Shown: positions 1 to 64,000, numbered from the stretch's first letter. The stretch is 64,000 bases of DNA from Chiloscyllium plagiosum (GCF_004010195.1 NC_057726.1:63172467-63236466); one strand, 5' to 3'. The notes: generated from the sequence alone by a model not told the origin. A program made the numbers and translations.

Positions 1-2209
1 CACCCCCCCCACTTCCCCCTCATCCCCAACACCCCACTACTCCCTGTCCTCTTCCCTCCCACCCCTCTTGCCAACCCTGCTGTGCCTCCACTACTGGCAG
101 TAAGGGTGAATGTTATCTTTTACAGTACATAACATTGTACTGAAAGAGAGAGGAGTCCTATCCAGCGTGGGGATGTCCTGTTGCTGAACTCATTACTGTG
201 GCTACTGGGATCATTCACACTGAGTCACTGCTGAAACTTTCTGGGTAATAACTGTTCCTCAGGTCACACAGGTAGACCTTAGTTTTCCTTTGCTTTTTAG
301 CAAACTCCAAGACAATGTTGGAATCTGTTCAACAGCACACACACGCACGTGGTTACTCTGGTTCAGTTGCTAGTTGCATTGTTCAGTGCCACACACAGTT
401 TACCAGAGGTCAGGGGTTCAGTTCCTTGATCTGTGCTGAGGCACTGCATCTCTGTTCGGACAGTGGTGAAGTAGCTGCTTCTATCACTGATCAGGGTGTC
501 CTGTGAGAGAGGACACGTGGAAGAGATCTCATTCAGACATGCATGTCTAAAACGCTGCTCACCCCATCAACCAGCTTGCTGAAAGTCTGGACTGACAGAT
601 AACAATTACTACCTTGTGTTAACTTTGCATAGGGTGGCTGTGGCAAAAGACAGATCTTGGGGACAGCTCAGGAAAATGGTGGGAGGAGAACCCCATTGTC
701 AGCAGAACGTTCCCATGGTTGTTATCTTGGAGAAGATATGAATCTGTTAAGGCCTTCTTGATTTAGACTGCTGTTCGACTGTCCCTGGTCACTTAGTTAA
801 AGACACTGTGACTGGGCCAGTCCAGTGCCACCTGTGACCTCTTGTCCTCTTCTTGGGCCTGGATTTTGGTTGTGGGTTTGTGGTTTTGGCCAGTCAGAGC
901 TTCACTTGCTGCTGTGAGGCTGCCAGTGTGGTGCTGTGATCCTTCGATTCCTAGGCTGCCCTGTCAGCATCTAATTGTGCTCTGATTCCCCTCAGTTCAA
1001 TAACCCATCTCGCACCATCCCATTGGGGTGAATGACATTCCATTTTTAGAAGTAGGGAAACAGGTCAGTGGGGTATGTGGAAGGATTCTGTTCTGAAGGT
1101 GATGGAGTGACAAAATGGCATGGCTACATCGAGGGAGAACATTGCTCGTGGACAGAGTGTAGCTGATTGGGGATTTCCCCTGTCAATCATTCCTGGAGGC
1201 TGGGGTGGATGGAGACTTTGTTGAGTTTTGGTCGTCAGTTTGGAGAATCTGTCAATATAAAGCCCCAGGTTCCACCCCCACCTCTATCTTCCTGGGTGTC
1301 TCACTGGTGTCACAAAGCTCTTGTTACTGACAGCCTCTCTGTGTCATCCTCAGTAAGACATATTTGTATAGATTTCAGCTGTTAAATGTAGGTAGGTTGG
1401 CACTGTGTGCCCCCTCTGGAATACTAAAGGAAGCAGCCATATCTCCACGTCCTCTCTACTGAGCAGTGGAACATTACAGATGTAACTCGTGCTCTGTTGC
1501 AGTCCTCCCTCCAGCGAGGAAGCTTTGTTCCATTCATAATGTCCCAACAGGAAGTGAAAATGGCCTTGTGGGGTCAAAGGTGAAGGAGTATTAAGGGGTG
1601 TCATGGGTTCACAGGACGCAGAATAGCTCAATCCATTCATGATATCCTGAGCATTCCTTCACCTTTGACCCTTAGAATCCATTGTAACTCCTGTTAACAT
1701 CCTGAACCCCTTAATTAAAGGTGAATTATCTGCAGTGTAGGATTTCTGTAATTGCTTCAGCACGGCATTTTTTTCTTTGCAGAGGTGGAATTTCTTTGAG
1801 TAAGCTGCTTATTGATGTCCGATCTCCCTGCTATGTTTACTTCCTGTTCCCTCCCATGTGGCTCTCTGTGGCTGGCGCAACCCCTGAATGAGGTAGCGGA
1901 AAATTCTTGCCTGCTCACAGCCTTTTGCTCAACAGTACAGTATGGCAGTTTGTTCAGCAGTTTATATTTCCTGATATCGTTTTCTGATTGACGATCGGGT
2001 TAGGGCTCAGTGGGTATCCACCTATCCATCATGATTTTGCAGCACAATACATGTTGATTATGTGAGGATATGTAGAAGGACTCTCTCTCCTCTCTCTGAC
2101 TTGCCATAAGATTCTTATATGTTCAAGAACAAGGGCTGAAGTTTTGGGCACACATGAGAGTGAACTAGTACGTGGCTGAATGTAGGCAGGAATCTTGGGT
2201 GATTTGGAG

Positions 2210-3030
2210 TCAGAGTCATAAGACACAGAAATAGATCCTTCAGTCCAACTCGCCCACGCTGACCAGACATCCCAATCTGACTTCGTCCCATTTGCTAGCA
2301 TTTGGCCCACATCCTTCTAAACCTTTCCTAATCAGATGCCTATTTGATCACAGAGTTGTACAGCATGAAGACAGACCCTTCTGTCCAAATTAATCTCGTC
2401 CCATTTGGCTGATGTCCCTCTTAAACCCTTCCTGTTCGTATACCCATCCAGATGCCTTTTAAATGTTGTAATTGTACCAGCCTCCATCACTTCCTCTGAC
2501 AGTTCATTCCATACATGCACCACTGTCTGCGTGAAAAGGTTGCCCCTTAGGTCCCTTTTAAATCTTCCCTCTCTCACATTAAACTATTCACTTTAGTTGT
2601 GAGCTCTCCTATCCTGAGGAAAAGACCTTGGTTATTCACCTTATCCATGTCCCTCATGATTTTATAAACTTTAATAAGATCATCCAATGTTTCAGGGAAA
2701 ACAGCCCAGCCTATTCAGCCTCTCCCTCTAGATCAAATCCTACACCCCGGCAACATCCTTGTAAATCTTTTCTGAACCCATTCAAGTTTCACAACATCTT
2801 TCCTACAGGAGGGATACCAGAATTGAATGCAGTATTCCAAAAGTGTCCTAACAAATGTCCTGTACAGCTGCAATATGACCTCCCAAACCCTATATTCACT
2901 GCACTGGCGAATAAAGGCAAGCAAATCAAATGCCTTCTTCACTGTCCTGTCTACCTTTTGACTACTTTCAAGGAATTATGAACCTGCACCCCAAGCTCTC
3001 TATGTTTGGCAACACTCCCCAGGACTTTAT
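2210..3030 (-). mobile_element. CR1/HER1 LINE 3' fragment (two stacked 3' ends)
   Basis: ORFs 2733..2942 (LLEYCIQFWYP..KLEWVQKRFTRMLPG) and 2332..2577 (FFTQ-like/VVHVWNEL..FKRHLD) match the CR1 ORF2 C-terminus; the 3' tail occurs twice (about 2210 and 2350). Confidence 0.88.
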
Positions 3031-3699
3031 CATTAAGACAATTGTCTTCTCTTTCTAGCCCAAGATGCAGGTTACGACTGTGGCAGTTTTCTGATCAAAG
3101 TACCTGCAAACCTGTGATTGTTGCTAAAATCCTATCTATTTCGTTAATGTCCTTGGGGGAGAGCAGACCACTCCTTGCGTGGACAAGGCAGTGTGCAATA
3201 TGGAAGTGGGTGAGCAGTGTCGGAGCTGTCAGCTGCCTTAGTCCTCACCGTTTTCCAGTACTTTTACTCCAGTTCCTCCCCACAACCAGCACAGCTCTGA
3301 TAATGTATCTCATAGGAGTGCAGATGGGATGCCTTAAAAATCTTCCATTGATAATCCTGGTTGGTGGATTTTGCCTGAGCAGGCTGCTCCATTCTGGAGC
3401 GACGTTGAAAATCTTGGCACTTGCAGTTCCAGGCCAGCATTGTTCTGCCCTCCATGTGCAGTTTTGTGCTGTGAGCTTTTCCCTTGATCATAATGCTGCT
3501 GACACTGTCAGGCATGAGGATTGGCTACCTGAGTCAGAGGGGAGCACAGAGACCATCTGGTGATCTGTGCTGTCTGAATCTTTCAAGTTTTACTTACTTA
3601 TTGTGCCCAATAACATCTGTTTTATAAAACTTCTTGGTGCACAAACTCAGAACCCCATTTCCTTCTGTTGTCCAGACTCATTTGGGGTAATTTGTTTTA

Positions 3700-5450
3700 T
3701 CATATTTGTTGATGGGATGTGGGTGTCACTGGCTCTGCCAGTGATTATTGTCCTAGAGAAGGTGGTGGTGAGCTGCCACCTTAAACTGCTACCATCGGGG
3801 CACCCGCAATCTCGTTAAAAAGAGAGTTCCAGGATTTTGGCCCAATGATGATGAAGGAACAGTGATTTTCCAAAACAGGATAGCATACATCTTGAGGGAA
3901 GCTTGAAGATTGTGGTGTTCCTTTGTGTCAGCTGCTCTCTCTTTTCTAAGTGTAAGAGATCACAGGTTTGAAAAGTGCAGTTGGAGGAGGCTTGGTGAGT
4001 TACTGCAGTGCAGCTTGTGAATGGTACACCCTGCTGGGACTATACATTGTTAGTGAAGGGGATGAATTTTGAAGATGGTGGTTTGGGTGTCAGACAACTG
4101 GATATATTATTGTCTTGAAGGATATCTGGCTCCTTGAGTTTTGTTGGAGCTGCAATCATCTAAGAAAAGTGAAGAGTATTATCACAGTCCTGAATAGTGT
4201 TTTGTAAGTGGTGGACAGGCACTGGGGGGAATATTCACTTAGGTGAGTTAGTTGCTGACACTAACCTGCATTGTGTTTATCTGGCTGCTTCAGTTCAATT
4301 TCTGATCAGTAGAAACACCCAGGATTAGGGTCAGTGGGAATAATGGATTCAATGATGGTAATGCCATTGAATATCAAGGGGCAGCAATCCATTTTTCTTT
4401 ATTGGAAATGGTCATTGCTTGATGCTGTCTGGCATGACTGTTACTTGCCACTTAGCAGCCCAGGCCTGAATGTTGTCCAGGTTTGAGAAGTATGTGGATA
4501 CAGATTGCTTCAGTATCTGAGGTGTCACAAACGGTGCTGAACATTGTGCCATCATTTTTGAACATCCCTTCATCATGGAGGTCAGAAGTGAGGTCACAGA
4601 AACAACTGAATATGGTTAGACCAGGGACACTACCTAAGCAACTCCTGCAGTGATGTCCTTTGGCTAAGCCAACCATAGCTATCTTGCTTTGTGCAAGGTG
4701 TGTCTCCAACCAGTGAGATTCCCTCTGATTCCCATTGTCTCCAGTCTTACTAGACCTCCTTGATACCACACTCTATCAAATGCTGCCTTGATGTCAAAGG
4801 TGATTTCAAAAGTGGAGCGGTGCTCAGTGGTTAGCACTGTTGCCTCACAGCGCCAGGGACTTGGGTTCGATTCCAGCCTCGGGCGACTGTCTGTGTGGAG
4901 TTTCCACACTCTCCCCGTGTCTGCATGGGTTTCCTCCCACAACCCAAAGATGTGCAGGTTAGGTAAATTGGCCATGCTAAATTGTCCTTAGTGTCCAGGG
5001 ATGTGTAGGTTAGGTGCATTAATCAGGGGTAAATATAGGATAATAAGGTAATGGACCAGGTTAGGGTGGGTTACTCTTTGGAAGATCGGTGTGGACTTGA
5101 TGGGCCGAAGGGCCTGTTCCCACACTGTAGGGATTCTATATGATTGTGATTACTCTCTCCTCCCCTCGAGTTTAGCTCTTTCACTCTTTTGCTCATGTTT
5201 GCTGATGTGAGGTCAGGAACTGAATGACCTTGGTGGAACTCAAACTGAGCATCAGTGAGCAGGTTATTTCTTTGTAAGTGCTATTTAATAACATCTTTGA
5301 CTCCTTCCTTCACTCTGATAATCAATAGTAGATTGCTATAACAGTGATCGGCCAGGTTGGATTTGTCCTGCTTGTTTTTTCTAAGCAAGACATACCTGGC
5401 AATTTTCTATATTGTTGGCTAGTTGCTGGTATTGTAACTACCTTTTAGCT
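3700..5450 (-). mobile_element. L2/CR1-clade LINE fragment interrupted by an HE1 SINE
   Basis: Minus-strand peptides FDIKAAFDRVWYQG and LDNIQAWAAKWQVT are typical RT motifs; same family at about 22215-22580, 27720-27890, 37560-37870, 40660-41050 and 43020-44520. Confidence 0.75.
4816..5150 (+). mobile_element. HE1-type tRNA-derived V-SINE
   Basis: A/B-box head (cagtggttagcac...gggttcgattcc), V-domain ctgtgtggagttt..ttctccccgtgtctgc, LINE-like tail gggccgaagggcctgtt. Confidence 0.9.
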
Positions 5451-6147
5451 TTTGATGAAGCTCTGTCCCAGAGGCCTGCGCTATAGGTGCTCTTGTGCAA
5501 TACTGCCAGAGGTTGCCATCCCTTAGGTGAGTTTTGGACCCAAAACCTTGCCTATCTTTGTTAGTCATTTGAGCGGATGTGTGAGACTCTTGCTCAGTAT
5601 ACCAAGATAAATCGTTTGGAATTCCTCCCTATACTAGCAAATTGACTAACCACTCACTGGCTGTCTTTTCTCTGCTTGCAAAATGATGCCTACATAAGTA
5701 ACTCCACTCCAAAAATCATCACTTATATATAAGTATGATATTCTAAAAGAGAGAGAGAGATTCTATTCAAAACAGTAATTTGTTATGACATAGAGACCAG
5801 TGTTTCGGCAGAGAGTCTCATTTCTCTTCTGATGTGCTTTCATTAGGTGAAGTTTTAATGCATATAGTTACTGGATGGAGATCTGCTGTGGTAGTGATTC
5901 ATTCCTTGCTAAAGAGATTGTTGTCAACCTGTTCCGTTTGACTGTGGAAATAAATAGCCAGCGATCTGGCCCTGTTGCCGACTGCTGTAACATCTGAGCT
6001 AGGATAGGTTGTTCTTTTGCTTCAGAAGGTAGTGGGGGACAAGGCAGAAAACTAAGGATCTTGTGGTTCTTTTACAAGAAGAATTTTCCATTGGGATACT
6101 CCAGCAATGTGCCCAGTAGAAATTTTAGCCTTGCATGAGAGGTGGAC

Positions 6148-6390
6148 ATCACTGGCCATTTAAGGGTGTAGTTAAGAATCAACTATATTTTGCATCTAGG
6201 CCAGAAAAGATGAAGACAGCAGATTTCGTCCCCCTAATAAAAATGCGTGATTTTTTTGTGTCAGTGGATAATAGTTTCATCATCACCGTGACCGAGAATG
6301 GCTTTCAACTCCAGATTTATCAATTGAATTTTTGAGCACAAGTCCCCAGACCTTCTGGTTAAATAATCCAGTGACATGAACCCCATTGTT
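6148..6390 (-). mobile_element. tRNA-derived SINE with L2-like tail (second shark SINE family), degraded
   Basis: Similar to better copies at 47775-48105 and 57070-57515 (gttaagag.caac.acattgc, ttccctaaagga, ctggatta). Confidence 0.55.
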
Positions 6391-6457
6391 GGCAGTGCCA
6401 TATTTTTTAAAGGTAGCCATGATGTGGAGGAGCCAGTGTTAGACTGGGGTGGACAAA

Positions 6458-6623
6458 GTTAAAACTCACACAACACCAGGTTATAGTCCAGCAGGTTTAT
6501 TGGGAAGCACAAGCTTTCGGAGCGCTGAGCCTTCATCAGCTACCTGATGAAGGAGCAGCACTCCATAAGCTATTACTTACCAATAAACCTGTTGGACTAT
6601 AACCTGGTGTTGTGAGTTTTAAC
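6458..6623. mobile_element. Palindromic pair of short hammerhead-containing Penelope-derived repeats (family B)
   Basis: Two ~80-bp inverted arms around ctac; ctgatgaagg on both strands (6530-6539 minus, 6544-6553 plus). Confidence 0.8.
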
Positions 6624-7049
6624 CTACAAAGTATTTTTAAAAAAGGAAAGGAAGATTCAAATTGCAAAAGCTGAAATTAAAGTGACTTTTCACCTGCTTT
6701 GGGAGCAGAGTTCAAACCCAGCCATTTGCTGGGAAGGTGATTCTTTCTGTGTAGTGACAGGCTGCTATTTATAAAAAAAAGTCTCTATCCTGTTTTAGTG
6801 CTGGCTAGGAAGACCTCAGTAGAAGTATCATTCCCAGTGTGAGGACTCACTGAGTTGAAATCCTACTCTGCCAGCATCTTCCCCTGAAAGGGGTTCCTTG
6901 TACTTGGCACATTGCTAGGTGGTCCAGAAGTAACCTGTCAAATCTTCAGGATGCAGGGAATGGGGAGCAGTCTGTGAAGAGCCAAATACCAAAGGGCTAG
7001 GGAAGCCAAATGTTGAATGCCACGCCTCTAGGGATGGTGCCCCGCTGAG

Positions 7050-7790
7050 GGGGATAAATCAGACAGGAAGAATTTATTTAAAAAGGAGCAGACCGAAGAT
7101 TTCAGTGCCTCAGAGTAGCAGAGGGATCTGGCTGTCCTTGTGCATGAATTGTAAAGGGTTAGTTTGCAGGTACAGCAAAGCTAATCAATGCTTTCGCTTA
7201 TAGAAAAGGGAATTGAATCGAAAAGCAGAGAAATCACTTAGAAAGGGTAAGACAATATCAGTAAAACTGCTCACTTATTGAAGGATGGATGGAAAGGTGC
7301 TGGCAGCAGTTCAAGAAAGATTTACCAGACCAATACCAAGAATGTACAGGTTGCTTCCTGAGGAAAGGTTGGACAGATGAGGTTTATTATATCCACCGGA
7401 GTTTAGAAGTATCAGGGGTGAATTGATTGAAACTTAGACCATCCTGTGGGATCTTGACAGGATGAACATGGAAAGGATGTTTCCTCTTGTAGCAGTAGAA
7501 TCTAGAACCAAGGCTCACTGTTTCAATATAAGGGGTCTCCCATTTCAGACAGATGAGTTCTTTTTCCTGAGGTGAGTCTTTGGAGTTCTCTTCCTTAAAA
7601 TGCAGTGGAAGCCGAACCCTTGAATATTTTTGTGTCCAAAATATTGATAAGCAGTGGGTAGGGTGAGGGGGAGGGGTGAAATGTTATCAGAAACCTGTGG
7701 GAAATGTGGAGTAATCAGATCAGCCACGATCTTATTGAATCGCAGACCAGGCTCTGGGCCAAGTGGTCTTCTCCAACTTTTAATTTGTAT
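7050..7790 (+). mobile_element. CR1 LINE 3' fragment, degraded
   Basis: gagggatctggctgtccttgtgcatgaa; aggttggacag; gaatctagaaccaaggctcactgtttc; 3' tail cagatcagccacgatcttattgaat. Confidence 0.7.
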
Positions 7791-10479
7791 GGTGCAGTGC
7801 AGGCACTGCTTTAAAAATGCTTCCTATTCCGCAGAAAGAAAGAGCCATTACTTTGTGTGGAGGCAGTGTGGAAAATCCGACACCGGGCCTAAATATAAAG
7901 CGCTGTCTTTTGACAGCGAACTAACACAGTTCATTGGGAAGTTTGTATTTTTGAATGTTAATTTCACAGTACACTGGAATCCCTGTTGTAACTAGCTCCC
8001 AGACATGCATACCTGGGCCATGTTATAGGTGAGACCACATTTTCAAAGCCGATGCTTGATCCAGCTATGATTCCATCAGAATCAATAATGTGTGTACCTC
8101 CCAACAGTTTCCAGGCCACAGCCTCCAAAATAATTGAATAAAGTAAGTACTTTGTAAAATCAGCCAAAGAATTAAATAGCTGATTTTTTAATGTTGCTTT
8201 TAAAGTGCGTGACTGTGTTTGTAATCTTTGCAGACTGGAGGATTTTGTGTCAAAAATGGGCCTGTGATACAAAGGTCTGCATTACACCATGTTACAGCAG
8301 TGCCTTACACTCAAGTAACAGGTGATGTACTTACTGTCAAGTGGACAAAGCTATACTGACTATGATACAAGACAAACCCAGACGTCCCTCAAAGTTTCAG
8401 CATGTTATGACAACGTGCTGGATTCTGAGGAGGAGGCGCTGGAGCCCCAGGGAGATAACACTGGAACGACTGGGCCCTGGGGATGGGCCTGTTGCTGGAG
8501 GGGCCTGGACCCATGGTGGGGGGCTAGGAGTGTAGGGTATCAGGTGAGGGATTTATCTGGACAAGGTCTGCTGAGAAGGAAGGGGTACTGGAGGAAGGAG
8601 ATGGTGGCCCGAACATGATGGCATTGGGCTATCAGGTATGAGGCTGAAGCTGGTCATCTGGTAAAAGCACAGCAGCTGGCAGAATTTAAATTCAATGAAT
8701 AACTCTAGAATTGAAAAAGTAGTCTGTCATGGTGATAATGAAACTATCATCAACTGTTGTAACTATCCAGACCAGACCAGTTGACATTAATATTTGGAAA
8801 GGAGGTGTGAACTCTTTTGGAACCGACATTGTTTTGTGAGCCAGTCCTCCTGGTTAGAGCAGATCCTTTTGTATTCTGCAGTCCTTTTCACTGACATTTG
8901 GGAGCAGTGACCAATCTCTGTGGTTGTGTGTATGTGTGGACAGATGATGCCAGTGAGAGGTCTGTATTTGTGAACATAAAAGCACGGAAGGCCCCTTTGC
9001 CTGTCTGGTGTCCACATGCATTCAGCAGGCATTGCTGCCAGTTACATTGAGATTCTGCCTGAGGCAGAGCAGCTGACATTGAGGTCGACTTTAGCTCCCC
9101 CTGATGTTTCCTCTGAGTTGCAAACAACTAGCTATCTTACCAAGATCAACCTATTTTGGGTGGCTTTCTGCACCAGCAAAATTAAATCGCCCAGCATCTC
9201 CTTCAATGAAAACCACTGGCTGACAGCTAAAGAAGCATTCCCACTGATCCAGAACAGTGCAAAAAAAACTGCACGCCCTGTAACACAAGCTGGATCACAC
9301 TCTGCACCCTACAACCTAATACAGCCTACATCTTCTGATTGACTATAAACGTCATCAGTTGCATCCTGGTATCTGATCAGATCAGTGAAGTCCCAGATTT
9401 TGAACCTCCCATTCAAAATCTGAGTCACCCTCAACCATTTGCGACTTGGGCCCAGTGTAGATGTGACTCGTCGCCCGTACACTGAACTCCTGTCCTGAGA
9501 GATACAGTCCTAATGAGGTTACAACCATTCTCAACTGAACTAGCTGAAGCTGCTCAATGGACATTTCACCTCAACCTTGAGCAACAACTGCTTCCTCAGC
9601 CGGACAAAACTATAGAGGTGCAGTGTGGTGTTGCTTGTCCGATTAAACGCATTGAGTCTCCATCTCAGAAATCTTAAAGCTCCTGAACTGTTTCACAGTT
9701 ACGAGCTTTGCAAAGCACATGGCTTTATTAGTAGAGTTCAAAAAGAAGGAAGTTAAACTGACTGGTTTGGCACCAGTTGAAGTATTCTGGCTAATTCTGG
9801 GCACCACATGTTGGGGAGAATTTCAAGCCCTCGGAAATGCTGCAGAGGAGAGTAATTGATTTCCCACATCTGTGGTATAATTCTAGTAATGTGGGAAGAC
9901 TGTAGAACATGAGATTAAACTTAAAGCAGAAAAGGTTAAAGGGAGATTTCACAGAGATGCCTAAAATTCTGAGGGGTTTTGACAATAAATGAGAAGCAAC
10001 TGTTTCTAATGACAGGAGGGTTGATAGTCAGAGGGGATACAGATTTAAGGTGTAGTTTTAAAAAAAAACTAGAGGGGAGCTAAAAACCAAAAGAATAGCA
10101 GATGCTGTAAATTGGAAACACAAACAGAAATTATGTCTATGGGGAAAGGCCAGTAGAATGTGACTTGTAGAATGGCTCCTTGATAGAGCTGACAGAGATA
10201 CAATTGGCTGAATGGCTTCTTATGTGCTTCAGTTTGATTCTGCAGCTTGGTCTGAATGTGAAGTAGAGAATAAACATGAAGAGCACAGTGATTCCCTGCT
10301 TATGCTGTTGTTTCAGTAGAGTCATGTGGTCAGCTTTTGAGGGCGAGAATGTTATGGAAAATGTGGTGCCCCAGGGTAGGGGAGAAGGCTTCAGCTAACT
10401 TGCACTCCTGGAATTAAAGGAGGTGAATGTTTCCTTGATAGAGCAGTCAGTGACTGCACCATGTCATGTCACGTTGAGA

Positions 10480-10640
10480 TGAATGAGCTTGCATTTATGT
10501 ACCACCTTTTACATGGTCTCAGGACATCCCAAAACACTCTACCAACCGGTCAAGTGCTTCTGAAGTGTGGTTACTGTTGTAATTTAGGAAACTTGGCGAC
10601 TAATTGATGTCCAACAAGCTTTCTCAGTCAACAATCTTGT
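10480..10640 (-). mobile_element. SacSINE1-like DeuSINE 3' part
   Basis: cttgcatttatgtaccacc..tctcaggacatcccaaa..gaagtgtggttactgttgtaatttaggaaac is the reverse complement of the DeuSINE tail. Confidence 0.6.
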
Positions 10641-11149
10641 CAACATACTAGAGGAACGGATGGATGGTAGAGGTCCGACCCATCCTAGAGGCTGATGGAG
10701 CTGGTGTGTTTCTCCTTCTGTCTGCCATTTTGAGACATCCGTCTGCCATTTAGTGCCTGGTCTCCTGTCGCACCAGCCTGTCAGTCTGCAGCAGCCTTCT
10801 GTTAACTCCGATGAAGCCTGTGAATATTGCGGCAGGAGCAGTGAAAGAGGCTTACACTCATTTCACTCCTTTTTTGACCCAGATGGTGTCTGGGATTTTC
10901 CCCAAGCAGTGGAGTCAAGTCGCTTTCTGCTTTCTTCGCTGTTTTGTTTCTTGTCAGTTTCTGATGCTTATTTGAGCTTCTGTTTTGGCAGGTGGGTGGG
11001 GATTTACAGCAGGTGTTTTCCATCCACTGTAAAATCATTTGGAGCAAATACAGTTATGTCAAGAGCCCCCAGTTCACCAGAGCTCCTTGTCAACTTCCCA
11101 GTTCTTTGTTTAGTTCAGAACTACTTACACACAGCAAACAATATGCTAT

Positions 11150-13970
11150 CTACCAGGTACATAAGACTGTAAAAAATAGGAGCAGGAGTAGGCCATTCAG
11201 CCCCTTGACCCTGCCCTACCTTTAACAAGGGTCATGGCCGATCCAACATTCCTCATGTCCACTTTCCTACTTTTTCCCCATAACCCTTGATTCCCCGACT
11301 CAAGAACATATCTATCTCAGCGTCAAATATACACGAGGACTCTGCCCCCCACGGCTCTGGGTGCAAGCAGTTCCAAAGACACTCAACCCTCTGAGTGAAG
11401 AAATTACTCCTCATGAGTCTTAAATTGGTGCCCCTTTATTCTGAGACTGTGCTTTTGGGTCCTAGACACTCCCATGAGAGGGAAACACCCTCTCATCATT
11501 GACCCTGTCAAGTCCCTTAAGAATCCTAGAGGTTTCAGTGAGATTGTTGTCTTCTAAACTACAGTGAGTAGAGTCTCAATCTGTTTCGTCTTTGATCATA
11601 AGACAATCCCTCCGTACCTGGAATCATTTTAGTGAACCTTTCCTGAACTGTCACCAGTGAAATGGTAGCTTTTAAAAGGACCAAAACTGCTCAGTACTCC
11701 AGATCTGGTCTCACCAGCAGTACAACCTCCCTTCTCTTATATTCCAAACCCTTTGAAATAAGGATCAACAGTCCATTTGCCTTCCAGAGTACCTGCTGCA
11801 CCTGTGTGCTAGCTTTCTGTGCTTTATGTACAAGTCCATTGTGTTGCAGCTTTTTTGCAGTTTTTCTCTGTTTAAATCATACACTGTTCTTTTGTTCTCT
11901 CTTTCAAAATGAACACCTTTGCATTTTTCCACATTATATTCCATTTGCCAACTTTTTGCCCACTTACTTAACCTATCAATATCTCCATGTAAACAGTTTG
12001 AATCCCCCCATCTCAACCCTGCCTGTCCACTTGGTTTTGTGTCATCTGCAAATTTGGCTTCAAGAGTATTTGCTTCCTTTCTCATTAATGTAGGTAAACA
12101 GTTACTGTCCCAACACTGATCCCTGTGGAACCTTACTGCACACGTTGCCAACTGGAAATGGAGCCCCGTATCCCCACTAGCCATTTCCTGCTCATGAGCC
12201 AATTCTGTATCCATGCCAATATATTAACATCGTGGGCTCTTATCTTATGACCTAACCTTTTGTGTGGTACCTTTATTGATTGCTTTCTGGAAGTCCAAAT
12301 ACAACACATCTACTGGTTCCCCTCTATCCACTCTGGTTGAGACGTCTTAAAAAAACTGATGTATTAGTCAGAATCCCCCTTTCATGAAGCCATGCTGACT
12401 CTGCGAGATTGAAATAAGATTTTCCAAATGTTCTGCTATTACTTCCTTGATATTTGATCCCACTACCTTTCCAACAATAGATGTTAGGCTAATCAGTCTG
12501 TAGTTATCTGCATTTTCTCAATCTTCCCCCTCCAACTTTTTTGAATAGGAGTGGCACATTAGCAGTTTTCTAATGCTCCGATAATTCTCCAGGATCCAAG
12601 GATTTTTTGGAAAGATACAGTCGATGCATCCACTACCTCTCTAGCTACCTTATTAAGGATCCTCAGATACAACCCAACAGGGCCGGAGGCTTATCTGCCT
12701 TTAGGCCCCATTAGTTTGTCTAATACTACTTCTCTCGTGATGGTGATCGTACTTTATACCTCCCCTGTATTCTTTAGTATTAATAGAACGTTCAGAGTAT
12801 CTTCCAACATAATGACTGATGCATTAATTCCTGCCATTTCCTAGTTCCCCGAAGCTGCCTGTCCAGATTCATTTCCTAAGGAGCCCACGTTCACTTTGAC
12901 ACCTCTCTTCGTTTTTATATTCAAATAAATGCTTATTGTCAGTTTTTATATTCTTTGTTAGTTTGCTTTCATCATTTATGTTCTGTCTCTGTTATCATTT
13001 TAATCCTCAATTGCTGTATTCTCAATTTATTTAAGTATCCAGGGCTGTCACTGACTTTGACCTCCTTGGATGCTTTCCCTTTCAACTTTTAACTTCTCTG
13101 ATTAGCAATTGTTGGTTTAACCCTCTCTTAGAACCTTTCCTCCTTACTGGGATGTATTTTTGCTGAGCGTCAGGAAACACCTTCTTAAATGTCTGCTACT
13201 GGTTGCCTGCTGTTAATCCTGCTATTCTATCCACCCATTTCACTTCAGCCAACTCCATTATTATTTTATTGTAATTCATCTTATTTAAGTTCAACAGTTG
13301 TTTCCAAACCAAGTTTCTCACTCTCAAACTGAATATTAAATTCCATCGTGTTATGATTACTGCATCCTAGGATATCTTTTATTCTAAGGTCGTTTATTAA
13401 ACTTACCTCATTACCCATTACCGGATCCAAGATAGCCTGCTCCCTGGTTGGCTCCATGACATATTGCTCTTGGAAACTACCCCTGTTGCGGTCTATGAAT
13501 TTGTTGTTTTGGTTGCCCTTTCCAATTTGATTAACCCAATCAACATGAAGATTAAAGTCAGCCATAATCGTAACTTTGTTCTTTCTACATGCTGATGTTA
13601 TTCGTTGATGTATAGGCTTTCCCACAGAGTGGCTACTGCTTGGATCTGTACACTGCTCCTGCCAACATTCTTTCCCTTGCTGTTTTTGCCTCTACATCTT
13701 CTGAGCCTAGGTCATCGCTCACAATGGTCCTCATTTCATTTCTTATCAATACACTACAACATCACCTTTTCCATTCCTCCTTTCTCTTGGAAAGGTGAAA
13801 TGTCCCTGAATGTTAAGTTCCTTGTAACCATGTTTCCCTAATGGCTATGAGATCATATCCATTTACCTCAATTTGCACTGTCAGTCCATCTATCTTATTT
13901 CAAATGCTTCATTCATTAATATACAAAGCCTTTCAGTTTGTTCTGTTATTGAATTTCCCTACACTTTTAC
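11150..13970 (-). mobile_element. Long CR1 LINE ORF2 remnant (APE endonuclease + reverse transcriptase)
   Basis: 13281..13625 has endonuclease motifs (IMADFN, PTREQAILD, CSNHN); 11765..12214 has KFADDTK..DIDRLSKWAKSWQMEYNVEKC; disrupted by frameshifts. Confidence 0.9.
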
Positions 13971-15124
13971 CTAAAGCAAGGACACTCTGCCCATCATATT
14001 CGTACTGACACTTTATATTCACTTCATCCTACTTTGCTGCTTATTCACAGTAGCCCTGCATATTTATTCTTTCCTGAAAATGATCCAGTTCCCCTTTAAG
14101 TGCCTTGATTGAACTTGCCTCCACCACAGCCTCAGACATTCCATCCGGACCCTAACCACTGACTGTGCAGAAAGATTTTCCTCATGTCCCCCTTGTCTGA
14201 TTTGCTAATTCCCTTTGAACCTGGGCCATTTGGTTCATGATCTTTCCACCAATCTGATGGTCGTTGTTCGATAAATGTTGGCTAGGTGACAGGGAGACTG
14301 GAACTTGAGCTCATAACCTTTTCACTCAAAGGTCAAAAAGTTACCCAATGATATCACTCACGACTTCTCAACCTCTTCTGGTTGGGCTGGTGGGAGGAAG
14401 GAGATGTGTGGAGAATCTTGAATCTCAGCCACGTGCAATTATGCCTGGTGGGGTCTGGTATGGCTCTGCCCTTTTTTTTTGTGTAGGCCCTATCAGCTGG
14501 GTTGGCTTTCATATGGGCACTTGCTGTCCTCTCAGACCTCAGCCCGGTGATCATTCTCGTCTTGATTTCAGATTGACAGTCTACTCATCCACCCAGGCTG
14601 TTTGCAAACCCATGGCCCACATGTTAATGGATCCCTGAATACAGATGACCAGCACTGAGGTCAACTGCTACCCTCCCCAGGCTGAGATTAGTTAACTCTG
14701 CCCAGACGTGTGATTGGCCTTGACACCACCATGTCTGGCGGCTGTCATGGGCAGCCCATTAATTTGCCTTTAAGGCTGGGACTGAGGCAATCACTTGTTG
14801 GTTCCAGACAGACCAGGCTTCTGTGGGTGGCCCTGAGTGGGCTGTGCACAAGGTAGGATGGAAGGTGGAACTGAGAAGAGTCCAATTTTCCTAAAACTTA
14901 GTGTTCGTGAAGCTGAAGGAGGTTCAGAGAACGTGCAGTAAAGGGAACAAGTCGCAGAATGGATAACAAGCCGACAGGGACATTGTGATCACTCAGAGTG
15001 GCAGAAAGTGCCCCACACAGACCACCACCGACATTGCGGCTCTTTGCCACTTTCACAACATGTCTGGGATTCCGGAATCGACAGAGCAGCATCAAAGTTT
15101 GTAGATGTGTCAAATGTTTGTGCG

Positions 15125-15460
15125 GTGGGTAAATAGACAAAGTCCTTTCCCTGGGTTCAGGGAATCCAGAAGTAGAGGGCATAGATTTAGGGTGAGAGGG
15201 GAAAGATATAAAAGAGACCTAAGGGGCAGCTTTTTCACACAGAGGGTGGTGCATGTATGGAATGAGCTGCCAGAGGAAGTGGTGGAGGCTGGTACAATTG
15301 CAACATTTAGGAGACATCTGGATGGGTATATGAATAGGAAGGGTTTGGAGGGATATGGCCGGGTGCTGGCAGGTGGGACTACATTGGGTTGGGATATCGG
15401 TCGGCATGGATGGGTTGGACCGAAGGGTCTGTTTCCATGCTGTACATCTCTATGACTGTG
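15125..15460 (+). mobile_element. Young CR1/HER1 LINE 3' end
   Basis: SRSRGHRFRVRGERYKRDLRGSFFTQRVVHVWNELPEEVVEAG; tail ctgtacatctctatgact; near-identical to 23795-24140. Confidence 0.92.
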
Positions 15461-15559
15461 ATCTGATGGTCAACAACTTGCTGGGAGAGCTATGTCATTG
15501 ACAAATGAATTCAAGAGTAACTAGTCAGAGATTATGTCCTTGGTTGAAACAATGGGAAG

Positions 15560-18500
15560 CCACATTTCTTGAAAAATGTAATGGAGAAAGGAAGGCAAGC
15601 TGGGGAGTATATCTGCACACATCACGCAAAACAATACAACTTAGTTAGGCAATTTCACGAAGCATTTATTGGGGTCGAATTGAAAGCAGAAAAGTCACTT
15701 TAAACCTGTATGAAACTTTGGTTCGATCAGTGCTTCCTTGGACTTACATTTTGAGGTATAAGGGGGCTGGAGAAATAATGAAAAGAAAGCTTTACTAGAT
15801 TAATACCAGAGCTAAGGGATCGTACTGAGCAGGAAAGATTGATCAGGCTAGGATTGTTTGTCCTCGGAAGAAGTCTGAGGGCTGAAATGATAATAGAATT
15901 CTTCATGATTATGAAGGATTTGTTGGGGGGCGGGGGGTTTGTTGGGGGGGGGGGGGGGGGGGGTGTCGGGAGGCATTTCTACTTTTTGGAGAAGATCAGA
16001 ACTAATGACGATAATTTTAAGATAGTCACAAATAATTAATAACCATGAGGAAATAGTGGTGGTAATATGACTATGTTGGTAATCCAGGGGGGTATTATAG
16101 GAAACTGGGCTCAGATCTCACCGTGACAGCTGCTCAACTTTAAGTTCAGTTAAATTACCTGGAACTCTAAAGCTAGTTTCAGTGATGGCTACCGTGTAAG
16201 CTATTTTCTAATCAACCAGTTCAGAGACGTTTTAAGTTCCTGCTAGGTATTACATAGAGCGTTACATAGAACATAGTGCAGGAACAGGCCTTTCGGCCCA
16301 TTATGTCTGTAACGGGCCATGATACCATTCTAAACTATCCCATCTACCTGCACATGGTCTGTAAACCTCTATTCCCTGCCTGTTCATGTGCCTGTGTAAA
16401 TGCCTCTTAAATGTTGCTATCGTATCTGCTTCTACTACCTCCTCTGGCAGTGTACCAGGTATCTACCACCCTGAGTGTTTTAACAAAAACATCATCTTTA
16501 AGCTTTTCCATCTGACCTTAAACCTATGTTCCCAATTATTTGACATTCCCAGCCTGGGAAAAAGACTCTGTCTATCTGCCCTATCCATGCCTCTTATAAT
16601 TCTATAGATCCCTATCAGGTTGTTCCTCATCCTCTGATGCTCTAACAAAAACCAGCCAAGTTTGTCCAACCTCTCCTTACAACCAATACAGGCACCATCC
16701 TGGTAAACCTCTTTTTCACTCTCACCAAAACTTCCGTATCCTTCCTATAGTGTGGCAATCAGACCTGTATACAGTACTCCAAATGTGGTCCAATAAAGTT
16801 TTATACAGCTGCAAAATGACTTGCCAACGTTTATACTCAGTGCCCCGACTGATGAAGGCAAGTGTGCTGTATGCTTTCTTTAACACTAATATTGCTGCTT
16901 TCAGGGACTATGGATTTCCAGCCCAAGATCCTTCCTGCATTTGACCTCCCAAAATCCATTAACTCGCATTTGTCAGGATTAAACTCCATCTGCCATTTCT
17001 CTGCTCAACTTTCCCACTATGTCCTGCTGTATCCTTTGACAATCTTTCTCACAATCAACAAGTCCACCCTTTTTCATGTCAATGTAAACTTAAGAAGACC
17101 AACTGCATTTTCATCCAAATCATTTATTTAAATATTAAACAACAGGGATTCCAGCACTGATCCTTATGGAACTCCAGTGGTCACAGACCTCCAGTCAGAA
17201 AAACACTCCTCCCCAACTACCCTCTATGACTAAGCCAATTTGTATCCAACTTACCAACTCATCATAGATCCCACGTGACTTAATCTTCTGCATCAGCCTA
17301 CCTACCATGAGGGACCTTGGGAAATGCTTCAGTAAAGTCCATGTAGACCACATCTGCTTTCCTGCCTATATCAATCAATTGCATCACTTCCTCAAAAAGC
17401 TCAATCCAATCAGTGAGACAAAACCTCCCCCCGCCCCCCCCCCCCCCCCACACAAAGCCATGCTAACTATCCCTAACAAGCCCATTCTTTTTCAAATGTG
17501 AGAAGTCTTGTCCCTCAGAAATTTCTGCAATAGTTTCTCTCCCACTGATATAAGGCTCACTGACCTTTAATTTCCTGGACTATCCCTGTTGCCCTTAAAC
17601 ACAGGAACAACGTTATCTATTCTCCAGTCTTGTGGGTCCTCGCCTGTGGCTAAAGAGGATGCACAGATCTCTGTCAAAGTCCCAGCAAGCTCCTTCCTCT
17701 GTATCCTGAAATAGATCCCAGTGGGCCGTGATGGCGTTTCATAGAATCTCTACAGTGTGGAAACAAGCCATTTGGCTCATAAAGTCCACACTGATGCTCC
17801 GAAGAGCATCCCACCCAGACCAACCCTCCCCTACCCTATCCCTGAAACACTACCCTATCCCATGGCTAACCCCCCCGTTTAGCCTCCACATCCCTGGACC
17901 CTATGGGATAATTTTGCGTGGCCAGTCCACCTAACCTGCACAACTTTGAACAGTTGGAGAAAACCCACGCAGACGTATGGAGAATGTGCAAACTCCACAC
18001 AGCCAGTCGCCCAAGGCTGGAATCAAAAACAGCTCCCTGGTGCTGTGAAGCAGCAGTGCTAACCACTGAGCTGTCGTGCTACCTTATTGTTTTTCAAGAC
18101 ACATGACACCACCACCATCTTGGTAATGATATTTCCTGAATATCAACATACCCCTTTGTAATGCTACCATCATCCATGTCCCCTTCCTTAGTAAATTACC
18201 AGTGTGAAGTATTGATTAAGAATCTCACCTACTTCCTCTGGCGCCACTCCTTTCTTTATCCTTGAGTAGACTTAACATTTCCCTAGCTATTGTCTTGCTC
18301 GTAATATATGCTTTGGAGTTCTTCTTAATTCTACTTTTGAAGGACCCTCCTTTTTAGCCGTCCTAATTCATTATTTACATTCTTTCCTGCTTCCTTTATC
18401 TCCTTCAAGGACCAAGGTGGGTCCTGAGCCCAGACTTCCTTGTCCGAATGGCCACTATGCGGCAATTGTCATGGAGATCTGCCAGGTACTAATGGCTTTT

Positions 18501-18905
18501 AGGGAAGGAAATCCGCTGATTCCAGACCCACGCGACATGATTGGCTGTTAACTGCCTTGTAAAATGACCTAGCAAGCCACTCCATTCAAGAGCAATTGGG
18601 TATATGCAGAAAATGCTGGCTTTGTCAGTAACACCCATATTCCAGCAAAGAATAAAGACAAAAAACGTTCCAGTAATGAATTCAGAAGAAACCTCTTTAC
18701 ATAAAGAATGTAGGTAATCGCTACCACGGGTGTAGTTGAAGCAAATAGCACAGAAATATACAAGGGGACGTTAGACATATATGGAGGGAGATGGAGAAGG
18801 ATATGTTAATTGAGTTAGATAAGGGTACGGAGTGTGTGGAATTTAAACACTAGCCTCAATGAATTAGGCTGAATGGCACTTTACTGTGCTGTGTAATCAA
18901 TGTAA
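15560..18905. mobile_element. Nested TE stack: old CR1(+) > SINE(+) > CR1(-) > HE1(-)
   Basis: CR1(+) halves about 15560-16040 and 18660-18905; SINE halves about 16055-16230 and 18485-18660; CR1(-) about 16262-18410; HE1(-) 17740-18083. Confidence 0.65.
17740..18083 (-). mobile_element. HE1-type SINE
   Basis: Reverse complement of the HE1 head (gcagtgctaaccactgag), V-domain and tail (tacagtgtggaaac). Confidence 0.88.
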
Positions 18906-18923
18906 GTTGTGTTTTCTGTTCAG

Positions 18924-19033
18924 GCAGCAGATACCCTGGCAGTGCGACAGAAGCGGCGGATATATGACATCACCAACGTCTTGGAGGGCATCGGGCTCAT
19001 CGAGAAGAAATCGAAAAACAGCATTCAGTGGAA
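18924..19033 (+). CDS. E2F4: E2F4 coding exon 2 (winged-helix DNA-binding domain)
   Basis: ttcag| acceptor and |gtgagt donor; 110 nt; translates [36 protein letters not shown](K). Contains the RRIYD motif; GIGLIEKK is E2F4-type (E2F5 has GIDLIEKK). Confidence 0.97.
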
Positions 19034-20600
19034 GTGAGTGTGTCTGAAAAACTCAGGAACAGAGCAAACATTTAATAATACCACTTTCTGTGTCGATATC
19101 TTCATCCCTAATCTTCTTGCACCATACTGTCTCTTCCTCTTCCCTCTTGTCTTGCCATTGTGCTAGTCTAAAGTATTGATTTCCTCTGCAGGCTCAACTA
19201 GGGTTCTCCCACTAGTTTTGGGATATCAAACCTCAGAGCTCTCAGACAGTCTTTTGTGAAATGTTGTTCTGTCTGAAACTCTGAGATTTGTTGAGTGGGT
19301 AACAGCAGTCATGTGACGAAGGGTAAATCCTCTGCTCATTTCTCAGAGTTTCATGGTTTTACGTTTTCCTCTTCAGTTAGTAGGATGACTGCCTCCTCGC
19401 CACGATTTTCAACTTCATCTGAACCATATGACCAGGGAAAAGAGGGCTTGGTGATTTTCCGTTGCTTAGCTCTTCCTTCATCTCTGCCAGTGTTGACTAG
19501 TTTTGGTGTTGATCATGGCTCATTACGGTGCCCCTGGGACCCCTATTAGGCCCAGAGAGGCTGAGAAAGAGGCAGACATGACCACTCTCTGGCATCTCAG
19601 GCTACTCCATTGTTCTCCAGTCAGACAGGAGTGATTTTTTTAAAAACTGCAGGTGTATTAAAGGGCCAGCATTTCTTTCCTAATCGTCAGTTTGTTTAAT
19701 AAAGTGAAGAGGGCCCGCTGACACCCAAATCTCACATTTACATCCTGCACTTACCCTTTGATAGGAGCTGTCAAAATGGCTGCCCATGCTGGATCACTAG
19801 GATCGAGTTAGTAGAACCAAAATGGTGAAACATTTCTAAATATGAATGAGAAGCTCCTAAAGTCTGTTCCATTGTTCAGTACGATCGTGGCTGATCTGAT
19901 TATGGCCTTAATTTCACTTTCCTGTCCACCCAATAACCTTTTGACTCCCTTGTCAGTCAGGATTTCTGAAGAAGGTTAATTCTGATTTCTCTCCACAGGT
20001 GCTGGCAGACCTGCTGAGCTTCTCCGGGAACTTCTATTATTGTCTCTTTCTCAAACTTAGCTTTTGAAATATCCTGCCTCATTGTCCTGAGGAAGAAAAT
20101 GACACAGGCATATGGCCCTCTTGAAAGGAAACATTTCTCTTAAATGGAAAATGCCTCATTTTTAAACTCTGTTTCTAGTTCTAATCTTTCTCCAGGGCAA
20201 ACATCCAATTTCCCATTCTTCTAAATTCCAATGGACACGGACTCAATCTACTCAACCTTTCCTCGTTTTCCCTCATCCCTGGAATCACTCATGTCAATGT
20301 TCTCTGAACTGCTTCTGAGATAATTTTCTTAAATGAGGAGACCAAAAGTGTACACCAGATGTGGTTGCTTCCTCTTGCAATAAAAGCCAACATTCCAAAC
20401 GTCTTCCCAATCATTTGTATCTGCATTCTCAAATAAAATACTACTGATACTGTAAATCTGAAATAAGCACTGAACATGCTGGAGAAGCTCAGCAGGTTGT
20501 GAAGAAGTCATACTGGACTCAAGCGCTAATTCTGCTGTCACCACAGATGTCGCCAGACCTGCTGGGTTTCCCCAGCATTCGCCGTGTTCTGACAGCATCT

Positions 20601-21089
20601 TCAAAGTTTGTGAGAAGATTTGTAGCTCGGGTGCTCGTTGCTGTGGTTCTGTTCGCCGAGCTGGAAGTTTTTGTTGCAAACGTTTCGTCCCCTGTCTAGG
20701 TGACATCCTCGGTGCTTGGGAGCCTCCTGTGAAGCGCTTCTGTGGTGTTTCCTCTGGCATTTATAGTGGCCTGTCCCTGCCGCTTCCGGTTGTCAGTTTC
20801 AGCTGTCCGCTGTAGTGGCCGGTATATTGGGTCCAGGTCGATGTGTTTGTTGATGGAGTTTGTGGATGAGTGCCATACTTCTAGGAATTCCCTGGCTGTT
20901 CTTTGTTTTGCTTGCCCTATAATGGTAGTGTTGTCCCAGTCAAATTCATGTTGCTTGTCGTCTGCATGTGTGGCTACTAGGGATAGCTGGTCGTGTCGTT
21001 TCGTGGCTAGTTGATGTTCGTGGATGCGGATCGTTAGCTGTCTTCCTGTTTGTCCTATATAGTGTTTTGTGCAGTCCTTGCATGGGATT
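20601..21089 (-). mobile_element. Penelope-like element 3' fragment: GIY-YIG endonuclease C-terminal part plus terminal repeat with hammerhead
   Basis: Uninterrupted frame 21088->20696: IPCKDCTKHYIGQTGRQLTIRIHEHQ...HEFDWDNTTII...REFLEVWHS...; flanked by 11-bp direct repeat tgacagcatct (20590-20600, 21090-21100). Confidence 0.9.
20675..20716 (-). ncRNA. Minimal type I hammerhead ribozyme motif in the Penelope terminal repeat (variant core)
   Basis: Minus strand reads gca CCGAGGA t gtcacct agac aggggac GAAA cgtt tgc; stem I gca/tgc and stem II present; U4 replaced by C. Confidence 0.6.
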
Positions 21090-21565
21090 TGACAGCATCT
21101 GTGGATGGATAAATTGAGTTAATGTTTCCTATCCTGTTTAACTCCTCTTCAGAACCTTTGAGCTTCTCCAACACATTTGTGTCTGCAGATTAACCTGTTG
21201 TGACTTACAGGGCACCCCAATTCTTGTGGACCTCCGAGCTCTGTCGTCACTTTTCATTGCTTTTCGAAGCTTCTGTCAACGTAGTTAAGCTCACACTTTT
21301 ACACGTTATATTCCATCTGCTGAATTTCTGTCTGCTCAGTAAACCTGTCTCCTTTGCAGACTCCTTGTGTCCTTTTCACAAGCTACTCTCTCGCCTACCT
21401 GTGTCATCAGCAAAGAGAGCAAACATGTTTGGGCGCTTTGTCCATGCCATTGATATAAATGGTAAATAGTTGAGGACAAAGTACTGATTACTGTGGCCGT
21501 TTATTAATTACAGCTTGCCAACCCCAAAATGACCCCCTTATCCCTTATCTTTCTTTCTCTTAGCT

Positions 21566-21885
21566 GGGCGGCACAGTGGTTAGCACTGCTGCCTCACAGC
21601 GCCAGAGACCCGGGTTCAATTCCCGCCTCAGGCGACTGACTGTGTGGAGTTTGCACGTTCTCCCAGTGTCTGCGTGGGTTTCCTCCGGGTGCTCCGGTTT
21701 CCTCCCACAACACAAAGATGTGCAGGTTAGGTGAATTGGCCATGCTAAATTGCCCGTAGTGTTAGGTAAGGGGTAAATGTAGGGGTATGGGTGGGTTGCG
21801 CTTCGGCGGGACGGTGTGGACTTGTTGGGCCGAAGGGCCTGTTTCCACACTGTAAGTAATCTAATCTAATCTAATCTAATCTAAA
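21566..21885 (+). mobile_element. Young HE1-type SINE with (CTAAT)n tail
   Basis: gggcggcacagtggttagcactgctgcctcacagcgcc...gggttcaattccc; CpG-rich; tail taatctaatctaatctaatctaatc. Confidence 0.93.
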
Positions 21886-23794
21886 ATTGTCTGTCCATGT
21901 AAATCTGTTAGCTCCTTTACCATGAGTTCTTCTGTATGGTAACCTTTGATGTGGCATTTAGCCTGATGTCCTGTACCCATGTTGCTTATTATCACTTTTA
22001 AAAAGCTTTAACAAATTGGATAAACACAGTTTCCCTTTCGCAAAGGAAAATCTCTGACACAAATGTTGAGCTTCAAGATTCAAGAGTTTTCTCCGAACCA
22101 GTTAAACAGGTTCGGTAGGGATATCCTGAATATTAACAGCAGCTGTAGGCTGACTGTGTAAATTGGTGCAAGCTGATCCAAGGCATGTAGGGCTTCCCTC
22201 TGTGCTGATTGGTAGGACTTTCAGGATTTTGACCCAATGGTGATGTATGAACGGTAATATATTTCCAAATAGGATGTTGAGTGATATGGAGGGGAACTTG
22301 CAGGTGGTGGTATTGTCATGCATCTGCTGCCCTTCTCTTTTAGGTGACAGAATCTGCAGGTTTGAAAGATGTTTTTGAAAGAGCCTTTGTTTGTCACCAC
22401 CATGCATCCTGTAGATCATGCCCACAGCTTCTACTGAGTGTTGGTGGTGAATGTTGAACGTGATGAATGGGTTCCAATCAAGCAGACTCTTTGTCCAGGA
22501 TGGTGTTGAACTTGTGTTGTCAGAGCTGCACCCATTCGAGTAAATTCCAGCCTTGTTCCTTGTAGATGGTGGTAGGTTAGGGGATGTTTCAGTTCGAAAG
22601 GATTTGGTTTCAATGGATTGTGGAGTTCACTAATTCCATTATGTTGCTGTCCATGCCAGGTGAAGCTGGGGTAGAGTTACCCTCTGGTTGTTCACATCTG
22701 AGCTGTTATTAGGGCAATAAGTAGCAGAAAGGTTGCAGGTTGAGTTGAGATTTCCGTGTTAACTGTGGCCACAACTCTATCGCTCTATCTCTCTGACTTG
22801 CCTTGAGTTTGGTAGCTGTAAGTACGTGTTCCCAGTACAGTGATGCCAGATTCACCACGACCACCTCCATTGGGGGCAACTAAGAGTCTACCATGTGCCT
22901 GTGGATCTAGAGTCTGTAGGACACGCCGCATAAGGACAACAGTTTCCTTCCCTAAAGGACATTACCTCTGTTTAATGTTCATTATCCTTGTCTCTTGCAT
23001 ATGCATCAGTAATTGACCAGTTCCCTCACCGGGGTGGAATCTGTGGCTGTCAGAATAGCGATTCCGGCCAACATCTGATCTTCTGGGTAATTTAAAAGCG
23101 CAGTGTGAAATTTTTGGGGCTCTGTTGTGAAATGCTGTTTTACAGGTCAGCTATTGGCTCCATAACCTTCCTTTGAACCTCAGTATCTTTGCTGTCTCAT
23201 GTCTACCTCTGTTTGGTATGGAGACCTGTCTTTTTCCACGCACTGGCTCTGACCTTCGACATGTAGTGTGACTGGCTCCAGTTGTGAAGGAGTGAAGGTT
23301 GCTTCTAACCACAACTGGCTGGCTCCTTCAGCTGTGCACTCGGTCTGGGCCAGTGTCCATCACTGAATACCACTCGGTTCAGAACATCTCCCTTTCCTAG
23401 GGCTAGAGTATTTGAGTAGGGAATATTCAATCCTTTCACCTTTTTGCAGTCCGTGAAAGAGAGCGTGATGCAATGACCAGACAGAAGTGCACACATTTCC
23501 CTCTCCATTTTCTGTTGTTGTCTTGGTTATTGCCCATTCCTCACAAAACCACATCCCAATTTGGAGAATACTCCTATTGAAGAATTAAGCATGTTTACAG
23601 CACAGAAGGAGACCATCCAAGCCATCGTGTCCCTGCTGACTGTACAAAAGCACTGTTATTAGTGCCACTCTTCTGCCCTTTTCCTGTACCTTACAAGTTT
23701 TATCTTCTCTGCACCTAGTTACCAGTTCCCTCTTGAGAGCCACTGTTGAATCTCTCTGTGCCACACTATGGTCAAGCTGTTAAGTTTTTGTAAA

Positions 23795-24140
23795 GATGGA
23801 TAGGATAAATAGACAAAGTCCTTTCCCTGGGGTGGGGAGTCCAGAACTAGAGGGCTTGGGTTTAGGGTGAGAGGGGAAAGATATAAAAGAAACCTAAGGG
23901 GCAATTTTTTCACACAGAGGGTGGTACGGATATGGAATGAGTTGCCAGAGGATGTGGTGGAGGCTGGTACACTTGCAACATTTAAGAGGCATTTGGATGG
24001 GTATATGAATAGGAAGGCTTTGGAGGGATATGGGCCAGGTGCTGGCAGGCGGGACTAGATTGGGTTGGGATATCTGGTTAGCATGGATGGGTTGGACCAA
24101 AGGGTCTGTTTCCATGCTGCACATCTCCATGACTCTATGA
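23795..24140 (+). mobile_element. Young CR1/HER1 LINE 3' end inserted into an older CR1(-)
   Basis: ORF 23867..24058 RGERYKRNLRGNFFTQRVVRIWNELPED; tail catgactctatgact. Confidence 0.9.
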
Positions 24141-25433
24141 CTATATTGATAGGGGGTGACTATTCAACCCCTGGAGAGCATTCTCTCCCATTTGGTGGCA
24201 GCATACCTGACCTCTGAATCCATGACCTAGAACCATCTACCCATCCTTACTCCATTCCCTTCCATATCTTGGGTTAAGGACAGTCTGTAATCTTTGACTT
24301 TGAAGTGAACAATTAATCAAGTATCATTACGATTTGCAGAAGAGAATTCCAAACGTCATCTTTCACACACACGCTCGGTGGTGGAATTGTTTCCTAATTT
24401 TACTTCTGAAAGGTTTTTTTGATTCTACCCCTTAGTCACAGGCTCCTCAGCCAGTGGGCATAGTTTTCAACTGCCTACACTATCTGCTGTCCTAAATATC
24501 TTGAAAACTTTCAGCAGTCCGCCCTTTAAATTGCAGGAATATAACTCTACTTTGTAATCTCTCCTCTTGGTTTAATTTAATTATCAGTCTGAAACATCTA
24601 CAGTGCACTCTCTCCAACAATCCTGCCTTGTTTGTAGACACTCTTGCTGAGTTGTTTCTCAGTGTCCGTTCTCTCTCTTTCTCCTCCCCCATCCCAGTAA
24701 AAAAGTAAAACCTCGAGCCCCACAGAGGGAGGCTTGGTGAGGATGGAAATTGGAACAAGGTCACTGTGACATTAATACTATTTTAATTAGGGGTAACTTT
24801 CATTTTTCTTTCTTCCAGTACTGTCTCACCTTCCTGTGCTGTCTTAACACCAGATGGGCATTCTAGAAATGATGGTATTTTGTTTACTCAGAATATTTTG
24901 TCCATTTGGTTTCTATTTCAGAGGGTGTTAAGGCAAATTGCCATGTCTGCTTCCTTCCTGAGGAAGTGTGTTTGACTAATCCTTTTCGGGGAGAGGGGGA
25001 GGGATAGGATTGATGTTTGGTGGGTGTGGGTCATTTATTCTGGGGTGGATCGAGAAGTATCTGGGGGGGCTATCCGGGAGTTTCACTCCATCTTTGCCTG
25101 TTCTCAGCTGGTGTAGGGCTGGCTGGATTTGTCTGTCAGTTATGAACATGCCGACAGTTTGACTATGTGTGAGCCCAAGAAGTACTAGCTGGCTGTTTCC
25201 TGACAGCACACATCACCACCAAACTGGATTCTATCCAACTATTCCAATGGCATGGTCAGGTGTGGAGATGGTGACTCATGCGGGGAGGGTGAATGGCCAC
25301 AGCTATCTTCCAGCACTCGACTCTTCCATTGAACTAAGCTGAGAGACTCCCTCTATTGGCCTGATTCTATTTCCTGAATATGTTTGTCCGAGCAGGGATT
25401 TACACCGTTTTTTATCTTTGTACTCGGTCACAG

Positions 25434-25595
25434 AGGAGTGGGTCCTGGATGCAACACCCGAGAGATTGCAGATAAGCTGATAGACCTAAAGGCAGAGATC
25501 GAGGACTTGGACAGACGAGAGCAGGAGCTCGACCAGCAGCGAGTCTGGGTCCAACAGAGCATTCAGAACGTGACGGACGACATCGAGAACAGCAG
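25434..25595 (+). CDS. E2F4: E2F4 exon 3 (DP-dimerisation coiled coil)
   Basis: cacag| acceptor; 162 nt; [53 protein letters not shown](R); followed by the U12 donor ATATCCTTT. Confidence 0.96.
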
Positions 25596-26432
25596 ATATC
25601 CTTTGGCACAGACCTTGGTCTCTCCAACTGCTCCTTTTTTAAAATCTGTGACCCCCCTCCCCCAGCATCCTTCGATTGGTGTAGCATTCACTCAGTGATC
25701 AAGTACTGAAAACACTACACTGGCGCTATCCACTTCAGCTGTGTACTCAGACTTCCCCCAAACGCACTGAGCTGTGCTCGCTAATACCAACACAAGTTTG
25801 CCCACTTCGCGAACTGCTCTTTGAGAGACTGGCTTTCCCACAGAAGAAACACTTGGACACCCTCCTCCACCCCTGCTGCCCGCACTCAGTTACTGCACAA
25901 CCCTCCTCCCCATGTGAATAGGCAACACCGACTGTGGTTTAATCTTTCCCACCCATTTCCGTTATTTCCCACTGGTTCAGGTGGGGACACTGGTACCACT
26001 GGGGCGAAGAACGTTGATGGGACCGGTCATGCTCCTCGGTTGGATCGGATATTTCTTCTGTCATTCAAGCCCGAGAACACAAATGACATGCCTCGGATAC
26101 CTTGCCCATACACCTATTGTTTATGTATAATCAGGTATAGGAGCCTAGTGTTGCATCGGTTGTGGGTGAGATATTGGACTGTCTGGACCTCCTCTGTCTG
26201 ATACCCTGTGGTCTTCAGCGCTGTCTCTAGCATGCTGCCATCCATGTGCCTGCAGTACGTACATGTACACACACACACACACACACACGCCACCTGCATG
26301 TCGATCCTGAACACAGTGGGAGGTTTGACAGTCGGTTGCCTTTCTCCTGGTGTCTGCGTAGAGGCGGAGTACAGTTTCACCAGCCGGGAGTGAGCGAGCT
26401 CTTGGCGTTGCCTCTCCTTAACTGTTCTTTAC
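25596..26432 (+). other. E2F4: U12-type (minor spliceosome) AT-AC intron 3 of E2F4, 837 nt
   Basis: 5' splice site ATATCCTTT at 25596, branch site TCCTTAAC at 26415-26422, terminal AC at 26431-26432; this splice keeps the frame (AG+A = Arg). Confidence 0.93.
26266..26288. repeat. (CA)n microsatellite inside the U12 intron
   Basis: tacacacacacacacacacacac. Confidence 0.9.
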
Positions 26433-26476
26433 ACTAGCATATGTGACACATGAGGATATGTGCCGATGTTTTAAAG
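26433..26476 (+). CDS. E2F4: E2F4 exon 4 (marked-box region)
   Basis: 44 nt; LAYVTHEDMCRCFK(G); donor |gtaaga. Confidence 0.95.
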
Positions 26477-26825
26477 GTAAGAAATTGTCCATATGGAGTT
26501 CCTGGGATCTGTTTGGTGGGGTGGGAGATGATCCTGCAGGGAAGGTGATTGGACGCAAGACCTATGCAAGATTTGGGGGTGAATGAATGCAGGGAATGCA
26601 CCGAACTCTTGGTTACCCGAAGCAGAATGGCAGTTGGGAGTTTCTGTGCTGGATGTTAGAGGGGCTAGTGCTGAACTGTGCATTTATCCTACTTGGTGTC
26701 ACAAGGCCTTGTCGCCTTGGGACCGTCGCCAGTGCCTTTGAGGACATTGGTGATTCACTGAGTGGCTTTCACAGCTTTCTGTAGCACACTCTCCCTCTCA
26801 TAATGTCTTCTGTCTCTTTGATCAG

Positions 26826-26890
26826 GTGATACGTTGTTAGCCATCCAGGCACCCTCGGGCACCCAACTAGAGGTCCCCATACCAGAAGGC
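26826..26890 (+). CDS. E2F4: E2F4 exon 5 (marked box)
   Basis: atcag| acceptor, |gtgagt donor; 65 nt; [21 protein letters not shown]. Confidence 0.94.
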
Positions 26891-27033
26891 GTGAGTATTT
26901 AATCTGATATTCTCACACCTCCTCTTCTCTCCTCCTGTTCCTCCCCTCATCCCCCTCCTTCCCTTCCCCCCGTAATGTTTCTCCCACCCCAACCTTTGTC
27001 GAGCAGCTTGCTTGCATGTTATTTGTGTTCTAG

Positions 27034-27307
27034 GGTTTGAATGGACAAAAGAAATACCAGATCCACCTGAAGAGCACGACCGGTCCCATCAACGTTTTGT
27101 TGGTGAACAAGGACACTTCATCGTCCTCCCCAGTGGTGGTACCCGTGCCCCCACCTGAAGACATGATCCAGTGTACGCCCACCACCCCACAGAGGCCAGC
27201 TCTGGCCAGTAACCAGGAGGCTGAGCCGACGTTACCAGCCCGGTCTGCCTCTCCGTCCACTGTCCCAGAGGTAACCCAGCCTCAGCCCACAGCAACAACA
27301 CCCACAG
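27034..27307 (+). CDS. E2F4: E2F4 exon 6
   Basis: ttctag| acceptor, |gtgagc donor; 274 nt; [46 protein letters not shown]...TATTPT (ORF 27037..27441). Confidence 0.94.
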
Positions 27308-28481
27308 GTGAGCACTGCCCACCGCGCTACGGTGAGCTTTCAGCATCACGGTCAGGGGGTCAAACAGTAGATGAGGCAGGGGAATGGAACTGGTCAGCTT
27401 TAGTCAGTTTGTGTATGTCGCCAACATGGGTTCCCATTTAGGACATGGCTCACTGAGCTTGCTAAGTGCACATCATTGACTATCGCTGCTCAGGAACACA
27501 GATCGATGTTGGAGCAGTCGAGTATTTAAATTTTTTTTAGTGAATTAGAGCAAACCTCACATCTCACGAGTGAATGTGAGCAAAGTATTGCAGATGCTGG
27601 AACCCTGGGCGTGAAAAATAAGTGTCAGTGAATTGCGGAGGTCAGGCAGCATCTGAAACAGAATGCTTCCAGTTGACGACCTTTCGTCGGAGAACCTGGT
27701 CAATTCAATGAAGTGACGTTGCCTGTCCCAGATGATGTTGATGTCATCGAGTGTTCTTGAAACTGTACTCATCCAAGCAAGCGGAGACTATTCCATCACA
27801 CTCCAGAGTGATGCCTTGTAATTAGTGGGCTGGCACTCGGGAGAGAGGAAATGAGTTCCTGCAGAATTTGCAGCCATTGACCTGACCTACTGTTTCTATT
27901 GCTTTGCCTTCCTTACCAGTAATGTTAAACGTTTAACTCCTCTGATGTTTCATTTCCCTTGAATTTGTATTATGGCTAATATGATCACAAGCTTAACTCC
28001 ACTTTTGTTTCTCTGTTCTATCCTCCCCCCACCACTCCGCTCACCACCCCAAAGAAATAAATAACCATTGTCAATTAGAAATTGGTCCAATTATGCCCTC
28101 CGATGTATTCAGCGACCCAGTTTTCACTGCTCTGTCGGGAAAAGAGTTGTCACTTGTATACTGTCTTGTCCATATCACCATGGTGATGTGCTGCACTCAG
28201 CCTCTTAACTGCTATTGTGACTGGGGAAAGTTTTGAGAAATTAATTGAAATGTGAAACAATCAGCAAGTGGAGTTTTCGGTATGTGTTGAATGTGAGCAG
28301 AGGTGCCCTTTGACCTCTGATTGGCTGGTGTTGGCTCTTTTGGTATGTCACTTTTACAGGAGGCTTTATCGCAAGGCATTGAACGTTGGACATGAGCTGC
28401 CAACTCTCCCTTTGGACTGGGAGAGATTTATTTTGCCTTGACTTCTAATGCTGTTCATCTCTGCCCTTCCCTCTTATTCAG

Positions 28482-28685
28482 TGCCAAGTGCATCAGCGCA
28501 AGAGTCCCCCAGCAACACCAGCAATGTCTTAAGCCTGGAGCCTCTCAACTTGCTGCCAACACCCACCAGTCAGTCCGTAACCATGGAAACACAGCCGCTG
28601 GAATCCTCAGCCTCGCTGGACAGCAGCACGTCTTTATCCAACCCCACTACCTCCTTTGTACCGATCAAAACTGAACCTTCTGTGG
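28482..28685 (+). CDS. E2F4: E2F4 exon 7 (Ser/Thr/Pro-rich linker)
   Basis: Pyrimidine tract plus ttcag|, donor |gtgagt; 204 nt, phase 1/1; VPSASAQ...TQPLESSASLDSSTSLSNPTTSFVPIKTEPSV resembles E2F4 TRPLQSSALLDS...PNPSTSFEPIK. Confidence 0.9.
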
Positions 28686-29155
28686 GTGAGTTACGTTTCC
28701 CGCTTTCTGGGCGGCATGTGCTTTGAGGTCTTCGGACCTACAGCTTGGAGGTGGAAGCTAATTTGCAAACATTACAAGGCTAATGAAGTGGCACATTGCA
28801 AAATTGAAAAAATGTGAGCTACACGGAGCTTTTGTTAGCTGATGTTGCTAACAGTTCCGTTTTCTCATCTCCCATCTCCTTCCCCCCCCCCACCCCTCAA
28901 ATCTGCCATCATCAGCTGAAAACAAAGCCCATTCCTTTTCATCCCCAACCTCCCTCTCCTCTCCAAATTTGTTCAACATGTCGTCATCTTCAAAATCCAT
29001 TCTCAGAATGCCGTGTTTGAATCTAAGGCTCAGAGATTTTTGCCCCACCATTATAAAGAGGCAGCTCTCGCTAAAGTCACGTGACATCCTATCTGGCTGT
29101 AACAAAAGTTAAACTTCTGTTCTTCATCCTTCTCAATTTTGAAATTCTCTTCCTT

Positions 29156-29443
29156 ATTCCAGCCTCGGGCGACTGTCTGTGTGGAGTTTGCACATTCTCC
29201 CTGTGTCTGCGTGGTTTTCTCCGGGTGCTCCGGTTTCCTCCCACAATCCAAAGATGTGCAGGTCAGGTGAATTGGCCATGCTAAATTGCCCCGTATTATT
29301 CAGGGATGTGTGAGTTAGGTGCATGAGTCAGGGGTAAATGTAGAGTAATAAGGGAATGGGTCTGGGTGGGTTACTCTTTGGAGGGTTGGTGTGGACTTGT
29401 TGGGCCAAATGGCCTGTTTCCATATTGTAGGGATCCTATGATT
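29156..29443 (+). mobile_element. 5'-truncated HE1-type SINE
   Basis: attccagcctcgggcgactgtctgtgtggagtttgcacattctccc...gggccaaatggcctgtttcc. Confidence 0.88.
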
Positions 29444-29669
29444 TTCATCCTTCCCCATGGTTTGGTCCCATTATCTCTGTGATGTCTTAGCAGCTCCCCA
29501 ACCTTCCAGGATATGTGCAGCCCACCTCTCTTGGACATGGCTGGTTTTAATTGCTTTGCTATTGATGTCTCTGGCCTTTGGCTGCTTTGGGCCCTAATCT
29601 CTGAAATACCTTTGGAACCTTGTCACTCCTCTGCCCTGCTGTCCTCAAAGATACACCCTCAAAAGTCAC

Positions 29670-29757
29670 CTCGAGAGTGTGGTGCTGGAAAAGCACAGCA
29701 GGTCAGGAGGTCCAAGGAGCAGGAGAATCGACATTTCACGCATGAGCCCTTCATCAA
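29670..29757 (-). mobile_element. Family-A short hammerhead repeat (degenerate) inside an L2-like 3' end
   Basis: gtggtgctggaaaagcacagcaggtcagg...gagaatcgacatttc..gcccttcatca. Confidence 0.7.
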
Positions 29758-31509
29758 ACATTGCCTGTTTGTCCATACCCCTCATTATTTGACATAACCC
29801 CTTTCGCAGGTTGGTATAAAAGTCTTTTTCCTGATGATGCTTTTGCAGAAAGCCATTGGGACCTTTGTCCGTGTTAAAGGTATTACGTACAAATGTAGGA
29901 TGATATTGTTGAATGGGCAGATATGTGGCAGGTGAAATTGTTTAACGTGGGGACAAATGAAATCTGGGCAAAGGGAAGATAATCTTGTGAAAGAGATATG
30001 GGACTTTGTAATTATAGTAACTTAAGGCTATCTTCACCATTGTCGGTGATAATGACTGAAGCAAAGCAGAAACTGGGATGTATGTAAAAGTCAACAATGT
30101 GCTGAAATAAAGTGAATGACTGTGAATGGATTGTCTTCTTACTGAAAAAGAAATGAAATGTCTACTTATTTTAGATTCTAAGGGGATTGAATATGTAGAC
30201 CATGGTAAGAGCTGTCACGTTGTCCTGAGTAGTAGGCCCCAGAGTAGAATATAGCCTGCTCTTGAAGTGGAGCATGTTCCAAACAAATCTGTGGGAGTAT
30301 TTCAATGAGTGAGTGGTTATGATACAGACCCTTTGGAGAGAAAGTGGAAACCCGAATTTATTGATTCATTCAAATATAATGACTTATTCAGTTTGTATCC
30401 CTAAGATGCTGTATTTCTGAGTGCTTTGAGATGTGATGTGATTAATGTAGCATGTTCATGGCTTATGGTTTCTCAGCCCCTGGGATTTCCTCCCTTTATA
30501 TCTAGCTCTGATTGAGAATAATGATTTGGGGTTGGCTGTGATTAGTTTATAATCCTGAGTATTGCTGCATTGTTACAGTCAGGCCCTTGGTGCATTTCCC
30601 AATTCGTTATGATTCCAGGCAGGATACCACAAATTGTTAAGCTGATGGATGCGGGAGACTCTTCCTCATTCTTGTCCCCTTCTCTCTTTCTTCCCTCCCT
30701 CTCTCGGCTGGTCGCAACAAGGTTAGTTGAAGAATGAAGGCCTTCCAATGAGGGTCCATTTCTCCCAGATGCAGATGAAGTGATGTTTTAACCAGACTTT
30801 CTTAAATTAATAAAGAGAGCTTATTAGTTACTGAAAGGAAAGAATTAGTAGGGCAACAGGAGTAAAGATTAGAAGTAAGAGGTGAGTCCGAACAAATGAA
30901 AAAGTTTCGAAAAAGATATATGGATGTGTGAATTGTTCATGAAGAGTGGATTGTTGAGCATTGCAGCCATTGGAGGTACCAGTAATATTGACATTGGTTT
31001 TTTAACAGTCAATTTCAAGCTGCTCAGTTTTGTAGTTTGGTTGAGATTCAGTTGTTCTGATTCCTTTTGAGGTTACTGAATTCTAGCACAAGGGTGAGAG
31101 GAGAGTATTTTCTGTTGGCCTGTTTCCTTCTGTCTGGCTAGCTAGCTGGTTTCTAGCTAGCCAGAGAACCCCTTGCAACACAGGTGACAAGGGGATAGTT
31201 CCATGACTGTGACCTTCGCAGTATGCTAACTCTCAAACCCAGGCTAGTACATGTTATCTTAGCCCACTGGTACACAAGAGAACATTCATTCCCCTCAGCA
31301 AACTCTAGCACTGTTCAAACTGACTCTTTATCACGTGTAAAAGGATGAACACACAATGTGTCTGCAGTTCGGGACACAGTGTATGGCTTGGTGTTGCAGG
31401 GTGTCATTAGGCAAAAGATCGTAGTCCAGTCTGTCTTGACATCCCTCCGAGATAATCAGGGGAAAGGTTTACAGGCTACAAACTGAAAGGCCAGTAGGAC
31501 ATTTTTAAA

Positions 31510-33200
31510 AATCAAATTAAGAACCAAGTAATTAAAGTAGAGGTGTTGGGCTGGGCGAGGTGTTGGAACTGCATGCTATAGGAGCTGGTGGACCCTATTG
31601 TGGTTCATATCGCCCACACTTGTAGCAGGAATTGGTTGCTTGAGGAACACCATCTCAGAATTGATGAGCTTCGAACATTGCCACACATCAGGAAGGGGGA
31701 GAGTTATCTGGACGCTGTGTTTCAGGAGGCAGTCAGTCCCCTTAGATTAACTACCTCAAGTTGAGTCAGTGGTTAGGCACAGGAGGGTGTGACTATGAGA
31801 GAGGCAGGTCGGGGGATCCCAGAGATAGTGCTGAAGGAGCCTCTGCCCTTGAGCTCGTCTTACGGGGTTTGAAATCCTTACTCCCTGTGTGGGGGGGTTG
31901 ACGGTAGAGGATGTGCAAACTGACCGTTGCACATTTGTACAGTGAACCATTCAAGAGCGGTCGGAAATGGAAATGTAATTGTATAGTACAGTCAGGGGAA
32001 TAGACCCTGTTCTCTGTGGCCAAGATCGAGAGTCCTGAAGGCTGTTTCCCTGCCTGGTACCCAGGTTCAGGATATCTCATCTTGGTTATAGAGGAATTTG
32101 GGGAATGGGAGGGGAAAGATTCAGTTGTTGTGGTCCATGTAGATGCCAGCAAAATGGACGAAAAGAGGCAAGAGGTTTTGCTTAGGGCTAAATCTAAAAA
32201 GCAGAACCAAAAAGGTGGTACGTTCTGGATTAGTACATCAGCTGCAAGCAAATTGGCGTGGGGTCAACATGATTAAAGAGGTAAACACATGGCTTAAAGA
32301 TAGGGAGAAACAAGTTTGGATTCATGGCACCAGTACTGGGGAAGGAGGGAGCTGTTCTGATGGAATATGCTCTACCTGAATCAGGCCAGCACCAGAGTCC
32401 TGGCCAATCTCACAACGAGGGCTGTGGGTAAGGCTTTGAACTAAATTGTTGAGGGGTGCTGGGAGGCAGTTTTAGTTGCATGGAAAGTTATGGAAAAAGT
32501 GAAAATGGGGTAGGGCTCAGCACAGGTTATTAAAGTTTCCAGAACAAGCAATAGGACAGAGAGTATGGAAAAGGTCAGGAATCTAACTAACTTCAGGCAG
32601 GGGCGAACAATGACTGGGCTCCCCTTCTCAATACACGGACTCTGGGTGTTGTGCTTAAATGCACACAATATATGAAACAAGGTAAATGAGCTTGTAGCAT
32701 GGATTGAAGTTGGTGGATATGATGTGTGTATCACAGACGCCGCTGCAAGGGGATCAGGGCTAGGAACTAAGTATCCAAGGATTATGGCCTGCTGAAAGAA
32801 CAGGCAGATGGGCAGAGGGGGTGGCGTTACCTTGTTAGTAAATGAAATTAAATTGTCAGCAAGCAGTGATGTAGAGTCAGAAGGCCTCGAATCCTCTTGG
32901 CTCAATTTGAGGAACAGCAAAGGGACGAAGTCCCTGACAGAGGTTGGGCACAGGCCTCCTAGTCAGGATGTGGGGCAGAAAGTAAATCAGGAGATAGAAA
33001 AGGCATATAAGTAAAAGGCCATGACATTAATCCTGGGGTGGGGGGGGGCCTCAGTATGCAGGTGGACTGGGGAAATTAGTTTGGTAACGGATTCAAGAAA
33101 AAAAATTTGTGCAATGTCTGCAAGATGGCTTTTGTTTGGAGCAGACTGGGGCAGAGCCCATGAGGGGACAGGCAGTTCTGGATTTGGTGATGTGTAATGA
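31510..33200 (+). mobile_element. CR1 LINE 5' portion: ORF1 (zinc-finger/esterase-like) and start of ORF2 endonuclease, degraded
   Basis: EWEGKDSVVVVHVD resembles the CR1 ORF1 SGNH-esterase segment; RGGGVTLLV and HRPP match APE endonuclease motifs (ORF 32808..33014). Confidence 0.75.
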
Positions 33201-34050
33201 AGGCAGGCTTGTCTAACCATACCAGGATTGTACTGCAGGACATTGATCAAACTGTTTGGACAAAATGGGGCTTTTGGTTTTTAGCTGAGGTATTGGTTTT
33301 GCTTTCCTTCTAGGGCCCTGACGTGCCTCCTGCAGTTCACTGGTATCACTGTCCCCTCCTTGTTTGCCCCACCAGTCACCACGCCTAGTTCAACAGTCAG
33401 TGTCCTTTCTGCTGCCTCTCCTCTGTTAGTTTGGGTCTTAATGCACCATCGTGCTGAGAGTTTGGGAATTAGGGATGTGCACAGGGATCTGGGCATCCTT
33501 GTCCATAAGTCACTGGAAGCCCATGTACAAATGCAGCAATCCATTTGGAAGGCAAATGAGATGCTGGCCTTAATGGCAAGAGGATTTGAATACATGAGTC
33601 AGGAAGTCTTGCTGTAATCCTTTCAAACACACACGTTGAATCTTGTATGCAGTCTTGATCTCTTTTATGTGCAGGTTAGAGGCATTTACTGGATTGCTGA
33701 ATTTCTGAGTTGCCTCGACCAGAACCATGTCAAGTTTCTGCTGACCTGTTCTGACTTGCTCCAAATCCAGATGTTCCTGCCCACTCCTCATCTTGCAGGG
33801 CATTGGAGAAACAATGACTTTAGGCTCATGCACTGAATCCTGTTCTGAATAGTGTCCCTACCAGGAGGCAGAAGTGGTGGCTGGCTGTGGAAGAAACTTC
33901 AAAATGTTAAAATCCACTGTTTTTTTTGGGTGATGAATGCTTTCTATCCTTTTCCCCCTTCCACTTGGGGAATTCCCTCCCTACTCTCACCCCCTTCCCT
34001 CATCTGGCCACCTCTGCTCTCCTGGCCCAACCTGTCTTTATTTGTGTCAA

Positions 34051-34225
34051 GATTAGAGTGGTGCTGGAAATGCCCAGCAGGTCAGGCAGCATCCCTTCAT
34101 CGGGAAGGACTCCGGCCCGAAACTCCGGTTTTCCTGCTCCTCGGATGCTGCCTAACCTGCTGGGCATTTCCGGCACCGCTCTAATCCTGACTCTAATCTG
34201 CCGCATCTGAAGTCCTCACTTTTGC
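34051..34225. mobile_element. Family-A repeat with 44-bp inverted arms
   Basis: Arm 34051-34094 is the reverse complement of 34143-34186 (3 mismatches); the spacer holds rearranged hammerhead pieces. Confidence 0.85.
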
Positions 34226-34316
34226 CTGTCCTGACTTGTGCCTCCCCCCCCCCCCCTCCCCACAGCCTCATTGGGTCCAGGTGCCCTAACACACTGTTCT
34301 GCTTTTTTGTTCACAG

Positions 34317-34364
34317 ACTTGGAATTTCCGAAAGAGTTGACAGAGATGTTTGACCCCATTAAAG
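34317..34364 (+). CDS. E2F4: E2F4 exon 8
   Basis: ttcacag| acceptor, |gtaggc donor; 48 nt; DLEFPKELTEMFDPIK. Confidence 0.93.
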
Positions 34365-35129
34365 GTAGGCGTGACTGGATGAGCTTTCACTCTGACTGGG
34401 GGACGGTGACCTGTGCCTCCAACCTGTTCCATGTTCATCTTACGTGATTCTGAGCCCATGAGCTGTGGTCACTGGTCACTCTTGTGCTCTTCTGAAGGGA
34501 ATTATCCCGGGCCGAAACACTGCTCCTGAGTACAACGGGCTGGCTTGTTTTCTGTTCACTCTGATATAATTGTTGGTGCAGTAGTTTGCTACATTTGCTC
34601 CCGGGGCTGAGACTGATTGATGGCTCTGTCCTCACCATAGTCGATCGATGTTCTGACTGAGCACCGTCACTCTGTGTTTGTTCTGCTCTGTGTTGCCCAT
34701 GTGTAAGGTCCCTTGTGTTTCACCTCCATGTCTTCTCCTAGTCTGAGCTCCTAATTTCAGTGAGTTGTCGCCCTCTGCTGCTGAGTTGCACAAATACAGC
34801 TTGACCAACCTACCCATACTCGTGGCTCTGATCAGTGAGGAGACGTGGTGGAGGCCTTTTGTGATCATCAGTTCTGAATATCAGCCCCACCATCTCCCTT
34901 CTCCTGAGCAGTCTGACCTAACTTCAGCCAGGGCTCCCTGCTGTGTCACAATATACCCAAGCCACTGATCTGAGTTCACCCTGTTCAGACCTGACCTGGC
35001 ACTCTCCACCTCTTGACACGCAACCTGTGCCTGGTTCTGCACTGAATTCTACCCCATTCAGTGTTGCCATTTTAACGTGAGGCATCTGAATGTGGCTGGA
35101 AGAATTGTGTTCAGTGACAAGGAAGAGAG

Positions 35130-35535
35130 AGAGTCAAAAAGTTGTACAACGTGTAAACAGACCCTTTGGTGCAACTCATCCATACTGACCAGAAATCCTA
35201 AATTAATCTACTCCCAGTGGCCCCCATCCCTCTAAACCCTTCCTATTCCTGTCCCCATCCATACAACATTTTTAAATGGTGTAATTGTATCAGCTTCCAC
35301 CATTTCCTCTGGCAGCACATTCCATACACGCACCACTGTCTGTGTGAAAAAGTAGGCCCATTAGGTCCCTTTTAAATCTTTCCCCTCTCACTCTAAACCT
35401 CTAGTTTTGGACTCCCCTACTGTGGGAAAAGACCTTGGCTGCTCACCCTCCCTGTGCCCCTCATGATTTTATAAACCTCTATAAGGTCAGCCCTCCGCCT
35501 CCGATGAGCCAGAGAAAACAGCCCCAGGTAATCCA
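35130..35535 (-). mobile_element. CR1/HER1 LINE 3' fragment
   Basis: ttccatacacgcaccactgtctgtgtgaaaa..ttaggtcccttttaaatctttcccctctcac; homologous to 2350-2710. Confidence 0.85.
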
Positions 35536-36339
35536 AGATGGAGGATGGGAAAAATTTGTGATGTGAAAGCTGCTCCTTTTTTGAGGTATTTTCAGTATTG
35601 GAGCTGATCTCCTCAAATGTTTGGAGCAGTAATTACTGCTTTATAAGCTGGTGCATTATTTTGGAACACTTTTTTTGCAATAATGTGACCGGCCACGATG
35701 TGATAGGGTGAGACCAAATCAATATTGGGCCCAGTCAACACGTTACCTTACTCCAGTTGAAGTATCCCCTAAACATGGAGAGTGGAAGTATTGTCTCTGC
35801 TGGGACCAGTTCACCCTAGATGTACCAAGCCATGTTAAAACTTGGTGTGCTGGGACTCCCCAGTGTTGAGATACAGGAATCAATACCAGAACACATCTGG
35901 TTCTGTGTGGATTTTGTTGTTTGATCCTTCAGCATCCTTTTGTTTGTGGTTGCCAGGTTACTTTGCTTGAGAGATCTTGCTGTGCATGCAGTGGTTCTCA
36001 CGTTTCCAAAATCAAAGCAGCCCCCACTATGTTCCCAAAGTCCTTTCATCAGCTTTTGTGTGGTGGGAGGTCCTGAGGTGCTATATAAATGCAAAGTCTT
36101 TCACTACCCTGGTGACTTAATGACTGTGGGACATAAAATGCCAAATTGCTGTTTCGGGAAGCCTTCCAAGAAGCCATGCTCACTAATTTTAAAAACCCAA
36201 ATGTTTGTTTATTGTCAAGACTTTTAATCTTACTCCACTACTTTCAATGGATTGGACCAATGACCTCGTCAGTTGTATCTGTATCTCCTTCCATTGGCTA
36301 TTCACCAAATGACCTGAAGTAAAATAATCCATTTCCGAG

Positions 36340-36600
36340 GCAGTGGGGGTGAGACACTATAGGACATTATCTGGTTTAAAATTGGACAGTGTGGGGTTTT
36401 TTAAGGTTCACCACACAATTAGGGAACTTTGTGGCACATCCTTAGCTTACAGGTGTAGTCAGTTAAGTGGATCCCATGTTGTGGTTGAGTGTAGTGATGT
36501 ATTCTCAGATATAGACTGGGGAAAAAGCAAAGTCAAGCCTCCACATCACTGTGACCCTCCAGTCTCAAACCAGCCACTCCCACCGCCTCTTAACTGAAGA
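36340..36600 (+). mobile_element. Possible Gypsy-type pol remnant
   Basis: ORF 36343..36597 LSGLKLDSVGFFKVH...CSDVFSDIDWGKSK..HCDPPV weakly resembles the protease-RT linker of Gypsy elements. Confidence 0.3.
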
Positions 36601-37139
36601 CAGACCAGGTTTGGATCATTTGTGACCTGGGGTCATTACAATCAGATTCAGTCTCTGCCCTTGCCACCCGCAAGGAGTAAGGAGAGAGGGTCCTTCATCA
36701 AGCATGTCGGAGCTGCTGTGAGCTGGGGTGAAAACTCACCAGGCAAGCTAGTCCCACCCCCAGCCAGACGATCTCTTACTGTTTGTCCACCTGTTGTTTT
36801 CGACGAAGACTCATCTCCAACAGTTCTGTTTCGCCTAGTAGTTTTTCTTCCTCCATCTGACTTGTCTTTGCATGCACTGGCTTCGTCAAGTCTAACCTGG
36901 AAAGTCCCCACTGCTAAACTGGGGCTGAGTTTGCTCATGTGTGTGTTTGTCTGTTTTTCTGTCTTGTCTGCATCAACGTGCTGTTGTTCAGTCTCTGGAA
37001 CTCCATTTCCAGTTGGACCCACTCCCTACCGCGAGGGAGGCCTGCTTTCAGCACTGGCTGTCTTCGGTTTCCCCCAGAGCTCCCTCAGGTTTTCCTGGTT
37101 CCTTCAACCTTCTGAGGTGTGCAGTGTTACAGCAAGGAA

Positions 37140-37513
37140 CGGTAACTTTGCTTTACAGCTACTGAACAACTTTTGGTGTGTGATCACTGTTATAACAGAG
37201 GAAATGTGAAACCCAATTTGTGCAAAGCAAACTCCCAGAAACAGCCGTGTGATAATGTCAATGATCAGGTGTTCTGTTTTAGTGAGTTGCGGGATGGATA
37301 CTTGGCTAGAGAGTCGTGGAAGGTTCCCTGCTCCTCCTGCGAATCTTCTGTCTCCACATCAGGACAGGCAGCGACCCACGTTTTAATGTCCCATCTGCGA
37401 GTGCAATGTTCTGTTGCTACTGCAAAGCAGTGTACATCTTGAACGTGTGCATGTGTTTCTGGAGTAGAACTTGCAACACCTTGTTCCGCAGTGAGAGTGC
37501 TATCCAATGAGGC
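37140..37513 (-). mobile_element. SacSINE1-like DeuSINE, near full length
   Basis: Reverse complement shows a tRNA-like head (gagagtgctatccaatgag), Deu-domain (ccctgctcctcc, cttggc) and tail (cactgttataac..ggaaa..ccaatttgtgc). Confidence 0.7.
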
Positions 37514-38189
37514 AGGGCTGGCACTCCAGGGTATGGTGATGTATAGTGACAGCTGTCCGTATCATTCCCAAGATGCTTTGCAGCAACTCACCAAGGGTCA
37601 TTCGGACAAGGGGCTGCATTTGTGTGGGAGCATCACAATCTGCAAGTTGCCCTTCATACCACACACTGTCCTGACTTGGCTCTAGATAGTCATTCCTTCA
37701 CTGTTGTTGGGTCAACACCCTGGATCTCCTCTACAATACTGGGCACCCCTGCACCCTCAAGATCTGCAGCAGTTCAAGAAGGCAGCTCATCACCTTGTTA
37801 AGGATGCTTAGGAGTGAGCAATTGATGCTGATCCAGCTAGCAACATCCATATTGTGTGAGATGATTTTGTTTAAAATGTCATGGTAAATGACTAATGACC
37901 AGAATGGACTCCAAGAAAGAATAGTGCCCTTTATAATTGGAAGCTTCATTATAAAGTAGCCGAGGGGAGGAACATAAGTGCCTGGGGAGTGTGGCTATAG
38001 CTTTGTTGATTATATTTGGAAATGATTGGGCATTTATGATTCCCACTGTAGCAGATTGAGGGCTTGGCTGGGAGTGGGGAGGTGGTCTGGAGACCAGATA
38101 GAGCTGCTTCGGTGCTCGCTGGCACAAATGTATCACATTACTTGGTCACCTTGCAACACCGTGGCAGATTCCTTGTTTCTGTTTTGCAG

Positions 38190-38234
38190 AATGTATGGAT
38201 TCCGACCTCATAGATGAGCTGATGTCTTCAGAAG
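38190..38234 (+). CDS. E2F4: E2F4 exon 9
   Basis: ttttgcag| acceptor, |gtgagc donor; 45 nt; ECMDSDLIDELMSSE. Confidence 0.93.
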
Positions 38235-38546
38235 GTGAGCATTTCAAACATGGGAACCCCAAGAAGTGGGGGAAGGGTAGGGTGGAGAGATTCTTCTCTG
38301 GTGTCTGAGCTCTAAGAGATGGCTGGATTGGACCATTTCAGAGGAATGGGAGCCCTTTCAGGGACGTACAGTTCATTTGGCTTTGGAGGGGGTGGGGGGT
38401 TTCCCTGTGACCACTGAGAGGCAGCTGGGCAGACCTGTCTACGTGATTCCTCCTTCCTGCATCATTGCCAGCCAGGCCTCACGTTGAGTGCCTCCTGTTG
38501 TGTGCTCCGTTGTTTAACTGTGTCACCTGTCCTGTCTCCCTTACAG

Positions 38547-38662
38547 TGTTTGCTCCTCTGCTGAGGCTGTCTCCGCCACCAGGAGACCACGACTATTACT
38601 TCAACCTCGACGACAGCGAAGGCGTCTGTGATCTATTTGATGTGCCAATACTTAACCTTTGA
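38547..38662 (+). CDS. E2F4: E2F4 last coding exon 10 (transactivation / pocket-protein binding)
   Basis: ttacag| acceptor; [38 protein letters not shown] then TGA; E2F4-type C-terminus with the Rb-family binding motif. Confidence 0.97.
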
Positions 38663-41600
38663 CCTATCAACAAACTTTGCAGTCGGTCAGCTGTGTATTG
38701 AACTTTTAAAAAAACATTTTTTTTTAACAAAAAAAAACTTTTTTTTAAAAAACAGACGTCTTTTGCAAATTCTAAGTCAGTCTCCCTGGAGTGAGATGAA
38801 CTTTTGACGTAACTGCATCTGAATATGGTGAAGAAATAATGGGAGAGGCAAAGGTTGTCAACAGATGGATGGTTTCCAAATTGCTATTGGTTTTCTTTCC
38901 TTTTTTTTAAAATTGTCTCCACGTCCTCAGATATTTTGATTGTTCCTTTAGTGGCCAAGCAGACGTCTGGCTCTAACTCTATCATTGATCTCGTTGTGTG
39001 GTACCCCTGGAGGTGGTGCCTGGGAATCACATTGGTCTTCCAGATACCTGGATTGGAGTCAGCTGCTCTGGATTGACACTTCATGTGAAAAGCCATCTTC
39101 TCATGCTTTTTGGTGCCAAGCCTGCCTTCTGTTTATCGTCGAGACATTTTTCCCTTCCCCCATCTGCTTTCAATGGATCGTGCCACTGGCCTCTTCAGTA
39201 CTAGCCCTATCTCCTTCCACTAACTGTTCAACGTACGACCTCACCAGATCGAATAGTCTCTTCCGTGGCAGGTGGGCATTATAAACCTTGGTCAGTTTAG
39301 AAGTTGAGATGAGGATGTTTTGTTTTTGTGCTTAATTTTATTTTTAATCCAACACTTGTTCTCGATCAGGTTACTTTAAAAGCTGATTTCCTCCTCAATA
39401 TCCACCTTTGTAATCTTCCACAACTGCGGGTGTGTTGCCTCTTTTTAATGTCGGTTTGGACACTGTTTCCAGTCTGATTCCCACTGTTCTACTCATCCAA
39501 TGTATGCAATCCTGCTCATCCAGGCTAAATGGATTATAAGATTGGTGCAAATGGACAAGAACGCTGTCAAACCTCACCCAGTGGATGGCCCGAATGGCTT
39601 TCTTCTGTGCTGGGATCATTTGGTGACTTCTTTGTCGCTTTTTAAGAATTTCCCTTCCATTGAAAGGGATTGGAAAGCCTATTTGGGTAGTTCCAAAGTT
39701 GGTGATTCCAAAGGGTGGTTCTTGAAATGTCATCGCCACTGAAGAGTTGACGTGCAAATTGCTTTTCTCATGGTGTATTGCAAAGAACGGTCACTCTCGA
39801 GTGACCTTGTCAGCTTGGATGTGAACCTGTGGCACTATTTTAAGTATTTTTAACTCCCCCCATTCCCCGACCTGTTTCTCCCATTTTCTTGACTCCTTGA
39901 GGAGCTCCCCTCATGGACCACTGTCAGGCTGCTGATGTTGCCCATGAGAAGCACAATCAGTTGTACAGTCAAAAGTCACACTGCCACCAGTTGTCATGAC
40001 AATCTGCTTTCCCTAGTTGATGTCTTCCAATTTGTTCATGGGTGAAGATGGTGCTGAGGCTGTTTCCTGGTGATTGTCACTGTGGTGACCTTGGCATTGT
40101 TTATAGAGCAAGTAAAGTCAGAATGGCTCACCTTAAGCGAAACATACTTGTGCTTGACATTGCACATACACATCGTGCTAAAATTCAAACTCCATTCCTT
40201 TGTTAAACATAATATGGATCTTAAATGGCTCAGCCACTTGGCCTGACTCGAGGTGGATTCCGTTAACTCCTGGGGGGATTTGAAGACAAGTTGGGGGTGG
40301 GATAGTGATTGAGAGTTTTACTGGGGCTTGCCTCACGCTGGGGCTCAGGGAAGTCTGGATGCTTAGAACCCCTGGGTGTCACTGTTTTACAATGCGTCTC
40401 ACTACAAAGGTAGCACACTAACAAGAGAGGGCCTAGCATCCTCATTGCTTCATATCTAGAGGAGAAGAGTGAGCTGATGGAATTGGGGAACTCATTGAGT
40501 TGTTTCACTTCCTGTTGGTATCTAGCCTGACAGCACTGTTGTCATGTTCAGTCTACGTGGTGCCCCGGTTCTAGATGATTTTCTATCTCTGCATGCCTTT
40601 CCCTCCTCTATGCCCGAGATGAGAGTTCAGTGAAACGTTGATCACGCTGCAAAACAATGTTTTTTTTTCTGTCCGTCCATGAGATGTGAATGTCAGTGGC
40701 TGGGCCAGCATTTCTTGCCTATCCCTAGTTGCTCTGTTTGAAGGGGGGAATGGTGAGCAGCTGTCTTGCACCGCTGCATCTGGTGTAGAGACAACCACAA
40801 TGCTGTTGGGAAAGGTGGGCCAGGAGTTTGACCCAGTGACATTGAAGGAATGACGATACGTTTCCAAGTCAGGATGATTTATGGCTTGATGGGAACTGAG
40901 AGTTGTGGTGTTCCCATGTATTATCTGCTGCTCTCCTAAGTAGTAGAGGTTGTGAGTTTGAACTGTGTTGTGTAAGGAGCCTTGTTACAGTGCATCTTGA
41001 CTGTGCACGCTGCTGCTAGGTGGGTCAGTCGTGGAAGGAGTGAATGTTTCAATTGAATGCTTTGCTTATGTTGCACTAAGAAGTTAAAGTGTTGCCTTAA
41101 AGGGAAACAAACAGTCAGAAACTGGAGGTAATTGTGGGTGGAATCCAGTTTGTGTCGGAGATGCGTGCAGTGGTATATCTGACAGGGAGGAACTGAGAGT
41201 AGTTCATGGGCTCGCTCACTCTACGACCAGCCGAACTAGAGCTGACGTTTCAGGCCAGGGAGCCACTGTTTAAGGTGAAGGAGAATGTCCTTTATTTCAT
41301 AACTTGTAGCTGTGAGATCAGGTGATTCTGGTTTGAATGTTCCCACACATCAGACTAGCCTTATATAGTACAGAACTATCTTCCTGTGCTGTGCTGGGTC
41401 CATTGTTTGAACTCCACCCCTACACATGACCACACTCTCTTCCTGTCAAGTTTTACCGAATTGCCCCTTGTATTTCCTGACACAGACCACAGTGAGCACT
41501 AATAGTCTTCCAGGAGAGCTGTCTTTATTCGCTGACCTACTGCTGACCTTTGGTGAGTTCCTGGGCAATGTCTCGTGGCTCACTCAGGGACTAGTCACGT

Positions 41601-41689
41601 CTCTTAGCGTGCAGTGTTCACAACTGAGATTTGTTGTGGTTTCACAGGGGCCAACTTCTTATGCTCTCAGTTCAGTTACCCTCATTATT

Positions 41690-42100
41690 TATAGAACCAT
41701 GCAGTACTGAAGAGGCTCTCTGGCCAATTGAGACTGTACCGCTAAAAGTACATGAGTACCTACACTAGTCCCACTGGCCTGCATTAGGCCCATAGCCTTG
41801 AGTGTTATGACATTTCAAGTGCTCATCCAAGTACTCATCTGCTTTACTCTCTCAGGCAACGCATTCCAGACCCCCACCACCTTCTGGGTGAAAAACCTTT
41901 TCCTCAAATCCTGTCAGACTTCCTGCCTTTCACTTTAAGGTTATGCCCCCTAGCTATTGACCTTTGAGTAAGGTGAACAGCTGTTCCTGCCTCCACCTTC
42001 TCTGCTCCAAAGAAAGCAACCTGAGCTTATTCAGCCTCTCTCCTTTGCTGAAGTGCTCCATTCCAGGCAGCATCGTGGTGAATCTCCTCTGGACCTGCTC
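41690..42100 (-). mobile_element. CR1 LINE 3' fragment
   Basis: atagaaccat tail; ggcaacgcattccagacccccaccaccttctgggtgaaaaa. Confidence 0.8.
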
Positions 42101-43019
42101 CGTTCATAGCGATCGCCTTGTTTACCCAGATGTGGCATTAAAGAGATTCATTGAGATGTTTGACTGAGAGAGTTGGTGTCTCTGAAGGATGGCCCAATCT
42201 GGACCGATCACTCCAGATTGCTTGTGTTCTCTCTCTCGTTTGCGCACATCTTTCTTGTCTCTCCCTGTTCTCTCTCATTTGTATGTATCAGTGTCTTTTT
42301 CTCTCTCCTTCACTTGTCCTGTTACTAGCCATCAAGGTATAGCTTCTTCAGTGAAGCCCTTTGGTTTTATGTTTTTCTTCAAGGTAAGCACAATGTGTTC
42401 CTATGTAACGTTTCCCATTCCTGTGTTATCAACACATTCATGCGCTTAGCTGGTGCTATATCTACCGGCTAGAATGTTGCACAGATACAATACTGATGGG
42501 AACCGCCACTCTGGCTTGACAGTTCACCTCAGATGTTCCCCTCCAACTCACTTTCCTTTTTTCAGAAGGAGGCTATTTATGCGCAGGTGCCTTTGCAAGC
42601 TCTGTGAAAGATCTATGAAATTAGTCCCGATGCTCTTTAGCTCTTCAATTGTTTCCCCATGTTTATCCACTTCCCTTTTGAGTGTCCATTTAATCTACTT
42701 TGACCATCCTTTTGGGCAGTACATTGCAGTTGATAACAATTTGCGTTAGAAGAGAGATTAGAAATTTCACCTCTTGCCAATTAGCTTGGGTCTCAGACCT
42801 TGGCTTACCAACGTTGTTTTATGTAGGTATCTATTGTATCGAAGTCTCTCGTGATTGTAATGCTTTGTTGAAACCTCCATTGACTTTGTCTACTCTGCAA
42901 GCTGGTACTGTTTCCACACAATGAGGTGTCTCATCTCTGCTACCATTCTCGTAAAGTGTTTCTGCGCCCTCTCCGAGGCGTTGACATACTTCCTGAAGGG
43001 TTCTGCCCAGATTTTTTGT

Positions 43020-44520
43020 TTTATTCATCAACTGTGTGTATCACTGGCTAGGCCAGCATTGGTAGCTCAGCCCTCATTGCTCGCAAGAAGATGGTGCTGA
43101 GCTGTCGTCTTAAACTGCTGCAGGCCTTGGGTTGTAGAGAAACCACAGTAGTTAGGAAGGAGTTTCAGGACTTTGATCCAGTGACAGTGAAGGAATGGCG
43201 ATAGAGTTCCCAAATCGGGGTGCTGAGTGGCTTGGGAGAGCACTTGCTGGTGGTGGTGTTTCCATATATCTGCTGCCCTTGCCCTTCAAGGCAAAAGCAA
43301 TTATTGATTTGGAAAGTGCTGTCTAAGGAGCCTCGGTGAGTTCTGCAATGCATCTTGTAGAGGGTACACACTCTGCATCGGTGTGGGAGGGAGTGAATGT
43401 TGAAATTGATGGATAGGGTGCCAAAACAAGCAGGCTGCTCTGACATGGATGCTGTCAAGCTTCTAGAGTGTTGGTGGAAGTGCACTCATCCAGGCAATGG
43501 GGAATATACCACCATATTCCCATTGTGGATTGTGGACAGACTTTGGGGAGACAATAGGTGAGTTTCTACTCAACCTCTGACCTGTGCTTAGAGCTGCAGT
43601 GGTAATGTGGCTAGTCCAATTCACTTTCTAGTCAAAGGTAATCCCCAGCATTTGGTAAGGACTGTTCTGGTGATAGAAATGCCACTGAATGTGAAGGGGT
43701 GATGATTAGATTCTCTCTTGTTGGACATTGGTTATTGCCTGGTACTTGTGTGAGAGGAATGTTAGCTGCCAAAAATCAGTTGTCCAGGTCCAGTTGTCCT
43801 GGATGTTGTCCAGGTCTTATCACATGTGAACATGGGCTGCTTCATTTGGACACAGGCTTCTTCAGTCTCTCAGAAGTTAGGAATAGTACTGATTATCTTT
43901 CACTGACGATAACACAACCATACTTCCTGCAGTTATGGCTGGAAGATCATCAAAGCAGCTGAAAGCAGTTGGGCCTGTTTTGAGGAGCTCCTGCAGAGAT
44001 GTTGTGGAGCTCAGAGGATTGATTTCCAACAACCACAACCATCTTCCTTTATGCTCGGTATGACTCCAACCAAAAGCGAGTCCCATTGACTTCAGTTTCA
44101 TTTGGTCTCCTTGATGCCACAAGTGCATTGCAGTCAATGGAAGTGGCACTCACTGCATCTCAGGATTTCCGCACTTTTCATCTATGTTTGGTGCGAGACT
44201 CTGTAATGAGGTCAAGAGCTACTGGGGACATGGTGAAACTCAAATTGAGGGACAGCAGATTATTTCTTTCCACGTTGCAGTTGATAGTGTTCCATCGTTT
44301 TGCTGATGATTGAGCGTAGAGTTGTAGGAAGGCAATTGACAGGATTTATCCCTGACTCTGGACACAGGACATATTCACATGTTATCCAATGTTGTCAGGT
44401 TGATGTCAGTGTTATAACTGAACTGGAACAGCTTGTTTAGAGGAGCACAGGACTTCAGTTCTGTGATTGGAATATTGTCAGGGCCCACAGTCCATGGTAT
44501 CCAACGTCTTCAGCTGCTGT
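43020..44520 (-). mobile_element. L2/CR1-clade LINE fragment
   Basis: Same family as 3700-5450 (tcactggctaggccagcatt, gaaggagtttcaggactttgatccagtgacagtgaaggaatggcgata). Confidence 0.78.
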
Positions 44521-45881
44521 TTGAAGATATGAAGATATCACATTGGACGCTGTGCTCCAATTTGAAGCCTGAGGCAAAGCAACTTTTTGTAAAAGCTTTA
44601 TAGTACCTCCTTTTGCTTGATTTGGATATCCTTTGTCCCCCTCCCCTTTCATGAATCTTCAACACTTCCATTTGAGCTCCTGATCAGATTAAACTCTCCT
44701 TGGAGCTAATGTCCACCCAAGACACGAACACTACCTTGATGTGGAGAGACTCCCTCGCATACTTGGGTGGGAGAGATTAATCTCTCTTTCCTCCTTGTCA
44801 CAACTTGATGCATTTTCTTCTTCTGTCCTCCTTGCTGCGGCCTTCTCCTGTTCCAGTTCAAACTTTCTCAATATCAGAGCAGCATACTGTTCTGTGTAAG
44901 AAATCCTTTAGCTGTTCACTGTCTTCACCTACCTCTTCTCTTGCAGTCTTTTTGAATTTCACTGCTTTCCTGCTCATGGGGGCTTGGACCCTCCTTTCGT
45001 ATCTAAATTGTCGAGGTACTGCAGTCAAATTTGTGTTTCCTAGCACACAGGAGGGCCATTAAATCAAAAACCCCAATTAAACCATTTTGGTTTCAGGTAA
45101 CAGGAGGAATTGGGTAAAATATGCCTTGACGATTCCTGAGAGGTTTAGAGGCTCCCCACTAAACATGCAGAGCGAAAGGCTCCAACCGTCTGTACACATT
45201 GCTCATCGATCGCCGGCTCACTGCTGTCGGATCTTTCTAGTTTCCAACACCAGCATTGGCCTTACCTGGAGCTCTGTTGTTTTAAAACCTGACTCTCTGA
45301 AAGTATAACAGAAAAACCACACCATGGAACCTGGCTGAGGATCCTGCCTCAAATCCAAGTAGTAACCCATGATTTGTTGAAAGGGAGGCCTGTTTGTATT
45401 TGAAATTTTATTGAACCCATGAGCAATGTTCTAATGTTGGATTTGGTTTGGAGCTTGCTGAGCTGTTTTTGGGCCTCTCTCCCGTCCACCCATAATCCTT
45501 GGGCAAAAGAGAATAATGAGGTTAATGGCTTCCTCGATTTTTGTATCGGTTTTAATTTGAAGGTATTTTAAAAGGGAGTTTTTAAACATGCCCCCTACAT
45601 TCTTTGTATGGACGTTTGAATTTCTGGGGCTTGACAGTTAATTGTCAAAAGAGATTTTGATTTAATAGATAGCTGAATTACACTTGAATGTAAAAGGCTT
45701 TACGTGGTGTAAAACCCAAGCTTTCCACCCTGAAAGACTACCCTAAAAGGATGAAAACTCTTAAAAATACTGAAGACAAGAGATGTATCTAAAGTGGCCC
45801 TAATTTCAGGCTTACTTTCATCTCCTGGACCCCTTAACTTGTCATAAGTCCCTTGTTCATTGTTTGAGCTAAAAGATCAGA

Positions 45882-45968
45882 TGTGTGTGTCTGTGTGTGT
45901 ATGTATGTGAGAGAGAGGGAGTCTGTGTCTGTGTGAGAGTGTCTGTGTGTGTGTGTTTGTGTATATAT
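45882..45968. repeat. Compound (GT)/(GA) microsatellite
   Basis: tgtgtgtgtctgtgtgtgtatgtatgtgagagagagggagtctgtgtctgtgtgagagtgtctgtgtgtgtgtg. Confidence 0.85.
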
Positions 45969-47069
45969 AGAATGAGGCTAGTTACTAGGCAGTAGAGGAC
46001 ATTTTACTGAAAATGAGGGGGTGAAAGTATGATTGTCACCACTGGATATCGGAGTTAAGGTCCCGCAGGGTAGGAGATCCTTTGGCTTTCCACCCCTTTT
46101 CTCAATAAACAAAGTTTCAGTTTTGCCTAGTGCCAACGTCACACATTTTAAATCTACTGCCTGACTGTTTGAGTCCTTGTAAAAGCTAGTGACTCCTCCC
46201 ATTTCTTTTAAGCTAAAGACAGTTGGATTGTTTTAACAGTAACAAAAGAATGCTGGGCATGTGCAGCAGCTCGGGTAGCATCTGTGGCGAGGGAAAGTCA
46301 GAGTTTGTGTTTCAGGACAGTGACTTTTCATTACTTCTGGAAAATATTTTGGCCTAAATTGTTAATTCTGTTTCTCTGTCTACAGATGCGACCAAACCTG
46401 CTGAGTATTTTCCAGCGTCTTTGATATTTTCCTTTTGGATTGTTTTATCATTTTGCTTTGTCTAGTTAGGGATTTATGGGTGGCGTTTTATGATAAGAAT
46501 GTAAGATAACACTTTTTATTTGGTTCTCAAGAAGAAAAAAAATTATTTTTGTACTTTTGTGAGGGGGACATTTGAAATCAACACATGCCAGTTATTGTAG
46601 AATTTATAATATGGTCTTTCGTAAATTGATATTCATCTCAATATAGCACTTTAGAGAAATCAGATGTTTATATTGTATCATAAGACAACAGATGGTCATT
46701 CCATTGTAGACAGTAGCTTTGCAAAGGAAGAATTTATATATTATTTTTCTTCTTGTATTTTAATAGTATCTGAGTCAGTTGAGGAAAATCATTTTGAAAT
46801 ACTACAACTTTATTGTCACATGTTTGCATACAATGTTTCCTCAGCTTAAGAAATTGTATTGTGCTTACCTCTTCCCCCCCCCCACCCCACCCTTTATAAT
46901 TTTTGTTTTTATGAGCTTTATTTTATTGGTTGAGCAATGTACCATGTTTGGCTGTTTTATGCCAGGTGATAAATGCATGTGTATCCTTATTAGTGCCCCT
47001 CCTTTGGCAGCTCTTCCTTGTACTGTTGTCGTGTTAACTGCAATGCATTTGGGAATTGTACAGTGTCTT

Positions 47070-47075
47070 AATAAA
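47070..47075 (+). terminator. Candidate distal polyadenylation signal AATAAA (E2F4 long 3' UTR?)
   Basis: AATAAA preceded by an AT-rich block with several TGTA motifs (about 46440-47070) and followed by T-rich sequence. Confidence 0.45.
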
Positions 47076-47774
47076 AAAAATCCTGTTTTTTGAATTAATT
47101 GCTTCCCATCAGTACATATAGCTTTTTGATCTCTGGTGATTAATAATCCCAGGGCCCAGAGCAGGAGTGGCCATTTTGTTCAGTGTGTGAATTAAGACTG
47201 ACTTCCCCTGGGTTTTGAGTGAGTGGGATTTGTCCTTGCGATTGCATAGACTCTGTCCTGCCTCCAGCTAGTATTGATAGCTGCACTTTTCTGAAAAGAG
47301 GTGGATGGTGCCTGTCCCCACCTCCGAACTGTATCCTGCTGCAGACAAATTGGGTTCCTCGTAAGTGTACAGATCCCACAATGTGGCACCAAATGCTACA
47401 ACATCAGGACCACCTTAAATTTCAGAAGCAGATTAGTGCGCATACAACAAACATTTCCAATGACCAATTCTTCTGCTTGTCTTCGCACTGAATTTCAGAC
47501 CAACAGCCCATGCTTTCTCCTGGGCTCCGTCACTCTCACCCTATTCATCATCTTCCAGCTCTTTACTTTCAAACTGAAGCCTGTGGTTTTCAAAATAGGA
47601 ATCTGGCTCTAACATGATCCTCAAGGCTTTTTTGTTAGTCAGCTATTGATGACTCTGGGTGTGTCAGATTTAGAGTCATAGAGATGTACAGCATGCCGAC
47701 CAGATATCCCAACCCAATCTAGTCCCACCTGCCAGAACCTGGCCCATATCCCTCCAAACCGTTCCTTTGCATAT

Positions 47775-48105
47775 TTTTATTCATTTACAGGATGTGTGCA
47801 TCACTGCCTAGGAAGCATTTATTTCTCATCCCTAATTGCCCAGTAGTTAAGAGCCAACCACATTGCTGTGGGCCTGGAGTCACGTACAGGCCAGAACACA
47901 CAAGGATGGCAGTTTCTTTCCCTAAAGGATTTTGGTGAACCAGATGAGTTTTTCCCCAACAATCGACAATGGATTCGTGATCATCATTAGACTCTTAATT
48001 GAGGATTGAACTTAAATTCCACCACCTGCCATGACGGGATGTCAAGCTGGGTCCCCAGAGCATTGTCTGGCCTCTGGATTAATGTCCCTGGGCTATCACC
48101 TCCCC
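47775..48105 (-). mobile_element. tRNA-derived SINE with L2-like tail
   Basis: ttttattcatttacaggatgtg..ccctaattgccc..gttaagagccaaccacattgctgtgg..ttccctaaagga..attccaccacctgccatg..ggtccccagagcatt. Confidence 0.75.
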
Positions 48106-49879
48106 CTTTTCTATTTCTCGGTTGATTGGGTGCAATCAGGTGATGCTTGGCCCATTCCCTTCACGGGGGAATAGTGGTAGGAAGGTGCCCCGACAATGCA
48201 GAAACCAACTTCACTGCCTGTATACAACCCAACTGGTTTCAGCTCAGTACAGAAACTGGAGTGGAAGGGCTGATTCATTCAGTTCAAATATATAAACCGG
48301 ACTCTTGTTTGAATGAAGTGATAGTTTCTGCAGTTTGATAGAAACGTTTACATTTCCTGTGATTTGATGAACTTGTCAACCTGAAATGCCGGCTCTGATT
48401 TCTGTTTGCACGTACTGTGTGGCCTACTGATTATTTCCAAGACTTGCTCTGTCTGTTGTGTTTTGGAGCTGTTGGCTCGGGGCTAAGTATTGGCTATAGG
48501 CAGCAGCTCCCTCCCAGTGCTCGGATTCCTGTCAGCACAGTGATAAAATCAGCCGCTGGGGAGCAAGGCCTTCACATTGAGCAGGCTTTCTCAGCAATTG
48601 GCCTGTAGGCCCTGCAAATATATGGCCTTCCTGAAGCTCGGTGCGACTAATTCAAGGTATGGACTTTACCGTAAGTGAGCTGCAGGTTTACTTTGGTGAG
48701 GGACATTCCAGTCAATGGGAATTGATGCAAGCTAAGTTTCCAGTGGGGAGTCAACCTTTTGCTGTGTGCTGAGAGTGATGTATTCACCACCCGAGCAGGG
48801 ATACCATTATGTAGTTCAGCACCTGATTGGTGAAATTAGCAGATGAGTTGGATCATGGGATGTTAATCTAAGTAGATGCTATGCATGAAGACTTTCGGCA
48901 CAGGAGGAGGCCGTGGACTCGTTGCTGGCTCCCTAACAGCAATCTCGTCCGTCCTATTCATTCCAATCTCGTAGTCCTGGAGCTTTGGTTCCCTCGTGTC
49001 TTTTCATTTAAATCTTGGCTTGCACCACCACATTTTTTTTTGTCACATAATTATTTCCTAAAACGTCCTGGCACCTCTTGCCCAAAACCAAACACATCTG
49101 CGACCTGAACATTGGTGCCATCAGCCACTGAGAACAGCCCTTCTTTAACTATGAGATCTAAACCAGCCATGAGAGAAAGGGAGGACTGGCAACCAGAGTC
49201 GAAGAGTGTGCTGCTGGAAAAGCACAGCCAGTCAGGCAGCATCCGAGGAGCAGGAGAGTCGACGTTTTGGGCGTTAGGGCTTATGCCCACATTGTCGTCG
49301 TGTACCTCCGTCAAATCTCCCCTCAATCCCCTTTGCTCCTGACTTTGCAACATTGCAACTAAATTACCTTGTCCCTGGAGCCATTTTGGTAAATCTCTGC
49401 ACTTTCTCAACAACCTTTGCATCCTTCCTAATGAGTGCTGACCAAAATTGGACACTGTGTTGCAGCTGGGCATTTGTTTGAGCTGTGTAAAGGTTCAGTA
49501 TAACTTGCCTGGTTTTGTGCTTGATGCTTCTGGTTTTGAAACCCATTGGCTTTGTTAACAATTTGCAACACTTTGAAAGATCAATGCAAACGAACCATGA
49601 GCTCCTCTGTTCCTTCTCACTCTTTGGAACAAGGTCATTAATCCCTGTTGTCCCTCCCCATCCCTCCTACCTGTACGATAACATCCCAGGGCTGAGTAAA
49701 AGACAGACATTTCCAAACTGTTGGTAATCACAAAAATGGAACCCTGACTGATAGCTGTGCTGACCTGGTCCTGGGTTATTAGATGATGAGAGGGAAAATG
49801 GGAGTGAAAGTAGACCGTTTGACCCATCAGGTTCTCTCTGCCGTTCATTGAGACATGGCCGATCTTCGACATCAGCACC

Positions 49880-50490
49880 ATTTTCTGCACTGTCCCATAG
49901 ACATAGGGGCAAAAGTGGACCATTCAGCCCATTGAGTGTGCTCTGCCATTCATTGAGATCATGGCTGATCTGATTCTGAACTCCACTTGACTCCCTTGAT
50001 GATTTAAATATCTCAGCCTTGACTATATTTATTGATCCAGTGTCAAAAACCTTCTGCAGCAAAGAATTCCACAAATTCACTGCCCTCGGGGAGAAGAAAT
50101 TCCTCTCCATCTTTGTCGTGAATGGGTAACCCTTTATTCTGAGGTAATGCCCTCTGGTCCTATGCTGTCCCACATCAACCTCCCCACATCTTTCCTGTTA
50201 AGCCCCCTAAGAATGCTGTGTGCTTCAGTAAGGTCACCTCATCCTTCAAACCTCCACTAAGCACAGGCCCAATCTACTCAACCTGTCCTCATTAGGCAGT
50301 CGCTCCATATCTGGTATTGATCTAGTGAACCTTGACTGGACTGCCTCCAATGCCGGTATATCCTCCTTTAGGATAAGGGATGCAAAATTGGCCGTGATTT
50401 GTATAGTTATGGCAAGTCCTCCCTAGTTTTATACTCAGCTCCCTTTAAAGTAAAGGCCAAAATTCCATTTGTCTTAGCTATTACTTAGTA
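49880..50490 (-). mobile_element. CR1 LINE 3' fragment
   Basis: ORF 49667..50173 begins RTRGHYLRIKGYPFTTKMERNFFSPRAVNLWNSL. Confidence 0.85.
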
Positions 50491-50539
50491 GACCATTCAG
50501 CCCATTGAGTCAGCTCCACCTTCCAATAAAATTAAGTTA

Positions 50540-50835
50540 GATTAGATTCCCTACAGTATGGAAACAGGCCCTTCGGCCCAACAAGTCCACACCGACCCTC
50601 CGAAGAGCAACCCACCCAGACCCATTCCCCTACATTTACCCCTTCACCTAACGTTACGGACAATTTAGCATAGCTAATTCACCTCACCTGCACACCTTTG
50701 GACTGTGGGCAGAAACCGGAGCACCCGGAGGAAACCCACGCAGACACGGGGAGAATGTACAAACTCCACACAGACAGTTACCCGAGGCGGGAATTGAACC
50801 CGGGTCCCTGGTGCTGTGAGCCACCTTGCCACCCT
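50540..50835 (-). mobile_element. HE1-type SINE
   Basis: attagattccctacagtatggaaacaggcccttcggcccaacaag...gggaattgaacccgggtccctgg. Confidence 0.9.
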
Positions 50836-51954
50836 AGATTATGTGAGGTTGTGCACCTTGGCAGGACTAGAGGAGTTGAATATTATTTAAATTGAATTTA
50901 TTTATTTAAGTTGAATTTTATTTGAAATTTATTTAAGTTGAATATTATTTAAATTTGCATTTAAACTGCAGAAAGGTACAGAACAGAGGAATTTGGTGAA
51001 TTTTGCACATGGTAACCCAAAGTGCTCTGTTCTGTGGAGTTGGCTCAATGCACTAACTGGTCTACTTGCATCATACGGTCAGAAACCATTTGCTTCACTA
51101 ATGTTCTTTAGGCAGGTAAATCTACCATGCTTACCTGATTAGGCTCGCATGTCCTGGGGTCAAGTTCCAAGGAATGAAGGGGAACTATTTCCAGTTTTAA
51201 TGAAACGAAGAACTGCGATGTTGGAGATCTGAAACCAAAGCAGAAATAGCTGAATATACTCGGTAGGTCTGGCAGCATCTGTGGAGCGAGAGACAGAGTT
51301 CGAGTCCAGTGACCCTTATTCTGAAGAAAGATCATCAGAAAAGTTTTCAGACTCGGCTGGGGAATTGACTTTGATATCAAAACTGTAATTGGTGGCTATC
51401 TCATCCCTTTGCGTTTGTAGCATGCAGAAATCTTGTAATCTCAGTCATGAGCATAATCAATGACTAAGCCTCTTGGGGTACAGCATTTCAAAGATTCACC
51501 ACCTTCCTTGAAGCAATTTCTTATCATCTCAGTCCTAAATAACCTAATCCTTATTATGACATTCCACGCCTTGTGCTAGATTCTCTGAGACGAAGAAAAA
51601 GATACTTCCTGCATCTCCCCTGTCGAGCCCTGTAAGAATTTGAGGTTTCGATGCGAGTCAGTCTTCAAAACTTTTGTCTTCATCGGACAACCACAGTATT
51701 ACCAGGTTCCATTGTCCTCAAGAAGAGATTTATTAGACAAAAAACATTAACTCTATTTCTCTATCCACAGAAGTTGATAAAGCTACTATGATTCATTAGC
51801 ATTTTCTGTTTTTATTCCAGCAGCCCATTCTGATGAACCTCCACCGTACTCTCTCCATATATATCCTCACAGTACTCCAGGTGTGGTCAGGCTAAGGTTC
51901 TGTAGAATAGAATTAAGAAATCTTTACTCCTATACTCATCTTGTTACAGTAAAG

Positions 51955-52076
51955 TTAAAAATCACACAACACCAGGTTATAGTCCAACAGGTTTATTTGG
52001 AAGCACTAGCTTTCGGAGCTCTGCTCCTTCATCTCCACAACCACCTGATGAAGGACACCCCGGCATCTCCAAATCA
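51955..52076. mobile_element. Family-B hammerhead repeat with inverted stub, 13-bp TSD, inserted in CR1
   Basis: Direct repeat tgttacagtaaag at 51942-51954 and 52077-52089. Confidence 0.82.
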
Positions 52077-52103
52077 TGTTACAGTAAAGGCCAACGTACA
52101 ATT

Positions 52104-52200
52104 TGTTCTGAGGAAGAGTCACTCGATCCAAAACGTTAACTGATTTCTCTCTACAGATGCTGCCAGACCTGCTGAGCTTTCCCAGCAATTTCTGTTTTTG
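52104..52200 (+). mobile_element. Family-C short hammerhead repeat
   Basis: gtt CTGAGGA agagtc actc gatcc AAAA cgtt aac; stems I and II present, G12 lost (consistent with CpG decay). Confidence 0.75.
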
Positions 52201-52209
52201 TATACATTG

Positions 52210-52500
52210 TCATAGAATCCCTACAGTGTGGAAACAGGCCGTTTAGCCCAACAAGTCCACACCGACCCTCCAAAGAGTAACCCACCCCGTCCCATTTCCC
52301 TCTGACTAATGCACTGAACACTACGGGCAATTTAGCATGGCCAATTCACCTGACCTGCACATCTTTGGGCTGCGGGAGGAAACCCACATAGACACGGGGA
52401 GAATGTGCAAACTCCACACAGTCACCCAAGGCTGGAATCAAACTCTGGTGCTTGGCGCTGTGAAGCAGCAGCACTAACTACTGAGCCACCATGCCACCCG
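52210..52500 (-). mobile_element. HE1-type SINE
   Basis: catagaatccctacagtgtggaaacagg...gagaatgtgcaaactccacacag...ctgagccaccatgccaccc. Confidence 0.9.
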
Positions 52501-52509
52501 TACAATTTG

Positions 52510-52850
52510 CTACATGGGGAGTGCTGCAGTGTCATAGGTGTTGATCAGACAAAGTGATAATAAGAGGGGCAAACTATGTTCCCATGGGTGAATCTAAAAG
52601 TTGCCATAGCACTATTTTTGAAAAAGAGCAGAGAGAACACTGCTCTCTTTCAAAAATAGTGCAATGGCAACTTTTAAATTCACCCATGGGAGCACAGTTT
52701 TGTCCTGGCCAATATTTATCCTACAAGCAACATCAATAAAAACTAATTAACTAGTTATTATCAAATCTCTGTACCTGGAAGCTGCTGGTGTACAAATTGG
52801 CTGAGTTTTTCCATATTACAACAGAGAATACATTTCATTAAAGTTACATT
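52510..52850 (+). mobile_element. SacSINE1-like DeuSINE with an internal inverted duplication
   Basis: Deu-domain gcactatttttgaaaaagagcag and tgtcctggccaatatttatcc; tail caaattggctg..tttccatattacaacag. Confidence 0.75.
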
Positions 52851-53080
52851 TAGATCAGATTAGATTCCCTACAGTGTGGAAACAGGCCCTTCGGCCCAAC
52901 CAGTCCACACTGACCCTCCAAAGAGTAACCCTGGACAATTTAGCATAGCCAAGTCACCTGACCTGCACACCTTTGAACTGTGGGAGGAAACCAGAGCACC
53001 CGGAGAAAACCCACGCAGACACGGGGAGAATGTGCAAACTCCACACAGACAGTCCGAGGCTGGAATCAAACCTGGGACCC
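52851..53080 (-). mobile_element. HE1-type SINE, 5'-truncated and internally deleted
   Basis: tagattccctacagtgtggaaacaggcccttcggccc...gcaaactccacacagacag. Confidence 0.88.
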
Positions 53081-54519
53081 ATTGACACAATTTCTTGTAA
53101 AATAATGATCACAAATGTGCTTTCATCATGAACTTTCTACTTAATGATGCAAGATGGTTTAGGCCACGCCTCTTGGCTCCTGGTCTCCTCAGGATGGACA
53201 CTGCTCCTGAATTAGGAGAATACCCCACACTGAGCTGGGGGTGGGGGAATCTACATGGTTCAGGGGAGATGTGTATTGAACACAGCATCACTATGTGGAC
53301 AAGCTGTGAATTGCACTCTCCCTGCCAACTCTCATATCCTGAAACATTCAATTTGTATCCTGAATCCCAAAAACCTACCAACTAGACAAATCCATCAACG
53401 ATATCCTCACCATTAATCTTTCAAGACCTTGACCGTCTTTCAAAATGTTGACCAGTTTCAATGTTCACTGAAAACGTTTTTCACTTCCTTGCTGATTTGC
53501 TCTCACTCGCCCTACTGGTCGAAGCCTTGAGTGTTCCCAAAGTAACAGGCCGCCCCATTTGTGCAAGTTCAGACAGTGGCCATTATGGTTATATTCAACC
53601 ACAAACGCATCACAATCCTGAATAATCACAACCTCACCTGAGATCTGGACACACTATCTCTCTCTCTCTGGCTGTGAACGGTACTGTTAGAAACAAACAC
53701 AGACATTCCTGGAGGAACGCAACAGGTCTGGCAGCATCTGTGGAGAGAGAATCCGCGTTAACACTGCAGGTTGACGACCTTTTCATCAGAATTGGGAAAA
53801 CTCAGAGGTAAAATAGGTTTCAAGTATGGGGTGGGTGGAAGGAGGTCTGTGATGATCTTTTTGTACACTTCATAATCTCTCACTGTCTAAGAAATGCTGG
53901 GCATTTGTTTCCTGTTCCAAACTCGATAACTTTACATGTTTTCCACATTATATCCCACCTGGTGTGTTCTTGCCCACTCACTCAGTCAGTGCGTCTAAAT
54001 CCCATTGAAGCCTCTTCAACTCTCCTTCCCACTTCATGTTATTGTCATCAGCAAACTTGGAGTTATTGTATTTGGTGCACATGTTCACACCAAATGATAT
54101 AGATGGTGACCATTTGGGACTCGAGCACTGCCCTTTGTCTCTGGTTTGCCCCCTATTCATGAGTTGCAGTCCAGACCAATCCCATACTCTCAGTCTGCTT
54201 ACTCACCTACTTTGTGGGACCTTAGTGAATACCTTTTGAGAATCCATTCGTGCGACATCTACTGGCTACCTATTTCCTATCCTAAGAATTACATTATTAA
54301 AAAGCTGCAACAGACATGTTTGACATTATTTCCCATCCTGTTGTCCATCTTATCACAGACCAAATTCTCCTCCTCTCACCCATCCCTTGCTGGAAATCTA
54401 CTTCAACCCTGGTTTTTTCCCAATTCTGATGAAAGATCGTCGACCTCTGATGTCAACTCGGTGTTGAACCCACTGCACCAATCAAAAGCAGAGTGGGGTA
54501 ATTCTCTGTGGAGCAGCGA

Positions 54520-54655
54520 GCCCTTTCCTGATGAAGGGCTTTTTCCCGAATATCGATTTTCCTGCTCCTTGGATGCTGCCTGACCTGCTGTGCTTTTCCA
54601 GCACCACTCTAATCTTGACTGTAATCTCCAGCATCTGCAGTCCTCACGTTCGCCT
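54520..54655 (+). mobile_element. Family-A short hammerhead repeat (degenerate)
   Basis: ttc CTGATGA agggctttttccc GAA tatc gatt...ggatgctgcctgacctgctgtgcttttccagcaccac. Confidence 0.75.
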
Positions 54656-54726
54656 AATTCTCTGTGGTGTCCTTGTCTGCATTTATCCCTCAAGCAGCCA
54701 GCTCCTAACAAATAACCTGGCCCTTC

Positions 54727-55352
54727 TGTCACAAAGCTAGTCCCTTTTCTTCCTAAAAGCTGTTCCTTGGCTCAAGGGGACTCTGTCCTTGATTTTGTTC
54801 AGAGGGGTAATAAACCAGGCTGAGCTTCAATCAGTCTGGCTTGGTACAGAGATGAAAAGGATTTTGAGAGGCCTACTGTTTATATCTATACAGATAAGAC
54901 TTCAGGCCAAAGAGGTCATGTTTTAGAAGTGACCTATATATAGAAAGGGGAGTAGTCAGCTTTCTAGCTGAGCTGTTTAGTTCAGTCTTGAATTGGGAAG
55001 TTCAACAGGGAGCTGTGTGGAAACGCTCTCTCTTTTCTGCCCCTCAACTTCAACCTGTAAGCGTGTGTACCATTTATACTGGGTTTTAAAGGGAGTTTGC
55101 TTATTGGGATTGTTATGTATATTCGGAACAGCGCAATTAAGTCTAGTTGCATAGACTGAGTTCTGTAGGGGTTCTTCGTGTTTCACTGTGTAGTTTTGTG
55201 AATTAACTTTTGTCTGTTTTAAAATCTAGTAGTCAACCTAGCTAGCTTACTCCGGGCAATTTTCGCTGTACACTTACCGAAACAGATTGCAAAGTTATGG
55301 TCTGAGCTGCCTGCTTGAGGATGTTTTGAGTGGTCTGGTTTAGTCCACAACA
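54727..55352 (+). mobile_element. Probable solo LTR (626 bp)
   Basis: Begins TGT, ends ACA, flanked by near-identical 4-mers cttc/cctc; internal TATA-like tatatataga at about 54936; no internal coding sequence. Confidence 0.6.
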
Positions 55353-56599
55353 CCTCCCATGCTGATGTTTACTGTGTTTTTCATTTAAAGATTGATTACA
55401 GTTCAAGCATAATTCTCTGGCTTGGACACCCCTTGGGGCATGACGTATGAAAAATGCTAGAATACAGGTCTGGCTTTCTGTACAAATTAACAGATAAATC
55501 AATCCATTATGTTAGCAGGAGATAGATGTATGGACTATGGATGTGGGGAACCTGGCTGATGCTCTGCGGATGTTAGCTCAAACCTGACAGTGGCAGCTGG
55601 GCTAATTTCAATTCAAACATATCTGGACTATTAATTTAGTCTCGATAACGGTGACCGTGACAACCATCAATTGTCATATAAACTCACAGTGATTCAGTAG
55701 TAGTCTTTAGGGGAGGGAATTTGCCACCCTTACATGCCATTCAGAGCAAGGGATAGGCACTGAACGCTGATCCCCATGTTCCTGTGTGAGGAGAAGTGAG
55801 GGTACAATTGAATATATACCAACAAAACAATCTGGTCAAGAAATATAAGGCAGCTATTCACTTGATAAAGAACCTTGAACCAATTGACTTTGACAATTTC
55901 ATTCTCACAGACAGATCCACACCCTCTTGTCGTGTCTCACCAACACTTACTTGTCCATTTTTCTTTAAAAACTAAAGCATTTCCAGAAAACTCTTACACT
56001 AAATTTAGTTGTTTTCAGTTACTGGGAACAAGAACCAAGACTGGCCCCACTTCCTTGTAGCTGAGTCTCACGCACTCACGCACTGAGGTTGAGGCTATTT
56101 TAAAATGAAACTTCTCCTAATTCAGTTCCACTCTAACCATGCCAATCTGCAGTTCACATGAAAGAAAGAGACTCCAGATGTATAGAAGTCTCAGCTGATT
56201 AGAGAGGTCTCAAGAACTGAGCTTTATAAACACAGCCAGAACGAAAACAGAATCACCAATACAGACAAACTCCAATTGATATGCAAGGAAGCTTCACCCC
56301 TGAGGTCCAAAAGAGGTTATCGAGTGGTCTATGTACAGATAGATGCTGCAAAAAGGAGATACAAAGGTGAGGTTTTATTTTTGTCTTACATTCATCAGGG
56401 ACTAGGATGAAGGTAACCACAGTTTGAATGTGGAGTGGGGGGTGTAGGAACCATCAGTTTATAAGCCTGAGAAGGAGATGCTGATGAATCGGACTATCAT
56501 TGGCAAGAACAGTTAACTGTTAATCTTCATTCCTAGGCCAGTGAGATAAACCCTGGTCAGGGTGTTGCCATTGAAATGCAACAGAGATTGGCAGTCTCC

Positions 56600-56900
56600 C
56601 TGGCTCGTATTTCCACAATTAAGAAGTTGTGGTGTATGTCTTTCTGCCTGTACAAAACACAGTCTTGTGTGTTAACATCTAACTTTGAGCCTGACTGATA
56701 ATCGTAGATTGGATTTCAGTGTAGTTTCCAGCACAGTCTGGATTGTTCAATAAATGCTGGCCAATGGCAGGATAATTTTTCGTGTTGCACATGGTGTTCT
56801 GAGGCTTGCAAGCCTGGGCTGGTTGAGTATGATCATTCCACTCCCTGCTGTGATTGGTCAGTGGGGTAGATCTGCCTCCTTAATTCGCCAGCAATGTGTT
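56600..56900 (-). mobile_element. Degraded Penelope-like GIY-YIG C-terminal region
   Basis: Minus strand gives AIGQHLLNNPDCAGNYTEIQSTIISQAQ, a typical Penelope-like C-terminus. Confidence 0.6.
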
Positions 56901-57069
56901 GCGCCCAAGGTATTATAGTGTTTGTTTTCAAGTGCAGCGAGAGAGCTAAATTGAGACAGAGTCCCATCGTCAGACATGGTTGTTCACAGGGTTTCTAATC
57001 AACACCATGTTGTACACGACACTTGGTCTGGTTGTGCAACTTCCTTCCATGTTTTTGACAGTTTCCATC

Positions 57070-57515
57070 AGTTGTGGGATGTGGGCATCACTAACAAGGG
57101 CAGCATTTACTGCCCATCCCTAACATCCCTTAAACTGAGAGGCTTGCAAGGCCATTTCAGAGAGCAGTTATGAGTGAACCACATTGCTGTGGGTCCGGAG
57201 TCACAGGTAGGCCACACCGGCTAAGAACCCCAGATTTCCGTAGATTACCCTTCCCTTAAGGATATTAGTGAACCAGGTGGGATTTTAGAAAAGTCAACAA
57301 TGGTTGGCATAGAGTCGAGAGTGTGTTGCTGGGAAAGCAAAACAGGTCAGGCAGCATCCAAGGAGCAGGAGAATCGGCGTTTCGGGCTAAAGCCCTTCAT
57401 CAGGAATAGGACCAGCTTTACTTTTAAATTCTGCATTTTTACTTAATTCCGTTTTAACCATCTACCATGGTGGGATTTGAACCTGTGGATCAAGTCTGAG
57501 ACTCTGGATTACCAA
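57070..57515 (-). mobile_element. tRNA-derived SINE interrupted by a family-A hammerhead repeat (57312-57407)
   Basis: SINE halves on both sides; insert reads on minus attc CTGATGA agggc ttta gccc GAAA cgcc gatt. Confidence 0.75.
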
Positions 57516-58139
57516 TCATATAGCACGGAAACAGACCCTTCGGTCCAACCAGTCCATGCCAACCATAATCCCAAACTAAACTAGTCCCAGATGTCTGCTG
57601 CTGGTCCCTATCCCTCCAAACCTTTAATATTCATGTACTTATCCAAATGTCTTTTAAACTTTGGAACTGTACCCAGTCCAGTGCCATCATCAAACTGTTG
57701 CCAACTCCTGAACCATTTATGCCACTCTCTTGACTCAATAGGTAACTGCACCATAAATAATGCCCACACTATATATGATTGTAAGCAGCTTAGTATCACA
57801 GTTAAGGCGTTACTAAATATATGATAAATCTGTTTGAACAGGGATGAAACATGAACCCTATTCTCGCTCATGGTTTAAGTTTGGAATACTCTTGTCCTGT
57901 ATGAAGCAGGAATTGGCTGAATTCAAACTCCTTCCTTACCAGTTATCCCACCCCGAAGCAATATCCAACAAGGATGCTTCGGTCCTGAAAACACACTAAG
58001 TAGATCTGACAGATGTACGTTGAGGAATACCGAATGATATCTGCAACATGAATAGAGCCATAGGGGTTGACAGCATGGAAACAGGCCCTTCGGCCCAGTC
58101 TGCCCATGCCACCCAGTTTGGTAACATTGCATTGTCACG

Positions 58140-59610
58140 AGACAAACTAGATATATACAACTGTAAACTCAACAAAGGACCTCGAATGGTCGCACAGCAA
58201 AACGTACATGCTGCTCAATGAAGGTTCCAGGGTAATATCTATACCACCTACCACTGCCCATGACCACATGGCAACACACATTGCAGAGGCATCTATTAGA
58301 CTGGCACAAGGATGTGCAAGTGACCTGCCTCACTTTGTCCTTGTGGCTCAGTGCATCGACAGTGAGGGTCACCCAACCCACAAAAGCAATGGTCCTGTAC
58401 ACCCTGTTTCATCTCTGACACTATGTGCAACATGAAGTGACTCAAATGGATGAGTGAGCTCCTTGCAACTAGTTTTAAATGGTTTTCCCACATTAAATGT
58501 GCAGGATTCCCTCACTTCCATGAAGACCCTGTACAAGAGCTACATGTTGAGAGTGATAGCACATCCCTGTGTTCTTCTGGCAATGGCATTAACAATGTGC
58601 CATCCAAGGAAGCATTGACATTTGAACCACGGGCGGCACGGTGGCACAGTGGTTAGCACTGTTGCCTCTCAGCGCCAGAGACCCGGGTTCAATTCCCGCC
58701 TCAGGCGACTGACTGTGTAGAGTTTGCACATTCTCCCCGTGTCTGCGTGGGTTTTCTCCGGGTGCTCCGGTTTCCTCCCACAGTCCAAAAATGTGAATTG
58801 GCCACGCTAAATTGCCCGTAGTGTTAGGTGAAGGGGTGAAATGTAAGGGAATGGATCTGGGTGGGTTGCACTTCGGCGGGTCGGTGTGGACTTGTTGGGC
58901 CGAAGGGCCTGTTTCCACACTGTAAGTAATCTAATCTAATGTCATTGTAACATGGCAATCTACATATGCCACACATGTCCAAAACTGTGTACATTGAACT
59001 CATGAACTTGGTGACCCTGACAGTTGAGTGCAGTCTCAGTGATGCCACATAGGCCCAATTGGATGCCATTGCTAAGGGATATCCTGTAGACCCAGCTGTT
59101 GCTAATCTCTTCGTTAGTTACCATGGGAAACACAGTTTTGATAGAATATCCACTAACCTTCTACCCTTGCGAACACCCAATATGTATGTATTGCAGTATT
59201 CAAATCTGCAGTTATATCAAGGAATTTGTTTACAAAGCTTGATAAACACGAGAAATTGAACTCAAAATGTTACCACGGTTTCTGCCCTCACAGATTCTGT
59301 CAGAGCAGCTGAGTTTCTCCAGCACTTTCTGTTTTTATTAATAATGAACGCCATCCTATGCTCAAATCTACCATTGAGATGGGAGCAATCAAATATGCTG
59401 CCTTGCCTTGGTGTATTAATTGAGAAATCTGCCATTGGGTTTTCTGCCAATATGTCCCAAAAATCTACCTTCACTGGTCAATATATGCATTGGGATTCCT
59501 ACTCCCTACAAGATCGATCTTATTGGCAACCTCGTGAATAGGTAACCAGTCATCTGCTCACTGTGTAGACGTGATACTGAAATAGAGTATACCAAAACCA
59601 TCCTGTGTAA
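58140..59610 (+). mobile_element. Degraded Penelope-like reverse transcriptase, interrupted by an HE1 SINE and a family-C repeat
   Basis: DAIAKGYPVDPAVANLFV (resembles GVAMGSPLxPxLANIF) and EQSNMLPCLGVLIEKS..STFTGQYMHWDS (resembles LPFLDV..YRKPTFTGQY.HWDS). Confidence 0.7.
58631..58940 (+). mobile_element. Young full-length HE1-type SINE
   Basis: gggcggcacggtggcacagtggttagcac...tgtaagtaatctaatctaat; very similar to 21566-21885. Confidence 0.93.
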
Positions 59611-59639
59611 TAATCACTCACTGTGTATTGTGCAAAAAA

Positions 59640-59767
59640 GGAGAAAGTGAGGTCTGCAGATGCTGGAGATCAAAGTTGAAACTTTATTGCTGGAACAGCA
59701 CAGCAGGTCAGGCAGCATCCAGGGAACAGGAGATTCGACGCTTCGGGCACAGGCCCTTCTTCAGGAA
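59640..59767 (-). mobile_element. Family-A short hammerhead repeat
   Basis: Minus strand: ttc CTGAAGA agggcc tgt gccc GAAG cgtc gaa; stem I ttc/gaa intact. Confidence 0.78.
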
Positions 59768-59830
59768 AGTGTCACACACAGACCAGCACATTCTCATTTT
59801 GGTTTAAGGTAGAACATAAGAAATAGTCAG

Positions 59831-59931
59831 AGTTGAGAGTGTGTTGCTGGAAAAGCACAGCAGGTCAGGCAGCATCCGAGGAGCAGGGAAATCGACGTTT
59901 CGGGGCCGGAGCCCTTCATCAGGAATCAGAA
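59831..59931 (-). mobile_element. Family-A short hammerhead repeat with 15-bp TSD
   Basis: Direct repeat ataagaaatagtcag at 59816-59830 and 59932-59946. Confidence 0.85.
59890..59926 (-). ncRNA. Minimal type I hammerhead ribozyme, intact core
   Basis: Minus strand: attc CTGATGA a gggc tccg gccc c GAAA c GTC gatt; full catalytic core, GUC cleavage triplet, palindromic ACGT stem III. Confidence 0.72.
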
Positions 59932-60131
59932 ATAAGAAATAGTCAGTTCAGCCCTTCAAGCCTGTCCCACCTTTCTAAAAGGTCAGAAGTCACATGACAC
60001 CAGGTTATAGTCCAACAGGTTTATTTGAAATCACAAGNNNNNNNNNNNNNNNNNNNNNNNNNNNNNNNNNNNNNNNNNNNNNNNNNNNNNNNNNNNNNNN
60101 NNNNNNNNNNNNNNNNNNNNNNNNNNNNNNN

Positions 60132-60395
60132 GCCGTGCTAAACTACCCATGGTGCCCAGGGATGAGCACGCTGGGTGGATTGGCCGTGCTAAACTACCCA
60201 TGGTGCCCAGGGATGAGCACGCTGGGTGGATTGGCCGTGCTAAATTGCCCATGGTGCCCAGGGATGAGCAGGCTGGGTGGATTAACCGTGGGAAATGCAG
60301 AGTTACAGGGATTGGGTGGGTGTGGGCGGAATGCTGTTTGGAGAGTCGGTGTGGACTTGATGGGCTGAATGGCCTGCTTCCATGCTATGATTCTT
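60132..60395 (+). repeat. HE1 SINE 3' half with a 51-bp unit repeated at least three times, next to an assembly gap
   Basis: Unit gccgtgctaaactacccatggtgcccagggatgagcacgctgggtggattg starts at 60132, 60183 and 60234. Confidence 0.88.
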
Positions 60396-60912
60396 TGTAG
60401 CTTCTTTATGTTCTCTCCACACCTCACTTCCCTCCCTAGCGTTTGTGTCATCAGCAAGTCTAGCAATCAGACCTTTGACCCCTTTATTCAAGTCATTTAT
60501 AAAAATTGCAAAAATCGGATGTGATTCCTGTGGCACATCACCTCGCCAACTTGAAAATTATATACTTATGCCATCCCTCTGTCACCTGTCAGCCTGCCAA
60601 TATGCTATCCATGCTAACATGCAACCTGCTATCCCATGGACTTTTATTTTCAACAATTGATTTGGCACCTTCTGGAATGCTCTCTGTAAATCATAAATTC
60701 AGTACATCCACCAGTGTACTCTTAGTCACAAGTGTAGCACCTCTATTCAAAAACTGAGAGGAACAGAAAGCACAAAACTATGGGTAAGGTCGTCTAATAT
60801 CTATTGTTGGAGGCGTTGGGGTAAATGCTGGAATCAATTATCAATGAAGTGCTGGTAGGATATTTAGAAATTTGTAATACAGTCAAGCAGAGTTTTGAAA
60901 AGTAATTAATCA

Positions 60913-61180
60913 TAAAATCTCTATTGTGTGGAAGTAGGCCATTCAGCCCTTTGCGTTCACACCAGCCCTCTGAAGAGCATCTTGCCCAGCCCCACCATTT
61001 TCCTTGTCCAATCCACCTAACCTGCACATCGTTGGATTGTGGGAGGAAACCAGAGCACACCCAGACAGGCACAAGGAGAACGTGCAAACTCCACACAGAC
61101 AGTCACCCGAGGCTGGAATCGAACTCAGGTCCCTGGTGTTGTGAGGTGGTAGTGCTAACCACTGAGCCACCATGTTGCCC
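60913..61180 (-). mobile_element. HE1-type SINE inside a CR1(+) fragment
   Basis: gtgcaaactccacacagacagtcacccgaggctggaatcgaac...gtgctaaccactgagccacc. Confidence 0.87.
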
Positions 61181-61469
61181 TAATCTTTGGAAATTTTTTG
61201 AGAGAGTGTTGAGGGTGTAAAAAGCAGGATGGATAAAGGTGAATCTGCAGGTGTGATGTATTTGGAGTTCCAAAAGACATTCAGTGAGGTGCAAGACAAC
61301 GGGCCATACAGCAACATGAAAGCTCTTGTCGTTGAGGATATTAGCATGGGTCAAGGGTGGTCCAGAGAACAGAGGGCTGTGATGAAATTATCATTTTCGT
61401 ATTGGCAAACTGTAACTACTTACAATCTATATCAATGACTTTGTCAGGGAACTGAATGTCTTGAAGAGA

Positions 61470-61570
61470 CAAAAAACAGAAACTGCTGGAAAAGCTCAGC
61501 AGGTCTGGCCTGCAACTGTGGAGAGAAATCAGAGTTAGTGTTTCGAGTCGAGTGACCCTGCCTCAGAATT
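61470..61570 (-). mobile_element. Family-C short hammerhead repeat (degenerate)
   Basis: aaacagaaactgctggaaaagctcagcaggtctgg..gagagaaatcagagttagtgtttcgagtcgagtgaccctgcctcagaa. Confidence 0.72.
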
Positions 61571-62154
61571 CCTGTATCGAAGCCAAGTTGGCTGATGAAG
61601 CGAAGATCGGTGGGAGTGTAAGTTGTAAGGGCAACTCAGAGGGGTGGCTTTTAAAGGGCCGCGGGATTAGAATCTGCTGATTTGAAAATCGCACTCCCAT
61701 TGGTCACCTGTGGTTACAGAAACATTGGGTATGGTTTACTATTTTCAGAGGATTGGTCAGAGGGGAGAACTGGAAATCAGATTTGCTTCCCACCCTTGGA
61801 ACTCTATGGGGCTTGTGCAGCGCAGAATGGAATTTTCCGAACAGCCTAGTACACAGCTGCTGTATTAGTTACTGAGGAAAAGGATTAGAATTAGAATTAT
61901 TGTCACATGTAGTCACATGTGTACAGTGAAACGTTCACAGGTCACCACTTGCGGCACCATCTTAGGTTCAAAGATACTTCGGTACAGATTCTGGAGTAAA
62001 AATTCTCAAGGAAAGAATTAGAAAATAAGGGAATAAAAGGTCCAGCATTACAGACCTTCAACGGTATAAAAATCGTAGGAATAAATTAGAAAAATACAGA
62101 GATACAAAGTTCAGAATAAAAGGAAACGTGTTTTAAAGTAGGGTTAACAAAAGA

Positions 62155-62267
62155 GAAAGTGAGAACTGCAGATCAGAGTCGAGAGAGCGGTGCAGGAAAA
62201 GCACAACAGGTCAGGCAGCATCTGAGGGGCACAAGAGTCAACGTTTCGGGCATAAGCCCTTCCTCAG
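62155..62267 (-). mobile_element. Family-A short hammerhead repeat
   Basis: Minus strand: CTGAGGA agggc ttat gccc GAAA c GTT; core intact, stem I apparently truncated. Confidence 0.75.
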
Positions 62268-63445
62268 TTGTGAGTCAACCGTATTGCTTTGGGTCAGAAG
62301 TCACACATAGGCCAGACCAGGTAAGGATGGCGGTTTCCTTCCCTAAAGGACGTTAGTGAACCAGATGGGTTTTCCCCAACATTTGGCAATGTNNNNNNNN
62401 NNNNNNNNNNNNNNNNNNNNNNNNNNNNNNNNNNNNNNNNNNNNNNNNNNNNNNNNNNNNNNNNNNNNNNNNNNNNNNNNNNNNNNNNNNNNNNNNNNNN
62501 NNNNNNNNNNNNNNNNNNNNNNNNNNNNNNNNNNNNNNNNNNNNNNNNNNNNNNNNNNNNNNNNNNNNNNNNNNNNNNNNNNNNNNNNNNNNNNNNNNNN
62601 NNNNNNNNNNNNNNNNNNNNNNNNNNNNNNNNNNNNNNNNNNNNNNNNNNNNNNNNNNNNNNNNNNNNNNNNNNNNNNNNNNNNNNNNNNNNNNNNNNNN
62701 NNNNNNNNNNNNNNNNNNNNNNNNNNNNNNNNNNNNNNNNNNNNNNNNNNNNNNNNNNNNNNNNNNNNNNNNNNNNNNNNNNNNNNNNNNNNNNNNNNNN
62801 NNNNNNNNNNNNNNNNNNNNNNNNNNNNNNNNNNNNNNNNNNNNNNNNNNNNNNNNNNNNNNNNNNNNNNNNNNNNNNNNNNNNNNNNNNNNCCCAAAGA
62901 CCTCATTTCAGAGTTACTGCTGTGCACCCGCGTATAAGACCATCAGTTAATTCCAGCAAGGTGCCAATTCCAATGTGACTTGGATGAACCAGAACGTGAA
63001 AGGCAGGGGTTTCCAGGGGATTTGAGGAAGGGTGTTTTCAACCAGAGGCTGGTGGGAATGTGAACGTGCACTGCCTATGAGGGTGGCTTTTAAAGGTACT
63101 GGGATAAGCTGTCGAAATGTCCTAACATCCAAGGCTGTGGGCAGGAAAGTGGAGCTGGTGTAGGTAGTGGTGTCTTTTTGGCAGTACAGGCTTTGATGGG
63201 CCAAAGGGTCTTGTGTGCTGGATGACTCTATGAACTTCTTTACCCTCATCAGACAGCCCAAGGCCTTTCACAGTAGCGTTGTCAAACAGAGTTTGACAAT
63301 GACGTGTTTCTTTACACCCAGAGAGTGGGAGACGTATGGAATGCACTGCCGGGGGTAATGGTGGAGGCCAATTCGACCGGGGGCATTTAAGGGGCTTTCA
63401 GATAAGCCACATGACCGTGCAAGGAATGGAGGGATATGGACCGAG

Positions 63446-63518
63446 TCTGGATTAGTGGTGCTAGAAGAGCACAGCAGTTCAGGCAGCATCCGAGGAGCAG
63501 TAAAATCGACGTTTTGGG
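63446..63518 (-). mobile_element. Truncated family-A repeat with 9-bp TSD inside a CR1 3' end
   Basis: Direct repeat tggaccgag at 63437-63445 and 63519-63527. Confidence 0.78.
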
Positions 63519-63749
63519 TGGACCGAGGGCAGGTGGAAGGGATCAGTTTAACTTGGCGTCATCTTCGGCAGCATCCATGCCTTTCAAGGCACAGCCACTG
63601 ATGGGGGAAGCGATCTAATTTGGTCCTGGAGCCAGAATTGGAGGAATCTCACAGGGCTGTGGGGACGGATGAGATTCCAAACACTGGGAGGGGGTGAAGC
63701 CAGGCAAGGGTTTGATCTTGGGGGTAAGTAAACTTTGAGAAGGAGCAGG

Positions 63750-64000
63750 TCAAGGCACGGGGCGGGGGGGTGACTGCAGTCAAGAGAGTCAGGTGTTCGA
63801 CCTCACACGTACATGTCTGGGAATACTGTCCAGTCAAATCAGAACTCGGCGTTCCCGCTCGCTCCCTGCGGTCCTTAGCCTGGTCTTCCCCAAGACTCGC
63901 TCACTCAGCCGCCCGTTCTTCTGTTTGTATGGCAGAACCGAGAGGCTGAGAACCTCTACGCTGGGATCCAGAGTAATAACTACAACGTGCGCTCGGACTC
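63750..64000. promoter_or_regulatory. Possible edge of a CpG-rich promoter region
   Basis: CpG density rises outside recognisable TEs; GC-box-like ggggcgggg at about 63760; actacaa motif at 63979-63985. Confidence 0.35.

Follow-up and report, generated by a model that had tools for sequence, protein, structure and literature searches.

The question raised by this locus is what kind of mobile element left behind the many short non-coding repeats, a number of them bearing a minimal hammerhead ribozyme (min-HHR) motif, in the genome of the bamboo shark Chiloscyllium plagiosum. We analyzed a stretch of 64,000 nucleotides (GCF_004010195.1 NC_057726.1:63172467-63236466, hereafter the window), in which a preliminary description had recognized three families, A, B and C. 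Our results favor the reading that these units are probably the hammerhead-bearing 3' end modules, or pseudo-LTRs (pLTRs), of several endonuclease-positive Penelope-like element (PLE) families, inserted by the Penelope reverse transcriptase (RT) and endonuclease and mostly decayed.

Repeat copies of the window

Profiles built from window copies (nhmmer) recovered all 22 places listed previously (A, 9 of 9; B, 3 of 3; C, 10 of 10), confirming that the repeats are real, and revealed two additional members of C, at 51718 (+) and 21088 (-). Also overlooked had been a fourth family, D, at 20601-21089 (-). The total is about 24 insertions per 64 kb, most of them worn, or approximately one per 2.7 kb; the earlier figure of roughly one per 3 kb is right on average but does not describe an even spacing, as 16 copies crowd into 46-64 kb. 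The core is unmutated in 3 of the 12 tabulated arms, and at most one copy has a near-complete ribozyme motif. The 3' halves of A and C are related (nhmmer).

The best-kept min-HHR of the window belongs to a tail-less, minus-strand family A copy at 59831..59931 (C3 at 59922), which has an intact core, a 3-bp stem II, a 2-bp stem I and a 15-bp target duplication. On the same strand, 158 nt from the 59922 copy in an accidental near-tandem, lies a copy with a tail at 59640..59767 (C3 at 59764, A15.1>G). The remaining minus-strand copies of A are tail-less at 57310..57407 (C3 at 57403, U16.1>C) and at 29670..29757 (core broken, within an intron of an E2F-family gene), have a partly deleted tail at 62153..62267 (core intact, starting at C3 and hence without stem I), or are truncated at about +16 (49184..49290, with a small stub of stem II in inverted orientation) or about +17 (63446..63518, with a 9-bp target duplication). 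On the plus strand, the tailed copy at 54512..54655 has a short extra stub on its 5' side, a broken core and a 13-bp target duplication. Two A arms form a head-to-head pair at 34045..34227, with the tail on the plus arm only and an internal deletion across the hammerhead of the minus arm (hairpin z -12.0).

Family B comprises two head-to-head pairs and a 3' part. The pair at 6418..6623 (z -17.4) has a tail of about 40 bp on its minus arm only; the minus arm has an intact core and broken stems, and the core of the plus arm is broken. In the pair at 51955..52076, flanked by a 13-bp target duplication, the plus arm is deleted from the hammerhead to the tail and retains about 11 nt upstream of the core. 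The place listed at 59981 is indeed family B (59984..60037, -), although its head falls within an N gap.

Single copies of family C are found at 52105..52201 (+, tail-less, C3 at 52108, G12>A), 61470..61570 (-, tail-less, core broken), 51203..51345 (-, with tail, an internal hammerhead deletion and a short inverted stub), 27579..27692 (-, with tail, hammerhead partly deleted, in an E2F-family gene intron), 19964..20043 (+, stem II deleted) and 51716..51815 (+, old and degenerate, absent from the earlier list). A degenerate copy at 59250..59338 (+), listed at 59260, is a family C repeat but contains no recognizable hammerhead. Two places that had been counted separately, 53690 and 54423, were both recovered but are probably the arms of a single insertion: a variant with stem II AGGUC/GACCU at 53691..53845 (-), reaching about 56 nt upstream of the core, is the left arm of a head-to-head pair with 54369..54464 (+), the arms being 78% identical over 79 nt in inverted orientation with a LINE fragment between them. 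Further head-to-head pairs lie at 46236..46434 (degenerate, 13-bp target duplication) and 20430..20589 (tail on a single arm). An arm with an inverted stub at 21101..21185 (-), also missing from the earlier list, is interrupted by family D.

The hammerhead motif and its decay

The core CUGANGA...GAAA...UH is present in type I order. A descriptor allowing at most one core mismatch and requiring G10.1-C11.1 and 3 of 4 stem II pairs gave 6 matches in the window, compared to an average of 0.03 and at most 1 in 100 dinucleotide-shuffled sequences, and with zero mismatch 2 compared to 0. When the descriptor was tightened to require 4 bp or more in stem II and 2 bp or more in stem I, no perfect match and 2 one-mismatch matches were obtained. 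An unpaired base follows A9 in 12 of 12 arms, pair 10.1-11.1 is G-C in 10 arms, G-U in one and A-U in one, and a palindromic 15.1-16.1 segment without a helix III loop reads ACGU in A, C and D and AGCU in B. Among the three unmutated cores, only 59922 also retains stem I (2 bp) and stem II (3 bp). The 3-bp stem I described previously stands for D, for C at 52108 and for B (pieced from two arms), while two of the best A copies have 2 bp. Contrary to the statement that the best copies end in the hammerhead, on its own strand it is the 5' head, 79-127 nt from the 3' end. The 3' ends form two clusters, 79-98 and 111-127 nt from C3, and the spacing from motif to 3' end is alike in A, B, C and D.

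The identification with the minimal type I hammerhead of PLE pLTRs was upheld, both by its anatomy, as given in PMC4209133, and by family D, in which the motif and a Penelope ORF are directly connected. Rfam hammerhead families gave no match in the window at E up to 10, which does not count against the motif, because these motifs lack helix III. A covariance model of A, C and D recovered its 9 training copies along with 54522 and 54420; at thresholds up to E 3 it missed the hammerheads of B, and it found no new family below E 0.05. Pattern scans elsewhere gave no match to the A/C motif in metagenome contigs, or to the A/C and B motifs in viral contigs. Among 24 listed sequencing runs, 20 contained part of a search stretch, and no RNA dataset was listed among them.

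Stem II differs among the families, which had been taken as a sign of selected structure. In a covariation analysis of 9 sequences (5 A, 3 C and 1 D; a small set of related sequences), both partners change in 7 of 9 pairs, with 79% paired compared to 69% when shuffled and 17-47% when slid; B was misaligned by MAFFT and was checked by table instead. The matched changes between families thus stand, but selection on the copies themselves is not supported: in family A, 8 of 78 core letters are changed compared to 21 of 268 downstream, and the copies decay neutrally. Because the matched stem changes occur between families and not within copies, selection on the ribozyme would have operated in the master elements. 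A stable helix III is missing from hammerheads of this type, for which the literature proposes cutting as dimers when one transcript carries two pLTR copies. Predicted dimer folds were never the minimum-energy state; nearest-neighbor energies ignore the core, so these folds are uninformative on cleavage.

Some copies might instead be ribozymes recruited by the host to act on local transcripts, for instance 59922 and 59764 as a double hammerhead. These two are predicted to be able to pair such that a helix III of 4 bp and a stem I of 5 bp flank the second copy's cut site, and 12 of 17 single-arm copies in the window lie on the minus strand. However, the active fold lies 16.1 kcal/mol higher in energy than the most stable predicted one, the strand bias is not significant (p 0.14), the cores decay neutrally, and Pfam returned no family for 238 ORFs of at least 48 aa beyond 38.8 kb (in the first 38.8 kb, 13 ORFs were scanned). 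We regard host recruitment as extremely unlikely.

Family D and the marks of insertion

Family D (20601..21089, -) is a 5'-truncated copy of an autonomous-type Penelope, in which the end of the endonuclease ORF is followed by a min-HHR over the stop codon (C3 at 20712, U4>C; 111 nt to the 3' end). It contains 390 nt of ORF upstream of the hammerhead, and its protein is 92% identical to an RT-bearing Chiloscyllium punctatum protein (P0001); the related proteins P0002 and P0007 (Stegostoma) read through the same motif. We take the endonuclease to be of the GIY-YIG type from its YIG motif, Pfam having returned no family. The copy is flanked by an 11-bp target duplication (20590-20600 and 21090-21100), and its target was a family C copy. 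A Penelope protein profile against six frames of the window detected D only, and upstream of A, B or C no trace of a Penelope ORF was found in the window. Searches with read-through peptides of A and B gave no RT-bearing match (6 matches among 2837 candidates, 2 matches, and 4 matches among 156), a search that is blind to an ORF ending before the motif; the matches were unnamed proteins, repeat proteins of unrelated kinds, and isoforms of FUBP3, BTBD6 and ZNRF1 that contain an exonised copy.

Target duplications, inversion and the tail support mobilisation by PLE enzymes, as first proposed. Exact flanking repeats of 9-15 bp were present at 6 of 12 insertions tested, compared to 3 repeats of 9 bp, and no longer ones, among 1000 random pairs; the other 6 had no target duplication of at least 9 bp. 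With one mismatch allowed, repeats of at least 15 bp flanked 4 of 22 insertions and 0 of 300 background sites. Five head-to-head pairs fold as hairpins (z -3.0 to -17.4), and the sixth pair is split. The tail of 30-40 bp is optional and occurs at one end, being confined to a single arm in the 6418, 51955, 34045 and 20430 pairs.

The five palindromic insertions might suggest MITEs or terminal repeats of DNA transposons, with an incidental resemblance to a hammerhead. Single arms predominate, however, paired arms are unequal with a one-sided tail, the length of the duplication is not fixed (9-15 bp), the motif is far above chance with matched stem changes, and in D it adjoins the ORF of a retroelement. 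This reading is already largely refuted by family D together with the varying duplication length, and we assign it almost no likelihood.

A relation to non-LTR retrozymes, spread via self-cleaved circular RNAs as arrays or monomers, would account for the type I hammerhead, and a preprint (Li, Clavereau and Pollet 2026, 10.64898/2026.07.22.740005) reports pLTR-related retrozymes, dispersed monomers and one positive chondrichthyan genome. The shark units share with non-LTR retrozymes, as described in that preprint and by Cervera and De la Pena (2020, PMC7229834), a non-coding nature, the type I hammerhead, kinship to pLTRs and a presumed dependence on PLE enzymes. Those retrozymes, in contrast, are head-to-tail arrays of 150-450 bp units with working, canonical hammerheads (loop 1-loop 2 contacts) and circular RNAs, whereas the shark units are 80-130 nt, single or head-to-head, and minimal (stem I 2-3 bp, no helix III). 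No head-to-tail array with complete hammerheads was found in the window (16 TRF rows), the neighbors 59764 and 59922 being separate insertions. Moreover, the unit ends do not coincide with the cut site, which the copies span, beginning about 30 nt before it. With no tandem copies and mostly broken cores, the label "retrozyme-like" does not fit, and a retrozyme origin appears very unlikely.

The insertions instead resemble those of endonuclease-positive PLEs (Arkhipova et al. 2013, PMC3846280; Craig et al. 2021, PMC8557442) in their strong 5' truncation, adjacent inverted 5'-truncated copies, head-to-head junctions, 30-40-bp one-end tail, target duplications and solo pLTRs. They differ in being mostly the end module alone, in duplications of 9-15 bp as opposed to the 8-10 bp quoted for Adineta, and in their density of about one per 2.7 kb; no partial tandem in which two pLTRs enclose a full ORF was found within the window. 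In the accessible text of Cervera and De la Pena (2014, PMC4209133), min-HHRs that occur singly and dispersed, or in close pairs on opposite strands, are considered probably truncated PLEs, and such dispersed motifs are reported from fishes, coelacanth, frog and reptiles. The metazoan motifs described there share with ours the type I core, one unpaired base between 9 and 10.1, G10.1-C11.1 and a palindromic 15.1-16.1 replacing helix III, as well as several families per genome, matched stem changes, and mostly single motifs with some close opposite-strand pairs. The shark helices are shorter than those given there for Schistosoma families (II, 4-5 bp in A-C, and I, 2-3 bp, compared to 7-8 and 4-5 bp). 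That text, including its searchable supplement, does not name sharks, and its accessible part does not describe a pile-up of 5' ends at the hammerhead. A literature search by title and start of abstract found no paper on shark families; the 2026 preprint, as far as its accessible part states, surveyed one chondrichthyan. Elements of this kind are already described (min-HHRs in 2014, insertion marks in 2013 and 2021) and the finding is largely ordinary, extending the list to the bamboo shark with at least four co-existing families.

5' ends of the copies and the proposed template RNA

If the units are PLE end modules, the Penelope endonuclease would nick the target and reverse transcription would initiate at the 3' end of the pLTR, with the inversion and tail produced during insertion. 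Seven or eight of the 10 A arms begin within about 5 nt of C3, and none was shown to extend beyond it (p about 1e-5 in a rough binomial with hand-drawn zones). This pile-up at the upstream edge of the hammerhead is the single unusual feature of the copies and suggests a short template RNA or an RT stop. The cDNA would usually end there, and a copied RNA starting at that edge seems likelier than random truncation; such an RNA start might be explained by transcription initiating within the pLTR or by a jump onto the pLTR at the 5' side. Lone copies would be inert, having no partner and mostly mutated cores, and inverted pairs would form long hairpins.

The preliminary description had instead considered the units to be free-standing and non-autonomous. 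A, B and C would then be independent SINE-like families, whose RNA of 100-130 nt, beginning a little upstream of the hammerhead and made from their own master loci, is copied in trans by Penelope enzymes. The start of most A arms at the hammerhead edge agrees with this proposal, as do the lack of tail-only stubs in the window, the missing ORF partner in the read-through searches of A and B, target duplications showing insertion at the present unit size, and an exonised C. plagiosum copy (P0018) of equal size with a flanking peptide repeat. Precedents exist in the putatively non-autonomous Chlamys (PMC8557442) and in short non-autonomous Penelope elements of butterflies (PMC6685494). Upstream sequence common to any two of 7 A copies was not found above background; for two A pairs, a lenient local alignment had proposed 36-40 nt upstream, which was rejected in an anchored test (10, background 99th percentile 12). 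Against independent families, the C pair (53691/54369) continues upstream in its common stretch of about 56 nt (score 56, background maximum 18), and a B arm has about 11 nt upstream in common with an exonised C. plagiosum copy, and the peptide PQPPDEG in common with P0026. Furthermore, D has the same module attached to its ORF, a Pol III B box was absent in the 6 copies scanned, there are no tandem copies to provide a promoter and a ribozyme partner, and an uncut head hammerhead is of no evident use to a lone short RNA. Independent families seem the less likely reading.

It is possible, and we propose it tentatively, that a pLTR-only RNA truly starts at the 5'-end stop, such that shark Penelopes shed a hammerhead-headed RNA of 100-130 nt that is retrotransposed far more often than the full element. 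Brief transcription of the pLTR, cutting by a double hammerhead followed by rejoining, or a template jump between paired pLTRs might each yield such an RNA. If so, the copies would constitute a SINE-like class that lacks a promoter, and would record in the genome how the ribozyme is used in the Penelope replication cycle. The breakpoints are valuable in this respect: mapped across a genome, the starts and ends of copies report inexpensively on the RNA template of Penelope, and could be used to test whether this template is defined by the hammerhead.

Repeat families and their hammerhead motif

To count the repeats, we searched with profiles built from window copies. Every place noted for families A, B and C in a preliminary description was found again (9 of 9, 3 of 3 and 10 of 10, respectively), together with extra family-C copies at 51718 and 21088. 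Approximately 24 insertions lie in the window, including D, a 5'-truncated, ORF-bearing Penelope copy; 16 are in the last 18 kb, and 53690 and 54423 are treated as a single insertion in this count. Profile comparison showed that the 3' halves are common to A and C, not B. The hammerhead, previously placed at the end of the unit, proved to be its start when each unit is read on its own strand.

A descriptor allowing one core mismatch found 6 motifs, whereas 100 dinucleotide shuffles averaged 0.03; a stricter descriptor gave no perfect and two near-perfect motifs, and an Rfam scan of the window found no hammerhead. One study lists the features of the minimal type I hammerhead of metazoan Penelope-like elements (PLEs) as the core boxes, G10.1-C11.1, A9 followed by a single unpaired base, and a palindrome replacing helix III (PMC4209133), and all of these are present in the window motif. 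The earlier claim that stem II differs among families was borne out by direct tabulation, in which the differences are matched pairs: family A has GGGC/GCCC, family B GGAGC/GCUCC, family C G(G/A)GUC/GA(C/U)(U/C)C and family D a 7-position stem. The palindrome is ACGU in A, C and D and AGCU in B. For stem I, A has UC/GA, C has GUU/AAC, D has GCA/UGC and B, only by combining two arms, has CAC/GUG. In an alignment of 9 motifs from A, C and D, which are few and related sequences, both sides differ in 7 of 9 base pairs and the paired fraction of cells is 79%, compared with 69% for shuffled and 17-47% for slid controls; B was omitted from this test owing to misalignment by MAFFT. A covariance model from the same 9 motifs did not recover B, so the hammerhead call in that family rests on the direct table.

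The core is unmutated in 3 of 12 tabulated arms (arms being named by the place of core position C3), and both stems are also kept only in 59922. In six A copies the core and the downstream sequence are equally changed (8/78 versus 21/268 letters). Because most cores are mutated and the core decays like downstream sequence, structural selection is visible between master lineages, not within the window copies. The selection proposed in the preliminary description therefore holds between families, where stem changes are matched, but not in the copies.

E2F-family exons were detected at 25378 and 27034 (+) by Pfam E2F_CC-MB, with a score under the curated cut-off. We take this gene, from a translation, to be E2F4, with its last exon presumably near 38.6 kb. 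Its exons lie within 25378-38700 (+), and its introns carry three insertions, the two single-arm ones being antisense. Since none of 238 ORFs of at least 48 aa beyond 38.8 kb matched Pfam, most copies are probably intergenic. Elsewhere, a whale shark report describes Penelope expansion in introns (10.1101/443036).

Relationship of the units to Penelope-like elements

Family D (21089-20601) served as a positive control. It consists of 390 nt of ORF end, a minimal hammerhead and 111 nt to the 3' end, with the stop codon inside stem II and an exact 11-bp target duplication. The ORF (21118-20696, -) is 92% identical to a reverse transcriptase (RT)-bearing protein of Chiloscyllium punctatum and 81% to a Hemiscyllium protein, and its identity to proteins of Stegostoma and Rhincodon is 58-72%; two related database proteins, P0002 and P0007 (the latter from Stegostoma), translate through the same motif. 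A Pfam search of the ORF assigned no family; from motif and domain order we assume it to be GIY-YIG and Penelope/Poseidon. The spacing from C3 to the 3' end in A, B and C, 79-98 nt without and 120-127 nt with the optional 3' tail, equals that of D. Three nested insertions occupy 20430-21185, where D sits inside a family-C copy (11-bp duplication) and adjoins a second, palindromic C insertion.

The C arms 53789 and 54426 have 56 nt in common upstream of the core (score 56 versus a background maximum of 18 in 1000), B arm 52046 and a copy exonised in a ZNRF1 isoform of C. plagiosum share the upstream peptide PQPPDEG, and no Pol III B box was found in the 6 copies scanned. Because of these observations and of D, we favor the reading that A, B and C are probably end modules (pseudo-LTRs, pLTRs) of PLE families. 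Single dispersed minimal hammerheads and nearby opposite-strand pairs were likewise read as probably truncated PLEs by Cervera and De la Pena (PMC4209133).

The same observations speak against A, B and C being independent families, which we consider unlikely, although several results point that way. Seven to eight of 10 A arms begin within ~5 nt of C3 and two at +16 and +17, a 5'-end pile-up with p ~1e-5 in a rough test with hand-set zones; no A arm was shown to extend further (a lone longer copy being unrecognisable without a partner), and a search for tail-only stubs found none. Searches with A and B read-through peptides, which are weak evidence, gave no RT-bearing protein, an exonised A copy of equal size with a repeated flanking peptide occurs in C. 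plagiosum FUBP3 (P0018), and non-autonomous PLE derivatives have precedents (PMC8557442, PMC6685494). Thus, the free-standing non-autonomous units of the preliminary description agree with the pile-up and the missing RT partner of A and B, but not with D or the upstream sharing in C and B. The two readings would converge if autonomous elements shed pLTR-only RNA.

The label "retrozyme-like" was not sustained: retrozymes are tandem arrays with canonical hammerheads (PMC7229834, 10.64898/2026.07.22.740005), whereas a tandem-repeat scan of the window found no such array of these units. Judged by title or abstract start, no paper on shark hammerhead families or the 5'-end pile-up was found; supplements of the 2026 preprint and one of the 2014 paper may bear on this.

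Families A and B also seem to be exonised in predicted FUBP3, BTBD6 and ZNRF1 isoforms of Chiloscyllium and Hemiscyllium (database proteins P0018, P0019, P0022 and P0026); the insert in P0018 is flanked by a 5-residue repeat, as expected from target duplication.

Insertion marks and a candidate mechanism

Exact flanking repeats of 9-15 bp were present at 6 of 12 insertions tested, versus 9 bp in 3 of 1000 random pairs and nothing longer; therefore, the units inserted at their present size and are not left over from later deletion. Five head-to-head pairs give hairpin folds (z from -3.0 down to -17.4), a sixth is interrupted by a LINE fragment, and the tail of 35-40 bp is on one arm only. Duplications, inversion and a one-sided tail mark endonuclease-positive PLE insertion (PMC3846280, PMC8557442, PMC8969392), and the proposed mobilisation by Penelope enzymes accords with their presence here.

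The repeats are of an already known kind, and one mechanistic lead remains. Two pLTR hammerheads per transcript have been proposed to pair via their palindromes and cut weakly, with an in vivo role unproven (PMC4209133, PMC6765202). Target-primed reverse transcription may start at the pLTR end, cross the uncut cleavage site and usually stop at the hammerhead's upstream edge, more likely because the template begins there than because reverse transcriptase stalls at the hammerhead. Since copies span the cut site, the template was not a cleavage product ending at it. As regards the stall alternative, internal deletions across the hammerhead in five arms (34095, 52046, 19966, 27692 and 51325) would fit skipping over a structure. 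Single copies are likely inert. The neighboring arms 59922 and 59764, separate A insertions on the same strand 158 nt apart (59722-59935, -), might pair into a double hammerhead whose stem I would be 5 bp, but the computed fold lies 16.1 kcal/mol above the minimum.

Other repeats in the window

An AT-rich, near-perfect palindrome of ~100 bp at 52584-52683, unrelated to the hammerhead families, is possibly a small MITE. At 60132-60290, a 51-bp unit derived from the ~300-bp SINE-like repeat described below occurs in 3.1 tandem copies adjoining an N gap, possibly an assembly artefact. Broken, presumably CR1-like LINE fragments lie at 11765-13691, 15105-15455, 53850-54370 and other places; weak Pfam matches show that they retain traces of RT or endonuclease, and one fragment separates the arms of a family-C inverted pair. 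A second abundant dispersed repeat of ~300 bp, which we take to be of the shark HE1/V-SINE type, lies at 4818-5150, 17726-18092, 21567-21880, 29156-29450, 50527-50863, 58640-58950 and 60897-61188.
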